In this document: positions 1 through 64,000 of the stretch, one piece after another
Layout: each line of letters starts with the position of its first letter
Position numbering within the stretch: position 1 is the first letter of the stretch
Source: Raillietiella orientalis
Lineage: Eukaryota
Length of the DNA stretch: 64,000 nucleotides
Direction of reading: 5' to 3'
Assembly (NCBI GenBank): GCA_036172245.1
Contig: JAYWIR010000070.1
Span: 372,001-436,000, forward strand
Notes under the pieces: model-generated
Seen by the model: only the letters and a program-made list of their open reading frames with translations
Told to the model about the DNA's origin: nothing
Databases searched by the model: none
Made by a program: the position numbers and the translations under genes

Positions 1-501
1 CTCCCACTGAGAACAACCTACACTTCCTTTTTCCCTCCCGGAACCACCTTTGTGAGATGCGCATCTACTCAGGTGGATGGCCGACAACTCAGCACACGCA
101 TGCTCTTCCTCATCTCTTCTGCAAATCTAGAGACCTTGTGAGAAATTGCCCAGGAAGCGCATACATGAGCCCTCGAGCTCTGCTGGAAGGCCAGAAACCT
201 CCAAGGCGCTCTGTGGATTCCGGCACTCTTCAGCAGACCGAAGGTTCGGAGGAATGAGATGCATCCCAGACTGCATTCCTCCCCTTCGGCATTCTTCTGA
301 GCGCCCGAAAAAAATAGAAGCGGTCAAGGAATTTCTAATGGCGGTCTCAGCTCCTCTGTCATCACGGTCCGTCGTTTGATCCCTTTGTATTCCTCTTTAT
401 TTTGCAGAGCGCGCCGCCTTGTTCGCTGCTGCTGCTTATCCTTTGCTCGTTCCTCTCTGAGTTTCTATCCATAGAGACAGAATCGCCTTTCTGTTCCCCA
501 G

Positions 502-970
502 AGCCGAGAAATCTACAAAGCTCCAGGGAGTGCGTACTTCCAAGAGTTTCTGAAGGACCTCACCAACACGAGCCAAGTGGTCGGCGCCTTCATACTGGAT
601 TCAGTGATTAACGTCAACTCGTCTTCCCACAGCCAAAACCTTCCGGAAGGATTCCAGGAGGTGACAGCGGCTCCGGGATGTAGCAGATACAGCGTTTCCT
701 TCTAGGTTTTCCCTAAAGCCTACGAGCTCATCAGCGGCGCTCACTTCAAGGGAAACTTTCTGGGCATAGTCAAGCGAGTTAACAAAGGGGACGAGGAACT
801 AGCGGAGCTTCTCACAGACTGCTGGACGAGCGACTTCCGCTTGATCCCTCTGCAAATACCGACCACGGTGTTTCATTTGTACGCTGAGGAAGAGTGGCAA
901 CGGCAAGATCACGAGTCCTTCTGGACGAGGGAAGGCGTTTCGATCCCAGCAATCCTGCTGACTGACACAG
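502..970 (+). CDS. Two internal exons (502-660, 706-970) of an M28-family (YfbL-like) metallopeptidase gene; other exons not located
   Basis: Spliced manual translation gives ..GSAYFQEFL..VGAFILDSVINVNSSSHSQNLPEGFQE|VFPKAYELI..FKGNFLGIV..RQDHESFWTREGVSIPAILLTDTG. DHxSFW..PAILLTDT resembles M28 peptidases. There is a 45-nt GT..AG intron at 661-705, an acceptor at 501 and a donor at 971. Confidence 0.7.
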
Positions 971-3900
971 GTACGCTGGGGTTCGCGGTAGACCTCCCCT
1001 CCCCTGCAAAAGGCAACCAGGCATGTACCGGAGGCAGGTGCTGTGCAAAGAAAGCATATGCAACGCCGCAGAAATCATAAACAAAAGGATGCTGATGATG
1101 GTGAGGAGTACCGTGGACTCCCTGTTCTGCGTCCTTCAGAAATCGCAATGCAGTAAGACCAAAAACCCCTTTCCTCTCTGCTTCTCCCTACTTCCACTCT
1201 GCTTACAGCTGTCGACCATGGGTCTTCATCTTCCCAGAAGTTCTCCCTAGCACTCTTGTGTGCATGCCTGATCACCATCTTTTCGAGGTGAGAAGACGCA
1301 CTGCTCTCAGGAACCTGTGGCAGTGCCCCGTTGTCGGAGTTTCCCATCGCTAAGAAACAGAACAGTCCCATACCCTTGAAATGCCGAAAAAGAGCGTGCG
1401 GATACATCCTGAATCCCAAAGAGCCAATGAATGATAATTTTCAATGTCATCCTCTGGGAACTCCTCCATCTCTTTTCCGAGGTTTGCAGGGAGAAGGAAA
1501 ATGAGCGAGGGAAGATGTCTTCCCGGAGCGGCCATCTCTGAAAATAGATGGTAGCCAAGCGCTGAGAGGCGGCACCCAGCCACCGGGACGTAGTCCTTCC
1601 TGCCTTCCGGCATTCCGTCGTCGTCGGGAGGCAGGATGCTCAGTTCGGGAGAATAGGTGGGTCTCGGCAACTGCGCGCAGAACTAGTTCTCCCGGAGCCG
1701 CCTTCGGTGCAGATGTTGGTAACAGCAGCATCCAAACAAGCACTCCATTGAGATCATGAAAGTTCGATGCAGAGGAGGGTTCAACGCTATCAAATCTTCA
1801 GGCATGGTTCGGTCGATCCGAGGTTCACTGAGATGCGACGCATCCACTTTGGGAAAGGTACCACCCTTCCACGAACGGATCTCTTCAGGAAAACTGGAGC
1901 GTCTTCTGTGATGCATGTGAACGCGGAAAACTTCTCTTGAATTCCCTCTGGGAAGAAATTTTTCATCTTATGGTGTGAGCTGCCTGCTTTGATTTTCGCG
2001 CTCACACACGAGAGGCTGAGCTCGGACACAATGCCTCTTCCACTTCATGAAGACAGAGGCATTGATATTTCCGAAAACTCCAGTGCCCCATTTCTGGCTT
2101 GTGATGCAAAAAAACGTTTCTATGGCTCAGATCTGCCTCTCATCGGGGGTCGAAGAGAGGAAAAAAACCCGGTCCTCGGCGATGCCACATGAGCTGCGCC
2201 CATGAGTGAAGGACAAAGGGGGCGTGGCACGTATAAGGTGGGATCATGAGGCTTCACCTGCTTCTGTTAACAAACAGGTATCCTCCGTCTGTTCCCATGG
2301 CGACCGGCGCCACGACGAAAAATTTCCGATAGCGTTGACAAGCGATGAAGTACCGATCGACACCTGCAACGTGACCTTCGTGCGTCCTCACCTCCGATTA
2401 GGAGAACGCTGGGAAAATAGAAAGAGACAGCATGTAAGACTGCGCAGTTGTTTGACCTCGGCATCGTTTTCAAAACCCTGGATCAGCACACACCTATAAT
2501 CCATATTCGTGAAGCCGAGAGAAACCGCAATGGAGCGCTACCCTCCATTACGGTAGTCAGCGAACTGTCCAGCATCTTCCTCCATTCCACCCCTCACGCG
2601 GACTCCCCTTTCAAGGAAGTTCTCTGCATCCTTCTTTTCCATGCCAGTCTCCAAGGTATTCCCAGCTTCCAGCTTCCTTTTTCGCTGCTTCTGGGATCCA
2701 TCATAGAAGCAAAAAGCAGGCCATGGGATGGAAGGGGGGAAGGAAAATGGAGCCGTTCGAACGAGATGATTGAGGGATAGCTGAAGGTTCAGGTTTCGCC
2801 TTTATCTCTTCTCTTTTCCGGACTTCCGTGCCCGTCGGTGAATCCATTGAGGCGCCTGGGTACAGGCATGTCCACTACGCGGGTTTGCCCACCATGAGAT
2901 GACGTGGTGGTTGCTCAGTTTCGTTGATGCATGAAGATTCAAGATCACACCTGCTTCGGACACAGCACCGCGTCGAATTCCAAGTGGCTGCGGTCTCCAA
3001 ACGTGTCACCAGCCGTTCGAATATTCGGGAAGAATCGACGCCGCGAGATGAGGGTGCGTCGTGGATTCGAGTTCCTCTCACAAGATGACGCTGGTTGATC
3101 TATATTCCGGTGCTGCAGTGGTAGCGGTTAAAACCGGATGTCCTCGATGAGTAGCCAGGATTAGGAGTCGACCCTCCGGGATCCATCCAGGGAACAGAAT
3201 CAAGGAGTCCGGTTCCTTTCAAGGTTCCACCCTCGGTTGTGCAAAGGAGCAGATGCCTCCTTCGGGGGGATCCTTTGTCTCGTACCTGGAGCTGATGGAT
3301 TGATGATACCTCTCCAATGTGCAAAGAAGCACACTGTGTCCTTCGGGGTTCCCTTCAGAGAAGGAAAGAAGGAGCGATTCCCATGCGAGTTCACTTCAGA
3401 GAAGAAAAAATGGAGTGAACTTCTTCGGAGGTCCTTCCGGAGAGAAGGAAGAGGTTCCCTTTGGAGACTGCTAGGGCGGTGGATTCCTTTCGGGGATCTC
3501 TCCTCAGGCGTGAGAGGAACGGACTCCGAGCCCTTCCTGGGTTCATAGGATAGTCTCCTCCCGGTATACCTCCAATCTTGAAGGGTTACACGCATCCTCG
3601 GATGGCGCGGAATAGTGTTAAAGAGCTGCGTGAGTCTCCAGTTGCGCGATGGGTCTTGAGATACTCAGCGAACCAAAAAAAGGAAAATCTTAGAAAAAAA
3701 AAAAAGCTGGATGGAAAACAGCGAAGACAGAAAAGAACCCAAATGGACTTCCATCATCTCGCGACTTTCGCACCGAGAATAAGCACCAATATGACTGTCC
3801 CTACCAAGCTCAACACCTTTGCGCTTCTCCAGACATTGAGGCGCGTCCCTTAATTGTGCACCCTCAGCAGCGTTGAAGCACATCCAGGGATCTCACTCCA

Positions 3901-6900
3901 GCTTCCTACCGCTCTCGCTGCTTGCTTGCTCCGTGATCAGACCCTCATATCGTCATCACATATTTCTTGACGTTTCTTGCGCACCAGAAGTTTCAGTTCT
4001 GTGCTCCTTCAAGCATTTTAGCTCTTCTTGATTCTTTTCTTTCTGAGTCCGTCTTTTTTATCGACTCCACTCCGAAAAGGAGAGGAAAGTGGGTGATAGT
4101 TCCAAACTAAACCTGTCCCTAGGATTCTGGAAAGCTGGGTGTGCCCAGTCGTCCCGACTCACTGGAGGAGGTTCCATGGAGTGGCTTGTCCCCGTGTCTG
4201 GAAGCAGTGGGATACTGCAACATGAAAAGGTACAAGATTGGTCTTCCACTTCCCGAAGCATCTTGCAGCTCTGAGATCTTGCTAACTCCTTTGGGTTTTA
4301 CCCCTGGAAAGCTTGCCCTAGCCTCCGACCCTCCGAAAAAAAGAGGTCACTCCTTTGATTCCCTCTACTCCCCTTTCTCTTCCCCCAGTTCGGAAACCTA
4401 GCACTTCTGGCCATGTTCATATTTCTCTAGCAGTCTGCCCTTTGTGCCTTCTAGGAGCTTTCCCCGAAGGGACAGCACCTTCATAATGCCAGAGAACACG
4501 CCAACCGGAAACATTGCGCACCCTTACATAGTCATGCCTTGAGCCGCCATGGCCGCTGCCTGCAGCCCTCCTTCCACGCGTTCGAGCACTGACTTCTCGG
4601 AACAAGGACCTAATCTTTAGCAGTCCATCCCTTGAGAACTGTTTCGACGATGCCTCTATCCCCGATATCAGCCCCACTCCCGTAGTTTCCCCTACACTGA
4701 CTTTCCAAGGACCGTTAGACTTATTAAATTCCCAGCTAAAACAGTCCGAAGGAAACGATGCCCCGCACGCCCATGCCATCAGCTGTATCTTTCGACTTTT
4801 TCCTGAAGCGGTATGAATACAGGCATGCTAGGAAAAAAGAATAACCTATCCTTTAGAAATTCCTGGCCTTGGAACAGGCAAGGATTCTTTCTCACTCCTT
4901 TCTTCCTACAGGCCTCACGGTTTACTCCTTCCCAGCAGTCCATGTGTACGTATGGGCGCACGGATTCTGCCGGCATCTGGGATAAGTCAGATTTATCTCA
5001 TTCTTGCCCTATGCTTCAATGATTTCCGTAGGAGATGACATAGAAACTTGGGCTGCAACGATGCACCAAAAGTACTCACGAGTTGATCTTCTTACAGGGA
5101 AAGAAGGAAGAGAAAGTAACTCGAGTTGCACACAAAATCACGTCTCCGATTCCGTGAGCAACTTTTAGGCAAGGGTCTCCATCGCTGGATGTCGCTAAGA
5201 GCTACAGGAAGTTCTGGGAAGCCATGCGCGTAGCACACCATCGAAAAAGACGTGAATTCTTACGTCTCTTTCACCGGTGCAGTTGCCTCCAAGCATTCGA
5301 ATCAATGAATGCATGTAATCAACTGGAAAGACAGGGGATAGCCACATTTTTTAGAGAAAGTTAGTGGATCTTGCCATGGAAAGTATACTGTGCTCCCATC
5401 AACTGGGAGGCCTTTGGACATGAGTTTTTCGTCGCTGAAGAAGTGGGCATATAAAAGGAAGAATCCAAGATTTCTACATCTATTGCACTTCTACCCCGCC
5501 TTCGCTCGTCCCCCTTACCTCATCGTTCGGCACCTTGTGTCCAGCAAACGGACACATCCATGGAAAGAATCCATTAGCTCCAACCAATTATAACCTTACA
5601 CCAGCAACTAATCAAGTTCTTCCTTTTTTGTCAATAGAATTCCCTGACACCATACTTTATAATCTGCATCCTTTCTCTGAGTCTCCTGGAATTTTCCTTA
5701 TCATCCTTTTTCCTTTCATCGGATTGAAGGTAGTGTCCTTGAGGAGGAAGCTGTGGATTGAATGTCTCTTCTCTTCTCTTCTTCCTCTTGAGAACAACGA
5801 GAGCTCCAACGAGGTTGGGCGTTGTTCCTCTTCTATGTACACCTCCTTTGGTAACATGATCACCAGCTTGAGGCTAGAACACAAGTCCTACTTCGGGTAA
5901 TTTATCATGAGACACAATTTCTAATCTTCTACATCAAGACAATCGATTCGAGTACAGGGGAGCTGTGAAATGTAACTCTGCCACGTCACAGAGTATGGAA
6001 TCACAAGCGGTATTTTTCTCTAAAAAAATACACGATAATTGACTCAGAGGATGCGACCCTATGCATCTCAATGTACCAAGATGCAAGAGAATTGCTATCT
6101 TAGGTTTGGAGCAAGGAACCTCCTGACATATAACAATAGTTTCTAATCAAGAATGCTGATACCTCATCTCGGCTTCCAGTTTGAAGGCTGTTTTCCTTGT
6201 GAAGATGAAAAAAATGCGGTGTTTCGGGCTTCTGTAGCAAGAAGGAACCGTAGTCTGTAGCTAGCAGTACTCCACTTTTTGGACTAAGCCACCGCTGGCT
6301 GATGAGCAAAGGCTGCTTACATGGAAACTTATGAACTTCTATAGTTCCCCTTGGTTGCAGTTAACGCACTTCGATTCATTTATGAGCTTTTCTGACGAGA
6401 TACTTTCAAGATAGAAAAATCAGTTTTCGAAAAGTAAATGCATACAGAAAAAAAATCTGTTCGGCCTCCGGTTGTACTTCACCACGTCAAATTTATCTGT
6501 GAGTGCTTTCTTCCTTCCTATTCGAGGTTCCGTTTTTATCCAATGGACATTAGAGTTTCAGACTTCAGAGGCATTTTCCTAGTTTGTGGATTTTTTAAGC
6601 AGTTATCGTCCTCAGTTAAGTTCCCCTCGTTTCCTAAGAAACAAAGTTAAGGCAATTCTTACCATGCTTCTCTAAAAGCATGCTAAAAGTAAAAGTGACT
6701 TGCAGAAAATGCTTCTTCTATTGAATATAATTTCAGAGCCCTTATCAAGTATCTCAGGATATACGGAATGAAGTTTGCATTGATGACGAAAATGGAGAAG
6801 CAGACAACCTGAACATGCGTTAAATGCTCAAAAGGAATCCCATCAGTGCACCTGGAAGTGCATGTGAGTCTGCGTATTCATTCTATTAATTAGCTGTATT

Positions 6901-7149
6901 TCACAAAAAAAGGCAGTGAAAAAAAAATGTCATCTAAAATAAAAGCAATTGACATCTAAAACCAAAGTTTCCTTCACTCGCCCTTGTTAAAAAAAGCAAA
7001 ACAAAAAAGAAAACAATTCTAGCTATTTAGCAGCTTTTTTTTTTGTTTTCAAAAAAAGCAGTCTTGTGTATTCTTAGGTTCAAATCAAACTAATCTGAAA
7101 GTTTTGCTTAAATCCACGGAACTTAAACAAATCCTGTTATGCTGTTCAT

Positions 7150-8280
7150 GTGGCTTCTCCATACTTGTTACAATGTACCATTGAAGTTATATCCTGACAT
7201 TGGGTTCCATCGTAAGATCCGACAGACAAATTTTTATACAAGTTTGCTAGGAAAATTATCGCGTGCTTAGTTCACATTATTATGTGTTGCAAAAAGTACC
7301 CATATAAATCCTGGAATTTTCCAATAATCAATTCACCTATCATTTTTAGGTTTTTCAATTGCTGCTATTGGAGCTAAAATTCAGTAAGTCAATGAGTCGT
7401 TGACTAGAAAGAAAACTGTTCTGAACAGAACAAGTTTCTTCAGAGGCGTCAACGAGGACTTCGGCATATTTATGAACTTTTCCCATTTCTATCAGAAAAA
7501 AGGTCTTTTTCGGGATCATCATTTCCGGGTTCTCGAACTCAATTTCCACAACAAGTAAACGAAGAAAAAAAATTCTAAACCATTGCTGTCGACTGGAGTG
7601 CGGAAGAACTGAAACAAATAGTTATTGAAGTCCGACAATTTGTCAATCAATGTCACTTATTTCAGTTTAGAATACCTAATTTGATTTCATGTACAATTCC
7701 ACATTTGGGAAAATGAAGAACCATTGGTGCATCCACAAGGAGTAATTGATCTGTAAGAATTCCAATTGAATTGTAAGAGTTGACTTGCAAGGGAGGGTAT
7801 AAGAACTGTATAAGAAATGTGTAATGAGTATAAGAAATGGTATTTAAGTATATAAGAAATGAATTTTTTGATTTAATAATCAATGATGGTGAGCAATACG
7901 ACGAATATGTGCAAGAGATGGCGAATTCTATCAACCACACTTTTCATTACTTCGTTTAACTTGTGAAATAAATTGAATCTTAAAAAAAACTCAAGTAAAA
8001 TGGAAGCATGAACTCTCACGCAGATGAGCAATGCAATTCAAGATCTGAATTTTTCATGAAACAAAGTTGAAATTCCTACAGATACCAAAAGATTTGGAAA
8101 ACAAAAATTCGTTTCCAATTAATTACTAACCTTATTAATTTATGTTTTGCATTAACATGCATCCTGAAAACTCGAAAGGTACTTATAAAGTCCAGAAAAA
8201 TTTTATCTGTCAAAATCGATGCCCAACCTTCCAGCATCAGTTTTCCATTCAACGTATTTCTGCTAACTTGAGTCAAATGG
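7150..8280 (-). CDS. Possible multi-exon gene divergent from SPT2, product unknown
   Basis: Short open segments on the minus strand are bounded by plausible GT/AG sites (e.g. DQLLLVDAPMVLHFPKCGIVHEIKL, VEIEFENPEMMIPKK). No family motif recognised and exon structure unresolved. Confidence 0.25.
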
Positions 8281-8686
8281 ACCGTGCAGTGTTAATACAA
8301 TAGGCTTAATTTGTTCTGTTTTTTATAATTTTTATAATTTTGATGCATTCGTTTGATGTTAGGCTGCACGAATGATTTTTACCTTTTATTTCTTTCCTCT
8401 TTATGGAATTTGAACTAGCAGCTGATCTTTTACACGACTATGCTGTAAATTGAGAACATGGAATTGGCACCTATGTGAATTGAAATTAAATTGTTGAGTG
8501 CTGATGTTCGTCAACAAGTGTGTGTTGCGTTATCAAGTGTAGTGATTTGAGTTAGATCTCGCATGGATATGTGAAGTGTTCTATTTGTTTTAGATTTTCC
8601 TTTACGTACTCTTTTACGACACGAATAATACGAATACATTATGGTCATTTTGCTTAGTCGGATCATAAGAGATTACTTAATCGCAT

Positions 8687-10715
8687 ATGGATTTTCTTGA
8701 AGTTTTACAAACAGCGAAAAAGCAAAATGAACAAGAGGTATACAAAATTGCCTTGATACGCATTTTATTAATATTATTTGTTAATCTTCAGAAATTTTGC
8801 AAAAGGTATAGTACAGCAGTCAGTGCCTCCAAAAAGGAACCAAGGAAAAAAGTGAACTCTGAAGCAATTAAAAGGTTTTTAGAGAAAAAAGAAAATGAGG
8901 AAATCCAGAAAGTAGTAAGCATGATTGAATTGTGTAGTTAATTAAACTTTTAGCGTGATGTTCATTGAATTTATTTTAAAGTGCCACCAATTCAGGGTGA
9001 AAGCTATCATGTGCCTTATTGCACGATTATTTTTCAGAATTTCTGTCATATTGATTCCACAAATCACATAACCTTTGTTGTGTGATTTGTGGAGCCCTGA
9101 AATTCCACATCAAATTCCAAAATTCAAAATCTGTGTCAACTTTTTTTGATGTTTACATGCATTTTTTTTTTTATTACATTATGAAAAAGCAAGTATGTAA
9201 TGGAAATTGAAAGTATTTTATTTGTGAATTAGAATAAGGCAGCTCTAGAGAAGGAGAGACTTTTGCAATGGCGTTCTCAAGACAAAGGTACTCACAAACG
9301 CCTGAGTGCCATGTTGAAGCTGACAAAGTCAGCTAATAAATCTGTTCTGAAAACCGAAGAAGAACAGATTGGAGGTTTGAAATAATGAACAGTCATCGTA
9401 GTAATGCTGGTTTTCTTGGATCAGATAACTTTGCAGTAGATGATGATTATGGATATGTATCCAGAGAATCACAGGCTTTACATCAAAAGCTGATGCATCT
9501 TTTTGAAAGGAGTGCAAGTAACGATAAAAAGAATAGGAAAGAATTGGTGAGTAATTTAACAAAAACCATGACAATTACAGGAAATTTTGCAGGATGCGTA
9601 CATGAAAAAAAGTAAGCGGAAGCAGTTAAATCAGACAGATAACCAAATTCCCAATCAGGAAGATGCAAGTAAAACTATGAAAGAGAAAGTGAAAAGAAAA
9701 TCTACTTTGTGCAAAAATCAGAAATCAGCACCCATAATAAGTTTTCAAGATTTGCTAAAACTTGCTGTTGAAAAACAACATGAGCCTTTGCATTTTGAAA
9801 CTAAGACCCTTCCTAAAGACAAAGAGTGTGAATTCGAGAGGCCGATGACTGCAAAGGAAAAAGAGGAATATCTGAGAGAAAGAGCTCGAAAATCACAAGC
9901 TAATGGTAGATTGCCTACTCCAAGTCCACAGGTGCCTAATGATTCAGTTGATTCTAATAAAAAGAACTTGGACAAACCAGCTGCAGTTGGTAATATCCAA
10001 GCAAAACCTCATAAGGTTCCGGAAACTTCAAATAAACAAATTCGAGTACCAAAAGTTGCTAAGCAGTCCAGCATCAAACCAGAACATTCTGAAAAATGGC
10101 AGAAGGTGACTGTAAAAAATCCATTAAATGAGCATCCTTCATGTGAAGTGAAATCTGCAAAAGAATTTCCCAGTACTGTTCAGTCTGTAAAGAAATCTCA
10201 CAAGCCTTCAATCCCACAAACCAGCTGTGCAAAACCACAAAAGTATTCTACTGATACAGCAAGCAAACCTCCTCCTACACATAACCCTAAACAGCCAACT
10301 AAAGTACATCCTTCATTTAATTTAGCAAAGCAATTTCAGAAAAGAAAAGGTGTGTTGATTAGGAGGAAATTACCTTATTAACAATTGGATTTTATTGTAG
10401 CTCGCTTAGATAGTGATGACGAGGCGTATAGTGATTTGGATGACTTCATTGATGATTCTCCTCAGGACAACCAGCAGGATGTGACAGCTATCATTCGGGA
10501 AATGTTTGGCTACGATCGTAGAAGGTGAGATGTTCACTTTTAAGATTTATGAGACTTGCTGGAGTAGGTATCGGGATGAAGATGACGAGTGCATGGAGTC
10601 TAACTATACAGAGATGATGAAAGAAGAATTCCACAGCACGAGAGCTGGCATCTTAGAGGATTTGGCAGAAATACGGAGGAAAAAGCGACTGAAAATGCAG
10701 CCTTCACTGAGATAG
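8687..10715 (+). CDS. SPT2: SPT2 / SPTY2D1-like histone chaperone, 7 exons: 8687-8737, 8792-8914, 9233-9374, 9425-9546, 9593-10349, 10401-10524, 10568-10715
   Basis: Phase-consistent GT..AG introns. Motifs MDFxExL, LTKSANKSV, DDDYGYVSRESQAL, SFQDLLKLA, ERPMT, DLDDFIDD..IREMFGYDRRRY..MESNYTEMMKEE..GILEDL are typical of metazoan SPT2. AATAAA at 11101. Alternative in-frame splice sites at 8912 and 9580. Confidence 0.92.
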
Positions 10716-13700
10716 AAAGGTGTTTTGAATAGCAGCACTACAGAGGTCATTGCTACTGGAGATAGGAATGTTTTGAATAGTCATCTCACTTGAATATGCT
10801 TCTCTGTGATATTCACCTATATTCATATTCTTGCACTACGGGATTTGTAGTGGAACATGCTTATTTGTGAACCAAAATTTTGCCTTTGCTGGGTGAATAT
10901 TTTAAACATTGGCTAATACATAACAGATTGATTTTGTATTTGGATAAATGTGCAATGAATGCAAAGCCTGTGTACATCTGCATTAAAATGCTAGCAGATA
11001 ATTTTGGTTCTTTCAAATTATGGAAAATTTATTACTTTATACAATTAAGTATAAGAAAAGTTTTGAAAAACATATTGCAGAATATTGGATATTTATAATT
11101 AATAAAAGATTTCAAACCATGATGCACGTGTGCTTTTGTGAAATTTACAAAGTGTTATAAATATTTTCATATCCAGGAATCTGTTGATCAATTTCTATTT
11201 TAAGTTTAATGTATTTTTGGTGTTTGTGTTTCAAGCTCAATGTATTGGAGGTATCTACTTGATTGGACACAGCTGATAAAGTTACAATTATGTAGTGTTG
11301 TACTTTACGTGTTTCAACTTATATTTCTGCCCCCAAATCCTGCATGATGAATGGTACTTTAGAAAGTTACAAGTGAAAACTAAAAAGGGATCGTAAATCC
11401 AATCTCTGTACTGTTGATTATTAATGCATTAAGGAGTGGATGTGTTTTCAGAACAAAGTCCACTGTATTGCCATGAAGTGGGATTTTTGTGGAAGGAGAC
11501 TACAGTCGTGTTTCTCCGGTGGTTACTCTTAGACTTGTGTGAATATGTTTGCTCATAAATGTGCGAGATTATCATTGATTTGTGCTTTAATGAATTTCCA
11601 CGTCTCTTAGCACTTATTGGTTTGTGTGTGCTTCTTTACGGTTTTTGGAAGTCGGTCTCGAGTTCTGTTGAAAGTTCAATCTTCCATCAGCCAGTGGTGT
11701 GTAGCCCGGTGGTCTGGAGCACGTTGCCCATAATGCCTCCTTTCCATCGCAGACGATTCCCCTCGGAAGTACGGGAAGATTGCTTCCTGCAAGCTTCCCG
11801 TATTTCGACATTTGGCTTATAACTCCTGATGGCCAAAAAATAACAATCCACCCCCTGATCAATACCAAAAAAGAAAAAAAACCAGAGCACCGCTGAGCTT
11901 CCAAACAGTTCCTTATAGTGCATCAAGCGTTCTGCAAATGAAACAAAAAACAAAGCGCCGTATAAAAAATTGCACCTCTGAAGGGGAAGTCTTTGTTTGT
12001 CTTGTAATACACGATTTGGTGGAAAACAACTACTAGACTTCTATATAAATGATCTTCTGCGTGTTGCATGTCTTCGCCAAAATATAAGGCATTCGATAAA
12101 CAGAATCTGGACTCCTAACCAAAGAGGGGTCAGTTCTGTGCTTTCGTTTTCAAGGGATATGCGATATATATAGCAATGTCACTGCATTTTTCCTTACTTA
12201 GCTTTCCATTGCCGTATCTGAATCATGCAAAGTAGGGACTTAGTGATGTGCTTTACAAACGATTTCATTTACGCTGAGGTTCGTGCGTAAAAAAAGGAGT
12301 TCGGTCTTCATATTTGCAGCGTAGCCTTTGGCCAAATTTGGCCACGTACGTGTCTCTAGGCAAGAACGGTGAAGTTAACGGTCGGTTCTTCATCCTAGAC
12401 ATTCGTGACAAACTGGATCTCCCCTTGGGAAGGCGCTCTCGTAGCCCGCGTGAGTGAGGCTGTGGGTTGCATCCATCGCAACGGGATTGTGGAGCCATGA
12501 AAAGAAACCTCACCCTTGTTTGCAGGGGCATGGGAACGGGCAAAACCGCCATCGACAGAAGGACTCCCCTTCGCCGAAATTGTTTACGAAGCACCACATG
12601 AAATTTTCCATTGCTTCACGTACTGTCAAACGTAGTAGCTACTACGTAGCTACTACGTCTCCGGATTTTCTTGCAGTCTCTTCCACGCTTGCGCTTGTTT
12701 GGAAAGGTTTGTACTCCTTTCGTACGTAACCTCAATCTGTTCTCATTCGTTTAATTTTAGAATGCAACTGGGGGTTTACGACTTGGCGCTCTTGAGTTGA
12801 AACATTTGCTTGAATACAAGGGGTCATCAAGAGGGATTACCGGTTGGATTCTGAAGCAAAAGTTGCCGCCGAAGAGACTCCATGATATTCCAAAGTGTTG
12901 CCAAGGACTGATCAGATCTGAGTTCAAACAGTAGCATCAGTAGTGCTGCAGGAAAGTATGTGACCACCCAGAGAAAGTGCTTTTTAAAAAAAATATGAAC
13001 CTCTGCACTCTCTGCAGCTTTGCTGGAAGCGCGTCCTGATTTGCAGGGTTTGTCTAATCAACATGCAGCAAAGTTGATGGAAGTAATTGAAAGCCATTGT
13101 AAATGCGTTTTCGGATGTGAAGCGGTTTGTGTCCACTATGAGAAGTTTCAGAAGAAATGTTGGCATCACGAGAAAAGTTAAGAGAACAAAATGGGGTAGC
13201 CTTCTACATGTAGAAAGCTATCCCGGTAATATGATGTGTTGTGTTGTGTCGGTTCAGAGGGTTCCAAATTTGGATTGAAGATCGTGATATGCCTCCATAA
13301 ATGGCTGTGCTATCCCCTGGAAGCAAACTTTTGGAAAAGAAGCATGTGCTGACATCGATAAATTAGTGCACACTGATTGGCTCATGATGCAAAAACAAAA
13401 CTTTTGGTAGCTCCTAGCACGGAATCAGTTTTTAATCTGATGTAGCAGATATCTTCAAGGTTTTTGCAGTTTCTAGGGAAATTTTGAATATTCCGTGCAC
13501 ATGCAAACTTTACTCAAGTAACAAAGCACAAGTCATTGCACATGCCTCTACTTACAGGGAGGCTGAAAGACTTATTTCAGTGTGACATAGGTGTCACAGC
13601 TGCTGAGAGGAGGTTCCCATTCTCCTGCTATTCTCTCCAGCCTTGGACCAGTATCTTCCCATTGAGGAAACAGAGTGTATACGCGCGGGCATCTTCACTG

Positions 13701-16700
13701 TGTCTTGGCTTAACTTGGGAACGAAGTAATGCAGGACACAAAAGGATCGTCTGTGGCAGTTGCGACGACGATATCTTAAAATGAAGTTGTGTTCTAAAAA
13801 AAAAAAAAGAAACGAAGAAAGAAAAGCACATAGTACTTCGCAGCAGTGGTTGAAAATTCAAACTGCCATCATCCTCTCTCAATGCTTGCTTGCAGTTTTT
13901 CAATCTTCCCCGAGAGCTCTTTAGTGGACTTTGCGCTCCACCGTCAAAGCCGATTTTGGATTTACAGCTCCGCAGCCACGCACATGTGAGGTTGTGAGTC
14001 AGTTTGCTCTCATGGTGATATGCAGGTGCTCTCCCGCTTCGCACCCGAAGTGAAAATGCTTCTTCATGACGTTCCCTGGTCTCGGGTGTTAACCTCCTCA
14101 CCTTCGAAGCTCGTGAGATTTCCGCGACATCTCCGGAGAACGGCTGAGTGTTTTCCGAGTCCATGTCGAGCAGCCGTGAGAGTCTGAGTCTGTAAAAAAA
14201 AAAAAAGGCAATTCACACTGTGGGTCATAGCGTGCTGGGACAGAACAAGGATGACCGTCGTCCCTTCTGAACTGAGTACCGAAATCAGGCGACTGAGTGC
14301 ATGATGGAATCCTGGATTCGTCTTTGCTGCTTTCACTTTTTTCAAGTTTTTTTGCCTTGGCTAAGTACTCAAGAACTGTTGCTTCGCAGAGCATAGGAGC
14401 ATGGGAGCGGCTCGTCGATATCGCCACATGGGGACCACTTTCGCGATTCCTAGGACCACTTCTGTGTTCTGGGCAGTCAACGGGACATCCAGCCGCGGAT
14501 GCCAGCGCGCCCTACCGATACACACTCAGTCTGAAACATCTTGCGAGTCATCTCGCGGTAAGACCCAAAAGCCACGGCGCATCCAACTCGGAGTCGATCT
14601 CCATCCAACCCGCGAGATGTTCTGTTCCGTGCTCCTGCGCCGCTTCCGTATGAGGAAAGACAAATGACAAGGGCGATGTGCATTCTGAAGGTACGCAATA
14701 GAACCTTGCTGGCACTGACAGCTTGGCGATGTTTCCGCAAGATGTGTGCGCAATTGAAGGAGACAGAAGGAGCGGGAAAAAGAATCGCGTGGACACAGGA
14801 AGAATGGGATGTAAGCCACTTTGCGCATCGAGAAATGAGATGAACTTTGGTGAATGGGGAACTTTACGATTACTTGTAAACATCGGTTACATCACTCTCT
14901 TGTTCTCTCATTCAAGGCGGGATGCTTCACGATCTTGCACGGTCATGTTGATCTTTTCTTCCATCGTTCCTCTTCCAGCATATGTACAGCCGAAGAGTGC
15001 ACGTACACTACAACTGTCGGCAAATTGATTGTCCATAAAAAGCGAGCAGAAGAAGGTTGCCATTAGCTGTCTTTTGCTCATGGGGCCGGGGCAGTTTCAT
15101 TCTGCAACCCTGAGACACGGAACGCACCTCTCCCATGACTGGACCTTGAGGATAGTCACGAACATTCCAGTGTGTCGAAGTGTGGATGATCCAGCTGGGA
15201 TCGAAATTCGGGGAGCTGAGAGACTTTCGAAAGCATGGGCAGCGTACTTCCTGGTGTTTTTCTCGAAGCAAACGAAATGAAACCCCCCCATAAACGAAAG
15301 GAAGCTCTCTCTTCTACCAATTTCGATGTCGCGAAACTCAAAGAAAAGCTCTGCTCCTGAAAAATGGTACTCAGAGATGAAAATTTTGGGTGAGGAAGTG
15401 ATGAATACGTAGATTGTGATTCCGTGAACGCTGCCTGGTAGTTTGACACAGGTATCTCCGTGAATTCATCCAACTGACTGCATCAGCAGCGTCCAGTATC
15501 AAGCGAATATTCCCATGAATTCCGCGTTCCAAATCACCCCCTCCAGCAGCTGTTCCCCCGAACCTGTTACCTAAACACTTCTGAAATTTGAGCGTCCCTC
15601 TCTCGCTCTAGCAAGTGGTTCAGTGGTCTTCCGTGCTCGTTGCTGGTGGCAAACTGCGTGCCAGCATGGACCCCTCTTGTATTGAGAACGCTCTGGTTAC
15701 TTGTGACGATACTGAGACTCACTTCTGAGCGCCAACCGCAGTAAGAAGTCTTTGCAAGGAGGGACCTAAGAAACATGCATTTCTTGGAGAATTGTCGAAG
15801 CTCCGTAGCCACTTGGGAACAATAATTCAGAGGAATGTTGCCTAGGCGGCACAGTCAGAACTGGAGTTTGAGTTTTGCTGGACAAAGCTGGACTAGTAGG
15901 GAGGATCACTTGAAATGTAAGCTTGTTCACGAATTTCCTTTGCCCTCAGATGCTTTTCCAAACGACCTTCCCAGAGTGGGAGGGACCAACATGAAGCGTC
16001 TATCTTTGGTAAATTGCACGCAGTTTCTGTCTTTAAAACACTATTAAAGAAATCTTAGGAAAGGAAAAAAGAAGAGAGAGGAATAACAAATAAATAAGCA
16101 TAATAAAGTTAAGACCGGGACGGATCGGACCATCAGCTCCAAGCGTTCTCAAAGGTCTTGCAAGAGAGGAAGGAAGGATAGTTGACCATTCATGAGCTCT
16201 TCTGATGGAACTCCAAGACTCTGGCTTGATTCTCATTTTTAAGTGGATCCATTTTGCCTCTTGCCTCATCGATCGCAGTGGGAACGCCGTAGTGACCTAC
16301 CACTGCATCTGGTCGGTACACAGTTTTGAAATGACGTCAAGAAAAATCCAGAAAAGCAAGTACGCTAAAAAAAGAAGGAAGAAAAGAAGGGAGAAAGATT
16401 TGTGCTGCTTGATTGGGGAAGCTGAATGCGCTGAGATCATAACCGCCACTCACGTTCATCGTGGTTCTCAGCTTGTGGTGGCCACCCGTTTTCCTGTTTT
16501 ACCTCATGGAATCCGCTGATGAGAAGATTCTTAGTTTTCCTTTCCTTTTTCTGATTCCTTTTTGCACTTTCACACCTTGAGAACCCGAACTGGGAAATCT
16601 TGAGATCTGCAGGTCTTTTGTACGGCTTCAACACGGAGTTAGCCCGCAACCTCCTCCGTGTTACGTACCTTGTGAAATCCTGTTCCTAGGATGTGACGGG

Positions 16701-19700
16701 ATAAGTTTCGAAGCCAAGCGCCTTCTTTCGCTCAGGGCAGGAGTGCGAGAAATGTCGGGAGAAGCTCACCAGGGAGCTTTTCTTCCTTTCTCGGAAAAAC
16801 AGTTCTTTTCAGTCTGCAAAAAAACTGCTTTCAAAGTACACCCTGGCAGAACTCTAGCATCGGCACGGGAGAGCTTCAGAGAGACCTTTCCATTGTTTCT
16901 CAGTAGATTTCGTGGACACCTTGAAATAGAGAAACCATTACGGAATCGGGTTCAACGCGGAGCTCCCCCCCTGCAAATAGAGTGGACTCAGAGCTGCAGA
17001 TTCCAATCGAAAAAGAAAGCCGCCATGCACCAGAGAACCACGCCATCGAGGAAGGCACCGAGTTGCTGAAAACAACTCAGACTGTAAAGCAGTGTGAAGT
17101 CAAAAGAAGAGGGATCATTTATTGCGGCTTCCAGAAAGCAAGAATACTCGTGAGATGGAGAGACGACTCCATTGTCCTCTCTTGAAACGAAGACGGAATA
17201 AGTTCTCCAGGGCCGGTTTCTTTCTTTTCGCTGATTCTTCTAGCCGTATTGTGAATCCTACGTCAAGGACACGGGGTGAAGAAAACATTACCAAGACTAG
17301 TGACAACATAGAGAACAACTGTTTGGTATCGAAATCGTGACCATGACCGTCTCTTGATCCGAGGCACAATCAAGAACGTAAGAGTAAGAAGGGCGCAAAC
17401 CTGTTTCCTTTTTTCCCCACTCAGCGGATAGAATTAAAATAATGACCCATTTGTTTTAGCTCTGCGGTCTCGTGCAAAAAGATAGTGGCGCTTCGTTGCA
17501 TCCGTCGTCTCAGCCTGTCAAAATCGCCGACTTGACGTGCACAGCGGCCTCGACATTTGGACGACAATCCCCACTCGTCCTTCCTCAGGCATCGAGATAA
17601 TTCTATTACTTCCGATTTCGTATCCCCATTCCATCAGGGTGCAAACTTCTTTTCGAGCTTTAATTGACTACTGCCTTTCTCCACACGAGCTCACTGACTG
17701 TGCTGATTGATTTAAAAACCGGAGTAACGCATGCCAACCAGCACGTCCATAACGCTTCTTCCTGCTTATGAGCTCCAACGATATCCTCCACCTTTTCTGC
17801 TCATGATCGTTTCGATGCTTCGATAGAAAGGGCTACGCACCGCTCTTGGAGGTGGCAATCATGGGAGCGTGCAAGAAGCCACCGGCTGAGGCAGCTATCC
17901 CGAAAGCAATGTTTCCGTGGGAACCAGAGGGCGAAGACCCAGAGATTGTCACGCAACTCGGAATGCGCGTTCCCACTCTCAAAGGTCTTCAATACTAGCT
18001 GTGGTAGGATAGTGACCAAATCTGTGTAGCAGGACAGCCCTGGAGTGCAGTGAGGAATTCCGCGTTACCCCTCCATGACCCCATGGATACTTTAGTGTGC
18101 ACTTCACTGCGCGTCTTTGGCTTCCACGTCTTCCTGCGATTGCACGAGGCTGCTTTTCATCAAGCAGCGAGAAGCAGGAAGCTGCATCTCTGTTTCTTTT
18201 TTCTTTTAGTTCTCTGAGTCCAGAACAGTCCTTTGCTTCCTTCGAGGGCGCAACAAGAAGGCTCGACAATGTCGTTACCTGAGGTCTCTCAAAGTTCTTT
18301 AAAAACCGTATCAACGCCACGCGAGAGTGAGCATGACCCAGTCAGGGGACAGCTCCGTAGAAATCGCCCTAATAAATCCAGGAAGTCTCCGGAGGTAAGA
18401 GTCCGTTCTTCTTACTCTTGGGGAGTAACTACGGAGGGATCCTGGTTGCCTCTAAGGGAACTCTCGGAAAGAATGCTCTCCTTGTGTACTCCTCTGGAGG
18501 GCTCCCCCAGAAGGGAGCAGCAAGTTTCTCATACTCTGGGGAGGAAGTCTCCAAAGGGGTAAAGTAGCTTCGTAGAACGCGATGGAGAGTCCCCCCAGGA
18601 TGGGAGAGTAAACAGTTCCATTTGCACAACTGGAGGGGAACCTCGAAAGGAACCGGATCCTTGATTTCCTGAAGGCCCTGGAGGTCAGCTTTTAATCCAA
18701 GCCGGTCAACGGGGGTATTTGTTTTCCAACACTCCCGTGAGGTCCACCAGTGCTGCACCCGAAGCCCGTGGACAATCGATGTCACGGGAGATTTGGAACC
18801 CGCGGCTCTTGGAGCCGCACTTGGCAGCCACAGCCATACGACCGTCAACGCGGGTCGAACCATCCGGGCTCATGGACACCGGGCGGACGTTTGAATTTGA
18901 ATCTCAGAGGCATGCTGGTACATTGGATGAATGCAAATCGATGCCGTTGTCCTCTCCGTGGATCAATGTCCTCTCCGTTGAATGGAGTCGCCTGAATGCA
19001 GTCAAACTAACCACGCTGTAGATGAGTACTTGACCAATTATCGTAGCTTTCTTTTCCTCGCTGCGCTTCATAGGGATGCGGAGTTGTCATTCGTAGTATC
19101 TGTACCTTCTTGCATCCGACGGGAGCTCCGAGGCATCTCACCATCCTGATTCGCTCTGCACACTGTGGGTCCCAGTAGCTCGAGGAGTGGGCTGCTAGGG
19201 ATGTTCCTTTCGATTGCTGAGACTCCAATGCCTATGATGGAAAATCTATTGGCAAACTGAGCCACTGGCTCCTAAAGCCATTTTATCTTGACTCGTTTCG
19301 GATGAAGCGAGTGAGAAGAACTTGCTCAACAGTGGAACGCCGAAAGAATAAGTAACGTATCTGAGTTTAATTGCCAGTGCATCTTCCAAGGCATGGAAAT
19401 GTTTTCACAGTACTTGAGCAGTGCTTTTATAAGAATTATCAACTCTGGGTATGAGGTGAGGTCAGGGGCTGCCTCTCATCTGGAATTGCTGGTATCCTCG
19501 TGGTAAACTGTGCACTTCCTTCGTGTTCTGACATGTCAAGGTCTTTTCTTGAATGCTATGAGTTAGATTAAATCTTTGTCTGTCATGGAAACACCACGGA
19601 AAAGGTGGAATGCACGGAGCATGATGTGCACTAATTCAAGAATGTTGGGATGAGTTTTTGGTGTCCTTTGCTATCACCAAGAGACAAGATCCAGTGGATC

Positions 19701-20159
19701 GAGTGAAAAAAGCGGAGCATACGCAGTAAGAGCTGTTGACCACGAACCAACCAAATATCGACTTCGAGCATGAACTCTAACAAAAACTAATGCTTCAGAA
19801 AGAGGAACGAGTTATTGTACTCCACGTCTTCAGGTTATCACTAACACCGATGATAGGATGAGGGAACAAGGAGAAAACTCTAGAGAAAGCAAGACAAAGA
19901 GGAAGGGGAACCAATATTTTCTTTTGGCCTCCAGAGAGGTTCTTGTTGGAGCAACCACTGGTCGTAGGGATCCTTGGAACCAAGGGAAACAAACGTAATC
20001 CCTTTCGGAGCGACACTACAGGCAAAGTATTTACTTGTTTGTTTCTGTTTTTTTATTGTTCTCCTCTCCTCTGTTTCGTATGCTGATCTCACTGGCCATC
20101 TGTTATGCTTTCCGGCATTGGCTTCTCAATCTTTGGACTTAGTAGGACCTAAGCGAAGG

Positions 20160-21507
20160 TCAGACTGCCGAGCCGACGGAAACTCAATGAATAAGAAGAA
20201 TGCAACGCTTTCCCGAGGCCTCGCAGAGAGCCTCAGAAAACACGAGCGATTGGGCTGAAGGCGAAAAAGCCTCCTACTGCCACCGTCGTGAACCGAAAGC
20301 CTCGCGTCAAGGCCTTGGCAAACGCCGCCGAATGCGGTCGTTCGCCCAACACCGGAAAATCGCGCCCACGGGCAAAGAACTCCACAACAACCGCCCTATC
20401 GCAGCCAAGGTGCCCCCGGCGCCGACTGCCGCGAGGAAACAGCCGTGACGCCTGCATACCTAGCGCGCGGACGCAGCTCCAGCCGCGGCCAACGAGGAAA
20501 CTGCTAAGGCGAGCAGAAGCGCTACAGCAGCGCCCCTAGAGGCCGCAAAGACAACGAGTGAATCCGTCTATGACGAGGACGTAGCGCCACTATCGTTCGC
20601 CAAGGCACTCGCGTACGCCTGCGCTCAGGCAGCGCTCCAAGAGGCAGCCAGGGCAACGTCGACTACACCCACGGAAGCAGCGCTATCTCAGGAAAGAGAA
20701 GGTAACTGCGATGCGAAGAAAGAAGGCTGGATGAAGGTAAGGAGAAAAAGAAAATGGAACCATCAAAGTCCTCACAGCTCCGCGTCAAGGTGAATGGTCG
20801 CTAAAAACCTGCGAAACCTTCGCAAAAAAAGGCTGTGATCTTTGCCTCCTAGTCAAAGATTGCTACTTCTACTAGCTCTACTACTCCTTGTTGTATGCTA
20901 GAGAGTCGACGGAACGTAGTCCCTCGGGGCTGCTTCTGCCGGCGGGTGGCCCTGCGGTCGACCAGGAGGAACGCGCCACTCTGGAGTTGCCCTTCACGGC
21001 GGAGGAAGTGTCTTCCTCCATAGCGGGCCTCAAGAAGCGTAAGGCGCAAAGTGAGGATGGTCTGCCTGCGGAGTTCTTCCAGTGTTTCGAGGCGGAACTC
21101 ATCCCCCTGGTGCTGAGGCTTTCTCGGCTCATGCGAGAGACGGGCAATGTTTCGCTCAGCAAGGGTGCGTCTCTTGCCGAAAGGCGGAGACATGCGCCAA
21201 TTAAGCAACTGGCGTCCAATCACCTTGGTGAATGCGGACGTCAAGTTGTTCTCCAGGCTCTGGGTCGCACGCCTAGGCAGAATCACTGGATCCGTGGTAA
21301 TTCCGTAGCAATCCTACTCTGTTCCCAGGCGGTCCATGGAGGCGAACCTGTTCTTTGCGCGCACGTGGCTCGAGCTGCAGCGTTGCGAGGCGCACGACAG
21401 CCAGGTAACCGCATCTGCGGCTGCCGAGGCTAGGCGTCGCTGCATTCGGCCTGAGGAAGCGCCGGGTGCCTTGGCGGTCGCGGTCGATCTCCGCAAGGCG
21501 TTAGATT
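20160..21507 (+). mobile_element. Element A: decayed lineage III non-LTR retrotransposon (possible ORF1 relic ~20160-20830; ORF2/RT fragment 20880-21507); outermost host of the nest
   Basis: 20880-21502 aligns to D2 ORF2 (59395-60025: YYSLLYAR..EDGLPAEFFQCF..VDLRKA). The upstream part is A/P/K-rich with an EGWMKV motif like other ORF1s; that part is lower confidence. Confidence 0.8.
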
Positions 21508-23350
21508 TTCACCCGGATTTCGCCGGGGCGTTTATTGAAACAATAAACTTTAACAAAGACGTGCAGTGGCTGGACCACTGCTCCAGCCAAGCACGAAGAA
21601 ACACAGAGCCTTCCGGGTCACCGGTTCGCAGACCGGTACGGTCCACCACGGCAGCAGGGGGAAGGGGGAAAAAACAAAAAACAAAACAAAAAAGAAAAGA
21701 AAAGTTGGGAGGGTAAGGAAAGGGATCACAGTTGCTGGTGGGGCCTTTGCATCCTTTGCAGGATGCCGGCAAGCTCCTTCTGTATTCCTGAATCCAGGTG
21801 GGGCCATCGGGACGCCCTCCTTAGGAACTGGGAGGCTGGCTGGATGGCACCCTGGTCGCGTTGTCCTCCCGTAGCCTTGCTCCAGGCGCTGACGATCCCG
21901 CGTAGGCAGCACAAAGCTGCTAACGAGGCCGCAGGCCGAAGGGCGTCGGCAACGAAGAGGGCTTTCAGAGCGTCCCTGGGGTTGCCGCAGGGGATTCCGA
22001 TGGCCGCGGCAAAGCGGAACCAAAGGGGTCGAAGGGCAACACAATCCACTAGCAGGTGGGGGAGGGACTCCATTCCCCACACCTGACACAATTGGGGTTC
22101 ACCGCTTCCCAGGTCCAGTGGTGTCGGAGGGAGTTGCAGGGGAGTCCCGAGTGCTGCAACAGGAGAGCCAACTCCTGCCATTTTAAAGGGAGGGTGGAGG
22201 TGTTCATAAGTAACGGGGCCACTTCAGACGTTCAATGGGAACGTCGAGCAGCACGACCCAGTGCACCACAACTCTGGAACAAGTGCCGACATTCGGAACT
22301 GGAGATGAAGCTCCAGCCGTTCCAATGTCAGGAGGCCGAGACCACCGTCCCGACGCAGAGCGCACAAGTCCTTTAAGTGGACTCGGGCCCTCCCGTTGCC
22401 CCAAAAAACGATACGAAGGGGGTCCTTCGTCCGCTTTTTTATCCTCTCTGTAGGGGGTCAAACAAAAGGCAGAGGTCGGAGGAGAGGAGCCGCGAACGTG
22501 TTCCAAACCGCGGCCCGTTCAAGCAGGAAAAACTTGCCGCCTCGGAACGGGCCGATCGCCGTCTCTACTTCCTGGAGGCAGCCGGACCATGCTTCCGCAG
22601 GGGAGTAGTCCCCCGACGGCACACCAAGGTACTTGAAGTACCTCACCGTGAGGATCCCCAAACGGACCCAGTCCTGCTGCCTGCCCACGCCGCACCAATT
22701 GGTATGACGGACGACTTCGCCCTGTTCACCGTAAGTACGGTTCCCCGATGCAGCAGGTCGAAGAACTCCTCGACCGTTGAAGCCGGGGTGGACATAGGGA
22801 GCAGCAGCAGAAGGTCGTCCGCGTACGCTGAAACGGCAGGCGTACCGGCACAGTCGTGCGGCAGGTGCGCAGAGTTTCCCTGTACGCTCTCAGTACGAAC
22901 TCAAAGTAGGTACTGAAGAGCAAGGGGCTCAGGCTCTCCCTGCCGTATCCCACGCCGCACCGGCACGCCGCGCACGGTCTGCCCGCTGAAAGAAACGTTG
23001 ATGAGCGCGTCGCGCCAGCAGGAGCGCAGATAGGCCACTAATGAGGCCGGAAAGCCTAAGCGTTCCAGAAGGAGATTCTGGTCGACGCAATCGAATGCTT
23101 TGCGCAAGTCGAGTGCGACCGCAAGGGCTCCCTCCCCCACTCGACCATCTGAACCTTTGCCGGCGCACGCAACGGAATTCCGGCTGCGCACTAAGCTCCT
23201 TTCATGTTGGAGCTCTAGCCAGGTGTAAGCGTGGAACAGGTTCGCCTCCATGCTTCGCCCGGGAACAGCATATGTCTGTTGCGGGCTGATGAAGATGTTT
23301 GCAACCCGTCCCAGACGCTCTGCCTAAGCCTTAGCCAGCAACATGGCGTG
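21508..23350 (-). mobile_element. Element B: lineage II, intact 3' end plus internally deleted ORF2 (RT and C-terminus)
   Basis: LDLRKAFD, YADD, KYLGVP and ESLPHLLVDC motifs. Colinear with E but roughly 0.5 kb shorter. AATAAA-hairpin terminus at 21508-21536. Confidence 0.9.
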
Positions 23351-23351
23351 C

Positions 23352-25502
23352 GGACGTGTTTTTTCCGCGATCCTCTGCGCCTGTTGTAAAGCGTTCCTTT
23401 TCGTTAGTGTTTGTGTGTGGAGCATCTGCGGTGTCCAATGGCAGAAATGCCTGAGGACACCGCAATGGAAGTCGGCAAGGGAGAGGATTGTTCCTCTTTC
23501 CAGCCCATAGAGATGAGGCAACCGCCCCCACGGAGACGAGGCAACCGCCTTCTTGAAAAAAGGGGCAACCGCATTCTTGGATCCTTCCTAGGCAATGACG
23601 AATACCTGGAGCGCCGTGACTACAGCACCATCCCCTGAAGCCATTGCCTAACAGTGTGCCTACCGGGATCAAGGGTATAAACCATCCTTGATTTATAAGG
23701 TAGGCAACCTTTTTTTGGAGAACACCGCTCGTAACCTTGAAAGAGAGTTACAGCGGCTGAATGTCGAAGAGGAAGGCCTGGAAGGTCTCTCCGTGATGAG
23801 TGGGGGCCAGCGGGTGAAGCTGACTTGCAAAGATGCAAGTCTGGCTCAGCGCCTGTTGAACACTTCCATCACGCTGGAAGGCCGAAAGGTCTTCCCTGTA
23901 ACGGAGGATCGCTCTATTGTTGCACACCTAACCTGTGTAACTCTTCTCATGACCAAAGCTGGCGTGCAGGAAGAGTTGAAAAACCATAACACGGTGCACG
24001 CGCTCTGGACCAAGCCGAACGTCTTCCAAACATACGGAAGACTGTTCAGTGGCATGGCTGCAGCTCGTGTGACCGTCCACGAAAACGGTGGGCTGCCCCA
24101 CAAACTCGACGTCGGCAACGAGGTCGTCGACGTCTGGTACGTGGGCAAGCCCAAGTACTGTGGGCAGTGTGATGCAACAGGACACCTGAAAAAACGGTGT
24201 TCTCACATCCAGTGTTTCCACTGCAAGGAGAAGGGCCACCTACGGAAAGTGTGCCCAAAGCGGAAACCTCCAGCGCCCTCTGCCTTGAAAAAAGGTAAGG
24301 GGAAACGCTTGGAGAAAACAAGCAAGCCCAAAGAAGCAAAGGAAAGGCCAAGCAAAAAGCCAGAGTCCGAATGCTCCCAGCAAACGGCGGGCGAGAAAAA
24401 TCCCGACGACGCTGGTTACAGCGAGGACTGGCGGACAGCGAAGCCGAAAAGCAAAAAAATCCGAAAAACCGAAGAACCGACAGCGGAACCCGTGACAACT
24501 CCTTTAAATAGAAGGCAACGCCACGCTTTGCTCCGCGAATGTTCGGTCGCTTTGTAGCGAGTAGAGATCCCCGAGACCTCCACCGGGGGAGATATCCCCC
24601 GCCTCGTTGACGCCGAAGCCGCGATCGCGGAAGGAGAACCCTCTGTGCAAACAGAGGGGGAGCCGAGCGACGCGGTCGCCGCAATCGAGGACGCCGCCTT
24701 CCAACAGGCGGCGGAAGAGCTCGCGGCCGAGCTCGCGGAAAGTGAGAACGGCGCGCGAAAAGCCTTGCCAAGCTCGGCCGCGGCCAGGGCACCTCCAACA
24801 GGTGACCACGAACCGGATGCCGGAAGTGCGTCCTCCTCCGCGGAGGCGCCTCCGAAGAAGACTGGACGGAAGTCCAAGAATCCAAAGATGTGCATCCCAA
24901 GAAAGAAGGAGGGGGACGCACCGGCAGCCGAAGGGGAAGCCGGTAGCGTAGGAACGGAGGGAGGGATTTTCCCACCCTGCGCTACCGAGCAGCTGGCGAC
25001 CCCCATGGAGGAGGGGGAGAAGGTAAGTCATTGCCGCCCACTTCCAAAGGTGGAACCTGCTGAGGAGATAGCCATGGAGGAGGGGGAGCAGACAGTTGAC
25101 AACCGCTCCCCCCTGCCGTCCAACGCAGCCGACGATTCGGCCCCCATGGAAGAGAGGGAGCAGGTGCGTGAAACTCGCCCCCTTCCACCGTTGCGGTCCA
25201 CTGAGCAATCGGCGCCCATGGAGGAGGGAGAACCGGTGCGCGGTGCCCCCATTCCTCCATCTGTCCCGCCCGACCAGGTGGCGGGCGCCCCATTGTCACT
25301 TTCGCAGGAATAACACCAGGGTTCGCCTGTCGCCGCCGATTACGCGTGGCCTGCTGGAACGTAAACGTGCTGCGCGACGACGGCAACAGACGGGACACGG
25401 CCGCCACCCTGCGTGACTTCGACCTGGCGCTCCTGCAGGAGATCCACGTGATCACCGCGCAGAACGCCCAGGAGATCGAGACGATCGCAGGGGGTCAACT
25501 GT
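23352..25502 (+). mobile_element. Element C: lineage I-related, intact 5' end, disrupted ORF1 (23438-25313) and start of APE
   Basis: Starts GGACGTG. Knuckles CGQCDATGHLKKRC and CFHCKEKGHLRKVC, PMEEGE repeats, then WNVN..QEIH. Interrupted at GGQL by D1. Confidence 0.92.
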
Positions 25503-27588
25503 TTATCACCCGGGTGCGCCGGAGCGTTTATTGTAAACTATCGGGGGACAGGGTTCATGGACAAAGGAGAAAACAAGAGACGAAGGGGGTGGGATCCCCG
25601 ACACGCAGGTCGGTATGCCGAAAGTCCGTAACGGGAGGGAAGGGACCACAAATACACTACTATAAAAAAATTAAATAAAAATATGGAAGGCAGGGGACAG
25701 GGGTCTTTATCGAGTCCGTTCCTTCCTTTCAAAACCGGCGATGGATGCCGGCGATCTCTCTCCTAACGCCCTGTGGAAGATGGCCCACTCGGCAGCCGAC
25801 GACATGATTGTGCTGGCTAATCCGGTGAATGACGAAGGATGGCCAGCTTCTCCAACCCTCGGTGGGCCTTGTCGATGGCGCGGGTGCAACACACGGTTGC
25901 AACGACAGCACCCAAGACAGGCCGCCTGGCGAGAAGAAGCGGCGCATGAAGTCCCTCGCGGTGTCCCCCTGGTGCAGGAGAGCTCATGCCAGCCCCCGTC
26001 AAAGTCCAAGAAGGGCACCGCAGTCTAGGAGCAGGTCAGCGAGCGTTTCCACTTTCTCGCACCGCTTACAGTTTGGGGAGACAACTCCCCCGGAAACACG
26101 GTTCGTCCGCTGGTTGGAGTGAAAACCCCAATGCACCAGCATGAAGACGTCCTGCTTTCACGAAAGGGGGTACACAGAAGCGTACAAACAGGAGGGAGGG
26201 ACCACAAGTTCTTCGGGGGGCACACTTAAGTGTTCACTCCACCGAAGGGGTCCCTTCGGAACGTGGCGAGGCGTGGCGGCGTCTGCCAGCTCGCAAGTCC
26301 TCTAGCCGCCAATAGGTCGTGTTGTTCCTGCAATGGTGCAGGCGACCTCCCATCTCGCCGGTTCGCAGCTGTCATCTCTTGCCCTGAGGGCTGACAGTAC
26401 GTCGGCGAGCAGCGTGACGGCCAGGCGGGTCCACTTCTCCTGGCTGTTGCACACTTCATCCACCGTGCAGTACGGGGAGAGTTGAGCGCAACGGAGTTCC
26501 AGGAGGGAGACATCCTGGTACTTTGCCCAGCCATGCAACGGTTCCTGCCGCCAGGCTTGAAAGTTCGTTGGGCGGCAGGAGATCCATTCCTAGGCTTCCA
26601 GGAGCCGGTAGAGCGGTTTCAAGGAAAAACCAAAGCTTCTCGTGGCGCGCTCCGCGTGCGGCCGCAGCTACAGAAGTCCATCGCTGCCTGTGCAGCGCCG
26701 CAGAAGCAGGCGCGCGGGTGCGCACCACGGGGTGGAACAAAGGTTGGCGCACAGGGCCAACATCCGAAGCTGCACCTGCAGCTCGATTCTCTCCAGCGTC
26801 AGGATGCCTAAGCCAGCATCCCGACGCGGAGCCGCCAAGTCTTTGAGGCAGATCCTGGACCTCGCAGGTCCCCACAGAGCGTTCCTCAACAGGCTGTGCG
26901 CCTGGAGCTTAGCCGATTAGAGGGTCGGGCAAACAAGAAGCAGGAGGCGCAACAGGGGGGCAACGAAGGTGTTCCATATCGTGGCCCGCACCGGCAGGAC
27001 GAACCTGCCATGGTGGAACGGGCTCAGGGAATTCGGAGCCTTCCGAAGGCAATCCGACCACACTTCCACTGGGCTGATGATCCCCAGCGGAACGCCCAGA
27101 TATTGGGTGGTCGAAGCGTTTGGGATCCCCAGGCGGATCCAGTCAGACTGCCCCTCCCACGCCGCAACAATAGGTACGCCCACGCTCTTGCTCCGGTTTA
27201 AACTCAAGCCCGCTCCCCGGCGAATCAGCTCGAAGAAATCCTCAAGAATGATTGCCGGGGTGGTGATATGTAAGAGCAAAAGGAGGTCGTCAGCATAGGC
27301 TGCCACGAACTGCGTTCCTGGACAAGAGCTCGGCAGGGTGGCCAGCGTCAGCCTGTTCGCTATCAGCACCAACTCAAAGAAGATGCTGAAAAGCAACGGG
27401 CTTAAGCTGTCGCCCTGCCTAATGCCCCGCCGCACCGGCACGCCGTACACGTGGCAGCCGCTCAAAGAGATGGAGATGAGCGCGTAAAGCCAGCAAGCGC
27501 GCAAATACGCCACGAGGTGCACCAAGAGACCAAGACGTTCCAGGAGCTCCAGGAGGAGATCCTGATTTACGCAGTCCAGCGCCTTGCG
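25503..27588 (-). mobile_element. Element D1: lineage III, 3' end and RT/C-terminal half of ORF2 (frameshifted)
   Basis: Closely similar to D2 60015-62106 including the 3'UTR; RQGDSLSP and YADD motifs. Confidence 0.93.
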
Positions 27589-27606
27589 TGCTCCAGGGTA
27601 GACGTG
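27571..27606 (+). promoter_or_regulatory. Putative Inr (GCAGTC, in target DNA) plus DPE (AGACGTG, in element H)
   Basis: A at 27573 and motif at 27600 give +1/+28 spacing. Confidence 0.55.
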
Positions 27607-28786
27607 TTTTCTCGGTGCTCCTCGTGCCAGGAAGTCTCCCCCAGTGCAAGCGTCGTGTGGTTCGGTGGTCAATCAGGCAGCGATGCCTGACGCGACCACC
27701 AGGGATGGCAAGGGGGCAGCGGCAACTCCGCCCCCAGAGGCGATGGAGAGCCAGGGGACGGCGGCAACGTCGCCCCTGGAGGCGATGGAGGTGGGGGCAT
27801 GCGCCCCCACAAAATCGGTCCCCGCTGCAGCGCGGGCGTGGAGCGCCCTTGTGTCGGCGCCATCGCCTGCAGCCGCGACGGAATTGTCGGCCTATGTAGA
27901 GGAGGGGTACAACCCCTCATTGTTCTACAAGGTAGGCAATCTCTATTCTTCAGAGAGCGCGCGCGCCTTTTCGAAGGGCATGCGCGCTGTTGATGTGAAA
28001 GAGGAGGAGCTCAGCGCTATGACCATCTGCAGCGGGGGTCAGTACGTTGAGGTCATCTGCAAGCATGCAGAGCTGGCCCAACGACTGCTCAAAACCCCTG
28101 TTGTGATGGGAACGCGCAGGCTCCTCCCCACTACGGCGGACCGCAGCATGGTGGTCCACCTGTTAGGTGTTACCGCGCGGAAGCGCAAGGAACAGGTTCG
28201 CGCCGCGTTGGAGGAATACGGAACGGTCCACGCGCAGTGGAAGAAAGTTAGTCCTTTCGAGGACTACACGGGGCTGCAACACGGCCTCACTGCTGCGCGC
28301 GTGAACGTTCGGGAGGGCTGCACTCTTCCCCACAAACTGGTGGTGGAAGGCGAAACCGTCGACCTCTGGTATGTGGGGAAGCCGAAATACTGTGGCTTCT
28401 GCAATACGTCGGGCCACCTCAAAAAGAGGTGTCCCAATGTGCAGTGCCAAGTATGCGGCACAATGGGCCACACGAGGGAGGTGTGCCCAAAAGCAGCAGT
28501 GCGGGTGGTTTCCAAGAGAAACCTTAAAAAACGCGCCCGGCTTCTGCAGAAAAGGCTGGCGGCGAAAGCTGCCGCGAAGGCTGTGCCACCCGCGCCCAAG
28601 GCCCAGGCCGCACCCGAGACCTCGGCGAACAACGCCGAACAAGTCGAGAAAACAAGCCAGGAGCCTGGGTGGCAGGTGGCTACGGCCAAAAAATCAAAGA
28701 AGGAGAGGAGGATGGAGAAAAAGCTCGCGTACCGCCAGAAAAAACAGCAGGCAAGCGAGCAAATTAAAGAATGCAGCGTTGTCGTT
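27589..28786 (+). mobile_element. Element H part 1: lineage II, intact 5' end and ORF1 N-terminal part (ATG 27683)
   Basis: AGACGTG at 27600. ORF1 is homologous to F ORF1 with two CCHC knuckles and is cut at ECSVVV by J. Confidence 0.92.
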
Positions 28787-31700
28787 TATTACCCGGTTGC
28801 ACCTGGACGTTTATTATAATATCAACTGAGAACTGTGTTCCCAGGCAAGGAGAACAGAAAATGGGGAGTAGATTTCCCGGAACGCAGTCCGGGCACACTG
28901 AGAGTTCGGAACGGGAGGGGGTGGGACAATAAATAAATAAATTGGGTGGGAGGGCGGGGACAGGGGTACACAGTCTAACCGTTCCTATTCTCAGAACCGG
29001 CGGTGAATGCCGCCGATCTCCGTCCTCACTTCTGCTCCAAGATGTGGCCACCCGGCAGCCATTTGCAGGTTGCAGGCTGCGGTGTCGGGGACCGATGTTG
29101 GGACTGCTCGCATCTGCAATACGTGGCGAGCCCTGACAATGGCGCGGACGCAGCAGATGATTGCGATGACCGCTCCAAGAGAAAGTCCGCCACGCGTGTA
29201 GAAGCGACGCATCCAATCCAGTGCGGTGTATCCAGGGTGCAGGAGCGCTGAAGACAGCCGCTGCCACAGCTCCTGGAGGGCACCGCACTCAAACAGCAAA
29301 TGCGGAAGCGAATCCACAGCTCCGCATTTGGCACAGTTCGGGGACGCAACTCCCCCGGAAATCAGGTGCGCCCGCTGGTTGCAGTACAAACCCCAATGCA
29401 CCAGCAGAAAGCGTCCTGCTTCCACCGAAGGGGGAAGAGAGTAGCGTCCAAACACGCCGAAGGGACCACAAGTTCATCGGTGGGCACCCCGAGGAGCTCA
29501 CTCCACCGGAGAAGCCCCTTTGCAAGAATGCGAGGTGTGGCAGCGTCTGCCACTTCGCAAGTCCGCCAGCCGCCCAGCAGTCGGGTTTCGCCTGCGATTT
29601 CGAAAGTGATCTCCCACCTCGCCGGCAGGTCACTGTCATCTCGCACCATCAGTGCACACAGTGCTTCGGCGAGTGGCGTAGCGACTAGGCGTGTCCACTG
29701 GTCCTGGTTTTCCAGCACCTCCCCCACTGGACAGTATGGGGAAAGTTTCACGCAACGGAGTTCCAAACGGGACACATCCTGTTGCGCTGCCCAGGACGAT
29801 AAGGCTTCCTGCCTCCAGGCGTTGAAGTTCGTCGGCCGGCAGGAGATCCACTCATGCTTTCCCAGAAGAGTGGCGAGCTGCTTCAAAGGGAAGCCGAATC
29901 CTCTCTGGGCGCGCTCCGTGCGCACATGCAACGAACGTAGTCCGTCGCCACCCGTGCTGCGCCGCAGCAGCAGCCGCGCTGGAGCACACCAGGGAGTAGT
30001 CCAGAGCTGCGTACAAAGTGCCAGCATGCGGAACTGCACTAGCAGTCCGATCCGCTCCAGCGTCAGGATGCCCAATCCTGCATCCCGCCGAGGAGCCGCC
30101 AAGTCCTTCAGGCGTATCCTGGACCTCGCCGGTCCCCACAGGGCGTTACGCAACAGGCGTTGCGCCCGGCGCTTAGCCGAGTAGGGAGGGGGACAAACAA
30201 AAAAGAGGGGACGGAGGAGGGGGGCAACGAAAATGTTTCACACGAAACCCGTTCCAACAGGAGAAACCTGCCGCCTTAGAACGGGCCCAGAGCAGTCTCG
30301 GCCTTGTGAAGGCAGTCCGACCACGCTTCTGCTGGACAGAAGGCGCCCAAGGGAACGACGAGGTACTTCAAGCACCTGCCCGTGGGGATCCCCAGGCAAA
30401 TCCAGTCGGACTGCACCTCTCACGTAGAGCCAACCGTTACAACGGTTGATTTCGTCCTGTTGACGCTCAGGCCCGCTCCCCGACGAATGAGCTCGAAGAA
30501 GTCCTCGAGCCTGGACGCCGGGGTGGACATGGGCAGCAGCAGGAGAAGGTCGTCAGCATAGGCGGCCACGGACGGTGTTCCCGAACAGGAGCTCGGCAGG
30601 TTGACCAGCGTCAGCCTGTACCTTCTCAGCACCAACTCAAAGAAGATGCTGAAGAGCAGGGGGCTTGAGCTGTCTCCCTGCCTGATACCCCGCCGTATGG
30701 GAATGCCGTACACGTGGCGCCCGCTGAAAGAGATACAGCATAACGCGTGGCGCCAGCAGGAGCGCAAGTAGGCGATGAGGTGCGTCGGGAGGCCTAGGCG
30801 TCCCAGAAGCTCCAGAAGGAGGTCCTGGTTTACGCTGTCGAACGCTTTGCAGAGATCGACGGCGACCGCTAAGGCTCCCGGGGTTCCATCGTGCCTTGAA
30901 CACCGCCGCTTTCCTTTGGCAGCGGCGATTTCGGCTGCCTGGCTCTGCTGCGCCACGCGCTGCTGCAACTCGAACCATGTTCGCGCGAAGAAGAGATTCG
31001 CGTCCATGGACCGCCCCGGAACAGCATACGTCTGCTCCGGACTTACCAAGGACTCTGCGATTCTCCCCAGGCGCGCACCCATAGCCTGGAGAACAACTTG
31101 ACGTCCGAATTGTCAGTGTTTAGTGTGCACTTCACTGGGAGAACCCAGTGTTTCCCTACAGTAAACATCTTTTTTAAAGACTTCATTATCTAATTTTTGT
31201 AAAAAATTAGAATAATAAATGCCCCGGCATATCCATGTGACAAACTTCGGATGCAGCCGAGCATTCCTGGCCAGCGTCATCGAGGAGACAAGCCGCTCCA
31301 GACTGCTAAACCTGGGGCTCGACCCTGGCCTTATACTCCGCCAGACGCCGGACGTCCGAGCATCGTGAAAAGGTACGCGCCTGCAGATAGGATCTGCTGT
31401 TCGCGACACCCTCCCTGAAGCCGCGGGGAAGCAGGTGCAAGGGGAACCGGCAGCAGAACTCGCGGACCGATCTTTTCAGATCGTCCCAGTCCTCGAGTTC
31501 ACAGATGGCGAAGCCACGGAGGTGTTGGCGGAGATGCTCCGCCGCCTCCGAATTGCTAAGCCAGTCGGCCGGCAACCTCCAGACATTCATCGGAGGCCCT
31601 TTGCCAGGCGGGAGGAGCTCGAACTCCAGTCTAGGATGATCCGAAATCGCGGACAGCAGGCGCCCTCTCCGACCTACTCGTAAGAGCAGGTGTTCAACGA

Positions 31701-34323
31701 GGAACGCATGGTCCGGCGATCTCTCCATCCCGGGCTCACCAGCAAGCAAGTTTTGCACGCTCACGGACGCGCATACCTCGCTCACCAGTTGCTTCTCCCT
31801 CAAGCGGCATCTCTCCTCTGTTAGCAGGTGGACGTTGAATTCTCCTGCAAGGAGGTGCGCCACGTTAGGGCCGGAGTCAGCGAGCCAGCGGCTGCGCAGG
31901 CCACCCGGGAATGCAAGTCGCTGGGCGTAATGCCGGCCACCGCTCGGCGCGTAGATGTTCGTAACGACCAGGTCGATCGATTCGGACCACTTGAGGACAA
32001 GTTGGTCCACACGACCTTCCTCGTCGAAACAAACGTTCCGCACCGCCTCCACCACCCTGCCTCGGACGAGGAACGCGACTCCACACGTGTGCGCGGAGCC
32101 TTGCCGTGAGTGTAGCGTCCCGCCCGCGCGCTCTTCCTGATCCGATGCCTGCCGTACGGAGATGCTCTGTATCTCCTGCAGCAGCATCAGATCGAACGGG
32201 CGCAAAGCGTTGGCTACCGTCCGCCATTTGTCACCATCACGTAGCCCGTTGACATTCCAACAGGCCACGCTGACGCGACGAGCGGAGGCGAGTCCACGCA
32301 TCACTGCTGCGGACATGACGGCGTGCTCCTCGCCCCGTCCGGCGAGAAGTCAGCTGGTAGGAGAGCGGATTGGGAAGCGGAATCGCTCCCGTTCGCCGCC
32401 ACATCGCGCCCAGCTGAGTCCTGGGAGCCGAGGATCATCGCCTCGGTCTCCGTGCAGGAGCCGGAACCGCCTCCGGCAACAGGCTCGTGCTTTCGCACTT
32501 TAGCCCGGCGCGCTACCGGCTTACCCCGGGATGCGCGCTCCATTTGTTTGCACTCGGACTCCACCTCGGAGTCCGAGTGCCTGGCGCGAGACTGGCGTTT
32601 TGACAGTCCCTTTTTGTTTCGGCAGGTGGAGGCTTGCCCTGCCCGCGCGGGTGTCGTCGCAGTCGCCAACGCAGCTTCCGGAGCTTTGGCTTCCGCAACC
32701 GCCCTCTCGCGCGAAGCGACGGAGACAGAGCACGCAGCCGTAGTGCGTACCTGGGTACGCACCTTCTTCGGCGTGCTTCTCTTTTGCCTCCCACCCACCT
32801 TAAGGATGGGGAATATTGAAGGGTCAACCTTCTTCTTCCCCTTTGTGGGCGTCCTGGAGACTCGAGTCCAGCCCGCGTCAAGGACGCCCTCCTGGGAGGC
32901 CGACGCCTCCCTCAATTGTTTGGCCGGAGATGCCGGCTCACGTTTCGCGCTCGCGGCGGGAGACGGCTCCGTCCCAGTTACGCACTGCACCTGCTCCTTA
33001 GCCGATGCGGGCGAAACGGCGGTCATTGCCGTCGTCCCGCGAGGCGCTACTGCAGCCTTCGCTGCTCTTGCCTTCGGCGTGGAAGACGTGATCTCCACCA
33101 CCGTAGGAGGAGGCTGCCGTGCAGAGGCAGCTCCGAGGGTACCCGCGCACGGTTTCCCGTGTGCTCCGCTGGACGCGCAAGCGGACGCGGACGGTTCAGC
33201 AGCCTTGATTAAGTGCGTGCCCGCACTCTTAGGCTGCTTCGAAGAAGGCGATTTGCCCCCAGGGCGACGTGGCATCTTTCCCGTCTGCGCGGTTGTCTGG
33301 GATGGTGGCTTCCCTGAAGCAACCGCGCCCTTTTTCGCGGGACCGCCACTCGAAGATGCCCCGCACTTCGCGCCCCATTTCTCCCGTGGCACAACGGGGG
33401 ATCCTTTTGGCTCGGACGGGGTCGATTGTTGGCGGCTTTTCGCCTGCCGCTTTCTCTTCAGCTCGGCGCACTCTTTGATGGAGTGGCCGAGCTGTTTACA
33501 ATAGTGGCAGTTGCGTGAAGGGCACGCCCACGGACGGTGGCCCTCGGCACCGGAAATGCCGCAAGCCGGTCGCTGACCGGCAAATTTAAGGTGGACGATC
33601 GCATCGCCCACCTGCAAGTGCGGAGGCATTTGCCTCCTATCCGCCATGGTGACACGCGCCATGGCAAGTCCGCTGTGGAGAGATGCAATCCTTTTGATCG
33701 GATTGTCTGCTTTCTACAGCGCGTGCACCGTGGCGAATGCACTTAGTGCAGCGACGAGCATGCGATCAGGCGTGTCCACCTGGACGGCGGATAATCGGAC
33801 CACGGACGACTGGTCCATGGCCGACGGGACGATCTCCTTCCCGCGGATATTTAGTGGGGTGCGGAGAAGGCGCTGGATTAGGGATGCCTCTTTGCAGTGC
33901 ACCTCCCAGTGTCCGAGCGCGTTAACCGGCATGACGGCCAGGAGGTCGTCCTGACGGACCCCGACTCGCAAAAGCACGTCCCACAAATTTTCTTCGACCC
34001 CGTCGGAGATAGAAGCACTCACCGGATAGCAGAGCGCAGGCTTGTAGCCATGGGCTGCATATGACTGCAGCTCTGCTTCGTCGGGCGGTGCTCCGTTGGC
34101 TGCCGCCGCCTTGACGACGGCGGCGAAGCTTCTCGCCGGTGGCGAGACACAAGAATCAGAGGCGGACCGCACATCTGGAGTAGAGTCTTTACTGCTAGTA
34201 GCAGCCTCCACATCCATCTTTTGCTGCAAGGGCTCCGTGGACATCCCAGTGGACGCACTCGGGCACACCACACACAAGAAGACGGAAAGGAATCACGCTC
34301 GAGGAGCAACACAGAACACGTCC
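28787..34323 (-). mobile_element. Element J: lineage III, both termini present; ORF1 34244-32301 (one premature stop), ORF2 32301-28991 (disrupted)
   Basis: 5' GGACGTG at 34323-34317 and 3' AATAAA-hairpin. TGATG stop/start overlap; APE, RT and CAKCGAVDSLPHLLFEC motifs. Imperfect TSD tgcagcgttgtcgt (28772-28785) / tgcaccgtcgtcgt (34325-34338). Confidence 0.93.
31111..31243 (+). mobile_element. Element K: isolated 3' terminus of a further family member inside J ORF2
   Basis: Ends aataaatgccccggcatatccatgtgacaa, similar to the D2 end aataaacgccccggcgcacccgggtgacaa. About 0.4 kb of J ORF2 is missing at this point. Confidence 0.7.
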
Positions 34324-34534
34324 GTGCACCGTCGTCGTCGAGCGTATTCCCGACGCTGCGAAAAAGAACTCGCCGCTACCGACGACAATCCCTCTGTTGA
34401 CTCTGTCAACAGCGAGGAGAGCGAGCCGGCGGCGGCGTCCGTCATCGACACCACCATCGATGACGTAGCCTTCGCGCGAGCCTCGGAGGAGCTGGCAGCC
34501 TCGTTGCAGCCAGCCCCCTCCGCGGCCAGTAGGA
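34324..34534 (+). mobile_element. Element H part 2: continuation of lineage II ORF1 after J
   Basis: Resumes CTVVVERIP..AAASVIDTTIDDVAFARASEELAASLQP, homologous to F ORF1 51180-51390. Confidence 0.88.
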
Positions 34535-34620
34535 GGACGTGTTTTTCCTTCACTCCCCAAAGAGTAGTAGGAAAGCGCTTTTTCTTCTGTGTGGTGTTTT
34601 GTGTACATCGTCGGTGTCCA

Positions 34621-36371
34621 ATGGCCACGACGCCAGAGGACACCGCGATGGAGGTGGGAGTGGGGGAGGTTAGTTCGCCCCCCAGCCTACTGGAGCAGGG
34701 GCAGCCGCCCCGGAATCATCCCCGGCCACGCCGAGGACATGGAGCGCCATGGTGGCCGCGCCAAGCGCAGAAGCCATGGCGGAGATGGCCGCATACAAGG
34801 CCTCCGGGTACAAGCCATCGCTTGTCTACCAGGTAGGCAACTTGTTCGACGGCCGGACAGCGCGCGCCTTCAGCAAAGCGTTGGAGGACGCAAATGTTAA
34901 TGAGAAGGATCTGGACGGCCTCTCCGTCCTCAGCGGCGGGCAGCGGGTCGAGGTGGTCTGCAAAGATGTCACCTTGGCTCACCGCCTAATCCATGCGCCG
35001 CTGAACGTAGACGGCCGCAAGATCCTGCCAGTATCAATGGACCGCTCCGTGGTGGTCCACATGACTGGCATCACCAGCCGCATGACGCGGTCAGCGGTTG
35101 GTGAGGAATTAAGAAAGTACGGTGAGGTGCACGCACTGTGGCCGAAACCCTCCATTTTCGACGGCTTCGATAGCCTTTTTGGTGGGCAGGCTACAGCGCG
35201 GGTGACCGTACGGGAGAATTGTGGGCTTCCCCACAAACTACAGGTGGCGCAAGAAAACGTCGACCTGTGGTATGTAGGGAAGCCCCGGTATTGCGGGCAT
35301 TGTGATGCCGTGGGACACCTACGTAAAAGGTGCCCCAATATACAATGCCATTTGTGCGGGGAGCGGGGCCACGTTCGGCGCGTGTGTCCCAAACGCCCCA
35401 CCCCGGTTCCCCCTGCCGCGAAAAAAGCGCAGGGGAAACGTGCTTCAAAGGTCTCTAGACCTAAAGTAGAAAAGGGCCAGCACAAGCTGCCAACACCTCA
35501 ACCTCCGGCAAGTAAGCCGGAGGATAAACCTTCTGAAACGGTGGAAGGCGAAGAGGGATGGCAGCTTGTAGAGGCCAGAAAACCAAGGAAACTCCCACCC
35601 GCGGAGAGCAAAGAGCGCAAGACGGCCGGAAAGCCGAAAAAACCCGGTCCGCGCTCGAAAACTCTGCGCGAGTGCACGGTGGCACTCGAACGAATCGTCG
35701 TTCCCGAGATTGCCACCCGGAGCGTCGATCCTCCCCTTGCCGTTTCCGCTGCGCCCGAGGCTCGCGACGGCGAACCCTCTGTTTACACAGAGGGTGAGCC
35801 GCGCGACATAGCGGCGGTCAAAGCTGCGGACGCCGCGTTCGCGCAGGCGGCGGAGGAGCTCGCGGTCACGCTGGCCGAGCGTGAGAACCCCTCGCGCAAG
35901 GCCGTGCGAAGGCCGGCTCCGGCGAAGAAGGCCCCCACAGGTGAGTTAGACCTGGGGGCCGGAAGCACATCCTCCTCCTCGGAGGCACCCCCCAGGAAGT
36001 CGGGACGCAAGTCCCAGAAGCCCAGGAGGCGCCTCCTCTCCACCAGCGAGGAGGAGAAGACGGAAGCCGTCGCCAGCGTGGGAAATTCAAAGGAGGAATT
36101 CCCACGCTCGGAAGCCGTCGATGCGGCCACCCCCATGGAGGAGGGTGAACAGGGGGGTGAAGTTTACCCTGCAGGCGCCGACCCTGAACAGCCCGCCCCC
36201 ATGGAGGAGGGCGAACAGGTAGGCGCGACTCCACCTGCGGGTGATCCGGCCGACGCGCCGGCACCGATGGAGGAGGGGGACCAGGTGCCTTCAGCACCTG
36301 ACCCCCCTCCTCCACCTAGCGTCCCGCCTCAGCAGGTGGCGGACGCCGCACTGCCATCTTCCCAGGAGTAA
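34621..36371 (+). pseudogene. a1 ORF1, gag-like (one frameshift near 34682)
   Basis: Near-identical to the intact a2 ORF1; two CX2CX4HX4C knuckles. Confidence 0.88.
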
Positions 36372-39300
36372 CACCTGGGCTCGCCAGTCGCCGTCGGATT
36401 CGCGCGGCTTGTTGGAATGTCAACGGGCTGCGCGACGACGGTAACAGGCGAGATACAGCCGACACCCTGCGGGAGTTCGACCTGGCCCTGTTGCAGGAGA
36501 TCCACGTGATCACCGCGGCAGACGTCCAGGAGATCGAGACGATCGCGGGGGGTCGGCTGTACTGGCACTGCGGCATCCGCAACACCTGCGGGGTCGCGTT
36601 CTTCGTGAAGCCGGCCATCGACGCTGCCGTGAAGGGCGTGCGCTTCGATGACGACGGTCGGGTCGGTCAGCTGACTCTCGGCTGGTCCGACTCGATCGAT
36701 CTGATCGTCACGAATGTGTACGCCCCAGCCGGTCAAAAGGGATACAGTAACCGTACCCGGCTGCTTGAATCCCTGAAGCGCGACTGGCTGGCGGACACGA
36801 ACGTGCGGAAGGCTCACCTGATAGCGGGAGATTTCAATCTCCGCCTGCTAACAGGTGAGCCGGAAACACAAGTGAACGCGATGAGCGAGTTGTGCGCAGT
36901 CATCCGTGTGCGCTACTTGTTATCGGGTGAAAAAGGAATGGTCCGCAGCATCGACCACGTCTTCCTGGACGCTGACCTGTGTTCACGCGTCGGCAAACGG
37001 GGGAGGGTTGTGTCGACGTTGTCGGACCATTCCCGGCTAATTTTCGAGATGCGGCCTCGCGACAAAGGACCGCCATCCAGGGATTGGCGTCTGCTGGGGG
37101 ACTGGACGCGACTCTCAGGTGCGAAGGAACACCTTCGCGAATACCTGAGAGGCGTCACGCTCCGGAATCTCTAGGACTGGGACCTTTTTGAGGAATCGGT
37201 CCGCGATTTCTGTGAGCAGTTCCCCCTGGATCGCCTGTTCCCCGGATTCGGCGAGTGTGCTCGCAACCATCGGGCCTATTTACAGGCTCGTAGGTACGAG
37301 TGAACCCCTAATGTCCGTCGCCTGGCCGAGTACCGCGCCGGGGCCGAACGCCAAGCCTGGCAATCCGGGTCGGCCAGCTTGCTGGAAGGCCAGGGCCGGG
37401 AATGTTCGTCCCCGGCGTCGGTACGGCATCTCGTGCGGAGTTATTATTCCTCCCTGTACGCCAGGGCGCCCCCGGATCAAGATGCCTCTCGGCTCTTGCT
37501 TCCGGATGGTGCCCCGGCAATAGGGGAGGAGGAGTCGTTAAGCCTCGATGAGCCTTTGACCACCGGCGAAATTCTCGCCGGTATCAAAAGGCTCAAGAGG
37601 CGGAAAGCTCCAGGGGAAGACGGCTTGCCCGCGGAGTTCTATCAGAGCTTCGCGGAAGAGCTGGCACCCCTGCTGCTTCAGCTGACAAGGCTGATCCGAG
37701 ACGAAGGCGATGTTCCCGCCTCGTTTCGGTCAGCCAGAGTGAGGCTCCTTCCGAAAGGGGGAGACCTTAGGAATTTGAACAACTGGCGTCCGATCACGAT
37801 TGTGAATACGGACGCCAAGTTGGTTGCCGGGCTATGGGCTTCGCGTCTGGGGCAGGTGGCAGAATCCATTATTAGCCCGGAGCAGACATATGCTGTTCTC
37901 GGGCGAAGTATGGATGCCAACCTCTTCTTCGCGAGCACGTGGATGCACGCGCAGAGGTGTCAAAAGGAAGGGAAAGGAAAAATCGGCAACCCCACTTTGG
38001 GGCCGCCAGCAGGGCAGGGAATGGACTCCCGGGCGGGGAAGGAGGCCTTAGCGCTCGCAGTCGATCTCCATAAGGCGTTCGACTGTGTTGACCAGGGGCT
38101 TTTGTTGGAGCTCCTGGGTCGCATGGGCTTCCCACCCTCCTTGATCAACTACCTGCGCTCCTGCTGGCGCCATGCGATAATTTCCGTCTCTTTCAGTAGT
38201 CAGAAGGTGCATGGCGTGCCGGTGCGGCGGGGCATCAGGCAGGGAGATAGCCTGAGTCCCCTGCTCTTCAGCACCTACTTTGAGTTGGTGCTGAGAGCCT
38301 ACAGGGTGACTTTGGCCTCCTTGCCTAGCTCGTGTCCCGGCACGCCCGCCGTAGCAGCCTATGCCGACGACCTTCTGCTCCTGTTACCTATGTCCACCCC
38401 GGCGAAGGCGGTCGGAGACTTCTTCGATCTGCTCAGCCGTGGAACCGGACTGCAGGTCAACAGGGCGAAGTCGTCGGTGGTGCCAGTAGGTGCGGCGTGG
38501 GCAGGGCAGCAGGACTGGGTCCGTCTGGGGATCCCCACGGCGAGGTGCATCAAGTACCTTGGTGTGCCGTTGGGTGACTACTCCCCTGCGGAAGCGTGGT
38601 CCAGCTGTCTTCAAAAAGTTGAGACGGCGATCGGCCCGTTCCTGGAAGGCAAGTTTCACTTGCCGGAACGGGCCGCGGTTTGGAACGCCTTCGCGGCCCC
38701 CATCCTCCGCCCCTTGCTTTTTGTTTGCCCCGCCCCCAGAGAATGCAAAAAGAGGACGAAGGACCTTCTCCGCATCGCCCTTTGGGGCAAGGGGAGGCCC
38801 CGAGTCCCTCTGAAGGACTTGTGCGCTCCGCGTCGGGATGGCGGCCTTGGCCTCCTGACGCTGGAGCGCGTGGAAATTCAGCTGCGGTGGCGAACCCTCG
38901 CCATCGCAGCGAAGATGTGGAGCACCCCTTGGTGCGTTCCGGCCCGCCACCTCGCCAGGCGTGTGTCCCGATGCGAAGGACTCGCGTCGTTTCTTCTGTG
39001 CCCTGGCCGGAAGATCCGAAGATGCGGCCTTATGCTCGGACGCATAGCAACCTTGGCGAAGACGAACGGTTGGATGGTTTGTGGCCCCGCCAACTCCTCC
39101 GCCTGGTTGGAGGAGTCTGCTGGCACATGGGCTAAGCTGAACCGGAGGAGTGAAAACCACATGAACTGCCTGCGAATCGGCCCATACGCCAACCGCACCC
39201 TGCGGGAAATACTGGAATTTCCTCGGAGTCGCAGGTGGGCGTTGACGACCCCCCTTGCTACGGCGATGCCCTACCTCCTGAGGGCGCTTCAGGATCGCCA

Positions 39301-39967
39301 GAAGCCGAGGTGGCAAGTCACCTGCCAGATCGCAGGCAGGGAGAAGATGTTAAGCAGCTGGACCACAGGAGAACTGGCGGACGCCACGACCCCGAGCGTC
39401 CAGCCGCGTGGATTAATGAGATGGGGCGAGCTGCTCGCCATCCCTACGGATGTGCTGAAGTGGCCCCCGGTACTAAAGGAATCCAGGATCCTGCCCCTTA
39501 AGTGGCAAGAGTCGGCGTTGCTATTGCTGCACTGGGGTTTACCCTGCAACGCACGCCGCTTCCACTGGACAAGGGGAGCTGTGGACCCTGAGTGTGTCAG
39601 GTGCGGAGAGCGGGAATCGCTCTCCCACCTTATTGTGGACTGTGCTGCCATCCGACCCCTCTGGGAACGGTTCGGGGCGACCCTAGGGCTCCCTACGAGC
39701 AGCACCCCCAGAGACGTTCTTCGGCCCCTCTTCGTGAAGGACGCACTGCAGCCAGCCGCAGCCATCGCAGCCTTGTGCTGTGTCCGTGGCATCGTGGCTG
39801 CATGGAGCGACGCCAATAACGAAGGAGTGGGTCCACACGCGAGGGATGTCATCCCATACGCCCAACGCTTCATGCGGAGAGCTGCCGGATGGCCCCAACT
39901 GGGGAATATACGGACGGACCTCGAGGGCTTCCTTCAACGGATGGGCCCTCCTCACAGCGCTCAGTGA
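36371..39967 (+). pseudogene. a1 ORF2: APE endonuclease - reverse transcriptase - CCHC, ~1199 codons in one frame with two premature stops (37172, 37301)
   Basis: WNVNGL, QEIH, YAP, GDFN, IDH, SDH; KAPGEDG, WRPIT, DLHKAFD, RQGDSLSP, YADD, KYLG, GGLGL; CVRCGERESLSHLIVDC. Confidence 0.93.
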
Positions 39968-40148
39968 TCCCTTCCCTGCCCTCCAACTTCTTTTTGTCTG
40001 TTTATTTTTTTTATTTTTCTTTTTGTTTTATCCCCATCCCCCTTCGCTGCTGAGGAACGCTACGCTGGGCTGCGTCCCGGTGTCCCGGCAGGTCCAGTGC
40101 ATATGGCTGTGAGCGGGGCCTAGTACCGCGGATGTAGAGTTTTTTAAA

Positions 40149-40179
40149 AATAAACGCCCCGGGCGTACCCGGGTGTAAA
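40149..40179 (+). terminator. Conserved element 3' terminus: AATAAA plus GC hairpin (representative of nine copies)
   Basis: aataaacgcCCCGGGcgtaCCCGGGtgtaaa; equivalents at 21508, 25503, 28787, 31214, 42832, 47013, 52648 and 62077. Confidence 0.75.
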
Positions 40180-40197
40180 CCTCCACGGCCAACTGGA

Positions 40198-42830
40198 GGA
40201 CGTGTTTTTCCTTTACTCTTCAAGAGTAGTAGGAAAGCGCTTTCTTCTGTGTGGTGTTTAGTGTACATCGTCGGTGTCCAATGGCAACGACGCCAGAGGA
40301 CACCGCGATGGAGGTGGGAGTGGGGGAGGCTAGTTCGCCCCCACAGCCTACTGGAGCAGGGGCAGCCGCCCCGGAATCATCCCCGGCCACGCCGAGGACA
40401 TGGAGCGCCATGGTGGCCGCGCCCAGCGCAGAAGCCATGGCGGAGATGGCCGCATACAAGGCCTCCGGGTACAAGCCATCGCTTGTCTACCAGGTAGGCA
40501 ACTTGTTCGACGGCCGGACAGCGCGCGCCTTCAGCAAAGCGTTGAAGGACGCGAATGTCACTGAGAAGGATCTGGACGGCCTTTGCGTCCTCAGCGGCGG
40601 GCAGCGGGTCGAGGTGGTCTGCAAAGATGTCACCTTGGCTCACCGCCTAATCCATGCGCCGCTGAACGTAGACGGCCGCAAGATCCTGCCAGTATCAATG
40701 GACCGCTCCGTGGTGGTCCACATGACTGGCATCACCAGCCGCATGACGCGGTCAGCGGTTGGTGAGGACTCGCGAAAGTACGGTGAGGTGCACGCACTGT
40801 GGCCGAAACCCTCCATTTTCGACGGCTTCGATAGCCTTTTTGGCGGGCAGGCTGCATCGCGGGTCACCGTAAGGGAGAATTGTGGGCGTCCCCACAAACT
40901 ACAGGTGGCGCAAGAAAACGTCGACCTGTGGTATGTAGGGAAGCCCCGGTATTGCGGGCATTGTGATACCGTGGGACACCTACGTAAAAGGTGTCCCAAT
41001 ATACAATGCCATTTGTGCGGGGAGCGGGGCCACGTTCGGCGCGTGTGCCCCAAACGCCCCACCCCGGTTCCCCCTGCCGCGAAAAAAGCGCAGGGGATAC
41101 GCGCATCAAAGGTCTCTAGACCTGAAGTGAAAAAGGGCCAGCACAAGATGCCAACACCTCAACATCCGGCGCGTAAGCCGGAGGATAAACCTTCTGAAAC
41201 GGTGGAAGGCGAAGAGGGATGGCGGCTTGTAGAGGCCAGAAAGCCTAAGAAACTCCCATTCGCGGAGAGCAAAGAGCACAAGACGGCCGGTAAGCCGAAA
41301 AAACCCGGTACGCGCTCGAAAACTCTGCGCGAGTGCACGGTGGCACTGGAACGAATCGTCGTTCCCGAGATTGCCACCCGGAGCGTCGATCCTCCCCTTG
41401 CCGTTTCCGCTGCGCCCGAGCCTCGCGACGGCGAACCCTCCGTTTACACAGAGGGTGAGCCGCGCGACATAGCGGCGGTCGAAGCCGCGGACGCCGCGTT
41501 CGCACAGGCGGCGGAGGAGCTCGCGGTCACGCTGGCCGAGCGTGAGAACCCCTCGCGCAAGGCCGTGCGAAGGCCGGCTCCGGCGAAGAAGGCCTTCACA
41601 GGTGAGTTAGACCTGGGGGCCGAAAGTACATCCTCCTCCTCGGAGGCACCCCCCAAGAAGTCGGGACGCAAGTCCCAGAAGCCCAGGAGGCGCCTTCCCT
41701 CCACCAGCCAGGAGAAGAAGGAAGCCGTCGACAGCATGGCAAATTCGGAGGAGGAATTCCCACGCTCGGAAGCCGTCGATCCGGCCACCCCCATGGAGGA
41801 GGCTGAACAGGGGGGTGAAGTCCCCCCTGCAGGCGCAGACCCTGAACAGCCCGCCCCCATGGAGGAGGGCGAACAGGTAGGCGCGACCCCACCTGTGGGT
41901 GACCCGCTCGACGTACAGTTTCCTATGGAGGAGGGGGACCAGGTGCCTTCAGCACCTGACCCCCCTCCTCCACCTAGCGTGACGCCCCAGCAGGTTGCGG
42001 ACGCCGCACTGCCACCTTCCCAGGAGTAACACCTGGGCTCGCCAGTCGCCGTCGGATTCGCGCCGCCTGTTGGAATGTCAACGGGCTGCGCGACGACGGT
42101 AACAGGCGAGATACAGCCGACACCCTGCGGGAGTTCGACCTGGCCCTGTTGCAGGAGATCCACGTGATCACCGCGGCAGACGTCCAGGAGATCGAGACGA
42201 TCGCGGGGGGTCGGCTGTACTGGCAATGCGGCATCCGCAACACCTGCGCGGTCGGGTTCTTCGTGAAGGCGGCCATCGACGATGCCGTGAAGGGCGCGCG
42301 CTTCGATGACGACGGTCGGGTCGGTCAGCTGACTCTCGGCTGGTCCGACTCGATCGATCTGAACGTCACGAATGTGTACGCCCCAACCGGTCAAAAGGGA
42401 TACAGCAACCGTATCAGGCTGCTTGAATCCCTGAAGCGCGACTGGTTGGCGAACACGAGCGTGAGGAAAGCTCACCTGATAGCGGGAGATTTCAATCTCC
42501 GCCTGCTAACAATTGAACCGGAAACACAAGTGAAGGCGATGAACGAGTTGTGCGCCGCCATGCGTGCGCGCAACTTGTTCGCGGGTGAGAGGGGAATAGT
42601 CCGCAGCATCGACCACGTCTTCCTCGACGCTGACCTGTGTTCACGGGTCGGCAAACGAGGAAGGGTTGCGTCAACGTTGTCGGACCATTCCCGGTTAATT
42701 TTCGAGATGCGGCCTCGCGACAAAGGACCGCCATCCAGGGACTGGCGTCTGCCGGGGGACTGGACGCGACTCTCAGGTGCGAAGGAACACCTTCGCGAAT
42801 ACCTGAGAGGCGTCACGCTCCGGAATCTCC
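40198..42830 (+). mobile_element. Element a2: lineage I, tandem to a1, interrupted after the APE domain by E
   Basis: Near-identical to a1 34535-37170; cut at VTLRNL. Confidence 0.94.
40281..42029 (+). CDS. a2 ORF1, intact (582 aa) gag-like nucleic-acid-binding protein
   Basis: Open frame from ATG 40281; knuckles CGHCDTVGHLRKRC and CHLCGERGHVRRVC; acidic PMEEGE repeats. Confidence 0.9.
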   Translation: MATTPEDTAMEVGVGEASSPPQPTGAGAAAPESSPATPRTWSAMVAAPSAEAMAEMAAYKASGYKPSLVYQVGNLFDGRTARAFSKALKDANVTEKDLDGLCVLSGGQRVEVVCKDVTLAHRLIHAPLNVDGRKILPVSMDRSVVVHMTGITSRMTRSAVGEDSRKYGEVHALWPKPSIFDGFDSLFGGQAASRVTVRENCGRPHKLQVAQENVDLWYVGKPRYCGHCDTVGHLRKRCPNIQCHLCGERGHVRRVCPKRPTPVPPAAKKAQGIRASKVSRPEVKKGQHKMPTPQHPARKPEDKPSETVEGEEGWRLVEARKPKKLPFAESKEHKTAGKPKKPGTRSKTLRECTVALERIVVPEIATRSVDPPLAVSAAPEPRDGEPSVYTEGEPRDIAAVEAADAAFAQAAEELAVTLAERENPSRKAVRRPAPAKKAFTGELDLGAESTSSSSEAPPKKSGRKSQKPRRRLPSTSQEKKEAVDSMANSEEEFPRSEAVDPATPMEEAEQGGEVPPAGADPEQPAPMEEGEQVGATPPVGDPLDVQFPMEEGDQVPSAPDPPPPPSVTPQQVADAALPPSQE

Positions 42831-42831
42831 A

Positions 42832-45800
42832 TTGAAACCCGGGTGCGCCGGGACGTTTATTCTTACGAATAAACCTATACAATCTGTGACTGGACCAGTA
42901 GTCCAGCCACGCCCTGGAAAGATATAGCTTGCCGGGCTACCGATGCGCAAACCGCCGCGGTCGACCTCGGCAGCAGAGGGGAGGGGGAACGGAACAAAAA
43001 GAAAACAAAAAATAAACAAAAATCAGGGAGGGAGCAGGAAGGGATCACAGTCTGCTGGGAGGGTTCGTCATCCTCTGGAGGATGCCGGCAAGCTGTTTCT
43101 GCGTGTGTGGTTCCAGATGGGGCCATCGCGTCGCCATCCTGAGGAAACGAGCGGCATACACGTTGGCAACCCTGTCGCTGGTTCCTCCCGTCGCTTTGCT
43201 CCATGCCACGACGATCCCGCGTAGGCAGCACAGGGCTGAAAGCTAGGCCGCTGGAGGCAGGGCGTCACGGACGGAGAGGGGGCGCAAAGCGTCTCTGGGG
43301 TCACCTCCGTGGATCCCCAGGGCTGCGGCAAAACGTTCCCACAAGGGACGGAGGGCAACACAATCCACTAACAGGTGGGGGAGTTATTCCCTCTCCCTGC
43401 ACCTGACACAATTAGGGTTGACACCCTCCCGCGTCCAGTGGTGTCGGCGGGCGTTGCAAGGAAGCCCCCAATGCAACACCAGCAGTGCCGACTGTTGCCA
43501 CTTCATGGGGGGGGTGCGCGAGTCCATGAGCACCGGGGGCCAATCGAGATGTTCCTCTGGAACATCCAGTAGCTCTTTCCAGCGCAACAGTCCATTTGGG
43601 GTGGTCCTCGGGGTCGCAGCGTTGGTGAGCTGACCTGTTCTCCAATCCCCGATCTTCTTTGCCCTGCTGGCGATCTTGACAGTAACCTCCCATTGTGCCG
43701 CGACGTCGCTGCCCAGATGTTCCCGTAGGGTAGGCAGTACCGCAGCAAGGGAGGTTCTTTGTGCCCACGCTCTCCTTCGAGGATTCTCGATGATTTCTCG
43801 GAGCGTGCGGCGGGCATGCGGCCCGAACAGAGCTATTCGCTCGTGTTGCGGGCTCTGCTCCTGAATCATCGCCCACGTGCGGACGGTTTCCTGCAACCAG
43901 GCAAGACCGTTCGCGGGGCGTACGAGGATCCGCGCCGAGTTGTTCTTCACGAGCTTGGCCGCCCTCCGAAGTTGAAGTCCGCAGTGGCAGATGGGGCTTC
44001 GGAGTGCAAAGTAGGACGAGAGTCCCGCATTGCCGGTGGCCCGCTCGACGAGGAGACGTGCAGGGAGCCACCAAGGGGTGCACCAATTTTCTGCCATAAA
44101 GGCAACAACTCGGAACTGGAGCTGTAGCTCCAGCCGCTCCAACGTCAGGAGGCAGAGACCACCATCCCGACGAGGAGCGCACAAGTCCGAAAGACGGACT
44201 CGGGGCCTCCCTCTGCCCCAAAGGGCGATCCTCAGGAGGTCCTTCGTCCTCTTCTTTGACTCCGCTGAGGGAGGGCAAACAAAAAACAAGGGGCGGAGGA
44301 GGGGGGCCGCAAATGCGTTCGACGCCGCGGCCCGTTCATGCAGGAAGAAGACGCCGTCCTGGAACGGGCCGATCGCCGCCTGAACCTTCTGAAGGCAGCC
44401 GGACCACGCTTCCGCAGGGGAGTAATCCCCCAACGGCACACCAAGGTACTTGAAATACCTCACCGTGGGGATCCCCAAACGGACCCAGTCCTGCTGCTCT
44501 GCCCACGCCGCTCCGACTGGCACTACGGACGACTTCGCCCTGTTCATCGTCAGTCCTGTTCCACGACTCAGCAGGTCGAAGAAGTCCTCGACCGCCGAGG
44601 CCGGGGTGGACATAGGCAGCAGCAGCAGAAGATCGTCCGCGTACGCCGAAACCGCAGGCGTACCGGGGCAATCGCACGGCAGGTGCGCCAGAGTCTCCCT
44701 GTAAGCTCTCAGCATTAATTCGAAAAAGGCGCTAAAGAGCAGGGGGCTCAGGCTGTCTCCCTGCCGTATGGCGCGTCGCACCGGTACTCCGTGCACGGTT
44801 CGCCCGCTGAAGAGAACATTAATGAGCGCGTCGCGCCAGCTGGAGCGCAGGTAGGCCAACAAAGAGGCCGGGAATCCCAAGCGTTCTAGAAGCTCCAGCA
44901 GGAGATTCTGGTCGACGCTGTCGAATGCTTTACGCAATCGACATCGACCGCAAGGGCTCCCTTCCCCACCCGACCGTTCCGTCTCCCGCTAACAGACGCA
45001 CCGTAATTCCGGCTGCTCAATAAGTCCCTTCCTTGTTGGAGCTCTAACCATGTGGAAGCGTGGAACAGGTTCGCCTCCATGCTCCGCCCGAGAACAGCAT
45101 AAGTCTGTTCCGGGCTGATGAAGATGTTGGCAACCCGTCCCAGACGCTCTGCCCACATCTTGGCTATCAACTTAACGTCCTCATTCACTATTGTGATGGG
45201 ACGCCAGCTGTTCACGCTCCTCAGGTCTCCACCCTTAGGGAGGAGCCGCACCTTTGCCGAACGAAACGAGCCGGGAACGTCACCTGTTTCGCGTATCAGC
45301 AAGATGAGTTGCTGTACCAGGGGGGTAAGCTCAGCCGCGAAAGTTTGGTAAAACTCCGCGGGCAGGCCGTCCTTCCCTCGAGCTTTCCGCCTCTTGAGCT
45401 TTCCGATGGCCGAGAGGATCTCGTCCATCGTGAAAGGCTCGTCGAGGCTTCTTTTCTCCTCCTCCCCGATCGCTGGAGCACCTTCCGGGAGCAGAAATCG
45501 TGAGACGTCTCGCTCCGGAGGCGCCCTGGCGTACAGGGAGGAGTAAAATTTCTTCACAATCCCGCGCTTCTGAGCAGGAGCCGAGTGTTCCCGGCCCTGG
45601 TCGTCCAGCAAGCTAGCCGACCCGGATTGCCAGGCTTGCCTCTTGGCTCCCGCTCGATACTCTGCTAACCTGCGCATGTCGGGGGTTCTCGCGTAACTTC
45701 GGGCCTGAAGATAGCACCTTTCGTTACGCGGCTTCTCCCCAAATCCCGCAGGTAGGCGATGCAGGGGGAACTGGTCGCAGAACTCCTGGACCGACCGCTT

Positions 45801-47012
45801 GAAGCGGTCCCAGTCCTGAAGTGTCTGCATCCTGAAGCTCCGAATAAACGCACGGAGGTGCTCCGCCGAGCCGGGAAACTTCAGCCAGTCCCCTGGCAGA
45901 CGCCACGCTGACGAGGGGGGCCCCCGTGGCGCGGATGGATCTCGAGGACTAGCGGGCGATGGTCGAACAGCTCGCACGGTAACTTGCCGCGCCTGCCCAC
46001 GCGAGGGCACATGTGCTCGTCAAGAAACACGTGGTGAATGCTGTTTTCCATCCGCGGTGCACTGGCCAACAAATTACTGGTGTGCACCGCCATGCACTCC
46101 TCGTTGTCCAGGTCACGCTCGGGTTTCTGTCCATCTGGTTTCAGGCGAACGTTAAAATCGCCTGCAACAGGATGGGCATCCCGCACGCCTGCTTTGGTCA
46201 GCCAGTCTCTACGGAGAGCAAGGAAAATCACTTTCCTCTCCCTCCTAGTCATCAGGTCTGCGCCGCTCGGTGCGTACACGTTCGTTACGATCAGATCGAT
46301 CGAGTCGGACCACCTGAGAGTCAGCTGGCCGACACCACCGTCATCGTCGAACCGCACGTTATGAGATGCGGCCTCGACGGATGGCCGAAGCAGGTAGGCG
46401 ACACCGCAACTTTTCGCTATCCCACACCTGTACCATAGTCGCCCTCCGGAGATCCGTCCGATCTCTTCCGCTTGTTCTGCAGAGATCACGTGGATCTCCT
46501 ACAGCAGCGCAAGGTCGTAGGGCTCTAGAAGGGCGGATATGTCTCGTCTCCTGCCGGCGTCTGTCATGCCGTTCACGTTCCAAACGGCGATGCGCAGACG
46601 ACGGCGGGAGGAGATTCCCGGCATTACTGCTGCGAAGATTAAGATGTGGAAGAGCCCGCCTCTTGCGAGGCAGGCGGGATGTCCATGGGGGTTTCGGCCT
46701 TTTCAGGCACCTGAGGCACCTGTTCGGCCTCCTCCCCCATCTAGAACCCTCCATCCGTGTCATTGCGTGGGAGTCTCTCGGGCGACGGGTCCCGAGAGTT
46801 TCCCACGCTCATGGCACCCTCGCTTGCGGAAGCCATCTCTTCCCCTTCGACGGGGGAGACAAGCTTCCTTGGCTTTGTGGACTCACGTCCAGCCTTCTTG
46901 CGGGGTGCCGTGGAAACGGAGGCTGCGCTTCCAGCCTCCACCTCGGGGTCGGAAGTGGGGGACTCCTGAGGGGAGGCCGGACGCCTTACGGCCTTCTTGC
47001 CAGCCTTGGAGG
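42832..47012 (-). mobile_element. Element E: lineage II, 3' end, frameshifted ORF2 (46624-43045) and ORF1 C-terminus
   Basis: TAATG overlap at 46626-46622; APE, RT and CVRCRERE motifs. Cut in ORF1 at SKAGKK by a3. Confidence 0.93.
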
Positions 47013-50000
47013 TTTACACCCGGGTACGCCCGGGGCGTTTATTGGTAAAACTCTACATCGGCGGTACAAGGCCCCGCTCACGGCCATATGCACTGGACCT
47101 GCCAGGACGCCGGGACGCAGCCCAGCGTAGCGTTCCTCAGCAGCGAAGAGGGATGGGGATAAAACAAAAAGAAAAATAAAAAATAAACAGACAAAAAAAG
47201 AAGTTGGAGGGCAGGGTTGGAGGATCACTAAACGCTGTGAGGAGGGCCCATCCGTTGAAGGCAGCCCTCGAGGTCCGTCCGTATATTCCCCAGTTGGGTC
47301 CATCCGGCAGCTCTCCGCATGAAGCGTTGGGTGTATGGGATGACATCCCTCGCGTGTGGACCCACTCCTTCGTTATTGGCGTCGCTCCATGCCGCCACGA
47401 CGCCACGGACACAGTACAAGGCTGCGATGGCTGCGTCTGGCTGCAGTGCGTCCTTCACGAAGAGGGGCCGAAGAACGTCTCTGGGGGTGCTGCCCGTAGG
47501 GAGCCCGAGGGTCGCCCCGAACCGTTCCCAGAGGGGTCGGATGGCAGCACAGTTCACAATAAGCTGGGAGAGCGATTCCCGCTCTCCGCACCTGAAACAC
47601 TCAGGATCCACAGCTCCCCTTGTCCAGTGAAAGCGGCGTGCGTTGCAGGGTAAACCCCAGTGCGGCAGTAGCAACGCCGACTCTTGCCACTTAAGGGGCA
47701 GGATCCTGGATTCCTTCAGTACCGGGGGCCACTTCAGCACATCCGTAGGGATGGCGAGCAGCTCGCCCCATCTCATCAATCCACGAGGCTGGACGCTCGG
47801 GGTCGTGACGTCCGCCAGTTCTCCTGTGGTCCAGCCGCTCAACATCTTCTCCCTGCCTGCGATCTGGCAGGTGACTTGCCACCTCGGCTTCTGGCGATCC
47901 TGAAGCGCCCTCAGGAGGTAGGGCATCGCCGTAGCAAGGCAAGTCGTCCACGCTCACCTGCGACTCCGGGGAAATTCGAGTATTTCCCGCAGGATGCGGT
48001 TGGCGTATGGGCGGATTCGCAGGCAGTTCACATGGTTTTCACTCCTCCGGTTCTGCTTAGCCCATGTGCCAGCAGACTCCTCCAACCAGGCGGAGGAGTT
48101 GGCGGGGCCAGAAACCATCCAACCGTTCGTCTTCGCCAAGGCTGCTATGCGTATGAGCATAAGGCCTCATCTTCGGATCTTCCGGCCAGGACACAGAAGA
48201 AACGACGCGAATCCTTCGCATCGGGACACACGCCTGCAGAGGAGGCGGGCCGGAACGCACCAAGGGGTGCTCCACATCTTCGCTGCGATGGCGAGGGTTC
48301 GCATCCGCAGCTGGATTTCCTCGCGCTCCAGCGTCAGGAGGCCAAGGCCGCCGTCCAGACGCGGAACGCACAAATCCTTCAGAGGGACTCGGGGCCTCCC
48401 CTTGCTTCAAAGGGCTATGCGGAGGAGGTCCTTTGTCCTCTTTTTGCATTCTCTGGGGGCGGGGCAAACAAAAAGCAAGAAGCGGAGGATGGGGGCCGCA
48501 AAAGCGTTCCAAACCGCGGCCCGTTCCGGCAAGTGAAACTTGCCTTCCAGGAACGGGCCGATCGCCGTCTCGACTTTTTGGAGGCAGCTGGACCACGCTT
48601 CCGCAGGTGAGTAGTCCCCCAACAGCACATCAAGGTACTTCAGGCACCTCGCCGTGGGTATCCCCAGACGGACCAAGTCCTGCTGCCCTGCCCACGCCGC
48701 ACCTACTGGCACCACCGACGACTTCGCCCTGTTGACCTGCAGTCCGGTCCCGCGGATGAGCAGATCGAAGAAGTCTCCGACCGCCTTCGCCGGGGTGGAC
48801 ATAGGTAACAGAAGCAGAAGGTCGTCGGCATAGGCTGCTACGGCGGGCGTGCCGGGACACGAGCTCGGCAAGGAGGCCAAAGGCACCCTGTAGGCCTTCA
48901 GCACCAACTCAAAGTAGGTGCTGAAGAGCAGGGGACTGAGGCTATCACCCTGCCTGGTGCCCCGCCGCACCGGCACGCCATACAACTTCTGAATACTGAA
49001 AGAGATGGAGATAATCGCATTCCGCCAGCAAGAGCGCAGGTAGGTAATCAAGGAGGGTGGGAAGCCCATGCGACTTAGGAGCTCCAACAAAAGCTCCTGG
49101 TCAACACAGTCGAACGCCTTATGGAGATCGACTGCGAGCGCTAAGGCCCCCTTCCCCGCCCGGGAGTCCATTCCCTGCCCTGCTGGCGGCCCCAAAGTGG
49201 GGTTGCCGATTTTTCCTTTCTTTTCCTTTTGACACCTCTGCGGGTGCATCCATGTGCTCGCGAAGAAGAGGTTGGCATCCATACTTCGCCCGGGAACATC
49301 ATATGTCTGCTCCGGGCTAATAATGGATTCTGCCTCCTGCCCCAGACGCGAAGCCGATAGCCCGGCAACCAACTTGGCGTCCGTATTCACAATCGTGATC
49401 GGACGCCAGTTGTTCAAATTCCTAAGGTCTCCCCCTTTCGGAAGGAGCCTCACTCTGGCTGACCGAAACGAGGCGGGAACATCGCTTCGTCTCGGATCAG
49501 CCTTGTCAGCTGAAGCAGCAGGGGTGCCAGCTCTTCCGCGAAGCTCTGATAGAACTCCGCGGGCAAGCCGTCTTCCCCTGGAGCTTTCCGCCTCTTGAGC
49601 CTTTTGATACCGGCGAGAATTTCGGCTGTGGTAAAAGGCTCATCGAGGCTTAACGACTTCTCCTCCCCTATTGCCGCGGCACCATCCAAAAGCAAGAGCC
49701 GAGAGGCATCTTGATCCGGAAGCGCCCTGGCGTAAAGGGAGGAATAATAACTCCGCACGAGATGCCGTACCGACGCCGGGGACGAACATTCCCGGCCCTG
49801 GTCGTCCAGCAAGCTGGCCGACCCGGATTGCCAGGCTTGGCGTTCGTCCCCGGCACGGTACTCGGCCAGGCGACGGACATTAGGGGTTCTCTCGTACCTA
49901 CGAGCCTGTAAATAGGCCCGATGGTTGCGAGCACCCTCGCCGAATCCGGGGGGCAGGCGATCCAGGAGGAACTGCTTGCAGAACTCCCGGACCGATTCCT

Positions 50001-50034
50001 TAAAAAGGTCCCAGTCCTGGAGATTCCGGAGCGT
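47013..50034 (-). mobile_element. Element a3: lineage I, 3' end and ORF2 downstream of APE (disrupted)
   Basis: Near-identical to a1 37157-40179 in reverse orientation. Confidence 0.94.
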
Positions 50035-50046
50035 CGAGCGGACGTG
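50011..50046 (+). promoter_or_regulatory. Putative Inr (CCAGTC, in target DNA) plus DPE (GGACGTG, in element F) core promoter
   Basis: A at 50013 and motif at 50040 give +1/+28 spacing, matching the Drosophila Inr TCAKTY / DPE RGWCGTG geometry. Function inferred. Confidence 0.6.
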
Positions 50047-52647
50047 TCTTTTCGTTGCTCCTGAGTTCCATTTCCGTTGGTGCTTGTGCGTGGTGTGGGT
50101 GGAGGATTAGGCAGAAATGCCTGATACCACCACCGGTGAGGATCCGGGGGCGATGACCTCATTGCCCCTTGAGCAGATGGAGGTGGAGGCTCCCGCATCA
50201 GTGGAGGCACCCGCCAGCACGGATGCGCCCCCGGCCCTACCCAGGGCTTGGAACGCCGTGGCTGCGGCACCTACGCCAGCGGCTATGGCGGAAATGCGCG
50301 CTTACCTGGAGGAAAGGTATAACCCACCCCTCCTATATAAGGTAGGCGGTTTATATTCTTCCGAGAACACGCGCGCCTTTTCGCAGGCGATGCGCGTTCT
50401 CGGTGTACAGAAAGAGGAGCTTCTGGCTATGTCCGTCAGAAGCGGGGGTCAATTTGTGGAAGTTATCTGCAAGGAGGCAACTCTTGCGCAAAGACTTCTG
50501 CGAACCCCCGTAATTATGGGCAGCCGGAGGCTTCTCCCCATTACTGAAGACCGGTCGGTGATCATTCACCTGACCGGTATCACGTTCCCGATGACGAAGG
50601 AGGCCGTCCGGAACGAATTAGAAAAATCTGCAACTGTCCACGCGCTGTGGGGAAAGCCTACTCGTTTTGTCGATTACGACGGGGTGCTTGGCGGCCTGGG
50701 TGCAGCGCGAGTGACGGTTCGCGAAGGATGTGAGTTTCCCCACAAACTCAGCGTCAACGGTGAATCCGTTGACGTGTGGTACGTGGGGGAACCCAAGTAT
50801 TGCGGCTGCTGCAGCAGCTTCGGTCACCTTAAAATGAGGTGTCCGAGCGTGCAGTGCCAGCAATGCAAACAAGCGGGGCACACCCGTCTGGTGTGCCCCC
50901 AAAACACAGTCCGCGTAGTGTCCGCGAAAAACGCGAGAATGCGCGCGGCTAAAAAGAGAAAGAAGCTGGCAACTCGTGCTGCTGCTAAGGAGGTCACATC
51001 CGCCACCAAGGCGAAGGCCAGCCCCGAGACCCCGGCGAAAACCGCCGAAAAGGTCGAGGGCGAGGGTCAAGAGCCAGGGTGGCAGAAGGTCGACCCCAAG
51101 AAAAACTCCCATAAGAAGGGAAAGAACGTGGCGAAACGGAGCGAAACCGCTCTGCGTCGCGAAAAAATTAAAAGCTGCTGCGTCGTTGTAGAGCGGATTC
51201 CCGCCATCGACGAATGCGGCGCTAAAGAACTCGCTGCTGCCCCTGCTCAACCCTCCGTTGACAAAGTCAACAAGGAGGGGAGCGAGGCGGCGGCGTCCGT
51301 CATCGAGCCCACGCTCGATGACGTCGCCTTCGAGCGCGCCGCGGAGGAGCTGGCTGCCTCGCTGCAGCCGGTTGCCCCCAAGGCTGGCAAGAAGGCCGTC
51401 AGGCGTCCGGCTTCCCCTCAAGAGTCGGCCACTTTCGACCCCGAGGTGAAGGCTGGAAACACAGCATCCATCTCCGCGGCACCCCGCAAAAAGGCAGGAC
51501 GAAAGTCCACAATGCTCCGGAAGATCGTCTCCCCCGACGAAGGGGAAGAGATGGCTTCCGGTAGCGAAGGTGCCATGAGCGTGGGAAACTCCCGGGACCC
51601 GTCGCCCGAGAGAATTCCACGCTCGGACACGGAGGGGATGGTGAGGATGGAGGACGAACAGGTACCCCAGGCGCCTGAAGAGGCCTCCGTCCTCGTACCG
51701 ATGGACCTGTCCTACACCTGCCCCGCGGCAGGTGCCGCGACGCCACTTTCCCAGCCATAATGCCGGGAATCGCCTCTCCCCGTCGTCTTCTGATCACCTG
51801 TTGGAACGTGAACGGGCTAAGCGACGACGGCAAGAGGCGTGACGTGGCCGCCACCCTGGCATCCTCCGACCTGGTGCTGCTGCAGGAGATCCATGTGATC
51901 TCCGCAGATCAAGCCCGGGAGATCGAACGGATCTCGGATGGGCGGCTGTTGTGGCGTTGCGGCACCTCGAAATCAAGCGGTGTCGCCTTCCTGCTTCGGC
52001 CAGCCATCGAGACCGCAATAAAGGACGTTCGGTTCGATGACGCAGGTCGCGTCGGTCAGCTGACTCTCAGCTGGTCCGACTCTATCAACCTGGTCGTCAC
52101 CAACCTATACGCTCCTAGCGGAAACAACGCGTTGAGGGCGAAGGCAAGAAGGGAATTCTACCTTGCCCTGAGACGCGATTGGCTGACCGATGCAGGAGTT
52201 CGCAAAGCGGACCTGATTGCAGGTGATTTCAACCTGCGCCTGCTTTCAGGTGCGCCGGATACACTGAACAACCGCGTCAAAGAGTTGGGCGCAGAAATGA
52301 ACGCGCGCAACTTGTTGGCCGGGGACACGGCCATGGAAAGCAGCATCGATCACGTGTACCTTGACCAGCACCTATGATCTCGGGTGGGCAGGCGCGTAAA
52401 GGTACCATCCGAGCTGTCGGACCATGGTCGGATCATGTTCAAATGCGTCCGCGCGACAAGGGCCCCCCCTCGTCAGCGTGGCGTCTGCCAGGGGACTGGC
52501 TGAAGTTTCCCGACGCAATGGAGCACCTCCGCGAGTTTATTCGGAGCTTCAGGATGCAGACACTTCAGGACTGGGACCGCTTCAAGCGGTCGGTCCAGGA
52601 GTTTTGCGACCAGTTCCCCCTGCATCGCCTACCTGAGGGATTTGGGG
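50035..52647 (+). mobile_element. Element F: lineage II, intact 5' end, ORF1 and APE; interrupted by G
   Basis: GGACGTG at 50040; TAATG overlap at 51758-51762; cut at LPEGFG. Confidence 0.93.
50117..51760 (+). CDS. F ORF1, intact (547 aa) gag-like protein
   Basis: Open frame with knuckles CGCCSSFGHLKMRC and CQQCKQAGHTRLVC. Confidence 0.9.
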   Translation: MPDTTTGEDPGAMTSLPLEQMEVEAPASVEAPASTDAPPALPRAWNAVAAAPTPAAMAEMRAYLEERYNPPLLYKVGGLYSSENTRAFSQAMRVLGVQKEELLAMSVRSGGQFVEVICKEATLAQRLLRTPVIMGSRRLLPITEDRSVIIHLTGITFPMTKEAVRNELEKSATVHALWGKPTRFVDYDGVLGGLGAARVTVREGCEFPHKLSVNGESVDVWYVGEPKYCGCCSSFGHLKMRCPSVQCQQCKQAGHTRLVCPQNTVRVVSAKNARMRAAKKRKKLATRAAAKEVTSATKAKASPETPAKTAEKVEGEGQEPGWQKVDPKKNSHKKGKNVAKRSETALRREKIKSCCVVVERIPAIDECGAKELAAAPAQPSVDKVNKEGSEAAASVIEPTLDDVAFERAAEELAASLQPVAPKAGKKAVRRPASPQESATFDPEVKAGNTASISAAPRKKAGRKSTMLRKIVSPDEGEEMASGSEGAMSVGNSRDPSPERIPRSDTEGMVRMEDEQVPQAPEEASVLVPMDLSYTCPAAGAATPLSQP

Positions 52648-55600
52648 TGTCCACCTGGGTACTCCCGTGGCGTTTATTGTATAAAACTCTACAAGAAAAC
52701 GTGGTACAAGGCCCCACTAACGGCCACACAACACCGGACCTGCCGGGACGCCGGGACGCAGCCCAGCGTGACGCTCTTCGCCAGTGGAGGGGGATGGGGA
52801 TCAAAACAAAATTAAAAAATGAAAATAAAGGAAAACAAAAAGAGTTTGGAGGGAGGGGAAAGAATCACGTTCCACTTAGAGGAGGGTCCAACCCTCGCAG
52901 GATGCCCTCCAGGTCCATCTTCATGCTTCCCAGATGGGGCCATCTCGCTGCTCTCCGCATGAAGCAGACCGCATACGGGATGACATCCCTCACGTTGGCA
53001 TCCACTTCTTCGTCGCGAATGTCGCTCCATGCCGCCACGATGCCCCGGATATAGCAGAGGGCTGGGAGGGCTGCGGCAGGCTGCAGGGCGTCACGCACGA
53101 AGAGGGGCCGAAGAACGTCTCTGGGCGCTCTGCTTGTTGGGAGCCCGAAGGTCGTCCCGAACCGTTCCCACAGGGGACGGAGGGCAGCACAGTCAACTAG
53201 TAGGTGGGGAAGCGATTTGTGCTCTCCACACCTTGCACACTCAGGCCTTACACTCCCCCGCATCCAGTGGAAGCGGCGCGCGTTGCAGGGTAGACCCCAG
53301 TGCAACAGTAGCAGCCCCGACTCTTGCCACTTCAGGGGGAGAAGCCTGGATCCTATCAGATTGGGGGCCACTTGAGGTCATCCGTCGGGATGCCGAGCAG
53401 CTCGCCCCATCGACGAAGTCCACGAGGAAGGGTACTCGGGGTCGTGGCATCCGCCAGTTCTCCCATGGTCCAACCGCTCATCTTCTTCTCCTTGCCTGCA
53501 ATTCGGCAGGAGACTTGCCACTTTGGCTTGCGGCTGCTTGTTAAAGCCCTTCGGAGAAAGGGCAGGGTCGAAGCTAGAGGGGTGATCTCCGCCCACGTGC
53601 TCCTGGCGGGACACTCCAGAGTAGTCCGCAGTGTGCAGCGGGCGTTGGGGCCGAATCGCAGGCGGTTCCAGTCCGGGGAAGTCTGGAGGTTCAACTTGGC
53701 CCACGTCGCAACTGATTCCTCCAGCCAGGCGAAGAAGTTGGCGGGGCCGCATACCGTCCAGCCGTTGTTTCTGACCAGGGCTTCCATGCGCCCAAGAAAA
53801 GGCCACATCTTCTCACCTTCCTGCCGGAGCACAGGAGGTACGACGCGAGTCCTTGCGTCCTGGACACACGGCTGGCGAGGATTCGGGCCGGAATGCACCA
53901 AGGGGTGCTCCATGACTTTGCTGCGATGGCGAGGGTGCGCCATCGCAGCTGTATTTCCAGGCGCTTTAGCGTCAGGAGGCCGAGACCGCCGTCCCGACGA
54001 GGAGCGCATAAATCATCCAGAGGCACACGTGGCCTCCCGCTGCCCCAGAGGGCGATGCGGAGTATGTCTTTTGTCCTCTTTTTAATGTCACGGTGGACGG
54101 GGCACACAAAAAGCAGGGAACGGAGGATGGAAGCCGCGAAGGCGTTCCACACCGCGGCCCGTTCCGGCAGAAGGAACTTGCATTCCAGGAACGGGCCGAT
54201 TGCCAACTCTACCTTCTCGAGACGACCTGACCAGGCTTCTGCGAGGCAGAAGTCCCCCAACGGGACACCCAGGTACTTCAGGTACCTGGCCGTTGGGATC
54301 CCCAAGCGGATCCAGTCAGGCCGTCCGACCCACGTCGCACCCACCGGTACGACCGACGACTTCGCCTTGTTTACCCGCAGTCCAGTCCCACGACTTAGCA
54401 GATCGAAGAAATCCTCGACTGCGGCTTCCGAGGCGGACATGGGCAGCATGAGCAGAAGATCGACGGCGTATGCTGCAACGGCAAGCGTGCCGGGGCACGA
54501 GCTGGGCAGGGCAGCCAAAGTCACCCTGTACGCTCTCAGCACCAACTCAAAGTAGGTGCTGAAGAGCAGGGGACTGAGGCTATCGCCCTGCCGTATGCCC
54601 CGCCGCACCTGCACGCCGAACACCTGTTGGCTGGAAAAGACGATGTTGACAATGGCATTGCGCCAGCATGAGCGCAGGTAGGAGAGAACGGAGCTTGGGA
54701 AGCCCATGCGACCCTGGAGCTCCAACAGTAGCTCCAGGTCTACGCAGTCGAACGCCTTGTGGAGATCGACCGCGATCGCTAGGGCTCCCTTCCCAGCCCG
54801 GGTATCTATTCCCAGCCCACCTGGCGGTTCCAAAGTGGGGTTGCCAATCTTTCCCCCTGTGTCGTTCAGGCAGCGCTGCACATGGAACCATGTGCTCTCG
54901 AAGAACAGGTTGGCATCCATACTTCGCCCGGGAACAGCGTACGTCTGCTCCGGGCTAATTATGGAGTCTGCCACCTGTCCTAGACGCAAAGCCCACAGTC
55001 CAGCGATCAGCTTGGCGTCCGTATTCACGATTGTGATCGGACGCCAATTGCCCAAGAATCTCAGGTCTCCTCCCTTCGGGAGGAGCCTCACACGGGCTGA
55101 CCGAAACGAGGCGGGAACGTCGCCTTCGTCTCGGATCAGCCCGGTCAACTGAAGCACCAGGGGTGCCAGCTCTGCCGCGAAACATTGAAAGAATTCCGCA
55201 GGCAGGCCGTCTTACCCTGGCGCCTTTCGCCTCTTGAGCCTTTTAAAACCGGCGAGAATTTCACCGGTAGAAAAAGGCTCGTCGAGGCTGATCTTCTCCT
55301 CTTCCCCTATTGCCGGGGCTCCATCCGAAAGCAGGAGCCGCGAGGCGTTCCGCTCTGGGGGTGCCCTAGCGTAGAAAGAGGAGTAATAACGTCGCACGAG
55401 GTGCCTGATCGCGGGTGGTGCGGATCGCTCCCGGCCCTGGTCGTCCAGCAAGCTGGCCGACCCGGATTGCCAGGCTTGGCGTTCGGCCCCGGCTCGATAT
55501 TCCGCGAGGCGACGGACATTCGGGGTCCTCTCGTACCGGCGGGCCTGTAGATAAGCCCGATGGTTCCGAGCCCCCTCCCCGAATCCGGGGGGCAGGCGGT

Positions 55601-56282
55601 GCAGGGGAAACTCCTCGCAGAACTCGCGGAACGAGGCCTTGAAGAGGTCCCAGTCTTGGAGACTGCGGAGGGTGACACCTCTTAGGATTTCGCGAAGGTG
55701 TTCTTTCGCACCTGTGAGCTGCGTCCAGTCCCCAGGCAGCCGCCACGCCCTGGACGGGGGTCCTTTGTCGCGCGGGCAAACCTCGGCGATGATCCTGGAA
55801 TGGTTCGACAGCGTCGACGCAACTTTTCCCCGTTTGCAAACCCGCGAGCACAGGTCGACATCCAGGAAGAAGTGGTCGATGCTGCGGTCCATTCCCTCCG
55901 CGTCTGCCAACAAGTTGCGCGTGCGCATGGCAGCGCAAAACTCGTTGGCCGTGCGTTCTTGTGCTTCGGGCTCACCTGACAGCAGACGGAGATTGAAGTC
56001 TCCAGCTATCAGGTGTGCCTTCCGCACATTCGTGTCGGCCAGCCAATCGCGCTTCAAGGTTTCCAGCAGCCTGGTACGGTCGCTGTATCCCCCTTTTCCG
56101 CTCGGGGCGTACACGTTCGTGACGATCAATTCGATCGAGTCGGACCAGCTGAGAATCAGCTGACCGACCCTACCGTCGTTATCGAAGCGTACGCCCTTCA
56201 CGGCAGCGTCGATGGCCGGCTTGACGAAGAACGCGACCCAGCAGGTGTTGCGGGCGCCGCATCGCCAATACAGTCGACCCCC
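52648..56282 (-). mobile_element. Element G, 3' part: lineage I subfamily, ORF2 from GGRLYW to the 3' end
   Basis: Homologous to a1 ORF2 and 3'UTR; frameshifted. Confidence 0.93.
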
Positions 56283-56372
56283 TCCATTGTTCGGACGTGC
56301 ATTCTTGCGCTCCGTCTTTGGTGCTTCTTTGCGGTTGTTCCTTTTGGGTGCGGTGGGATTTTTCATTTGGAA

Positions 56373-58310
56373 ATGAAGCCAGTGCCCGCAGAAATGGAGG
56401 TGGAGGAATCCCCCTGCGCCGCAGGACCTTCTTCGGGAGGAGCGGAAGCCTCCACCGATCGTCCCTCGCCTCCAGCGAGAAGTTTTGCCGCCGTTGCTAA
56501 GGCAGCGGCGGCTCACGGAGCCCCACCCGACGAGGCAGAGCTGCGGGCGTACGCCGCGAGCGGCTACAACCCCCCTCTGGCCTACAAGGTCAGTGCCGCG
56601 TACCGGGATGGGACGGGCAACCAGCTCTGGAGCGAGCTAGAACGCGTAGGGGTCCGAGAGGACGATCTCCTGGCAATTATGCCAGTGAGCGCGGTAGGCC
56701 ATTGGGAGGTGCACTGCAAGGATGCAGCCCTCGTCCAGCGCCTACTGCGAACCCCCCTGAACATCAGGGGTAAGGAGGTCGTCCCCTCGGCCCTGGATCA
56801 ATCGTTCGTGGTCCAGCTCTCGGGAATTAGGCCGAGAATAACGGACCGCGACATCATTGTTGCACTCGAGGCGTTCGCCACAGTGCACGCGATGTGGAGG
56901 CGCGCGAACCCGATCGATAAAGTCCCGCGCCTCTCCTGCGGACTTGCGACGGCGCGCGTCACCATGGACGACCGGAGGCTCATGCCTTCGCAGATCCTCC
57001 TCGGTGACGTCGTCGTCTATCTCCGGTTTGCCGGGCAAACCCCCGCTTGCGGCAACTGCGGGAAGGAGGGCCACCGTCCGCGGAAGTGCCCAACACGCAG
57101 TTGCCGATACTGTAAGCTGCTCGGCCACTCGATTAACGAGTGCGCCGAGCTGAAACGAAAGAGGAGGGCGAGAAACCCCCCCGCAACATCGCCGTCCGCG
57201 CCGACTCCATCCGCCCCGTCGTCGGGGAAGAAATCAGGCGCGAACGAGCATTCTCAGCGGAGAAGTGAAAAGTCCGCTTGCGCGGGCGATTCTTGGAGCA
57301 ATGCTCCACAAAAACCCGCGCGAAAGGACAAGGAGCTCCTCCAGGCTGCTTCAGTAAAGCCCCGAGCGACCCAGCCCGCCGATAACATCGGGCAGGCTGC
57401 AAAAATAGCACCGCCGCTTCCGTCCGCTCTCGCTCCGGAGCGAAATAGCGGTGGCACGCCCGGGAAGACCACCGGAGCGTCGAAAAAGGGGTCGCGCGCC
57501 CCTTTGCCCGCGACAGGCAAGCCGGCCACGGCGGGCCGAACGCCAGCAAAGGCTGAAAAGCCTCGCGCGACACCCGAGAATCCCGCCACTGTGCCCGCAC
57601 CTCCCGGTAAGGAGGTGCAGAAGGCAGACGTGGCGAAGGAGACACTGGCCTCAGTCGCCGTATCCGAGGCCTTGGAAAGGATGCGAAGGACCCTGGAAGC
57701 CCTCGCGCCCAACCGGGGCAAACAGGAAGGCGGCGAGGATGGCTGGACCTTCGTCGGGGGAAAGAAGGAGCGCAAACCGCGCGATCCTTCCCACTTCCCG
57801 ATCCAAAAGGTAGGCGGGGTGAAGAGGCAACCCCGCGCGCCCAGAAAGGCGCAAGGACAAGCCTCTGCTGCCGCCGCGCGCGCCGCCGCAAACACCCGCG
57901 GCGAGAGGGGAGCTGCCGAAGCCGTGACCCCGAAAGGGGGATCGGCGACGAAGGCACCCTCGAAGAGTGCTGGACCAGCTCCGGGCTGCCAGCAAACAAA
58001 GAGGCAGGCGAAACGCCCGCCGCCGCGCGCGCGCAATTCGGACTCCGAGGTGGAGTCCGAGGGCAGCGCTAAGGCTCGCCAAGCCCCGGTCAAGGCCAGG
58101 GCTGCGCGCAAGCCAAAACTTGCCAGGCAAGAGCCTGATGCCGGGAACGGTTCCCGATGCTCCTCGGAGCCCGAGGCAATGGTCCTCGACTCGACCAAGC
58201 CGGCCGCGAGCGGCGCGGCGGGGACAGGAAGCGCTTGCGCTACCTCATCCGCCGTGCTCCCGGCTGATGCCTCGCCGGACGGGGCGAGGAACGCACCTCC
58301 ATGTCCGTAG
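56373..58310 (+). CDS. D2 ORF1 (645 aa) gag-like protein
   Basis: Open from ATG 56373; knuckles CGNCGKEGHRPRKC and CRYCKLLGHSINEC; long basic low-complexity tail. Confidence 0.9.
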   Translation: MKPVPAEMEVEESPCAAGPSSGGAEASTDRPSPPARSFAAVAKAAAAHGAPPDEAELRAYAASGYNPPLAYKVSAAYRDGTGNQLWSELERVGVREDDLLAIMPVSAVGHWEVHCKDAALVQRLLRTPLNIRGKEVVPSALDQSFVVQLSGIRPRITDRDIIVALEAFATVHAMWRRANPIDKVPRLSCGLATARVTMDDRRLMPSQILLGDVVVYLRFAGQTPACGNCGKEGHRPRKCPTRSCRYCKLLGHSINECAELKRKRRARNPPATSPSAPTPSAPSSGKKSGANEHSQRRSEKSACAGDSWSNAPQKPARKDKELLQAASVKPRATQPADNIGQAAKIAPPLPSALAPERNSGGTPGKTTGASKKGSRAPLPATGKPATAGRTPAKAEKPRATPENPATVPAPPGKEVQKADVAKETLASVAVSEALERMRRTLEALAPNRGKQEGGEDGWTFVGGKKERKPRDPSHFPIQKVGGVKRQPRAPRKAQGQASAAAARAAANTRGERGAAEAVTPKGGSATKAPSKSAGPAPGCQQTKRQAKRPPPRARNSDSEVESEGSAKARQAPVKARAARKPKLARQEPDAGNGSRCSSEPEAMVLDSTKPAASGAAGTGSACATSSAVLPADASPDGARNAPPCP

Positions 58311-58315
58311 CAGCA

Positions 58316-61300
58316 ATGCGCGGTCTCGCTTCTTCCCGTCGCGTCCGAGTGGCCTGTTGGAACGTCAACGGGCTGCAGGACAACGAGAAGAGGCGATTGG
58401 TTGCCAACGTCTTGCGCGACTTCGATCTGGCCCTGCTGCAGGAGATTCACGCACTCTCCGAGCAGCAAGCGGCCGATCTGCAAGTTCGCGCAGGCGGGAC
58501 GCTCCATTGGAGGTCAGGCTCCCAGAATACCTGCGGAGTCGCATTCCTTGTCCGGGGCAGGGTGGCGGGAGCGGTGCGGAGCGTTTGTTTCGACGAGGAA
58601 GGTCGTGTGGGCCAACTTGTTCTCAAGTGGTCCGAATCGATCAACCTTGTCGTCACGAACGTGTACGCGCCGAGCGGCTCCGCGCGTCACACCGAGAAAC
58701 TGGAGTTTTTCGAGAGACTGCGCGACCGCTGGCTCAGCAACTCCGGCCCCGACGTGGCTCACCTCGTAGCCGGGGACTTCAACGTCCACGCGCTATCGGA
58801 GGAGTCTCACCGTCGCCGGGAGAAACGGCTGGTGAACGAGGTGTGCGCGTCGGTGCACGCCTCGAATTTGCTGGCCGACGATCCCGGAATGCGTGCTTTG
58901 CCGGACCATGTGTTCCTCGACGATCACCTGCATTGCCGGGTGGGTCGAAGAGGTCCCGTGCCGTCCGAGCTTTCCGACCACTACAGGCTGGAGTTTGAGC
59001 TACTCCCGTCTGGCAAGGGCCCACCGACGAACGTCTGGAGGTTGCCGGCCGACTGGTTGAGAAATCCGGTGGCTGCGGAGCACCTCCGCCAGCATCTTCG
59101 GACCTTTGCCGTTCGAGAGCTCGTGGACTGGGACGATCTGAAAAGATCGGTCCGCGAGTTCTGCAGCCGGTTCCCCTTGCGCCTGCTTCACCGTGGCTTC
59201 GAAGAAGGCGTGGCCAACAGCAGAGAGTTTCTGCAGGCCCGCCAATTCTTCCGATGCCCGGACGTCCGGTACCTTGCGGAGTACAAGGCCAAGGCCGAGC
59301 GCCAGGTCTAGCAGTCAGGAGTAGCTTGTCTGCTCGACGACCAGGGCCTGGAGTGCTCGGGCGCGGCCGAAGTTCGCCGCCTCCTAAAGCGCTATTACTC
59401 CTTGTTGTACGCTAGGAAGCCGACGGAACGCAGTCTCTCGGAGCTGCTTCTGCCGGCGGATTCCCCGGCGGTCGACGAGGAGGAACGCGCCACTCTTGAC
59501 TTGCCCTTCACGGCGGAAGAAGTGTCTTCCGCCATAGCGGGCCTCAAGAAGCGCAAGGCGCCAGGTGAGGATGGTCTGCCTGCGGAGTTCTTCCAGTGCT
59601 TCGCGGCGGAACTCATCCCTTTGGTACTGAGGCTTTCTGCGCTGATGCGAGAGACGGGCAATGTCCCGGCCTCGTTTCGCTCAGCAAGGGTGCGTCTGTT
59701 GCCGAAAGGCGGAGACATGCGCCATTGAAGCAACTGGCGTCCCATCACCTTGGTGAATGCGGACGTCAAGTTGTTCTCCAGGCTGTGGGTCGCGCGCCTG
59801 GGCAGGATCGCTGGATCCGTGGTAAGTCCGGAGCAGTCTTACGCTGTTCCCGGGCGGTCCATGGAGGCGAACCTGTTCTTCGCGCGCACGTGGCTCGAAC
59901 TGCAACGCTGCGTGGCGCACGACAGCCAGGCAACCGCGTCTGCGGCTGCCGAGGCTAGGCGTAGCTGCATTCGGCCTGGGGAAGCGCCGGGTGCCTTGGC
60001 GGTCGCGGTCGATCTCCGCAAGGCGTTCGATTGCGTAAATCAGGATCTCCTGCTGGAGCTCCTGGAACGCCTCGGTCTCCCGGTGCACCTCGTGGCGTAT
60101 TTGCGCGCTTGCTGGCGCCACGCGCTCATTTCCATCTCTTTTAGCGGCTGCCACGTGTACGGCGTGCCGGTGCGGCGGGACATCAGGCAGGGCGACAGCT
60201 TAAGCCCGTTGCTCTTCAGCATCTTCTTTGAGTTGGTGCTGAGGGCGTACAGGCTGACGCTGGCCAACCTGCCGAGCTCTTGTCCAGGAACGCCGTCCGT
60301 GGCGGCCTATGCTGACGACCTGCTCCTCCTCTTACCCATGACCACCCCGGCATCCAGTCTCGAGGAGTTCTTCGAGCTGATTCGCCGGGGAGCGGGCATG
60401 AGCGTAAACCGGAGCAAGAGCGTGGTCGTACCTATTGGTGCGGCGTGGGAGGGGCAGTCCGACTGGATCCGCCTGGGGATCCCGACCGCTTCCTCCGTGC
60501 AATATCTGGGCGCTTCGCTGGGGAACATCAGCCCAATGGAAGTGTGGTCGGACTGCCTTCGGAAGGCTTCGAATGCCCTGAGCCCGTTCCACCATGGCAG
60601 GTTCGTCCTGCCGGAGCGGGCCACGATATGGAACACATTCGTTGCCCCTCTCTTGCGCCCCCAGCTTTTTGTTTGCCCGCCCCCCTACTCGGCCAAGCTC
60701 CAGGCGCACAGCCTGTTAAGGAACGCTCTTTGGGGACCTGCGAGGTCCAGGATCCGCCTCAAAGACTTGGCGGCTCCGCGTCGGGATGCTGGCTTAGGCA
60801 TCCTGACGCTGGAGAGAATCGAGCTGCAGGTGCAGCTTCGGATGTTGGCCCTGTGCGCCAACCTTTGGTCCACTCCGTGGTGCGCTCCCGCGCGCCTGCT
60901 TCTGCGGCGCTGCACAGGCAGCGATGGACTTCTGTCGCTGCGGCCGCACACGGAGCGCGCCACGAGAAGCTTCGGTTCCCCCTTGAAACCGCTGTATCGG
61001 CTCCTGGAAGCCCAGGGATGGATCTCCTGCCGCCCAACGAACTTTCAAGCCTGGCGGCAGGAACCGTTGCATGGCTGGGCAAAGCACCAGGATGTTTCCC
61101 TCCTGGAACTCCGTTGCGCTCACCTCTCCCCGTATTGCACGGTGGATGAGGTGTGCAACAGCCAGGAGAAGTGGACCCGCCTGGCCGTCACCCCCCTCGA
61201 AGACGCACTGTCAGCCCTCAGGGCAAGAGATGACAGTTGCGAACCGGCGAGATGGGAGGTCGCCTGCACCATCGCAGGAACAACGCGACCTATTGGCGGC

Positions 61301-61878
61301 TGGAAGACTTGCGAGCTGGCGGACGCCGCCACGCCTCGCCACGTTCCGAAGGGACTCCTTCGGTGGAGCGAACACTTAAGTGTGCCCCCCGAAGAACTTG
61401 TGGTCCCTCCCTCTTGTCTGAACACTTCTGTGTTCCCCCTTTCGTGGAAGCAGGATGTGATTATGCTGGTGCATTGGGGTTTTCACTCCAACCAGCGCAC
61501 GAACCTTGTTTCCGGGGGAGTCGTCTCCCCAAACTGTAAGCGGTGCGGGGAAGTGGAAACGCTCTCGCACCTGCTCCTGGACTGTGGTGCCCTTCTAGGA
61601 CTCTGGCGGAGGCTGGCCTCAGCTCTCCTGCACCAGGGGGACACCGCGAGGGAGTTGATGCGCCGCTTCTTCACGCCAGGCGGCCTGTCATTGGGTGCTG
61701 TCGTTGCAACCGTGTGTTGCACCCGCGCCATCGCAAGGCCCACCGAGAGTTGGAGAAGCTGGCCATCCTTCGTCAGCCCACCGGATTAGCCAGCGCAAAC
61801 ATGTCGTCGGCTGCCCAGTGGGCCCATCTGCCACAGGGCGTAAGGAGAGAGATCGCCGGCATCCATCGCCGGTTTTGA
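58316..61878 (+). pseudogene. D2 ORF2: APE-RT-CCHC with stops at 59311 and 59728 and a late frameshift
   Basis: WNVNGL, QEIH, GDFN, SDH, DLRKAFD, YADD, CKRCGEVETLSHLLLDC. Confidence 0.92.
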
Positions 61879-62106
61879 AAGGAAGGAACGGATTTACCAA
61901 AGACCCCTGTCCCCTGCCCTCCAGATTTTTCTTTTATTTTTTTATATAGTAGTGTGTTTGTGGTCCCTTCCCTCCCGTTCCGGACTTTCGGCATACCGAC
62001 CTGCGTGTCGGGGATCCCACCCCCTTCGTCTCTTGTTTTCCCCTTTGTCCGGGAACCCTGTTCCCGGATAGTTTATAATAAACGCCCCGGCGCACCCGGG
62101 TGACAA

Positions 62107-64000
62107 ACAGTCGACCCCCCGCGATCGCCTCGATCTCCTGGACGTCTGCCGAGGTGATCACGTGGATCTCCTGCAGCAGGGCCAGGTCGAAGTCACGCAG
62201 GGTGTCGGCCGTATCTCGTCTGTTGCCGTCGTCGCGCAGCCCGTTGACGTTCCAACTGGCCACGCGGATTCGACGGCGACAGGCGAGCCCAGGTGTTATT
62301 CCTGGGAAATCGGCTGTGCGGCGTCCGCCATCTGTTGGGGCGGGACGCTAGGTGGAGGAGGAGGGACAGGTGCCTCTAGCACCTGGTCACCCTATTCCAT
62401 CGGTGACGGCGCGTCGGGCGGGTCACCCTCCGGTGGGGTCGCGCCTACCTGCTGGCCCTTCTCCATAGGGGTGGGCTCCTCAGGGTCCGCGACGACAGGG
62501 GGGATTTCGACCCCCTGCTCACCCTCCTTCATGGGGGTGTCGTGCTCGACGGCTTCCGCGCGTGGGAGCTCCCCCTCCGGGATTCCCACGCTGCCGGCGA
62601 CTTCCTGCTTCTCCTCCTCGCTCGTGGAGGGGAGGCGCTTCCTCTGCTTTTGGGAGTTGCGTCCCGTCTTCCGGGTGGGTGCCTCCGAGGAGGAGGATGC
62701 ACTTCCGGCCCCCAGTTCTAACTCACCTGCGGGGGCCTTCTTTACTGGAGCCGGGCTTCGCACGGCCTTGCGCGAGGGGTTCTCACGCTCAGCCAGCGTG
62801 GCTGCGAGCTCCTCCGCCGCCTTCGCGAAGGCGGCGTCCTCGCCGGCGGCGAGCGCGTCGCGCGTCTTACCCTCTGTGCAAACAGAGGGTTCGACGTCGC
62901 GAACCTCGGGCGCGGCGGAAAAGGCGAGGGGAGGCTCGTCGCTCCGGGTGGCAGCCTCGGGAACGCTGATGCGCTCCAGTGCTACCGAGCACTCGCGGAG
63001 AGTTTGAGATCGCGGACCAGGTTTTTTCGCCTTCGCGACCGTGTTTTTCTCCGCCTTTTCTTGTGAACCCTTTTTGGGTTCTTTTGTGGCCTTTACCAGC
63101 TTCCATCCTTCTTCCTCGCCCGCGTCTTTCGCTGTTTTTTCCGCCGCCGCCTGGGTTGGAGGAGGAGGAGAAGGCTGCTGGGGCCGGCCATTCTCGCGAT
63201 GAGGTCTTTCGACCTTATTCATCTTTTTCGCCTGTGCCTTTTTAACAGCAGGTGGCACAGGGGTGGGGCGTTTAGGGCACACATGACGGACGTGTCCCTT
63301 TTCCCCGCACAAGTGGCACTCGATATTCGGGCACCGCATGCGCACATGCCGTACTGCATCGCAGTAGCCACAATAGCGGGGTTTTCCCACGTACCAGAGG
63401 TCGACGGGCTTCTTCCCGACCTCCAGTTTGTGGGGTAACCCAGCACCCTCGTTCACAGTGACACGCGCTGCTGCCTGGCCACCAAAGAGGCTGTTATAGC
63501 TATCAAAAATGGTTGGCTTAGGCCACAGCGCGTGCACATCTCCGTATTTCCTCTATTCCGCGTTCACCGCAGAGCGCGTCATGCGGTTCGTGATCCCCGT
63601 TAGATGGACCACTACGGAGCGGTCCATGCTAACGGATAGGATCTTTCGGCCAGCCACATTCAGCGGGGTGTTGATGAGGCGCTGCGCTAGGGCTACGTCT
63701 TTGCAGACGACCTCCACGCGTTGCCCCCCGCTGAGTACGGCGAGGCCGTCAAGATCCTCCTCACGCACGGGGAATTCCTGTAGTGCCTTGCTAAAGGCAC
63801 GCGCGGTGCGACCGTCGAACAGGTTTCCCACCTTATAAACCAGGGATGGTTTATATCCGGAGGCCCTGTAGGCCGCTTGCTCAGCCAAGGTTTCCGCGCT
63901 CGGCGCGGCGACCATGGCGCTCCAGCTCCTCGTCTTGGGCGACGAGGGCGATTCCGGGGCGGGTGCCCCTGATTCTGTAGGTCGTGGGAGGGGGCTAGCC
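62107..64000 (-). mobile_element. Element G, 5' part: ORF1 (ends 62296, disrupted) and APE start; 5' end just beyond the window
   Basis: Homologous to a1/a2 ORF1; two CCHC knuckles; TAACA ORF junction. Confidence 0.93.

Follow-up and report, generated by a model that had tools for sequence, protein, structure and literature searches.

What determines where a LINE lands when the surrounding DNA consists of other LINEs? The question is raised by a single stretch of 64,000 nt, called the window here. Positions 20874 to 64000 of it form a GC-rich island of ~43 kb (GC ~60%, vs 34–52% in the flank) composed solely of L1-like LINEs with ORF1, an APE endonuclease and an RT. The evidence comes from this window and from one external contig of public run X1; a search of public collections for further copies of the island elements found none.

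Composition of the island

The island contains three mutually related lineages (I, II and III), all with a 5' terminus of GGACGTG and a 3' terminus of AATAAA plus a hairpin with a 5-bp stem. Five insertion sites are numbered: site 1 in the APE codons GGRL or GGQL, site 2 in the RT motif DLRKAFD, site 3 at LRNLQDW, site 4 in ORF1 and site 5 after PxGFG. The elements are as follows.

IIIx, 20874..21507, + strand: lineage III fragment at the left edge of the island, 5'-truncated (D2 coordinates 3106–3750, 89.9% identical to D2), terminating in a site 2 copy; no LINE homology was found to its left
B, 21508..23342, - strand: lineage II 3' part (E coordinates 4176 to 1842, with ~520 bp absent relative to E); its 3' hairpin end adjoins IIIx
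K, 23343..25502, + strand: divergent lineage I 5' part with GGACGTG at 23352, ORF1 and the APE start, interrupted at site 1 (GGQL)
D1, 25503..27588, - strand: lineage III 3' part (D2 coordinates 5824 to 3735) with seven in-frame stops; 3' end in site 1 of K, site 2 copy at its other end
H, piece 1, 27589..28786, + strand: lineage II 5' end (variable bases, then GACGTG) and N-terminal part of ORF1 (F coordinates 1–1146)
G, 28787..34329, - strand: complete lineage III-like element, ~74% identical to D2, antisense in ORF1 of H at codons ECSVVV, with an imperfect target-site duplication of 9–11 bp
H, piece 2, 34330..34516, + strand: F coordinates 1147–1335, terminating at site 4
a1, 34517..40179, + strand: complete lineage I element with ORF1 (34674–36371), APE (36320–37174) and RT (37304–39967); sites 1 and 3 empty
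a2, 40180..42830, + strand: lineage I 5' part in tandem behind a1 (a1 coordinates 1–2655, 94.7% identical), terminating in a site 3 copy
E, 42831..47012, - strand: lineage II from site 4 to the 3' end, which adjoins a2
a3, 47008..50034, - strand: lineage I 3' part (a1 coordinates 5673 to 2641, 95.0% identical); 3' end at site 4 of E, site 3 copy at its other end
F, 50035..52647, + strand: lineage II 5' part (coordinates 1–2613), site 4 empty, interrupted one base past codons PEGFG (site 5)
C, 3' part, 52648..56282, - strand: lineage I subfamily (a1 coordinates 5665 to 2032, 80% identical to a1); 3' end in site 5 of F
D2, 56283..62106, + strand: complete lineage III element, antisense in site 1 of C, with a perfect 13-bp target-site duplication on its flanks
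C, 5' part, 62107..64000, - strand: a1 coordinates 2044 to 170, extending beyond the end of the window

By both their APE and their RT, the elements are LINEs of the L1 superfamily. The APE matches Pfam Exo_endo_phos (E 5.6e-14 in a1, 2.1e-17 in D2), and its nearest solved chains are those of the L1 endonuclease (E 1e-7). The RT matches RVT_1 (E 4e-22 and 4e-20); its nearest solved relative is human L1 ORF2p (E 4e-42), with R2 proteins far weaker (E 1e-13 to 1e-15), and its best named matches are unclassified RT proteins from fish, frog and plants at 24–28% identity. ORF1 of a1 reaches E 0.00099 against zf-CCHC at 19.5 bits, where the cut-off is 20.8 bits, and the translations show two CX2CX4HX4C motifs; the domain search gave no ORF1 family match for D2, F or H. 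There is no poly(A) tail at the 3' ends, where AATAAA and the conserved hairpin are followed by 2–5 more bases and no A run.

All 14 junctions coincide with exact element ends, and a full 5' terminus (GGACGTG or GACGTG) is present at seven of the eight visible 5' ends, IIIx alone being truncated. Leaving aside the outermost element, 12 of 12 are nested within another LINE, in the directions I into II, II into I, II into III, III into I and III-like into II, with no case of an element nested in its own lineage. The inserts are antisense for III in I, II in III and II in I, and sense for I in II at site 4. The evidence supports nesting of three related LINE lineages in one another's coding sequence, in both directions, and in part their site specificity. 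The preliminary description had proposed a reciprocal LINE network. The nesting across lineages in both directions, the exact termini and the independent hits on APE GGRL uphold it; the double use of sites 2 and 3, on which it also drew, is doubtful.

Reuse of insertion sites

At site 1, K terminates in GGGGGTCAACTGT at 25490–25502, adjoining the 3' end of D1, and in C the sequence GGGGGTCGACTGT flanks D2 on both sides (56270–56282 and 62107–62119) as the perfect 13-bp duplication. Neither a1 (36548–36560) nor a2 (42206–42218) has an insert at this site, and the relationship of the four hosts is (K,(C,(a1,a2))). D1 and D2 had been said to occupy two clearly different lineage I hosts at GG(R/Q)L, and K and C are indeed only 60% alike in ORF1. 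Next to the junction, the hosts are alike at 183/213 positions (85.9%), whereas the inserts D1 and D2 are alike at 1915/2069 (92.6%). With hosts more diverged than inserts, D1 and D2 are independent insertions into site 1 of two diverged elements.

Chance is excluded as the cause of the shared junction positions, since two matches to one base and strand of a 5.7-kb element are expected in ~1 in 11,000 cases per pair by our own arithmetic. Repeated junctions could also stem from single insertions copied later, host included, through segmental duplication or gene conversion, and site preference would then be unneeded. The alignment of K plus D1 with C plus D2 does extend 250 bp into the host at 85–88% identity, but those 250 bp are the conserved APE start that is present in all lineage I copies (C–a1 90%, K–a1 82%), and K is the outlier everywhere. 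The preliminary description had named equal divergence of host and insert as the mark of duplication; at site 1, the hosts differ by 14.1% at the junction and by 40% in ORF1, the inserts by 7.4% (Fisher p = 0.002 for the junction comparison). A further junction in run X1, described below for site 5, has different host sequence. We regard copying with the host as very improbable.

Site 4 is occupied at the H/a1 junction (34516/34517), the a1/a2 junction (~40180) and the a3/E junction (47007–47012), and it is empty in F near 51369–51375. The private changes of a1 and a2 number 26 and 42 (p = 0.07), which weakly suggests that the tandem a1 and a2 are separate insertions at this site. Site 5 was absent from the earlier list. 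Here, C is inserted in F, and in one contig of run X1, a LINE 3' hairpin plus GCAA is joined to antisense LPPGFG at exactly the base where C joins F. The letters of this contig were looked for in the window and are absent from it; on this one contig, the position of site 5 is reused at a locus outside the window.

Paired half-junctions at sites 2 and 3

It had also been claimed that separate copies hit each of four sites. The coordinates and sequences given for those junctions match to the base at all four, and separate hits are found at site 1 and, weakly, in the a1/a2 tandem at site 4; sites 2 and 3 depart from the claim in having a 3' half and a 5' half in opposite orientation. At site 2, IIIx terminates in CGCAAGGCGTTAGATT at 21492–21507, adjoining the 3' end of B, and D1 begins with CGCAAGGCGCTGGACT at 27588–27573, adjoining the 5' end of H. 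These two copies overlap by 16 bp with 3/16 mismatches, and the site is empty in D2 (60017–60032). At site 3, a2 carries ACGCTCCGGAATCTCC at 42815–42830, adjoining the 3' end of E, and a3 carries the same 16 bases at 50034–50019, adjoining the 5' end of F; the two copies are identical, and the site is empty in a1. At each of these sites, one insertion may account for both junctions, as its opposite ends.

The pieces on either side are complementary halves. In lineage I, a2 covers a1 coordinates 1–2655 and a3 covers 2641–5673; in lineage II, H covers F coordinates 1–1335 and E begins at 1341; in lineage III, IIIx covers D2 coordinates 3106–3750 and D1 covers 3735–5824. Branch lengths were tested in two half-pairs by counting private changes polarised with an outgroup. 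These number 42 in a2 v 26 in a1 of 1887 sites and 80 in a3 v 50 in a1 of 3019 (ratios 1.62 and 1.60), and 14 in IIIx v 7 in D2 of 424 and 83 in D1 v 40 in D2 of 2060 (ratios 2.0 and 2.1). The branch lengths are equal within a2/a3 and within IIIx/D1 (Fisher p = 1.0 in both comparisons). Identity to F runs on from H into E without a break at the site 4 boundary: 50 and 52 of 60 before it, 54 and 51 of 60 after it. In the APE region, a1 and C are 84% identical and D2 and G 75%, and both pairs have different targets; E and F, at only 72%, are further apart in the endonuclease than any other pair within a lineage, which fits with different targets for the element HE (H plus E) and F. The last 190 bases shared by E and F are 93–97% alike, with exact runs of 69, 49 and 31 bp, and could have served as a substrate for recombination.

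On balance, we favor a nest in which sites 2 and 3 each received one insertion, whose ends were later parted by inversions involving lineage II copies in inverted orientation. For each subfamily, the target would be one precise site within a coding motif of another lineage; the most likely mechanism is target-primed reverse transcription from an endonuclease nick, and the target duplications measure 13–16 bp. B would have been first, followed by K into the RT of B and by D (IIIx plus D1, one element) into APE GGQL of K; D would be 5'-truncated, with target DNA lost at the left edge. HE would then have entered the RT of D at DLRKAFD, and G, a1 and a2a3 (a2 plus a3, one element) would have entered ORF1 of HE. 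F would have followed into a2a3 at LRNLQDW, C into F past PEGFG, and D2 into APE GGRL of C. Afterwards, recombination between inverted lineage II elements a few kb apart (B/HE and F/HE) would have caused two inversions, parting both ends of the site 2 insertion and both ends of the site 3 insertion. Independent reuse would then hold for site 1, site 4 (as a tandem) and site 5, with sites 2 and 3 used once each.

Several observations weigh against the inversions, which are a reconstruction. Beyond the 190-bp tract, the recombining pairs are only 60–90% alike, a poor substrate for homologous recombination, and D must lack the other half of its target at the left edge. Insertion bursts could also yield equal branch lengths. 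Each junction is also legitimate for an insertion, so that an open nest suffices without any rearrangement. The site 2 copies differ at 3/16 positions, yet H has no stop or frameshift over 1257 coding bases; together, these fit slightly better with two separate lineage III copies than with one duplication produced by the arrival of H.

That open nest is the reading of the preliminary description: 11 deep, from IIIx through B, K, D1, H, a2, E, a3, F and C to D2, made by site-specific insertions only, with sites 2, 3 and 4 each hit in two host copies and the missing halves lying to the right of the window. It accounts for the 14 exact junctions and the differing site 2 copies beside an intact H ORF1, keeps the orientation rules throughout and requires zero rearrangements; the 16-bp overlaps agree with the 13-bp duplication of D2. 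Substitution ages fall in the needed order (~4% for IIIx and D1, ~2.4% for a2 and a3, ~1.8% for D2), and deep LINE nests exist, as in the Zepp clusters described in parts of PMC8226300 and PMC3446292. However, ten elements would all be left open at the window edge, and a2 and H, which show no disruptions over 2.5 kb and 1.3 kb respectively, would predate E, a3, F and C (0.8–1.6 disruptions per kb). The branch lengths are equal in both half-pairs tested, and E and F would share a target at 72% APE identity, whereas the more similar pairs a1–C and D2–G use different ones. We consider the open nest rather unlikely.

It is improbable that the nest is a proper one whose segments between inverted lineage II repeats were misoriented by the assembler, the inversions being absent from the genome or present in both orientations. 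Both putative inverted segments are bordered by same-lineage inverted repeats, and among the 8 of 621 contig pieces listed, none spans 42830/42831 and one 300-base contig halts exactly at 42831. With 8 of 621 listed, a missing bridging contig means little, and repeats that are 60–93% alike are resolvable by long reads. There is a caution here for such nests: because inverted same-family copies may recombine, half-junctions without flanks are not countable as separate insertions.

Relation to other site-specific and nesting LINEs

Known safe landing sites of site-specific LINEs are host multicopy genes, microsatellites or DNA transposons. In the Tx1 clade of APE-plus-RT LINEs, as portions of PMC4494074 describe it, the endonuclease is taken to choose a fixed sequence in a repeated target, other transposons included: Tx1 in the DNA transposon Tx1D, Tx1-9_AMi ~300 bp into Harbinger, Keno in U2, and Kibi and Koshi in microsatellites. 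The island is like the Tx1 clade in its exact junctions, 13–16-bp duplications and fixed orientation. It differs in that each element's target is a coding motif of another autonomous LINE within the same superfamily, in that the relation between lineages is two-way, and in having at least seven subfamilies with seven different targets.

Zepp and ZeppL of Chlorella, Coccomyxa and Chlamydomonas are described in sections of PMC3446292 and PMC8226300 as L1-type LINEs that insert into existing copies and form GC-rich nested clusters (61% in Zepp vs 53% for the genome), Zepp being one self-nesting family of mostly 5'-truncated 3' ends. On those accounts, nesting in existing LINE copies, clustering and high GC are shared with the island; seven of eight full-length 5' ends, no nesting in the own lineage, and exact and partly recurrent positions set the island apart. 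Celine, a poplar centromeric LINE described in part of PMC11288735, builds up within a small niche, where it is nested both with itself and with other retrotransposons; the target duplication is unique to each copy, so the targeting is regional rather than sequence-specific. As far as that account goes, niche accumulation and nesting are common to Celine and the island, and a sequence-specific target is not. By behaviour and description rather than by phylogeny, the island can be regarded as a new form of Tx1-like and Zepp-like behaviour.

R1 and R2 have two ideas in common with the island, namely tandem copies at one site and reliance on a conserved target. The target of R1 and R2 is a host gene maintained by host selection, whereas a target in the island could be maintained only by selection acting on a rival element. 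In these rDNA LINEs, a sequence-specific endonuclease cleaves both strands of a conserved multicopy target, according to PMC1919474.

Tentatively, the island might be a closed ecosystem formed by seven or more L1-like subfamilies, the endonuclease of each having been redirected to a conserved coding motif in a rival lineage, never its own. Insertion would disable a competitor and supply targets at once, and mutual parasitism would enlarge LINE islands at a distance from host genes. The motifs concerned are APE GGRL, RT DLRKAFD, RT DVKLIAK, the linker motifs LRNLQDW and PxGFG, and two ORF1 sites. If this is true, autonomous LINE lineages that land in each other's coding sequence, both ways, represent an arrangement different from the known ones; the target would be conserved through selection on the rival parasite and not on the host, and every insertion would be competition and niche construction together. 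The island would also offer a natural series of close APE endonucleases with different 13–16-bp targets, which could help explain how endonucleases of the L1 type come to be sequence-specific. The APE module is unusually diverged between E and F, at 60–72% identity inside it vs 85–93% in its flanks, which under mutual parasitism would be the mark of a recent target switch.

Composition and termini of the island

At about 20.9 kb the GC content changes from 34–52% on the left to 57–64%, which is sustained to the window end. Both strands of this island (20874–64000) are packed with long open frames. These encode an Exo_endo_phos endonuclease (APE; Pfam E 5.6e-14 and 2.1e-17) and an RVT_1 reverse transcriptase (RT; E 4e-22 and 4e-20) with a weak zf-RVT tail, and ORF1 has two CCHC-like knuckles (zf-CCHC E 0.00099, under the Pfam cut-off). 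The nearest solved protein to the RT is human L1 ORF2p (E 4e-42), with R2 proteins at E 1e-13 to 1e-15; the nearest to APE is the L1 endonuclease (E 1e-7). By self-comparison and mapping on reference copies, the island resolves into 15 pieces of three lineages, with 66–70% DNA identity across lineages in the RT regions:

Lineage I: a1 (complete), a2, a3, C and the divergent K
Lineage II: B, H, E and F
Lineage III: D2 (complete), D1, IIIx and G (complete; 74%-related)

The lineages have their ends in common. The 5' end consists of 5–18 variable bases and then GGACGTG; the 3' end is AATAAACG with a conserved 5-bp stem and 2–5 further bases, without poly(A). The stem is kept in 8 of 8 ends, with no compensatory changes. 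All 14 island junctions fall exactly at an element terminus. Eight 5' ends are visible, 7 of them full length. A perfect 13-bp target duplication flanks D2, and an imperfect one of 9–11 bp flanks G. The junctions are real, and so is the nesting of one lineage in another.

A few features stand apart. The sole 5'-truncated element, IIIx at 20874, bounds the island on the left, next to non-LINE DNA; a search left of 20874 found no LINE homology. IIIx could be an off-target founder insertion or one that deleted the other half of its target. At 22268–22293, B is without about 520 bp present in E (E coordinates 2903–3424). The tandem-repeat search found only a 42-bp unit, repeated 1.9 times within the ORF1 of H (27711–27790), and the Rfam search found no family. 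The open frames of the left flank matched no Pfam family; among them is a Lys/Ser-rich frame of 269 aa (9572–10381) in AT-richer DNA, with no relatives among longer proteins.

Independent use of target sites

Five of the insertion sites, all in the coding sequence of the elements, are numbered here:

Site 1: APE codons GGRL/GGQL of lineage I
Site 2: RT motif DLRKAFD of lineage III
Site 3: LRNLQDW of lineage I
Site 4: ORF1 of lineage II
Site 5: lineage II, after PxGFG

The preliminary description had named sites 1 to 4, each as used by separate copies. The junction sequences match its coordinates to the base. Separate use holds at site 1 and is weakly favored at site 4; at sites 2 and 3, where only half-junctions are seen, reuse is not established. 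Its broader claim, LINEs inserted site-specifically in the coding sequence of other lineages, stands as to nesting, with specificity demonstrated at one site and supported at two more.

At site 1, identity between the hosts K and C is 60% in ORF1 (479/798 and 467/770); beside the junction, in the conserved start of APE, they match at 183/213 positions. The inserts D1 and D2 match at 1915/2069 positions, which differs from the host identity beside the junction (Fisher p = 0.002). D1 and D2 inserted independently of each other, at one and the same base and strand. The rise in K–C identity near the junction is not a sign of co-duplication, since similarity is higher there among all copies of lineage I (C–a1 90%, K–a1 82%) and K is the outlier throughout. 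A 3' transduction of host flank by D was rejected, as K keeps its collinearity with lineage I across this region.

At site 4, H contains a1 and a2 as a tandem pair; CCTCC and 13 bases (34522–34534 and 40185–40197) come before each of them, and a3 meets E at the same site. Each 13-base stretch matches the host continuation in E/F at 7 of 13 positions, and the two match each other at 9 of 13 (by eye). They may be a copy of the target carried in the RNA rather than a fresh duplication. The private changes are unequal (26 in a1 versus 42 in a2, p = 0.07), giving a weak preference for two insertions over a tandem duplication.

At site 5, C, which has 80% identity to a1, interrupts F in antisense orientation one base past the codons PEGFG. 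One public sequencing run, which contains 0.10 of the sampled words, has a contig in which a LINE 3' hairpin plus GCAA is joined to the antisense of ...NRLPPGFG plus one base. The position matches that of C in F, but the host is another one, and the letters of the contig do not occur in the window. The run may come from the source organism, so the junction counts as another locus and not as another genome. Two other joints of the run (42218>42837 and 40162>46476) were left out of the count, as they may correspond to the K|D1 or C|D2 junctions already present in the window. The contigs of the run are short, about 300 bases, and the comparison covered 15 of its 25 joints, 6 of 305 loose ends and 8 of 621 pieces. 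Two more insertions in the window are antisense: K in the RT of B, and G in the ORF1 of H.

The history of sites 2 and 3

At each of sites 2 and 3, the 5' half of the host abuts the 3' end of a lineage II element; a few kb off and inverted, the 3' half of the host abuts the 5' end of a lineage II element, and the two host halves overlap by 16 bp. On balance, we lean towards one insertion per site followed by two inversions. IIIx and D1, H and E, and a2 and a3 would then each be a single element, and the inversions would have come about by recombination between lineage II copies lying inverted a few kb apart (B with H/E, F with H/E). When the two inversions are undone, a fully proper nest results. 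That this same nest was merely assembled in the wrong orientation seems quite improbable. The alternative, in line with the preliminary description, is that four hosts each received a separate insertion within a nest that is 11 deep and still open. The other halves would then lie beyond the window, among them an a-type 5' part ending ...ACGCTCCGGAATCTCC. We regard this as possible but doubtful. In its favor, it needs no rearrangement, and the putative recombining sequence is for the most part just 60–90% alike; the site 2 copies also differ at 3 of 16 bases, yet the ORF1 of H is intact.

The halves IIIx/D1, H/E and a2/a3 are exactly complementary, which the open nest explains as well. The branch lengths of the halves speak for inversion over the open nest. 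Private changes number 42 in a2 versus 26 in a1 and 80 in a3 versus 50 in a1; they number 14 in IIIx versus 7 in D2 and 83 in D1 versus 40 in D2. The halves are thus equal in both comparisons (Fisher p = 1.0 for each). In the APE region, E and F are just 72% alike, and yet the open nest requires that they share a target; a1–C (84%) and D2–G (75%) are pairs with different targets. Reading from H into E, identity to F is continuous. Under four separate insertions, a2 and H would predate E, a3, F and C, and the disruption counts point the other way, to inversion (none in 3.8 kb of a2 and H; 0.8–1.6 per kb in the others), although stop and frameshift counts are too noisy for ordering insertions. 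The preliminary count of two uses at every site is probably inflated by the two inversions.

E (45737–47012) and F (51375–52647) form a mosaic. They are 82–87% alike in the ORF1 C-terminus, 60–72% in the APE domain (with one 100-base bin at 81%) and 93–97% in the final 190 bases that they share, where exact matches extend for 69, 49 and 31 bp. The endonuclease is thus the most diverged module, and a substrate for recombination is present. The pattern suggests either that the endonuclease module was exchanged or is evolving fast, or that gene conversion left a tract ending at the C insertion.

Three other arrangements were rejected. E and F are not halves of one element, as they overlap at 76% identity. 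A read-through RNA of an a-type plus a lineage II element, copied as one cDNA, was set aside by reasoning alone, because the polarity of the overlap precludes annealing. Simple inversions with breakpoints at tandem joints of lineage II would make two exact-terminus breakpoints, with a 16-bp duplication each, coincidences. Separately, the last base of the site 3 sequence in a1 (37172–37174) is T where a2 and a3 have C; it makes a TAG stop, ends the APE frame of a1, and changes the target of the lineage II elements.

Specificity, possible mechanism and relatives

By either history, no element lies inside its own lineage. With the inversions undone, there are seven subfamilies and seven sites; copies at least 92% alike share a site, and those at most 84% alike do not. 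In other lineages, the homologous but unoccupied sequence differs from each site by 3–4 bases, which is enough for discrimination.

The elements have APE and RT domains, exact termini, duplications of 13–16 bp, a fixed orientation per subfamily and one independent reuse of a site. We propose that the endonuclease of a subfamily would nick a specific sequence in a coding motif of a rival lineage, that the hairpin-bearing 3' end of the RNA would be copied from the nick, and that a second nick 13–16 bp off would yield the duplication. More speculatively, the variable bases at the 5' ends of a-type copies may have been copied from an earlier target and brought along.

Relatives are few. In a collection of 5.8 billion proteins, the sole close one is 619 aa long, encoded on a 2.9-kb contig and 67% identical, the rest being 20–30% identical. 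It is about equidistant from the three lineages (60–67%) and is a fourth lineage. The 3' hairpin pattern had no match in metagenome_contigs or viral_contigs; its only match in genome_contigs (positions 1–1664 of a locus on a Caulobacteraceae MAG contig) is a terminator-like hairpin behind a bacterial PEP carboxykinase gene and therefore a chance match. From 151 candidates, an RT-profile scan of metagenome_contigs gave a single locus, which at 28% identity was too distant to be of use.

The full-text literature gave no account of several autonomous LINE lineages targeting one another's coding sequence at fixed sites, a weak absence, since most subscription journals and the Repbase reports lie outside its coverage. 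Tx1-clade LINEs are described as using fixed target sequences, including DNA transposons (PMC4494074), whereas the targets here are coding motifs of rival LINEs. Zepp is described as nesting in existing Zepp copies and forming GC-rich clusters (PMC8226300, PMC3446292), whereas no element here lies in its own lineage, and Celine as nesting regionally without sequence specificity (PMC11288735).

Follow-up and report, generated by a model that had tools for sequence, protein, structure and literature searches.

The window, the whole stretch of 64,000 nucleotides that was analyzed, contains no N and falls into two parts. From position 20866 to the right edge at 64000 every segment is a piece of a LINE, and all of these LINEs are copies of L1-superfamily elements. 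Thirteen copies make up the nest. They represent at least four diverged lineages and lie on either strand (+ - + - + - + + - - + - + from left to right), and over 43 kb neither another class of transposon nor unique DNA occurs among them. Other copies in the window cover 39,924 of the 43,135 bases of 20866-64000 in blastn searches, and blastn combined with tblastn using the elements' own proteins covers 42,170 of the 43,135; each of the seven stretches of at least 30 nt left uncovered falls within an element. The nest has a GC content of about 60%, versus 34-52% elsewhere in the window, and no rRNA or other Rfam family was found in the window.

A preliminary description of this DNA, made from its letters, had placed the start of the outermost copy (A) at 20160 and reported 44 kb free of unique DNA. 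That holds for 20866-64000, whereas the GC-rich stretch at 20160..20865 (57% GC, no strand assigned) matches no element: blastn, blastx, tblastn, profile HMMs and local alignment against shuffled sequences gave nothing significant, and three short tblastx matches (E values of 5e-4 to 5e-3) were rated as noise. The demonstrable array thus begins at 20866. Since the 5' ends of different lineages barely resemble each other, the 20160-20865 stretch may still be a diverged element. Tblastn with the element proteins gave no match left of 20897 and none starting left of 20866, and 94 bases are all of the flank that matches anything in the window, which bears out the earlier remark that the first 20 kb hold no such element. 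The sole gene found in the flank is represented by an animal-type exon of an SPT2 homolog, whose single match is an ostracod protein (E=3.4e-5, 47% identity, a common run of 16 residues). From this match, the host of the nest is probably an animal genome.

The elements have an ORF1 followed by an APE-type endonuclease, a reverse transcriptase and a C-terminal zinc-finger-like region. Exo_endo_phos (PF03372) was detected in D2 (E=2e-17) and H (6e-14), and RVT_1 (PF00078) in H (4e-22) and D2 (4e-20). Judged by scores against solved structures, the elements appear nearer to L1 ORF2p than to other LINE groups, the best solved relatives being human LINE-1 ORF2p (E=4e-42) and L1-EN (1e-7), with R2 proteins at 1e-12 to 1e-15. 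RVT_1, Exo_endo_phos and zf-RVT are present in the nearest database relatives, and among named ORF2 relatives the next closest comes from a turtle (37%). Many non-mammalian L1s have a nucleic-acid-binding ORF1 with a CCHC knuckle; zf-CCHC scored 19.5 bits (E=1e-3) in H ORF1, under the cut-off of 20.8, and 18.7 bits in a1, and none was found in D2 ORF1. ORF1 of H is open (565 aa from stop to stop), and two premature stops interrupt ORF2 both in H (1215 codons) and in D2 (1173 codons). In a2 and D2 the endonuclease reading frame is uninterrupted. None of the 13 copies has an intact ORF2, so all are defective and there is no sign of current activity.

The termini of the elements are sharply defined. 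A conserved AATAAACG and a 5-bp CCCGG/CCGGG hairpin occur at eight of eight 3' ends, which finish in one to four A directly after the hairpin, about 18-25 nt past AATAAA; a poly(A) or A-rich tail was found at none of the eight. At all seven visible 5' ends GACGTG lies 7-17 nt in, extended to GGACGTG in six of them and reading TAGACGTG in C. All seven are full-length, and only the left edge of A could be a truncation. These conserved ends confirm that segments begin with an intact terminus and are cut by the next one.

The copies belong to lineage a (H, a2 and a3, about 95% alike, with G and a1 more distant), lineage D (D2, Dx and A, 90-92% alike, with D1 more distant), and the remaining lineages E/B and F/C. 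At level 1, A (20866..21505, + strand) is a D-lineage fragment 90% identical to D2; it spans D2 positions about 3099-3750, with the target CGCAAGGCGTTAGA at its end. B (level 2, 21506..23345, -) is an E-lineage copy with an intact 3' end at 21506, a reverse transcriptase region 83% identical to that of E and many frame breaks. It lacks about 500 bp internally relative to E, in agreement with the large deletion ascribed earlier to this outer copy. The distant a-clade member a1 (level 3, 23346..25502, +) is colinear with H, carries the 5' motif, starts at its 5' end (placed to within 5 nt) and reaches H position 2044, with the D target ACAGTTGACCCCC at 25490-25502. Dx (level 4, 25503..27588, -) is 92% identical to D2 and shares its 3' flank; this D-lineage copy, with its 3' end at 25503, reaches D2 position 3735 and has the target CGCAAGGCGCTGGA at its end.

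Level 5 is formed by the F-clade element C, which hosts two closed inserts. Its first part (27589..28783, +) carries the 5' motif and runs from the 5' end into ORF1, which is 55% identical to F ORF1; by blastn it matches F at 50244-51085. The full-length D-clade copy D1 (28784..34329, -), which has many frame breaks, follows, after which C resumes for 199 bp (34330..34528, +; matching F at 51181-51369), its last bases being the target copy CCTCCGCGGCCA at 34517-34528. H, a full-length a-lineage copy of 5651 nt (34529..40179, +), is the second closed insert, and a second copy of the C target, CCTCCACGGCCA (40180..40191, +), lies between H and a2.

The a-lineage copy a2 (level 6, 40192..42831, +), 94.7% identical to H, extends from its 5' end to H position 2655, with the target CGCTCCGGAATCTCCA at its end. 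E (level 7, 42832..47012, -) has its 3' end at 42832 and extends to the ORF1 site CCTCCAAGGCTGG at 47000-47012. The a-lineage copy a3 (level 8, 47013..50033, -), 95% identical to H, has its 3' end at 47013, reaches H position 2641 and, in its own sense, begins with the target CGCTCCGGAATCTCCA. F (level 9, 50034..52647, +) is present from its 5' end to about 2.6 kb and holds an empty a-lineage target at 51375-51387. The preliminary description had singled out a peptide, GEKPRNERCYLQAR, which is indeed present in E at 45699-45740(-), directly past the point where F is cut. The a-clade element G (level 10, 80% identical to H) is split into a part from its 3' end to H position 2032 (52648..56282, -) and a part matching H positions 2044 to 170 that runs off the window (62107..64000, -). 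Between them lies D2 (level 11, 56283..62106, +), a full-length, closed D-lineage copy of 5824 nt. The resulting chain, A>B>a1>Dx>C>a2>E>a3>F>G>D2, confirms a depth of about 11 levels. The order proposed earlier needs correction, as D1 and H, which had been listed as open levels, are closed inserts in C, and a1 (23346-25502) and Dx (25503-27588), which do not figure in that order, are open levels. The earlier labels J and a1 for closed inserts could not be assigned to segments of the present map.

Closing is seen in three of the 13 copies (D1, H and D2), each with a target-site duplication. For D2 the duplication is 13 bp, ACAGTCGACCCCC, at 56270-56282 and 62107-62119, and G resumes past the insert at the expected element coordinate, just as the earlier account held that the host or its target resumes where an insert closes. 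H has a 12-bp duplication with one mismatch, the duplicated target lying directly past the element, and D1 has one of about 7 bp (CGACGAC/CGACAAC).

The insertion points recur to the base, an observation that is new here. Nine of the 12 insertions with a visible junction at this one locus, on which the count rests (a metagenome scan for relatives gave 0/37 usable loci), use four fixed sites of 12-16 bp in the coding sequence of another lineage. The sites were used two, two, two and three times, with constant orientation at each. E in a2 and F in a3 have a common 16-bp target, CGCTCCGGAATCTCCA; B in A and C in Dx have CGCAAGGCGyTnGA in common; D2 in G and Dx in a1 have ACAGTyGACCCCC; and H and a2 (both in C) and a3 (in E) occupy a homologous ORF1 site, CCTCCrmGGC, that is empty in F. 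Lineage D thus enters the endonuclease-coding part of a-clade elements in antisense, E, B, F and C enter in antisense either just past the endonuclease region of a or at the reverse transcriptase motif VDLRKAFD of D, and lineage a enters ORF1 of E, F and C in sense. Cases seen at a left junction and cases seen at a right junction have one and the same target of 14-16 bp, as expected from the duplications that insertion makes. D2 and Dx have hosts from different lineages, whose 5' halves are 63% identical in nucleotide sequence and whose ORF1 proteins are about 48% identical, while the inserts are 92% identical. By our estimate, with some 22 pairs of same-clade hosts and roughly 11,400 combinations of position and orientation, chance would yield about 0.002 coincident pairs, versus six seen. 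Empty homologous sites are present in H, G, D2, D1, a2 and F, including a perfect target unoccupied in D2 and a target with one mismatch unoccupied in G. Within each of the sister pairs E/B and F/C two different targets are used, for which no common motif was found, and the eight 3' flanks have no nick-site consensus in common.

These observations suggest that 20866-64000 is probably the left flank and core of an L1-superfamily nest that has grown by successive insertions at fixed sites. Target-primed insertions by at least four diverged lineages would build the nest one after another, each breaking a host copy and carrying in new targets, so that the array would expand from within. The base-exact recurrence supports the earlier suggestion that every new copy presents another lineage with a fresh target. 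Site recognition may lie with the elements' own endonuclease or with pairing between RNA and target. The right-hand halves of the 10 open elements would lie downstream, over about 27 kb barring further inserts, and the list of remainders previously expected there should lose H and D1 and gain a1 and Dx. We infer an order of insertion events from outer to inner copies, and an age test based on private changes in the sequences appears mixed in this respect: the outer Dx has 83 versus 40 in the inner D2 (p=1e-4, with D1 as outgroup) and B has 81 versus 63 in E, A and D2 have 19 each, and the inner a3 (2.65% per site) is not lower than the outer a2 (2.27%).

An alternative explanation for the recurrent junctions is that they descend from a few ancestral junctions through ectopic recombination (i.e., segmental duplication, inversion or gene conversion), where gene conversion would move an insert to the homologous site in a second host copy. 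Composite pieces do show large matches in inverted and direct orientation (e.g., 25253-27588 versus 62359-60017, 91.5%, across the Dx/a1 junction), and only opposite sides of the junctions are visible for E/F and B/C. Moreover, E and F are mosaic with patches of 88-100%, which indicates that conversion or recombination acts in the nest. Beside the D insert, a1 and G are 80-93% alike over 250 nt, versus 50-65% further off, but H shares this patch with both a1 (77-83%) and G (87-95%), so that it is for the most part conserved coding sequence. We nevertheless consider copied junctions an improbable source of the pattern. D2 and Dx sit in hosts of different lineages, E and F overlap by 1.27 kb at 76% identity and hence are not halves of one element, and the tandem arrangement of H, target and a2 fits repeated insertion at a single site. 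An inversion relating A/B to Dx/C would, by our reasoning, need breakpoints exactly at element ends as well as extra deletions. Slightly less probable still is a one-sided nest, in which deletions or rearrangements took some or all of the right-hand halves and left stacked, truncated pieces. The small share of copies seen closing (3/13), the internal deletion of about 500 bp in B and the abrupt start of A at D2 position ~3099, beside DNA that matches nothing, are compatible with such losses. Every insert able to close within the window does so, however, with the host at the right coordinate, and all junctions coincide exactly with element ends and recurrent targets instead of lying at arbitrary positions.

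Random, tolerated insertions into an ordinary transposon graveyard, such as heterochromatin or a piRNA-type cluster (a source of small RNAs with mixed, unrelated transposon families), would account for a locus where all copies are defective and either strand is occupied, and a recent preprint describes nested clusters of transposons as common (bioRxiv 10.64898/2026.09.17.752431). This is very unlikely, since recurrent sites disfavor it: the insertion points recur to the base, all seven 5' ends are full-length, and a single LINE superfamily occupies 43 kb to the exclusion of other classes and unique DNA. The chance that an assembler misjoined repeat copies is similarly slight. H, a2 and a3 (95% alike) and D2, Dx and A (90-92%) are close enough for confusion, yet the joins lie at biological ends with target duplications and not within common sequence, the neighbors at the joins are different lineages at 60-75% identity, which assemblers do not confuse, and the window has no N. 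Neither the mixed strand order nor the lack of any telomere-type tandem repeat in the window fits a telomeric end-addition array.

If the nest grew by insertion at fixed sites, it is possible, although we offer this tentatively, that the lineages form a closed ecosystem in which each sister LINE lineage lives only by one exact site in the gene of another. Lineage a would enter E, F and C; E, F, B and C would enter a or D; and D would enter a. Site choice may be inherited, for example by pairing of read-through RNA with the old flank, which could explain the differing sites within the sister pairs E/B and F/C. Were this scheme correct, every jump would kill a rival copy and plant new landing sites. 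The family would then live solely in nests that enlarge themselves and leave host genes untouched, and these nests could seed centromere-like or silencing clusters.

Several known systems resemble the nest in part. R1 and R2 in rDNA, TRAS/SART and the Drosophila HeT-A, TART and TAHRE elements likewise use a repeated sequence as a safe target, and the tandem copies in such rows recall H and a2, which come from one site used twice. Those rows run head to tail, whereas orientations alternate here and the targets are LINEs. Xenopus Tx1L, an L1-superfamily LINE with one insertion site in the DNA transposon Tx1D, is also an APE-type LINE that uses a fixed site in another mobile element in a defined orientation. 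Its specificity is reported to stem from its own endonuclease (PMC1950540, PMC6719617); a corresponding role in this nest is putative. The single target of Tx1L lies in an unrelated DNA transposon, while the targets here are coding sequences of sister LINEs and the targeting is mutual, so that nests can grow without limit. 'Transposon-state' centromeres of plants, animals and fungi share repeated self-insertion of one family on both strands, in clusters attributed to one centromere-seeking family (bioRxiv 10.64898/2026.09.17.752431). They are described as mostly LTR elements without base-exact sites, and the deepest mean nesting depth given there is 2.86 +/- 0.69 layers, versus about 11 levels here.

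On comparison with published descriptions, the nest also resembles Zepp of Coccomyxa subellipsoidea C-169 and ZeppL of Chlamydomonas, L1-type LINEs almost confined to nested clusters in which new copies enter existing ones, as they do within this window. Zepp clusters are reported to be local GC peaks (61% versus 53% in C-169; PMC3446292), and Zepp and ZeppL clusters are candidate centromeres (PMC8226300, PMC9940879). Frequent 5' truncation is said to leave Zepp arrays with 3' ends for the most part (PMC8226300, citing Higashiyama 1997), whereas seven of seven visible 5' ends are full-length here, and Chlamydomonas is described as having one ZeppL family (PMC9940879), in contrast to at least four lineages taking turns at fixed sites here. 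Zepp hosts are green algae; given the animal-type SPT2-homolog exon in the flank, the nest is probably not an algal Zepp cluster. It is nonetheless Zepp-like in its working.

The main new point about this nest of LINE copies is that its insertion sites recur to the base. The copies were mapped by blastn against two full-length copies serving as rulers, H (34529-40179, plus strand, 5651 nt) and D2 (56283-62106, plus strand, 5824 nt), and by self-comparison, with boundaries refined from the junction sequences. From the left, A, a piece of D lineage (20866-21505, plus), is followed by B (21506-23345, minus), a1 (23346-25502, plus), Dx (25503-27588, minus) and C (27589-28783, plus), which is interrupted by the full-length D1 (28784-34329, minus) and resumes at 34330-34528 (plus). 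Then come H, a 12-bp target copy (40180-40191, plus), a2 (40192-42831, plus), E (42832-47012, minus), a3 (47013-50033, minus), F (50034-52647, plus) and G (52648-56282, minus), which resumes beyond D2 at 62107-64000 (minus). Of the 43,135 bases in 20866-64000, blastn alone pairs 39,924 with another copy, and adding tblastn raises the number to 42,170; what stays unmatched in runs of at least 30 nt, seven in all, falls within elements (5' leaders, an internal piece of D1 and part of the D2 ORF1). H, a2 and a3 (lineage a) are about 95% identical, and G and a1 stand at about 80% and 62% to them. In lineage D, D2, Dx and A share 90-92% identity and D1 75-79%, while E and B are 83% identical and F and C 64% in the 5' half (55% for ORF1 at the amino-acid level). 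A 42-bp unit is repeated 1.9 times at 27711-27790, inside ORF1 of C.

The open chain A>B>a1>Dx>C>a2>E>a3>F>G>D2 has 11 levels, which agrees with the depth of about 11 in the preliminary description. That description was largely right in what it observed, but D1 and H, which it had listed as open levels, are closed inserts, and a1 and Dx are levels instead. Its start of the array at 20160 is not borne out. The stretch 20160-20865, GC-rich (57%) and A-skewed, lies between the flank and the first recognizable LINE piece and could be assigned to no element by blastn, blastx, tblastn, profile HMMs or shuffle-controlled local alignment; tblastx gave three short weak matches that we rate as noise. 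There was no match to any element protein left of 20866. The stretch may be ordinary DNA, or an element that has diverged very far.

A junction is visible for 12 insertions, and four sites account for 9 of them, the exceptions being D1 in C, a1 in B and G in F. At the first site, a2 ends with CGCTCCGGAATCTCCA at the 3' end of E, and a3 begins with the identical 16 bases abutting the 5' end of F. Judging from these sequences, the two junctions are the two sides of one kind of insertion with a 16-bp duplication; the site is empty in H (1 mismatch) and G (3 mismatches). At the second site, A ends with CGCAAGGCGTTAGA at the 3' end of B and Dx begins with CGCAAGGCGCTGGA at the 5' end of C. The target in both hosts begins CGCAAGGCG, encodes the reverse transcriptase (RT) motif VDLRKAFD and is empty in D2. 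The third site is marked by the 3' flank ACAGTyGACCCCC, common to D2 in G and Dx in a1; its copy in a1, the target of Dx, is ACAGTTGACCCCC, and H and a2 carry the site unoccupied, with 1 mismatch. The fourth is a homologous ORF1 position occupied by H and a2 in C and by a3 in E, where the target reads CCTCCrCGGCCA in C and CCTCC... in E; it is empty in F, as CCCCCAAGGCTGG. Orientation is fixed for each site, antisense at the first three and sense at the fourth. By eye, neither a motif shared among the target sites nor pairing between element 3' ends and targets was seen. We counted six coincident pairs, against about 0.002 expected for random insertion by our own estimate from about 22 same-clade host pairs. 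The earlier idea that the array grows from within is thus both supported and sharpened by the base-exact recurrence of sites.

The ends of the copies are equally regular. All eight 3' ends carry AATAAACG, followed by a CCCGG/CCGGG stem of 5 bp and then a few more bases, the last of them A; a poly(A) tail is absent from all eight. The conserved 5-bp stem holds 0 compensatory changes, so the structure of the 3' hairpin is supported no further than sequence conservation. GACGTG lies 7-17 nt from the junction in all seven visible 5' ends (a1, C, D1, H, a2, F and D2), as GGACGTG in six, and these ends are therefore full-length; the 5' end variant of C is TAGACGTG. The left edge of A, at about position 3099 along D2, is the only one that could be a 5' truncation. 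Where inserts close, D2 is bordered on both sides by ACAGTCGACCCCC, and across it G runs on from position 2032 to 2044 along H. D1 is flanked within C by a duplication of about 7 bp, after which come 199 bp of C that are colinear with F. H is preceded by CCTCCGCGGCCA and has CCTCCACGGCCA at its 3' side, with the 5' end of a2 directly after this second copy; the row reflects either two insertions at one site or unequal exchange between duplications.

By what mechanism might the copies find their sites? Insertion would proceed by target-primed reverse transcription, begun by the element's own APE endonuclease, and would leave duplications of 7-16 bp. That A-tails are lacking and that a conserved 3' hairpin follows AATAAA suggests that the RT recognizes its own 3' end. 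Such recognition is the 'stringent' type. For the choice of site, the simplest idea is an endonuclease with long recognition, by analogy with what is described for Tx1L (PMC1950540). An alternative possibility is guidance by a flank-containing read-through RNA, because within each of the pairs E/B and F/C the targets are of two dissimilar kinds, and no shared nick consensus was seen.

The long frames of the GC-rich part encode a reverse transcriptase (RVT_1, E down to 4e-22) with an APE-type endonuclease upstream (Exo_endo_phos, E down to 2e-17) and a weak zf-RVT match downstream; ORF1 is a separate frame with a sub-threshold match to a CCHC knuckle, and E carries the peptide EKPRNERCYLQAR. 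Among solved structures, human LINE-1 ORF2p (E=4e-42) and the L1 endonuclease (1e-7) come closest, with R2 far behind. Public relatives are few. Among 1.84 billion representative proteins three stand out, at 67% identity (619 aa), 70% (132 aa) and 37% (a turtle gene model), and the remainder reach at most about 37% over the matched stretches; the Protein Atlas returned only generic L1 ORF2 clusters for ORF2. The turtle gene model (P0040, 1555 aa), the next closest named relative of ORF2 (E=1e-119), contains three separate RVT_1 stretches and unrelated domains and may have been drawn over several LINE fragments. A metagenome scan with the conserved 3' motif gave 37 loci, none similar to the elements in protein or nucleotide sequence, and these are chance matches.

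None of the copies is intact. ORF2 spans 1215 codons in H (36320-39970) and 1173 codons in D2 (58268-61792), each a single frame without frameshift that is broken only by two stops that come too early, a TAG and a TGA; one of the stops in H, a change from CAG to TAG, falls within the empty target site of E and F. Frameshifts occur in B, Dx, D1, E, a3 and G, and B is missing about 500 bp. The part of ORF2 that codes for the endonuclease is nevertheless an open frame in some copies, a2 and D2 among them. Divergence amounts to 5.1% between H and a2, 5.0% between H and a3, 7.5% between D2 and Dx and 8.8% between D2 and A. In relative-rate comparisons, private changes numbered 83 in Dx versus 40 in D2 (p=1e-4), 81 in B versus 63 in E, and 19 each in A and D2, and a3 looked no younger than a2. 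These counts partly fit an order in which the outer copy is older. Decay was rejected as a guide to the nest order, since the relative-rate results are mixed and the breakage of ORFs does not change monotonically from level to level.

The setting of the array is a window in two parts, with GC of 34-52% and CpG observed/expected of 0.6-0.8 over 1-20 kb, and GC of about 60% and undepleted CpG (0.9-1.0) from about 20.2 kb to the end. Scans of the window for Rfam families, tRNAs and tandem repeats found no rRNA, tRNA, Rfam family or telomere-type repeat. The sole long reading frame of the flank (9572-10381, plus, 269 codons) lies in its AT-rich part (about 35% GC). Pfam gave no matches on 21 flank ORFs, and the Protein Atlas and an initial homologue search yielded nothing useful for this frame. 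Residues 54-115 of the frame align with an ostracod protein named 'Protein SPT2 homolog', at 47% identity and a database-wide E of 3.4e-5, with the common run RPMTAKEKEEYLRERA. The frame, which lies about 10 kb from the edge of the array, probably represents a single exon of an SPT2-type chromatin gene, and this one exon points to a host that is probably an animal. The only similarity within the window found in the 20-kb flank is a 48-nt inverted repeat pair (3198-3245 and 18621-18666, 87.5% identical).

The main rival to repeated insertion is that the recurrent junctions were copied by conversion between host copies. It is kept because recombination acts in this array: E and F are mosaic, with patches of 88-100% identity that suggest gene conversion or recombination between lineages. 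Between F 51375-52647 and E 45737-47012, identity is 85-92% at 51375-51560, 88-100% at 52445-52647 and 50-75% between. The D2 and Dx insertions, by comparison of their sequences, are clearly two events, because the inserts are 92% alike and the ORF1 proteins of their hosts only about 48% identical; similarity between the hosts reaches 80-93% only over the 250 nt beside the site, a stretch that is also conserved against H. We regard copying by conversion as improbable.

Repeated insertion at the same sites was also weighed against other histories. One is that a2 and a3 are halves of a single element split by inversion or twin priming. This was rejected on three grounds: the 3' end of a3 lies at the very ORF1 site that H occupies; E and F, with a 1.27-kb overlap at 76%, are not halves of one insert; and, for twin priming, by our reasoning the order of sense and antisense pieces is the reverse of its outcome. 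Growth by end addition is excluded by the alternating strands, and a graveyard of random insertions by the fact that sites recur and that all the content belongs to a single superfamily. As the joins fall at biological ends and between dissimilar lineages, a misassembly is unlikely. The GC contrast and the nesting also raised the idea of an algal Zepp cluster in Coccomyxa, against which stand the SPT2 exon match, the AATAAA signals and the full-length 5' ends.

If the pattern holds genome-wide, it would offer a concrete mechanism by which a transposon-only domain, possibly a centromere or silencing locus, can arise and expand beside ordinary genes. It would also provide a natural set of related APE endonucleases with differing 12-16-bp targets for studying the evolution of LINE target specificity, and a clear example of transposon lineages that compete with, and depend on, one another. 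In searchable full text, which holds few subscription papers, we found no description of reciprocal site-specific nesting; the original Zepp work may describe some of its features. Among published cases, Zepp and ZeppL are LINE clusters that target themselves and are nested (PMC3446292, PMC8226300, PMC9940879), transposons that target other transposons are known (PMC6719617), and nested transposon centromeres attain a mean depth of 2-3 layers (bioRxiv 10.64898/2026.09.17.752431). The window appears to combine nested LINE clusters with LINE targeting of another transposon, resembling Zepp and ZeppL in the former and Tx1L in the latter. Several diverged lineages of one LINE family appear from their junctions to use base-exact sites in each other's coding regions, a mutual use that would result in a nest of about 11 levels in which the insertions are largely full-length. 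The nest differs from the cases in the literature in the apparent mutual, base-exact targeting among sister lineages, in its full-length insertions, in its depth and in its probable animal host.

Follow-up and report, generated by a model that had tools for sequence, protein, structure and literature searches.

A nested cluster of LINEs in Raillietiella orientalis that insert reciprocally at recurrent sites and begin with a DPE-like word

Function of the DPE is documented in animals. In the telomeric LINE HeT-A, the promoter is reportedly located in the 3' end of the preceding copy, as Danilevskaya and colleagues are said to have described in 1997. The Drosophila LINEs jockey, Doc, F, G and I carry a DPE word at about +29 to +36 of the element, according to the passage cited (PMC1636488). 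R2 and R1, which occupy 28S rDNA, and elements of the Tx1 clade, which occupy multicopy genes or transposons, are target-specific LINEs dependent on their target. Transcription of such elements from flanking sequence and 5' joining aided by homology have been established or proposed in the passages cited (PMC3774820, PMC4494074), and retroposons located at one Mariner position in opposite direction are described there as perhaps being transcribed from Mariner (PMC4494074). At algal centromeres, LINEs are known to form nested clusters. The G+C content of Zepp is given as 61% vs 53% for the genome (PMC3446292), and ZeppL clusters are described at Chlamydomonas centromeres (PMC8226300, bioRxiv 10.1101/2025.03.28.645958); the passages cited do not explain these clusters by reciprocal sequence-specific targeting (PMC3446292, PMC8226300).

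Here, a window of 64,000 nucleotides from Raillietiella orientalis (contig JAYWIR010000070.1, positions 372,001 to 436,000) was analyzed. Self-BLAST, tblastn and Pfam showed that positions 20874-64000 of the window form a nest in which at least 14 pieces of APE-type LINE, belonging to three lineages, can be distinguished; the layout was taken from self-BLAST and tblastn, and the exact element ends were set separately. The nest consists of LINEs only, is at least 10 levels deep within 43 kb and has a G+C content of ∼60%, compared to 34-52% to the left of it. Full-length elements encode a CCHC knuckle in ORF1 as well as an apurinic-type endonuclease, a reverse transcriptase (RT) and a C-terminal zf-RVT. 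The Pfam matches in the nest were RVT_1, Exo_endo_phos, zf-CCHC and zf-RVT, with the endonuclease (E 5.6e-14 to 2.1e-17) followed by the RT (RVT_1, E down to 4.2e-22) in ORF2. By domain content (zf-RVT) the elements appear to be L1/Tx1-like and not of the jockey/I kind, and their nearest ORF2 relatives are 24-30% identical. The lineages present are A/H2, D2/J and M/K/D1/B, with C unplaced. Close to its tail-less 3' end, each element carries an AATAAA signal and a stem of the CCGGG type. All eight visible 3' ends stop 5 bases past CC(G/A)GGT with one to four final A residues (four only in K), and no poly(A) or simple-repeat tail could be found at any of them.

The nest resembles, by description in the passages cited, the clusters of Zepp and ZeppL, L1-type elements at putative centromeres of green algae, in that both are nested, contain only LINEs and have a G+C above their surroundings. 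Unlike Zepp and ZeppL, the copies in the nest have no poly(A) tail, and the cited accounts of Zepp and ZeppL are without sequence-specific reciprocal targeting or a conserved 5' word, both of which are present here.

The left edge of the nest is formed by the outermost element P (20874-21505, plus strand), a 5'-truncated D2-type LINE that is 90% identical to D2 59388-60030 and whose end was set by the 3' terminus of K. K (21506-23350, minus strand), the 3' part of an M-type LINE recognized by tblastn RT matches, lies antisense in P; its 3' terminus ends in CCGGGTGAAAA and is followed by host TCTAACGCCTTGCG. Antisense in K lies the LINE 5' part C (23352-25502, plus), which starts with GGACGTG at 23352 and contains an ORF1 with CCHC and the start of the endonuclease (EN); the host K could be aligned to M up to 23350, beside the start of C. 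D2' (25503-27588, minus) is the 3' part of a D2-type LINE and interrupts C in antisense orientation at the EN site. It is 92.2% identical to D2 60017-62106 and has the same junction as D2 in H2. B (27600-28785, plus, resuming at 34325-34534) is a LINE of the M superfamily with ORF1 matches, which starts with AGACGTG and is broken by J; both pieces of B align end to end on D1 51010-51396. J (28786-34323, minus) is a full-length D2-like LINE antisense in B, flanked by a target-site duplication (TSD) at 28772-28785 and 34325-34338, 14 bp with 2 mismatches, and by one extra base at 34324.

In the right half of the nest, a1 (34535-40179, plus), a full-length A-family LINE with ORF1 CCHC, APE endonuclease, RT and zf-RVT identified by Pfam, lies sense in ORF1 of B and is followed by a2 (40198-42831, plus), an A-family 5' part that is 94.8% identical to a1 and broken by M. 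M (42832-47012, minus) is inserted antisense in a2 at a site in the EN-RT linker, and the host flank begins with TGGAGATTCCGGAGCGT. A' (47013-50034, minus), an A-family 3' part 95.0% identical to a1, lies sense in ORF1 of M at a site homologous to that of a1/a2. The LINE 5' part D1 (50040-52647, plus) is antisense in A' at the linker site used by M in a2. H2 (52648-56282, minus, resuming at 62107-64000), an A-like 3' part 80% identical to a1, is antisense in D1, and the full-length LINE D2 (56293-62106, plus) is antisense in H2 with the TSD ACAGTCGACCCCC at 56270-56282 and 62107-62119. According to tblastn and the mapped ends, 9 of 12 insertions are oriented antisense with respect to the LINE that they interrupt.

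Four pairs of independent insertions were identified in which both members share host site and orientation. M in a2 and D1 in A' share a host overlap of 17 bp, their hosts being 95% and the inserts 76.3% alike. K in P and B in D2' have a host overlap of 14 bp; K and B do not overlap each other, and the independence of this pair rests on the nest model. In the third pair, a1/a2 lie in B and A' lies in M, and the two ORF1 sites are homologous and begin with CCTCC; the fourth consists of D2 in H2 and D2' in C, where the inserts are 92.2% alike and the adjoining host parts 85.8%, then 58.5%. Since the identities of host and insert differ within a pair, block duplication is excluded for M/D1 and D2/D2'. 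A contig of run X1 links 42218 to 42837 via TTATC; in related DNA, the same EN site thus carries one more 3' end of the D2/M type. TSDs of which both copies were seen measure 13 bp for D2, 14 bp for J and 12-18 bp for a1. The 3' flanks are clean host sequence, with no mismatch in the first 76 bases for M and 1-3 in the first 26-42 for the others.

The first-pass annotation had described the elements as inserting at defined targets, with target DNA at their 5' ends. The four same-site pairs bear out the defined targets, but these are not ordinary, unrelated host DNA, as the "host" at each of the seven 5' ends is another LINE copy. Because the hosts are LINEs hit at recurrent sites, the upstream flanks are lineage-specific target sequences. 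It is concluded, as a solid result, that each of the three LINE lineages targets short conserved sequences in coding regions of the other lineages. Target-primed reverse transcription would place each lineage into a particular sequence of ∼20-30 bp in a coding region of another lineage, mostly on the host antisense strand, and would produce the TSDs of 12-18 bp. Such reciprocal targeting builds a self-extending nest of LINEs only and, if general, would be a simple mechanism for cluster growth without harm to genes. Recurrent insertion at one sequence is shared with R2, R1 and the Tx1 clade; unlike in those systems, the targets are other LINE lineages of the same nest, each lineage has several sites, and targeting occurs in both directions. 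Moreover, the endonuclease of R2 is restriction-like, whereas that of the nest elements is APE-type.

RGACGTG(Y) is the first conserved word in all seven full-length LINE 5' ends (C, B, J, a1, a2, D1 and D2), and the annotated presence of RGACGTG within 0-11 nt of the host junction was confirmed at each of them. The window contains 22 matches to RGACGTG versus 14.55 ± 3.55 expected, and at least 22 were reached in 4 of 100 shuffles. When the seven ends are aligned, homology starts at the invariant block GACGTG and upstream conservation is nil. All seven ends fit the extended DPE consensus of fly LINE Inr + DPE promoters, A/G-G-A/T-C-G-T-G/T-C/T, at 8 of 8 positions as it is given in the passage cited (PMC1636488); one fixed 8-mer would fit it by chance in 1 of 4096 cases. 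The proposal that the elements begin with a DPE-type word thus agrees exactly with 7/7 ends, as a resemblance to the fly consensus. In the fly LINEs of that passage both the start site and the DPE are internal, whereas in the nest the word forms the first 8 bases and no flank fits the fly Inr; an arrangement with both inside the element was not found at the seven ends, which have no conserved bases upstream of RGACGTG.

Several ends carry non-host bases before the motif. There are 11 in B (TGCTCCAGGGT, 27589-27599, between the D2' host and B, where uninterrupted D2 reads GAGATCGACCG), five in D1 (CGAGC, 50035-50039, where a1 reads GACGC) and ten in D2 (TCCATTGTTC, 56283-56292; the right flank continues CGCGATCGCC), as well as one in J, at most two in C and zero or six in a1/a2. 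The junction-to-motif counts made at first pass were borne out by comparison with uninterrupted homologues or with the other copy of the TSD. In B, D1 and D2 these 5-11 bases adjoin RGACGTG and are unlike any host version, with only 1/11 bases in B and 3/10 in D2 matching the host target version; within the window, neither a second copy of the B filler nor a source of the D2 filler could be found. Homology that starts at RGACGTG, together with non-host bases directly against the motif, favours an RNA beginning at RGACGTG and is not as expected from a 27-nt host-derived leader.

The explanation that we prefer, and to which we give even chances, is a nest of reciprocally targeting LINEs in which the template RNA would start at or near RGACGTG and the CAG at -27 would be no functional initiator. 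The structure of the nest, the repeated use of target sites, the TSDs and the 5' boundary are demonstrated; the RNA start site and the role of the motif we infer from sequence. The template RNA would begin at or within a few bases of RGACGTG(Y), which may belong to an internal promoter that directs initiation to the first base of the element. The 1-11 unrelated junction bases would be untemplated or microhomology-derived additions, which are usual at LINE 5' junctions, and the -27 CAG would belong to the target sequences of two lineages.

An initiator in the host at -27 had been proposed. The letters are as reported: gcAgtc upstream of B (27571-27576, A at 27573; gcAatc at the homologous place in D2), ccAgtc upstream of D1 (50011-50016, A at 50013) and gcAgcc upstream of a1 (34506-34511, A at 34508, in ORF1 sequence of B aligning with D1 CTGCAGCC). 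D2 is indeed one base off, its A lying at -26 (56267); in the a1/a2 version, this site reads gccagta. The initiator itself did not hold up, as CAG is found at -27 in only 3/7 flanks, or in 3/6 sites since a1 and a2 share one, and makes a poor Inr. Consensus words for the Inr are TCA[GT]T[CT] and YYANWYY; the former fits none of the seven flanks at -27 and the latter one (D1). With offset and motif fixed beforehand, P(≥3/7) is 3.2e-4 for CAG at its frequency of 0.0213 in the nest. Among random sets of seven nest flanks, 1615/5000 share some 3-mer in at least three members at offsets -45 to -10 and 2659/5000 share a 5-mer in two members; an occurrence of CAG at -27 beyond chance was not confirmed. 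A second uninterrupted copy of the B target has CAATCG at the place of CAGTCC, and the D1 motif is part of CCCAGTCC, a coding motif conserved on the antisense strand of all seven elements compared (A, A', H2, M, D1, D2 and J). The claim of an Inr is weak.

Transcription might alternatively start ∼27 bases upstream, with RGACGTG as a DPE at +28 and a leader copied from the target of the parent element, which appears unlikely. The cDNA end would then anneal to the upstream DNA of the next homologous target and the junction would be resolved by homology, so that the new target would contribute the bases nearest the start, and the filler would be a remnant of the parent's leader. The exact DPE match in all seven copies (consensus in the passage of PMC1636488) and the CAG with A at -27 in three flanks argue for such a start, as do target motifs that stay in register with RGACGTG though host ends and fillers vary. 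The site-specific insertion it needs is real, and homology-assisted 5' joining has a proposed precedent in R2, whose RNA keeps upstream 28S sequence in the passage cited (PMC3774820). The 18-mers flanking a1 can be read in its favour too: the spacer CCTCCACGGCCAACTGGA between a1 and a2 (40180-40197) equals 34517-34534 upstream of a1 in length and matches it at only 14/18 bases, the 4/18 differences contrasting with the 94.8% identity of a1 to a2. The same flanks also speak against it: an inherited leader ought to leave the highest identity next to the motif, yet the 8 bases closest to it are the least similar (5/8). Four of the seven flanks lack CAG at -27, and the fillers of B and D2 that abut RGACGTG match no host target version. 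Finally, in scans for a foreign 27-base segment, the last window of K vs M had 15/25 matches, with 60/1050 windows as low, and for D2' vs D2 326/2074 windows scored as low; neither signal is significant. Taken together, the sequence evidence leans against a target-dependent split promoter. That a 27-base leader from the previous target is partly rewritten at each jump, the target supplying or renewing the initiator and only correctly targeted copies being transcribable, seems rather unlikely; if true, promoter integrity would be tied to target choice, which would explain how three lineages feed on one another in a single nest. Target-dependent transcription, if confirmed, would be a novel strategy by which a mobile element links its expression to insertion at the right place.

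HeT-A and the split-promoter idea are alike in that a neighbouring element supplies promoter function, and a2 stands head-to-tail behind a1. In HeT-A, reportedly, the whole promoter and not half a core promoter lies in the upstream 3' end, whereas the upstream neighbours in the nest are mostly antisense coding sequence.

The elements could also have no complete promoter of their own, the RNA coming from the upstream host LINE or nest, much as R1, R2 and some Tx1-mobilised elements rely on their targets, with cleavage or an RT stop at RGACGTG, which would be a processing or integration signal and not a DPE. Strict insertion into other repeats and the very short 5' UTR, ∼90 bases before the ORF1 ATG, are consistent with this, and target-specific retroposons are transcribed from the flank in the passages cited (PMC4494074, PMC3774820). 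Nevertheless, such read-through is improbable: 9/12 inserts are antisense and hence cannot be transcribed from the host's sense promoter, and an antisense promoter is without support. Furthermore, no Rfam ribozyme family reached the gathering score in the window, and no HDV-like or other ribozyme was found at the J/a1 and D1 5' ends at E up to 1. The absence of a ribozyme from these searches and the variable extra bases at the 5' junctions set the nest LINEs apart from R2-like co-transcripts.

The finding that spacing is kept while the filler differs could be upheld and extended to the flanks of same-lineage elements in different hosts. Flanks in register with RGACGTG agree at 14/30 bases for B-D1 and at 16/30 for J-D2 at shift 1. 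With the uninterrupted host versions, B/D1 reach 16/30 at shift 0 versus at most 14 at the other 24 shifts, and D2/J reach 16/30 at shift +1 versus at most 10 at the other 16 shifts; for random pairs, P(≥16/30) is 0.0019 at one fixed shift. The host ends differ by 6 (B/D1) and ∼8 (D2/J) positions, which is compensated by fillers of 11 vs 5 and 10 vs 1 bases, so that host end and filler together give 30 in B, D1 and D2 and 29 in J. It is also improbable that the DPE likeness, the -27 CAG and the register are all chance in a small related sample, with RGACGTG conserved for a role outside transcription such as recognition of the cDNA end in second-strand synthesis. The seven ends are homologous, which makes the DPE match one evolutionary observation, and the 3-mer sharing was equalled by the 1615 of 5000 random flank sets; against chance, the register is the single best shift in both lineages, at the low probability given for random pairs. 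For the preferred explanation, with its RNA start at or near RGACGTG, the DPE fit of 7/7 ends, the CAG in 3/7 flanks, the mismatches between TSD copies and the kept register are counted against it, the last because untemplated filler does not predict that register is kept. The DPE-like first word combined with a fixed register of target motifs makes a testable case for target-dependent transcription.

A register that is kept despite differing TSD and filler lengths is the remaining oddity of the locus.

Across 20874–64000, about two thirds of the window and its right-hand part, three LINE lineages nest in one another reciprocally and sequence-specifically, and their full-length copies open with the DPE-like word RGACGTG. 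This region consists of LINE sequence only, with a G+C content of ∼60% vs. 34–52% leftward and a CpG observed/expected ratio of 0.89–0.99 compared to 0.64–0.84 in the left flank. The open frames code for an ORF1 with a CCHC knuckle and for Exo_endo_phos endonuclease, RVT_1 and, as a weak match, zf-RVT domains. The nearest relative of ORF2 is an unnamed JGI metagenome protein (67% identity), the remaining relatives in fish, frog and plants share about 20–30% identity (24–28% for those with names), and none turned up when viral contigs and contigs of prokaryote genomes were searched with ORF2.

The order of the pieces was set from self-BLAST, from tblastn with proteins encoded by a1, which is intact, and from conserved termini. 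From left to right the copies are P (20874–21505, plus strand), K (21506–23350, minus), C (23352–25502, plus), D2' (25503–27588, minus), B (27600–28785 and again 34325–34534, plus), J (28786–34323, minus, full length), a1 (34535–40179, plus, full length), a2 (40198–42831, plus), M (42832–47012, minus), A' (47013–50034, minus), D1 (50040–52647, plus), H2 (52648–56282 and again 62107–64000, minus) and D2 (56293–62106, plus, full length). This order is read as a nest in which every element lies within the preceding one. By identity, lineage A holds a1, a2 and A' (95%) and H2 (80%), lineage D2 holds D2, D2' and P (90–92%) and J (∼74%), and lineage M holds M with K (82%), D1 (76%) and B (∼68%); C is unplaced among the three. 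Nine of the 12 insertions run antisense to the copy that hosts them, and the three sense insertions all belong to the A family. The alternative that P belongs with D2', or a2 with A', as two parts of a single element split by an inversion was rejected: M and D1 are only 76.3% identical where they overlap and are therefore different elements, and the breakpoints would need to coincide exactly with element termini. Twin priming does not produce the arrangement of the nest either.

Four pairs of independent insertions could be identified, each pair at one common host site. In the first, TGGAGATTCCGGAGCGT directly follows the M 3' end in a2, and the same 17 bases close the D1 5' flank in A'; the hosts are 95% and the inserts 76.3% identical. 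In the second, TCTAACGCCTTGCG follows the K 3' end in P, and the B 5' flank in D2' closes with TCCAGCGCCTTGCG. In the third, homologous ORF1 positions beginning CCTCC hold a1/a2 (in B) and A' (in M); the uninterrupted D1 copy has these bases as well, which marks them as host sequence. In the fourth, the junction ACAGT(C/T)GACCCCC is common to D2 (in H2) and D2' (in C), with inserts 92.2% identical and hosts 85.8%, then 58.5%. Target site duplications with both copies visible measure 13 bp for D2, 14 bp with 2 mismatches for J and 12–18 bp for a1. A search for sequencing runs listed one DNA run, X1 (word share 0.23), and no RNA run. In one X1 contig, position 42218 is joined to 42837 with TTATC between; as read from sequence, this joint is another 3' end of this kind, located at the same EN site in related DNA.

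M in a2, D1 in A' and H2 in D1 all lie antisense within ∼90 bases in the EN-RT linker of ORF2 (37157–37260 in a1, and the corresponding stretches of a2, A' and D1), and this region looks like an insertion hot spot. Over 34201–54200, many pieces of X1 are 88–99% similar to the window. One X1 joint connects position 40175, at the 3' end of an A-like copy, with M-like sequence in antisense orientation at 45762, near the site of H2 in D1, which suggests that this site is also reused.

All eight visible 3' ends (40135–40179, 62062–62106 and six others) read AATAAACG...CC(G/A)GGT followed by exactly five bases, without poly(A), and the 3' flanks are clean host sequence. Between AATAAACG and the terminal five bases lies a short G+C stem, CCCGG...CCGGG, for which none of the seven predicted pairs showed a compensatory change. 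The predicted stem or the shared 3' word may be an RNA feature recognized by the reverse transcriptase. The 18-base copies flanking a1 (34517–34534 and 40180–40197) match at only 14 of 18 positions despite the 94.8% identity of a1 and a2, and A' has CCTCCA where its uninterrupted homologue has CCCCCA. Both may reflect 3' read-through, by which the RNA 3' end would carry target sequence of the parent locus. A metagenome scan for further copies with the conserved 3' word gave 119 loci, none with LINE similarity by tblastn or blastn.

At the 5' ends, RGACGTG is present at all seven places reported by the first-pass annotation, and an alignment of these seven copies from the three lineages shows that their homology begins at this word. 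All seven ends match the extended DPE word of fly LINEs at 8/8 positions; in the part of the source consulted, this word lies at about +29 to +36 of the elements Doc, F, G, I and jockey (PMC1636488). Non-host bases before the motif also number as described before: 11 in B, 5 in D1, 10 in D2, 1 in J, at most 2 in C and 0 or 6 in a1/a2. The fillers in B, D1 and D2 directly adjoin RGACGTG and are unlike any host version (1/11 bases identical in B, 3/10 in D2), and no other copy or reverse complement of them was found nearby. Among the matches listed for the X1 contigs, no joint falls at a 5' end, and no ribozyme family matched in the window at gathering score or around the J/a1 and D1 5' ends at E up to 1.

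The first-pass annotation had explained these ends by a split core promoter, the element supplying the DPE and the target DNA an initiator (Inr) 27 bases upstream. In its leader form, the RNA would start in the flank and carry a leader copied from the parent's target. New copies should then contain 27 bases of old flank; conservation instead starts at RGACGTG in 7/7 copies, the fillers of B, D1 and D2 stand directly against the word, and the 3' flanks hold host sequence only. The pattern equals that of R2 lineages in which the element boundary is also the end of the RNA and in which, in the part of the source consulted, junctions are variable (PMC3774820). A foreign 27-base segment is not significant in the flank of C, where 60 of 1050 windows score as low, or of B (326 of 2074). 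The split promoter in its leader form is considered unlikely; an RNA that begins at RGACGTG is favored over it, at about even odds.

The letters at −27 are as the annotation gave them. Three of the seven flanks, those of B, D1 and a1, have CAG with its A at −27; D2 is one base off, and C, J and a2, which shares the site of a1, do not fit. Consensus words for the Inr are TCA[GT]T[CT] and YYANWYY; the first fits none of the seven flanks and the second only D1. With offset and word fixed beforehand, the probability of at least 3/7 is 3.2e-4 for CAG and ∼1e-3 for CA[GT]. When random sets of seven flanks from the nest were scanned at any offset from −45 to −10, some 3-mer was common to three members in 1615 of 5000 sets and a 5-mer to two members in 2659 of 5000. 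CCCAGTCC in the D1 flank is a conserved antisense-strand motif of A, A', H2, M, D1, D2 and J, and CAGTCC of B corresponds to CAATCG in the uninterrupted D2 copy. CAG as a nick-site word of the endonuclease was not supported, the nick lying at a variable distance of 2–12 bases downstream.

The claim that spacing is kept while the filler differs was borne out: same-lineage flanks in different host sites are alike in the RGACGTG register. B and D1 agree at 14/30 positions, reached by 1.45% of random pairs, and J and D2 at 16/30 with a shift of 1, reached by 0.85% of random pairs when the best of 5 shifts counts. Together with a1-a2, they rank as the top three among 21 flank pairs. Uninterrupted host versions agree at 16/30 in one lineage at shift 0 (best of 25 shifts, next 14) and at 16/30 in the second at shift +1 (best of 17, next 10). 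The host ends lie 6 and about 8 bases apart, the inferred nick positions 3 and 7; the fillers compensate the host-end differences, with sums of 30, 30, 30, and 29. The register despite differing host ends would be accounted for by a leader carried in the RNA and resolved by homology, a point in favor of the flank start. Chance would account for it too, at about the one-per-cent level by a rough estimate.

For R2 and for Tx1-mobilized retroposons, the parts of the literature consulted establish or propose transcription that depends on the target and joining assisted by homology. Zepp/ZeppL of green algae likewise form nested, G+C-rich clusters of LINEs only, according to the portions seen (PMC3446292, PMC8226300, bioRxiv 10.1101/2025.03.28.645958). 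Reciprocal targeting between LINE lineages was not found in the literature surveyed in part, to which the original Zepp papers did not belong, and the records seen for GGACGTG with retrotransposon had unrelated titles only.

At the left edge of the nest (20874), the outermost copy P is 5'-truncated and adjoins non-LINE DNA of lower G+C. Ten ORFs in the left flank gave no Pfam family. An open frame of 269 aa (9572–10381), rich in K, E, S and P and situated in a stretch of 34–37% G+C, likewise matched no Pfam family; a search of longer proteins gave no relative, and the frame may be an exon of a gene of unassigned kind.

Follow-up and report, generated by a model that had tools for sequence, protein, structure and literature searches.

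The window analyzed here is the whole 64,000-nt stretch of Raillietiella orientalis DNA (contig JAYWIR010000070.1, forward strand). From 20.9 to 64 kb, it consists of a deep nest of diverged LINEs with APE and RT domains, which lie one within another and occupy a few recurring sites.

20877-64000, no single strand: LINE nest in which each copy is opened by the next (self-BLAST; blastn and nhmmer against the reference copy, REF; RVT_1; Exo_endo_phos)

The nest has the order F1(+) > hostC(-) > C(+) > #4(-) > H(+) > {J(-), REF(+), K(+)} > E(-) > #11(-) > #12(+) > G/#15(-) > D2(+). Full-length elements measure ~5.66 kb. Only J, REF, and D2 are complete within the window, where seven 5′ ends are visible (C, H, J, REF, K, #12, and D2). 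REF and K are 94.65% identical (self-BLAST). The ORFs of J are broken, and ORF1 of H, the host of J, is open over 381 codons. A hairpin at the start of ORF1 is common to C, REF, and K; a metagenome pattern scan for this hairpin returned 0 loci.

An alignment of six RT sequences, used to search for related loci, retained 80, whose identities span 21-36% and none of which is from this LINE family. Searching sequencing runs with sampled words of the stretch yielded no RNA run and one DNA run, which contained 0.25 of the words; over 23001-43000, that run gave 295 short contigs, mostly 90-99% alike and uninformative on the leader junctions discussed below. Left of the nest, a Pfam family was found in 0 of 10 ORFs, and no homologue was found for a 269-aa ORF at 9572-10378. 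A tRNA search found none.

The element class is best read from the reference copy.

34535-40197, + strand: REF, full-length reference copy, 5663 nt (ORF, domain, and junction analysis)
34749-36371, + strand: REF ORF1, with two CCHC knuckles (translation)
36491-37174, + strand: REF APE ORF (Exo_endo_phos)
37379-39967, + strand: REF RT ORF (RVT_1)

Its 3′ end comprises AATAAA, a GC hairpin, and GTAAAC; poly(A) is absent. RVT_1 was detected in 8 of the 18 ORFs scanned, with 79.4 bits for the REF RT. Exo_endo_phos (PF03372; cut-off 24.5 bits) was detected in REF (36491-37171; 31.1 bits) and #12 (51760-52374; 51.6 bits), and K scored under the cut-off (42149-42832; 22.4 bits). Scores for zf-CCHC (19.7 and 18.8 bits) fall slightly under the cut-off of 20.8, and two CX2CX4HX4C motifs are seen in the translations. 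An APE domain, an RT domain, and target-site duplications on the complete copies (13/13 nt identical in D2, 12/16 in J, and 13/17 in REF) together mark an APE-type LINE. The best named relatives are only 24-30% identical and are annotated as L1/RT proteins, with PF03372 + PF00078 (+ PF13966); a possible placement in the L1 clade, drawn from these annotations, is a lead.

All of these LINEs belong to one diverged family with preferred insertion sites, and their targets are other members of that family, mostly in antisense. At least six discrete insertion sites of dissimilar sequence are present and several are reused, although most events are seen from one side only within the window. Two to three copies with matching boundaries occupy each of S1, S3, and S4: S1 is used by hostC and H; S3 by E and #12; and S4 by REF, K, and #11. 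S1 and S2 have the motif CAGTCGAMC...GATCG in common, and a DNA-binding domain or an endonuclease could read it. Site use loosely follows insert lineage, S4 holding three copies of the REF type and S2 two of the D2 type. A single event followed by inversion may underlie S1 (F1/hostC with #4/H). The same reading of S3 (K/E with #11/#12) was rejected because E and #12 are only 76% identical across their overlap (REF 1364-2722; self-BLAST). Twin priming or cDNA-cDNA joining is not needed as a source of the antisense-host/sense-insert junctions, since D2, J, and REF each inserted completely and carry duplications.

The 5′ junctions on which the rest of our argument turns are as follows.

23325-23351, + strand: final 27 nt of hostC ahead of C, with homology to the antisense RT motif region of the family (site S6; comparison with E)
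23352-23359, + strand: 5′ box of C, GGACGTGT (box search)
27573-27588, + strand: 16 nt that resemble the host (site S1, AGTCCAGCGCCTTGCG), on the upstream side of H, starting at the A of CAGTCC, 27 nt before the box (copy comparison)
27589-27599, + strand: 11 nt, TGCTCCAGGGT, separating the host homology from the box of H; comparison with seven other copies shows that they are not host sequence
27600-27607, + strand: 5′ box of H, AGACGTGT (box search)
28771-28786, - strand: target copy on the 3′ side of J, within ORF1 of H and reading CSVVV there; AACGACAACGCTGCAT on the strand of J (junction comparison)
34323 down to 34316, - strand: 5′ box of J, GGACGTGT (junction comparison)
34339 down to 34324, - strand: 5′-side target copy of J, GACGACGACGGTGCAC, reading CTVVV in H ORF1 (junction comparison)
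34508-34534, + strand: 27 nt upstream of REF in its host H (site S4, sense), starting with the A of GCAGCC (host alignment)
34518-34534, + strand: a1, CTCCGCGGCCAGTAGGA, the last 17 nt upstream of REF (junction comparison)
40181-40205, + strand: a2 (CTCCACGGCCAACTGGA, 40181-40197) and the K box, GGACGTGT, directly after the REF 3′ end (junction comparison)
50013-50047, + strand: 5′ junction of #12, with 22 nt of host (site S3) from the A of CAGTCC at -27 (junction comparison)
50035-50039, + strand: extra 5 nt of #12, CGAGC (junction comparison)
50040-50047, + strand: 5′ box of #12, GGACGTGT (junction comparison)
56270-56282 and 62107-62119, + strand: D2 duplication, ACAGTCGACCCCC, perfect at 13/13 nt (junction comparison)
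56270-56300, + strand: 5′ junction of D2, with the duplication copy, 10 extra nt (TCCATTGTTC), and the box GGACGTGC at 56293-56300 (junction comparison)

All seven visible 5′ ends begin with the box RGACGTGY, an 8-mer that occurs 12 times in the window. This box is the sole conserved block of the 5′ regions: upstream of it, no conservation was found among the seven copies, and the sequence there can be aligned to the local host. Functional DPEs are documented in animals. According to the sections of PMC1636488 that deal with promoter elements, the Drosophila LINEs Doc, F, G, I, and jockey carry a DPE of consensus A/G-G-A/T-C-G-T-G/T-C/T at ~+29 to +36. The nest LINEs share this consensus (RGWCGTKY) at 8/8 positions in 7/7 element starts. 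In Drosophila, the initiator and a spacer of ~28 nt are conserved and form part of the elements, whereas in the nest the corresponding stretch is unconserved and homologous to the local host.

A preliminary description of this DNA had proposed, from the promoter geometry, that transcripts start 27 nt upstream of the box. We find this geometry to be exact in two of the seven copies, H and #12, where the A of an initiator-like CAGTCC lies at -27 from the box, a spacing that is canonical to within one base for a Drosophila Inr and DPE. REF has a looser match at this offset (GCAGCC, that is, CAGCC). An initiator-like sequence at -27 is absent from C, J, K, and D2, and the CAGTC of D2 lies at -21 rather than -27; both points count against a leader. 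H and #12 share the offset despite unlike lengths of host sequence (16 and 22 nt) and of extra nucleotides (11 and 5). With a CAGTCC density of 4.4e-4 per position in the nest, the probability of two such hits in seven is 4e-6, or 1.3e-4 allowing for 33 offsets, with the caveat that the offset was originally picked from the same seven junctions. If CAGTC belongs to the target preference and the length of the extra nucleotides is random, we estimate the coincidence at only ~0.01-0.08.

The second strand of the earlier proposal was that 5′-side target copies resemble another allele of the host. Every sequence it quoted is present where it was placed. The hostC flank of C at 23301-23324 equals E 45130-45153, its closest host relative for this comparison, at 24/24 nt; from 23325, exactly as described, the identity breaks off, and the 27 nt leading to the box at 23352 contain 11-12 differences. 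Over the next four windows, the mismatches number 8/108. Of 1033 sliding 27-nt windows in the 1059-nt alignment, 18 match or exceed the junction window (empirical p 0.017). Against a leader, two further patches of the same comparison are equally divergent, with other 27-nt windows reaching 10 differences. Furthermore, the variant 27 nt of C alters the conserved RT motif TDAKL and is therefore unlike a working allele, which also counts against a leader.

The two target copies of J differ at 4/16 positions, and the reported bias toward third codon positions is borne out in the H ORF1 frame: three of the four changes are synonymous third-position changes and one exchanges S and T. As had also been noted, a1 and a2 differ at four positions; a2 is a third allele of S4, 13/17 identical to a1. 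At 5% divergence, four or more differences in 17 nt have a probability of 0.009, and the divergence is bounded by that between REF and K (5.3%, for which P ≤ 0.01). The position of a2, which follows the REF 3′ end at once and abuts the K box, is as expected if a leader-bearing K RNA had entered by a template jump onto REF RNA. The target-like stretch of K is only 17 nt long, which counts against a leader.

The reported difference between H and its D2 homologue is real (27571-27588 against 60017-60034(-); 3/18 nt), and the 5′ flank of H carries 4/27 mismatches against a background of 7.4%, which is not significant (P = 0.14). The flanks of #12 (2/27; P = 0.53) and D2 (3-4/27; P = 0.38-0.77) are ordinary, and the D2 duplication is perfect, as stated before. 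Where the right part of H adjoins REF, its comparison with #12 shows nine differences in the first window and three to nine in six others, so that the first is not distinct. An allele-like 5′ flank is seen in C, REF/K, and J, is not significant in H, and is not seen in #12 or D2; mismatch density over 27 nt, the test that had been suggested, is elevated in C, while the four flanks C, H, #12, and D2 combined give p = 0.053 (Fisher), all within this window. Six 3′ flanks are all at background (P = 0.43-0.92; combined 0.975). This pattern modestly suggests that the anomaly is confined to the 5′ side of the inserts. Elsewhere in the window, the best matches to the extra nucleotides were no better than chance; we estimate that an 11-mer with one mismatch is expected by chance about once per 128 kb.

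The allele-like differences found immediately 5′ of several elements fit the idea of RNAs bearing a brief stretch of their previous insertion site, a fit that falls short of proof. We tentatively favor, at somewhat less than even confidence, a scheme resembling that of R2, in which the RNA starts upstream, carries target-like sequence, and yields a cDNA that anneals at the new site. The start, the carry-over, and the annealing are the steps that we infer. Full-length RNA would probably begin not at the RGACGTGY box but ~17-27 nt upstream, in the parent's target DNA. The box would act like a DPE, with the target supplying the initiator-like CAGTCC at +1. Such an RNA would bring along a brief stretch of the parental site, together with any odd nucleotides fixed at an earlier junction. 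When it then inserts at that site in a second member of the family, the cDNA end may anneal to the upstream target strand, and the 5′-side target copy would become a patchwork of local and parental alleles. The leader would be a helper of 5′ joining and not a chooser of the target. What we observe in the DNA is the box, its geometry in two to three copies, the reuse of sites, and the way the mismatches are distributed; the case for a leader draws on seven junctions in one window.

The strongest competing explanation, which we regard as possible but not probable, dispenses with a leader altogether: the RNA starts at the box, and the 5′ oddities are a mixture of old, decayed target duplications, host-element stretches that vary naturally, filler or non-templated nucleotides of the kind that many LINEs acquire at the 5′ junction, and chance in a small sample. 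The ordinary flanks of #12 and D2 and the nonsignificant flank of H agree with this, as does the insertion of 5, 10, and 11 extra nt between host and box, which is expected of imprecise 5′ joining and which R2 elements with variable junctions likewise have, in the sections of PMC3774820 that concern junctions. The 10 differences per 27-nt window that hostC and E reach elsewhere, and the equal divergence of H-right and #12 away from REF (3-9 against 9), point the same way, and J, with its broken ORFs, may simply be old. Decay is harder to reconcile with the 4/17 differences between a1 and a2, given that REF-K divergence bounds it at ~5% (P ~ 0.009), or with J, which sits in an H ORF1 still open over 381 codons and differs by three synonymous changes out of four. 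Nor would it place the anomaly at 5′ flanks and in none of the six 3′ flanks, and the identical -27 offset of CAGTCC at two unrelated sites would be left to coincidence.

Exchange at the DNA level is a serious rival, although it seems to us unlikely: related inserts at the same site of different host copies would undergo gene conversion or ectopic recombination, with tracts running into the flank, which would then resemble another host allele. Recurrent use of the same sites would provide the homology that it needs, and one candidate example is visible.

25250-25501, + strand: part of copy C, the host of #4, adjoining the 3′ end of that insert; a flank travelling with its insert (self-BLAST, identity comparison)

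Here, 200-250 nt of C beside the #4 3′ end are ~0.9 identical to #15, the host of D2, equal to the identity between #4 and D2, while the remainder of C is only ~0.65 identical to #15. This example lies at a 3′ junction, however, is ~10 times longer than the 5′ patches, and could also be a 3′ read-through RNA integrated in register. The other 3′ flanks are without signal, the short 5′ patches stop within 27 nt in C, J, and REF/K, and the box/CAGTCC geometry would be unexplained.

We consider it improbable that a carried leader pairs with the next target and chooses it, so that RNA, and not protein, would pass on the preference for a site. At least six dissimilar sites, several of them reused (S3 by E and #12, themselves only 76% identical), would suit such a guide, as would the loose tracking of insert lineage by site (REF-type at S4, D2-type at S2) and the fact that all seven upstream sequences are in register with the local host, extra nucleotides aside. 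However, target-primed reverse transcription begins at the RNA 3′ end, on the far side of the duplication, and we know of no step by which a 5′ leader directs the first-strand nick. For the earlier suggestion that the leader spans this nick and guides target choice, we find nothing that is specific support; the nick is at the other end of the element. The S1/S2 motif could be read by protein; the leaders of REF and K, which are one lineage, differ at 4/17 positions, unlike a faithfully inherited guide; and a single event, later duplicated, may account for both D2-type cases. A flank that seems to have been converted at the DNA level along with its insert is also present in this nest. The most far-reaching version has in our judgment little chance of being correct: a promoter completed by the target would put a 27-nt site copy on every RNA, and this leader would close the 5′ junction and also favor the homologous site of a different family member at the next insertion, so that an RNA-inherited preference could drift or switch at imprecise junctions.

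A leader that assists 5′ joining would have its closest parallel in R2. In the junction-related sections of Eickbush, Burke and Eickbush 2013 (PMC3774820), R2 RNAs are ribozyme-cut and retain up to 36 nt of upstream 28S sequence, mostly starting 28 bp upstream; priming of the second strand is postulated to come from a heteroduplex with the target, and variants of the junction can propagate with the element. The likeness lies in an RNA with a short stretch of upstream target, which for the nest LINEs is proposed from the DNA. In R2, the 5′ end is set by an HDV-like ribozyme, whereas in the nest it would be set by promoter geometry. The endonuclease is restriction-like in R2 and of APE type in the nest, and R2 uses one rRNA site, whereas the nest LINEs use several sites in their own copies, mostly antisense. 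Rfam returned no family at gathering score in the whole window and only four weak, chance-level matches in 34300-35000, a search whose models divergent ribozymes may escape. HDV-like P1 pairing of positions -27 to -21 with the first 250 nt was equalled by 112-500 of 500 shuffles in 7/7 copies.

L1 5′ transduction is a further parallel: transcripts from starts in flanking DNA carry the flank to a new locus. L1 transductions are sporadic, variable in length, and land at unrelated sites; in the nest, a short fragment of constant length would be carried, and it would have homology to the site where it lands. Zepp and ZeppL of green algae, as presented in the sections of PMC8226300 and PMC3446292 on their clusters, are L1-type LINEs that insert into existing copies and form nested, GC-rich clusters. 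Both groups nest within their own family, a likeness of organization. The Zepp arrays in those sections are mostly 3′ ends produced by 5′ truncation, whereas the present nest has seven full 5′ ends and no poly(A). R1Bm (PMC1919474) is reported to have a single 28S rDNA target, both strands of which are cut specifically by its endonuclease domain. R1Bm and other APE-type site-specific LINEs resemble the nest LINEs in their APE-type endonuclease, defined target, and duplications; R1Bm has one target and the nest several unlike sites.

If the leader is not real, it is an over-reading of seven junctions, and a clean self-targeting LINE nest with recurrent sites remains. If it is real, these elements would have reached the outcome of the R2 ribozyme by a second, independent route, through promoter geometry rather than RNA cleavage. 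There would then be a built-in target copy in an APE-type element that aims at several sites in its own family, and this would account for precise 5′ junctions and site-specific nests without an rRNA target. Whether a target is read by protein or remembered by RNA would thereby become directly testable.

From about 20.9 kb to the end of the window, where GC content is 0.57-0.64 (0.34-0.52 over the first 20 kb), the sequence is made up wholly of copies from a single LINE family, which have diverged to 65-95% identity and lie on both strands. We resolved this nest with nhmmer, using the complete copy REF as query. The copies and pieces (matching part of REF in brackets), with the ORFs of REF, are:
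20877-21540, plus: F1 (2906-3576)
21503-23351, minus: hostC (3244-5648)
23352-25504, plus: C (1-2028)
25501-27587, minus: #4 (3536-5647)
27600-28786 and 34324-34534, plus: H (about 1-1360)
28787-34323, minus: J, complete
34535-40197, plus: REF, complete reference copy, 5663 nt
34749-36371, plus: ORF1 of REF, two CCHC knuckles seen in translations, zf-CCHC score slightly below the Pfam cut-off
36491-37174, plus: APE endonuclease ORF of REF (PF03372)
37379-39967, plus: reverse transcriptase ORF of REF (RVT_1, 79 bits)
40198-42831, plus: K (1-2639)
42832-46995, minus: E (1364-5645)
47002-50034, minus: #11 (2623-5656)
50040-52650, plus: #12 (1-2722)
52642-56282, minus: G (2007-5651)
56293-62108, plus: D2, complete
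62104-63988, minus: #15, continuation of G (145-2030)

Of these, J, REF and D2 alone have both ends inside one closed insertion in the window. The nest (20877-64000) is a nearly linear chain of about 12 elements, each opened by the next and none closing within 43 kb. This suggests that each insertion entered the most recently arrived copy; alternatively, the pattern may only mean that the window shows the left half of a much larger nest. Left of the nest (1-20800), 10 ORFs gave no Pfam match, the longest ORF (9572-10378) had no homologue, and neither tRNAs nor Rfam families were found.

RVT_1 is present in 8 of 18 scanned ORFs of the window. The closest protein among 5.8 billion is an unnamed metagenome protein (67% identity); the remaining relatives, at most 30% identical, have APE and RT, often with zf-RVT, as in L1-type elements. 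Metagenome scans found no member of this LINE family. Among sequencing runs, a single DNA run was listed as containing part of the stretch, with short, uninformative contigs, and no RNA run was listed. All copies end in AATAAA, a GC-rich hairpin (e.g., CCCGGGCGTACCCGGG), and a short terminal (A/T)AAAC, and lack poly(A) (40130-40197 and 62070-62108; minus strand, 28787-28850, 25501-25560, 21510-21570, 42832-42900, 47002-47070, and 52646-52710). The 3' junctions have 1-5 bases of microhomology with the target. In REF, K, and C, the 5' leader contains an inverted repeat, GGTGTCC...GGACACC (34613-34650, 40273-40310, and 23430-23470), upstream of the annotated ORF1 (34749 in REF); the repeat has an ATG between its arms and could fold into a hairpin. 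A 66-nt tandem repeat (36127-36286) in the C-terminal part of REF ORF1, encoding PMEEGEQ-type protein repeats, probably accounts for copy length differences there.

The host element has been entered repeatedly at a small number of sites:
S1, REF about 3536, antisense: 16 nt, AATCGAACGCCTTGCG, bracketed by the hostC 3' junction (in F1) and the H 5' junction (in #4); loci 27565-27600, 21485-21515, 60010-60040
S2, REF about 2020, antisense: D2 in G/#15, #4 in C; loci 56262-56295, 62100-62130
S3, REF about 2623, antisense: (T)GGAGATTCCGGAGCGT, bracketed by the E 3' junction (in K) and the #12 5' junction (in #11)
S4, REF about 1364, sense: REF and K in H, #11 in E
S5, ORF1 motif EC[ST]VVVERIP, antisense: J in H
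S6, RT motif NTDAKL, antisense: C in hostC; a short fragment in J has its 5' junction within 5 nt of this site
S7, about 85 nt from S3: G in #12

Where E and #12 overlap, they share 76% identity and therefore represent separate events at S3. S1 and S2, with duplications of 16 and 13 nt, respectively, have in common CAGTCGA[A/C]C followed 8-11 nt further on by GATCG, a bipartite sequence that could be read by the endonuclease or ORF2 protein. Upstream of S1, #4 and D2 (27535-27590 and 60017-60100, minus) differ mostly by G in D2 and A in #4 (D2/#4, e.g., GTGGCG/GTAAAG, CCGGGAG/CCAAGAG), which hints at transition-biased decay in the older copy. Inside J, a plus-strand fragment of about 138 nt (31107-31244) has an end, AATAAATGCCCCGG...GTGACAAA, resembling the D2-type 3' end; about 55-60 nt of host are missing, indicating a target deletion with no duplication.

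A single block, [A/G]GACGTG[T/C], is all that the seven 5' ends seen in the nest (C, H, J, REF, K, #12, and D2) have in common; it occurs 12 times in the window, seven of them at these ends. This box matches, at 8/8 positions, the downstream promoter element (DPE) consensus of Drosophila LINEs, A/G-G-A/T-C-G-T-G/T-C/T, which PMC1636488 reports for Doc, F, G, I, and jockey at about +29 to +36. A role for the DPE is documented for animals. In Drosophila LINEs the initiator and spacer are part of the element, whereas in the nest the sequence upstream of the box is unconserved and aligns with the local host.

The preliminary description, whose strings and coordinates for J, C, H, a1/a2, and D2 are all correct, had proposed a transcription start 27 nt upstream of the box. 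The 27-nt geometry is exact in H and #12, where an initiator-like CAGTCC has its A 27 nt before the box (27573 and 50013); REF has GCAGCC at that offset (34508). No counterpart is present there in C, J, K, or D2, and D2 has CAGTC at -21. The 27 nt comprise 16 host-like and 11 non-host nucleotides in H, and 22 and 5 in #12; duplications of equal length therefore do not account for the shared total. At a CAGTCC rate of 4.4 × 10^-4 per position, its presence in two of seven copies at an offset fixed beforehand has P = 4 × 10^-6, or 1.3 × 10^-4 allowing 33 offsets. Under a softer null, in which CAGTC is part of the target (it occurs in S1, S2, and S3) and the extra nucleotides are of random length, we estimate a coincidence at about 0.01-0.08.

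The D2 target-site duplication is perfect (13/13), as first described. In the REF pair, a1 (the 5'-side copy before REF) and a2 (between REF and K) are identical at 13/17 positions, with four differences over 17-18 nt; since post-insertion divergence is capped by the REF-K divergence of 5.3%, P is about 0.009. The J duplication is identical at 12/16, with four positions differing: read in the H ORF1 frame, TGC AGC GTT GTC GTT versus TGC ACC GTC GTC GTC, it has one S/T change, and the other three changes, if the base before TGC is included, are at third positions and synonymous. Because J lies inside H, whose ORF1 is open for 381 codons, heavy decay is unlikely, although this bound is soft. Adjoining the REF 3' end on one side and the K box on the other, a2 is a third allele of S4 (a1 CTCCGCGGCCAGTAGGA, a2 CTCCACGGCCAACTGGA, E allele CTCCAAGGCTGGCAAGA).

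For junctions with a close host relative, we counted differences in 27-nt windows stepping away from the junction.

Differences per 27-nt window in 5' flanks, junction first
C, hostC vs E: 12,1,2,2,3,5,6,10,4; junction value reached by 18/1033 sliding windows of a 1059-nt alignment
H, #4 vs D2: 4,2,3,3,2,0,2,1,3; P = 0.14
#12, #11 vs REF: 2,3,3,3,0,1,2,0,2; P = 0.53
D2, G vs REF or K: first window 4 or 3; P = 0.38-0.77

An excess of mismatches near the box is present in C, is not significant in H, and is not seen in #12 or D2 (combined p = 0.053 for these four flanks). In six 3' flanks (hostC/F1, E/K, #11/E, G/#12, D2/#15, and J/H-left), first-window P values are 0.43-0.92 (combined 0.975). 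H-right versus #12 beside REF has no distinct first window (9 differences, 3-9 elsewhere). At C, positions 23301-23324 are identical to E 45130-45153, with 11-12 differences in the 27 nt that run from 23325 to the box. These 27 nt have clear homology to S6 but alter the conserved RT motif TDAKL, and so have the appearance of a decayed allele instead of a functional one. H's flank differs from D2 at 3/18. Taken together, these comparisons show a real though modest signal, restricted to 5' sides and contributed by C, REF/K, and J, with #12 and D2 ordinary and H not significant.

We tentatively read this signal as an R2-like upstream leader, for which we infer the transcription start, carry-over, and annealing. 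The RNA would start upstream of the box, in DNA flanking the parent copy, so that its first 17-27 nt resemble the target and include any extra nucleotides that a previous junction had fixed. If the new site were the homologous site of another family member, the cDNA end could anneal to the upstream target strand, and the 5'-side duplication copy would start as a heteroduplex of local and parental alleles. The REF-a2-K arrangement would be naturally explained by such RNA, through a template jump from K RNA with a 17-nt leader to REF RNA; REF RNA with a 17-nt trailer would give the same arrangement. The scheme is the one postulated for R2 elements with ribozyme cleavage in 28S as far as 36 nt upstream, 28 nt being the commonest distance; there, junction variants can travel along (PMC3774820). 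Neither Rfam nor a P1-pairing test supports a ribozyme route to a leader here, and both can miss divergent ribozymes.

With no leader, the oddities might come from a mixture of decay, stretches that vary locally, filler added where 5' joining was imprecise, and chance; the two ordinary junctions, the non-significant one, and other divergent patches in hostC versus E speak for this, but we consider it rather doubtful. Conversion at the DNA level, between inserts that share a site but sit in different hosts, is an unlikely source, even though the nest contains an example: over its final 200-250 nt before the #4 3' end, C is ~0.9 identical to #15, the D2 host (25250-25501 and 62108-62359, host flanks beside the 3' ends of #4 and D2). 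That value equals the #4/D2 identity, and the rest of C is at about 0.65. The example is, however, long and at the 3' side; it is either a converted or duplicated junction, or could be 3' read-through RNA integrated in register. That the leader guides the next target, as originally proposed, is very improbable: sites are many, unlike, yet reused, and suggestively match insert lineage in a loose way, but reverse transcription is primed at the opposite end of the element, CAGTCGAMC...GATCG at S1 and S2 is readable by a protein, and REF and K, one lineage, have leaders differing at 4/17.

The RNA-carried leader is therefore partly supported as an R2-like 5' leader and unsupported as a carrier of target memory. 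On the leader reading, this family would combine a site-specific LINE, a target-derived leader, and a nested self-targeting cluster; each kind is already known, and the variant would be new.

What the first reader, a model, noticed from the sequence alone, without database searches (positions are those of the whole stretch)
21508..62106. No self-lineage insertions, cyclic targeting and antisense bias
Seen: II->III (B, H), I->II (C, a1, a2, a3, G), III->I (D1, D2), III->II (J), II->I (E, F). None of the 12 classifiable insertions is into its own lineage. Ten of 13 are antisense to the host; the three sense ones are all the a-subfamily. Every insertion breaks a host ORF, several at conserved motifs. 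Inference: rock-paper-scissors antagonism among selfish elements, aimed at sites the victim cannot easily mutate. The alternating strands could also make the locus a source of antisense small RNA.
Basis: partly seen in the sequence, partly recalled or inferred. Interest (0 to 1): 0.72.

Follow-up and report, generated by a model that had tools for sequence, protein, structure and literature searches.

The report
LINE retrotransposons nested inside one another
Three related jumping genes (LINE retrotransposons) have repeatedly inserted into one another, never into their own kind, at the same few nucleotide positions, which has built a Russian-doll stack of broken copies and suggests they use each other as landing sites.

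Summary
None of the 12 is into its own lineage, and 9 of 12 are antisense. The three sense ones are the alpha copies X1, X2 and X3.

The 12 events use only 7 sites, and four sites recur to the nucleotide in independent hosts, always in the same orientation. These are therefore target-site-specific LINEs whose targets lie in the coding sequence of sibling LINEs. The array is an 11-deep nest in which each element sits in the one before it, and the right-hand halves should lie beyond base 64000.

"Cyclic" targeting is not supported, because 5 of the 6 cross-lineage directions occur. The antisense excess is not significant once events at the same site are pooled (6 of 7 sites, one-sided p=0.06). 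Breaking an ORF is expected anyway, because about 94% of an element is coding. The small-RNA idea could not be tested.

The closest known cases are Tx1-clade LINEs that target other transposons and the self-nesting Zepp clusters. I found no description of reciprocal targeting between sibling LINEs. All evidence comes from this one locus.

The parts
20874..21507 (+). A: gamma-lineage RT fragment. It is the outermost element, 5'-truncated against an unclassified flank, and is cut at site S3 by B.
   Evidence: 90% identical to L3 59388-60032. It ends ...CGCAAGGCGTTAGATT directly before the B 3' end.
21508..23351 (-). B: 3' part of a beta-lineage element. Its 3' terminus abuts A at S3, and it is cut at S5 by the 5' end of C. 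It carries an internal deletion of about 520 nt relative to Y.
   Evidence: 78-82% identical to Y. Groups with Y in the RT tree at 100/99. Terminus shown.
23352..25502 (+). C: 5' part of an alpha-like element, running from its full 5' end GGACGTG through ORF1 to the start of ORF2. It is cut at S1 by D.
   Evidence: In the ORF1 tree it is sister to W+X1+X2 at 100/99. It ends GGGGGTCAACTGT directly before the D 3' end.
25503..27588 (-). D: 3' part of a gamma-lineage element. Its 3' terminus abuts C at S1, and it is cut at S3 by the 5' end of beta2.
   Evidence: 91.5% identical to L3 60017-62359. Junctions.
27589..28785 (+). beta2, left piece: the 5' end and ORF1 of a beta-lineage element, up to site S7.
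   Evidence: Groups with Z in the ORF1 tree at 100/99. 5' GACGTG motif. Open ORF of 405 aa.
28786..34325 (-). E': full-length gamma2 element, about 73% identical to L3, inserted antisense into beta2 at S7 (the ECSVVV codons of ORF1). The 13-nt target-site duplication matches at 11 of 13 positions.
   Evidence: Both termini and both flanks are visible.
34326..34534 (+). beta2, right piece: ORF1 from S7 to S4, ending in the S4 target copy CCTCCGCGGCCAGTAGGAG.
   Evidence: 76% identical to Z 51181-51369. Alignment.
34535..40179 (+). X1: full-length alpha element (ORF1, then APE, RT and a C-terminal Cys motif), inserted in the sense orientation at S4 of beta2. It carries unoccupied S1 (36548-36560) and S2 (37157-37171) sites. 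ORF2 has two in-frame stops.
   Evidence: Pfam, ORFs, termini, sites.
40180..40198 (+). 19-nt copy of the S4 target lying between X1 and X2, which marks tandem insertion at one site.
   Evidence: CCTCCACGGCCAACTGGAG matches the left copy at 15 of 19 positions.
40199..42829 (+). X2: 5' half of an alpha element, 94.7% identical to X1, cut at S2 by the 3' end of Y.
42830..47012 (-). Y: 3' part of a beta element. Its 3' terminus abuts X2 at S2, and it is cut at S4 by the 3' end of X3. It carries unoccupied S5 and S6 sites.
   Evidence: Groups with B (RT tree, 100/99) and with Z (APE tree, 92/94).
47013..50034 (-). X3: 3' part of an alpha element, 95.0% identical to X1. It is inserted in the sense orientation into Y at S4 and is cut at S2 by the 5' end of Z.
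50035..52647 (+). Z: 5' part of a beta element, with a full 5' end, an open 549-aa ORF1 and the start of APE. It carries unoccupied S7 (about 51176-51189) and S4 (51375-51394) sites and is cut at S6 by the 3' end of W.
52648..56282 (-). W, 3' piece: an alpha-like element, 80% identical to X1, from S1 to its 3' end. It is inserted antisense into Z.
56283..62106 (+). L3: full-length gamma element and the innermost of the nest, inserted antisense into W at S1. It is flanked by an exact 13-nt duplication ACAGTCGACCCCC (56270-56282 and 62107-62119) and carries an unoccupied S3 site at 60017-60032.
   Evidence: One contig of a public run joins 56274 to 62112 without L3.
62107..64000 (-). W, 5' piece: ORF1 up to S1. 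It runs off the end of the window about 170 nt short of its 5' end.
   Evidence: 78% identical to X1 34686-36560. Alignment.

Best explanation
The array is a nest of target-site-specific L1-like LINEs of three sibling lineages. Each lineage's landing sites are short sequences inside the ORFs of the other lineages.

Shown:
- All elements share the same ends. GACGTG is present at all 7 of 7 full-length 5' ends, and AATAAACG plus a CCCGG..CCGGG hairpin with no poly(A) is present at 8 of 8 visible 3' ends.
- They encode ORF1 with CCHC knuckles and an ORF2 with an L1-type AP endonuclease and a reverse transcriptase.
- Twelve insertions use 7 sites. Gamma enters alpha at GGGGGTC(G/A)ACTGT (S1, 2 events). 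Beta enters alpha at ACGCTCCGGAATCTC (S2, 2 events). Beta enters gamma at CGCAAGGCGTTCGATT, which is RT motif A (S3, 2 events). Alpha enters beta in the sense orientation at CC(T/C)CCAAGGCTGGCAAGAAG in the ORF1 tail (S4, 3 events, two of them a tandem pair sandwiching a target copy). There are three single-use sites, S5 to S7.
- Each site has one fixed orientation, and the target-site duplications are 13-19 nt.

Inferred:
- The encoded endonuclease nicks the host strand at these sites and reverse transcription is primed there (target-primed reverse transcription).
- Because each lineage's own sequence differs at the homologous position (7/13 and 8/15 matches at S1 and S2), it does not hit itself.
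- Because the elements land almost only in each other, copies pile up as a Russian doll: A<B<C<D<beta2<X2<Y<X3<Z<W<L3, with E' and X1 also sitting in beta2.
- Each insertion breaks its host copy.
- The right-hand halves should lie beyond base 64000 in mirror order.

Whether the benefit is a safe harbour for the host genome or damage to a rival element is not decided by these data. I lean towards safe harbour, with mutual damage as a side effect.
For: Domains: RVT_1 at E=4e-22 and 4e-20, Exo_endo_phos at 6e-14 and 2e-17, zf-CCHC at 1e-3. The nearest solved endonucleases are human L1 EN and its variants, E about 4e-7. The Atlas neighbours are L1 ORF2 clusters with zf-RVT.

Lineages: RT, ORF1 and APE trees give 3 clades with 92-100% support.

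Exact termini at every junction.

S1 is used in two alpha hosts that are only 70% identical overall (C and W), by gamma copies that are 91.5% identical. This rules out duplication of one composite element.

L3 has a 13/13 target duplication and E' has 11/13.

Y and Z both sit at S2, yet they overlap by 1280 nt at only 76% identity. They are therefore two elements, not halves of one element separated by an inversion.

Site re-use: 6 coincident pairs were observed. The probability of even one is 0.0125, and no more than 3 appeared in any of 200,000 simulations.

Element damage tends to fall from the outer to the inner elements: 1.7-4.0 versus 0-2.1 disruptions per kb, Spearman rho=-0.49, p=0.08.

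One contig of a public run bridges W across the L3 insertion, showing an empty site.
Against: One locus only. No genome is held, so specificity is not shown genome-wide.

Nine of 12 events show a single junction.

The outermost element A lies in DNA that is not recognisably a LINE, so gamma can land elsewhere.

The two beta sites S2 and S3 share no clear motif, and neither do the alpha sites S4 and S6 beyond GG(A/G)GG at the nick.

At S3, beta copy B's own sequence differs from the gamma target at only 2 of 16 positions, so avoidance of self is not explained by the duplicated bases alone.

The S3 duplication matches at only 13 of 16 positions, and the S4 copies match at 12-15 of 19.

No endonuclease assay has been done. 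The 3' hairpin shows no covariation.
Confidence: 0.72

Rival explanations
1. Directed antagonism. The endonuclease specificities were selected because they disable competing lineages at positions the victim cannot change, which drives an arms race with escape substitutions.
For: Every insertion interrupts ORF1 or ORF2 of a sibling lineage. Five of 7 sites lie at or above the 84th percentile of within-lineage nucleotide conservation, mean 77, Wilcoxon p=0.02. S3 is on invariant RT motif A. The unoccupied S1 sites of X1 and X2 differ from the two occupied ones by one synonymous Arg-codon change, and the unoccupied S2 of W differs at 3 of 15 positions.
Against: No cycle: 5 of 6 cross directions occur. 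S2 and S7 are not specially conserved (58th and 33rd percentiles). About 94% of an element is coding, so any insertion breaks an ORF. X1 carries an exact S2 site that is unoccupied, and C carries a one-mismatch S1 site that is occupied, so a mismatch does not track occupancy. Conserved sites are also what a safe-haven strategy would pick. The sample is far too small to detect selection.
Confidence: 0.15
2. An ordinary repeat island with no targeting. On this view, random nested insertions were followed by inversions, duplications or gene conversion that copied a few junctions.
For: For S2 and S3 the window shows one 3' junction and one 5' junction each. A single insertion followed by an inversion could produce that. 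The S2 duplication is 15/15 identical.
Against: Y and Z overlap by 1280 nt at 76% identity, so they cannot be two halves of one insert. An inversion explaining A/B and D/beta2 would need a breakpoint exactly at the 5' terminus of C. The S1 hosts are 70% identical while the inserts are 91.5% identical. No other transposon family is present in 43 kb. The site coincidences are far beyond the simulation.
Confidence: 0.08
3. A host-side transposon trap or small-RNA cluster. On this view the locus captures elements and its mixed strands yield silencing RNAs, and the pattern reflects selection on the cluster.
For: Nested fragments lie on alternating strands, and seven elements keep their own full 5' ends, so convergent transcription is possible. 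This is inference only.
Against: Only one element superfamily is present, and insertions are nucleotide-specific. That points to the elements' own machinery and not to a general trap. No RNA data bear on this.
Confidence: 0.05
4. Assembly artefact. On this view repeats were joined wrongly.
For: X1, X2 and X3 are about 95% identical, and repeat arrays are prone to misassembly.
Against: Every join falls at an exact element terminus next to a recognisable target sequence, with duplications where both sides are visible. False joins would fall inside shared sequence.
Confidence: 0.03

Closest known systems
Tx1-clade target-specific LINEs: Tx1L in the Tx1D piggyBac element of Xenopus, Tx1-Mar in Mariner-N4_AMi, and Tx1-8_Crp and Tx1-4_AMi in LTR retrotransposons of crocodilians. 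Sources: PMC4494074, passages read; PMC6719617, passage read.
   Same: These are LINEs with an AP-type endonuclease that insert at a fixed site and orientation inside another transposon. Tandem copies sandwiching a target duplication are reported for their SINE partners, as seen here for X1/X2. The usual rationale is a harmless multicopy target.
   Different: Here the targets are the coding sequences of sibling autonomous LINEs of the same superfamily, and the targeting is reciprocal (alpha to beta and beta to alpha). The 3' end is a hairpin after AATAAA and is neither a poly(A) tail nor a microsatellite tail. Phylogenetic membership of the Tx1 clade was not tested.
Zepp and ZeppL L1-like elements of green algae. 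Source: PMC8226300, passages read.
   Same: Localised LINE clusters are built by nested insertion into existing LINE copies.
   Different: Zepp is described as targeting its own copies and as giving arrays made mostly of 5'-truncated 3' ends. Here 0 of 12 insertions are into the own lineage, and 7 of 8 visible 5' ends are full length.
R1/R2-type rDNA-specific LINEs. This rests on recalled knowledge. PMC1919474 and PMC5035012 were seen only as search listings.
   Same: Nucleotide-precise, orientation-fixed insertion driven by the element's endonuclease, with a large share of available target copies occupied. Here about half are occupied: 2 of 4 at S1, 2 of 4 at S2, 2 of 4 at S3 and 2 of 3 at S4.
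   Different: Their target is a host multicopy gene, not another retrotransposon.
Animal piRNA clusters of nested transposon fragments. This rests on recalled knowledge. 10.1101/2023.05.08.539910 was seen only as a search listing.
   Same: A dense nest of broken elements with a strand bias.
   Different: Those clusters hold many unrelated families inserted at arbitrary positions. This array holds one superfamily inserted at fixed positions. Small RNAs were not examined.

Membership tests
Target-site-specific AP-endonuclease LINEs (functional class) | ORF2 with an AP-type endonuclease N-terminal to the reverse transcriptase | tested here: met
   Pfam Exo_endo_phos and RVT_1 in alpha and gamma copies. 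Catalytic-type motifs WNVNG, QEI, GDFN and SDH are conserved in 4-5 of 5 aligned copies. L1 EN is the best PDB match.
Target-site-specific AP-endonuclease LINEs (functional class) | Independent copies inserted at the same nucleotide of a repeated target, in one orientation | tested here: met
   S1 is used 2 times, S2 2 times, S3 2 times and S4 3 times, each in one orientation. The coincidences are far beyond the simulation.
Target-site-specific AP-endonuclease LINEs (functional class) | A large share of all genomic copies is flanked by the target (Kojima's criterion is more than 20%, PMC4494074) | not testable with these tools
   No genome is held. Within the window, 12 of 13 elements lie in a sibling LINE and 1 (A) does not.
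Target-site-specific AP-endonuclease LINEs (functional class) | The endonuclease cleaves the target sequence specifically in vitro | not testable with these tools
   This needs a bench assay.
Tx1 clade (phylogenetic) | The RT groups with Tx1 reference elements in a tree | not tested
   No labelled reference sequences were available. The best named relatives are fish and frog RT proteins at 24-28% identity.
Tx1 / L1 superfamily | C-terminal Cys-rich (zf-RVT-like) motif after the RT | tested here: inconclusive
   PF13966 scores 18.3 and 17.6 bits against a cut-off of 27.5. The Atlas neighbours carry zf-RVT in 55-82% of members.
L1 clade in the strict sense | 3' poly(A) tail | tested here: not met
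   All 8 of 8 visible 3' ends finish with AATAAACG, a hairpin and 3-7 nt, with no poly(A).
Zepp-type self-nesting LINE clusters | New copies insert into copies of the same family | tested here: not met
   0 of 12 insertions are into the own lineage.
Zepp-type self-nesting LINE clusters | Arrays made mostly of 5'-truncated 3' ends | tested here: not met
   Seven of 8 visible 5' ends carry the full GACGTG start. Only A is truncated.
piRNA cluster / transposon trap | Many unrelated transposon families accumulate | tested here: not met
   All of 20874-64000 is accounted for by three sibling LINE lineages.
piRNA cluster / transposon trap | Produces abundant small RNAs | not testable with these tools
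   No RNA data could be laid on the array.

The most novel reading that the evidence does not exclude
A closed guild of LINE lineages that live almost only inside one another. Each lineage's endonuclease has evolved to recognise coding sequence of its siblings and to spare its own. The elements would then form an intragenomic parasite-of-parasite network. Its arrays would grow by leapfrogging, because the newest copy is intact until a sibling hits it. Target codons and endonuclease specificities would co-evolve, and the synonymous S1 variant in the unoccupied X1 and X2 copies would be a first hint of escape.
Probability: 0.3. Interest if true: 0.8.

Novelty: new variant of a known kind. Interest (0 to 1): 0.62.

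Why it matters
Site-specific LINEs are known to target host multicopy genes, microsatellites and some DNA or LTR transposons. If sibling LINEs use each other's coding sequence as their landing pad, reciprocally and with nucleotide precision, this would be a clean natural case of transposon-on-transposon parasitism. It would explain how a compact, single-superfamily repeat island can build itself from one seed insertion. It would provide several related L1-type endonucleases with different, known target sequences of 13-19 bp, which is useful for studying how LINE endonuclease specificity changes. It would also make the competition-versus-safe-haven question testable, by comparing target codons, occupancy and endonuclease sequence across the genome.

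Tried and rejected
- Whole-genome matrix: not possible, because no genome is held for this window.
- Earlier notes of this scan: none for this genome.
- Rfam: no family anywhere in the window. tRNA scan: none. Tandem repeats: only two small ones.
- Public runs: one DNA run, kept as contigs, holds 0.10 of the sampled words. No RNA holder is listed, so expression and small RNAs could not be examined.
- Laying that run placed 610 contigs, 42 of them 99% or more alike. The loose-end table was cut (315 rows not shown), and the rows shown fall on an A-rich low-complexity stretch at 47160-47200. No genome-wide profile of insertion sites could be drawn.
- Most joints merely link homologous positions of different copies. 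One joint (62110 to 46476, with 37 letters between) may be a third gamma 3' junction at an S1-like site in another host, but it rests on a single contig with 33 letters on the short side. I treat it as a lead only.
- Metagenome scan with an RT alignment: 1 locus at 28% identity, which is no use.
- The left flank 18000-20873 was tested as a possible degraded LINE by tblastn, phmmer and an ORF1 profile. Nothing was significant, best E=0.03 on a short piece. A similarity I thought I saw by eye is dropped.
- The 269-aa ORF at 9572-10381 has no Pfam family, no feature match and no longer homologue. A resemblance I recalled to a chromatin-protein gene was not confirmed and is not used. The organism therefore remains unidentified.
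- CpG decay as a clock for nest order: observed/expected CpG is 0.86-1.05 in all sizeable pieces, so it carries no signal.
- Covariation in the 3' hairpin: 0 of 7 predicted pairs show compensatory change.
- A shared recognition motif for the two beta sites or the two gamma sites: none is convincing by eye.
- Inversion models: the simple inversion for S2 is rejected by the Y/Z overlap. The inversion for S3 is rejected as needing a breakpoint exactly at C's terminus.
- Literature: six searches found TE-targeting Tx1 elements and self-nesting Zepp, but no report of reciprocal LINE-to-LINE site-specific targeting. Repbase Reports and most subscription journals are not in the library, so this is not proof of absence.

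Full report
WHAT IS THERE

The window changes character at about 20.9 kb. To the left, GC is 34-52%. From there to the end it is a steady 57-64%. The GC-rich part is full of long open frames on both strands. Pfam finds reverse transcriptase (RVT_1, E=4e-22 and 4e-20), AP-type endonuclease (Exo_endo_phos, E=6e-14 and 2e-17), a CCHC knuckle in ORF1 (E=1e-3) and a sub-threshold zf-RVT match.

The nearest solved endonucleases are human L1 EN and its engineered variants, at E about 4e-7. Atlas neighbours are L1 ORF2 clusters carrying zf-RVT. Sequence relatives are few: one JGI protein is 67% identical, and everything else is 30% or less, including fish, frog and plant RT proteins. The JGI protein is 52-68% identical to copies of all three lineages here, so it represents a further lineage of the same superfamily.

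No genome is held for this window, and I could not identify the organism.

SEGMENTS AND LINEAGES

Self-BLAST and a piece-by-piece identity table divide 20874-64000 into 16 pieces of 13 elements, with nothing left over. ML trees of the RT, ORF1 and APE regions give three clades with 92-100% support:
- alpha: X1, X2, X3, W and the more distant C
- beta: B, Y, Z, beta2
- gamma: A, D, L3 and the more distant E'

Identity between lineages is 66-75%.

TERMINI

- All 8 of 8 visible 3' ends carry an invariant AATAAACG, followed by a CCCGG..CCGGG hairpin and 3-7 further bases, with no poly(A). The hairpin is conserved in sequence but shows no compensatory change (0 of 7 pairs).
- All 7 of 7 full-length 5' ends carry GACGTG(T/C). 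The outermost element A is 5'-truncated.
- The three lineages therefore form one superfamily with common ends.

JUNCTIONS

Every boundary between pieces falls at one of these exact termini. Three elements have both flanks in the window:
- L3 lies in W with an exact 13-nt duplication, ACAGTCGACCCCC.
- E' lies in beta2 with a 13-nt duplication matching at 11 of 13 positions.
- X1 lies between two copies of a 19-nt beta2 sequence matching at 15 of 19. The second copy separates it from X2, making a tandem pair at one site.

The other nine events show one junction each.

THE NEST

Read left to right, each element is interrupted by the terminus of the next:

A(+) | B(-) | C(+) | D(-) | beta2(+) [E'(-)] [X1(+)] X2(+) | Y(-) | X3(-) | Z(+) | W(-) [L3(+)] W(-)

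The simplest reading is a Russian doll 11 deep whose right-hand halves lie beyond base 64000.

I considered the alternative that a single insertion was split by an inversion, since for sites S2 and S3 the window shows one 3' junction and one 5' junction.
- For S2 this fails. Y and Z, the two beta pieces involved, overlap by 1280 nt at only 76% identity, so they are different elements.
- For S3 it would need an inversion breakpoint exactly at C's 5' terminus.

Damage tends to fall from the outer to the inner elements: 1.7-4.0 stops or frame changes per kb in A to D against 0-2.1 further in, with rho=-0.49 and p=0.08. This fits the nest order but is weak. No element in the window is fully intact.

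THE MATRIX

Insert -> host:
- alpha->beta: 5 (C, X1, X2, X3, W)
- beta->alpha: 2 (Y, Z)
- beta->gamma: 2 (B, beta2)
- gamma->alpha: 2 (D, L3)
- gamma->beta: 1 (E')
- alpha->gamma: 0
- self: 0 of 12

Nine of 12 are antisense, and the three sense ones are X1, X2 and X3. I could not find a 13th insertion with a definable host.

With targets weighted by base-pair share, no self-hit in 12 events has p about 0.006. With 7 sites as the units, p is about 0.05. Antisense 9 of 12 gives one-sided p=0.073, and 6 of 7 sites gives p=0.0625.

Since 5 of 6 cross directions occur and alpha and beta hit each other, the pattern is mutual and not cyclic.

SITE RE-USE: THE MAIN RESULT

The 12 events use 7 sites.

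- S1, gamma into alpha, antisense, at GGGGGTC(G/A)ACTGT in the N-terminal part of the endonuclease. It is occupied in W (by L3) and in C (by D). The hosts are 70% identical overall while the inserts are 91.5% identical, so these are independent hits and not a copied composite. X1 and X2 carry GGGGGTCGGCTGT, a synonymous Arg change, and are empty.
- S2, beta into alpha, antisense, at ACGCTCCGGAATCTC between the endonuclease and the RT. It is seen at X2|Y and X3|Z, with the 15 nt identical. X1 has the exact site and is empty. W matches at 12 of 15 and is empty.
- S3, beta into gamma, antisense, at CGCAAGGCGTTCGATT, which is RT motif A (K-A-F-D, invariant). It is seen at A|B and D|beta2, with 13 of 16 positions matching. 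L3 is empty.
- S4, alpha into beta, sense, at CC(T/C)CCAAGGCTGGCAAGAAG in the ORF1 tail. It is seen at beta2|X1, X1|X2 and X3|Y. Z is empty.
- S5, C into B, in the RT N-terminal part.
- S6, W into Z, at GGGATTTGGGG.
- S7, E' into beta2, at the ECSVVV codons.

Each site has one orientation. Roughly half of the available sites are occupied.

In a simulation with random positions and orientations, the chance of even one coincident pair is 0.0125. I observe six pairs, and none of 200,000 runs exceeded three.

At the homologous position, the inserting lineage's own sequence matches the target at only 7 of 13 positions (S1, gamma) and 8 of 15 (S2, beta). At S3, however, beta copy B matches at 14 of 16, so the duplicated bases alone do not explain self-avoidance.

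CONSERVATION AT THE SITES

Within-lineage nucleotide identity in 40-nt windows puts the sites at percentiles 76-94 (S1), 58 (S2), 88 (S3), 82-86 (S4), 99 (S5), 90 (S6) and 33 (S7). The mean is 77 and the one-sided Wilcoxon p is 0.02.

S1 sits beside the most conserved block of the alpha 5' half: 93-98% identity between sublineages that average 63-79%.

The statement that every insertion breaks an ORF is true but uninformative, because about 94% of an element is coding.

OUTSIDE DATA

One public DNA run, kept as contigs, holds a tenth of the sampled words. Laid on 42830-62829, it gave 610 contigs, 42 of them 99% or more alike. The families are therefore multicopy in that organism. One contig joins W across L3, showing an empty S1 site. 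The output was too truncated to draw a site profile. A metagenome scan found nothing close.

MECHANISM

- Shown: the endonuclease and RT domains, the exact termini, the target duplications of 13-19 nt, the fixed sites and the fixed orientations.
- Inferred from what is established for AP-endonuclease LINEs (PMC4494074 introduction): the endonuclease nicks the host strand at the site and primes reverse transcription there. For the antisense sites the nicked strand is the host element's sense strand.
- Inferred: because the elements land mainly in each other, one seed insertion (A) can grow into a single-superfamily island, and each new copy inactivates its host copy.
- I favour safe-haven targeting of a conserved multicopy sequence, with mutual damage as a by-product. 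Directed antagonism remains possible.

COMPARISON WITH WHAT IS KNOWN

- Tx1-clade LINEs target other transposons at fixed sites: Tx1L in Tx1D, Tx1-Mar in a Mariner family, and two crocodilian families in LTR elements. Tandem copies around a duplication are described there (PMC4494074; PMC6719617).
- Zepp and ZeppL build clusters by nesting into their own copies, mostly as 5'-truncated ends (PMC8226300).
- The present case differs in three ways. Its targets are sibling autonomous LINEs' coding sequences. The targeting is reciprocal. The insertions are full-length and never self-directed.
- Six literature searches found no such description. Repbase Reports and many journals are outside the library.

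LIMITS

The evidence comes from one locus. Nine of 12 events rest on one junction. There is no genome, no RNA data and no biochemistry. The clade and the organism are unresolved.

Noticed in passing
window 40135-40179, 47013-47059, 52648-52694, 21508-21552, 42830-42874, 25503-25547, 62062-62106, 28786-28828: All 8 visible 3' ends share an invariant AATAAACG followed by a CCCGG..CCGGG hairpin and a short A-rich tail, with no poly(A). This is unusual for an L1-like element and may be the RT recognition signal. No covariation was seen.
   Followed up: partly
window 23352, 27601, 34323 (-), 34535, 40199, 50040, 56293: Seven of 8 visible 5' ends are full length and start with GACGTG(T/C)TTT, preceded by 2-14 variable bases. 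Such a high share of full-length insertions is atypical for L1-like elements.
   Followed up: partly
window 36400-36547 (X1) and the matching stretches of W and C: A block of about 120 nt just upstream of site S1 is 93-98% identical between alpha sublineages that average 63-79% identity. The conservation is at the nucleotide level, beyond what the protein needs, and lies near the start of ORF2. The block may be a cis-acting element.
   Followed up: partly
window 36548-36560 and 42206-42218: The unoccupied S1 sites of X1 and X2 differ from the two occupied S1 sites by one synonymous change in an Arg codon. This is compatible with escape from gamma, but it rests on only two copies that are themselves close relatives.
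   Followed up: partly
window 22268-22293: Element B lacks about 520 nt that are present in Y (43589-44110). This is an internal deletion and not an insertion site.
   Followed up: no
window 27711-27790: A 42-nt unit is repeated 1.9 times in the N-terminal part of beta2 ORF1.
   Followed up: no
window 20001-20873: The stretch just left of the array has 55% GC and CpG observed/expected of 1.1, unlike the flank further left (0.6-0.8). It has open frames, but no detectable similarity to the LINEs or to anything else I tested.
   Followed up: partly
window 9572-10381 (+): A 269-aa open frame rich in K, S and P lies in the AT-rich flank. It has no Pfam family and no homologue in the searches run. 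It is probably an exon of a host gene.
   Followed up: partly
window 47160-47200: An A-rich low-complexity run in the alpha 3' UTR attracts many unrelated contigs when reads are laid. It inflates depth there and fills the loose-end table.
   Followed up: yes
window 37172-37174 and 37301-37303: X1, otherwise the best-preserved alpha copy, has two in-frame stops in ORF2. The first lies directly after the S2 target.
   Followed up: no
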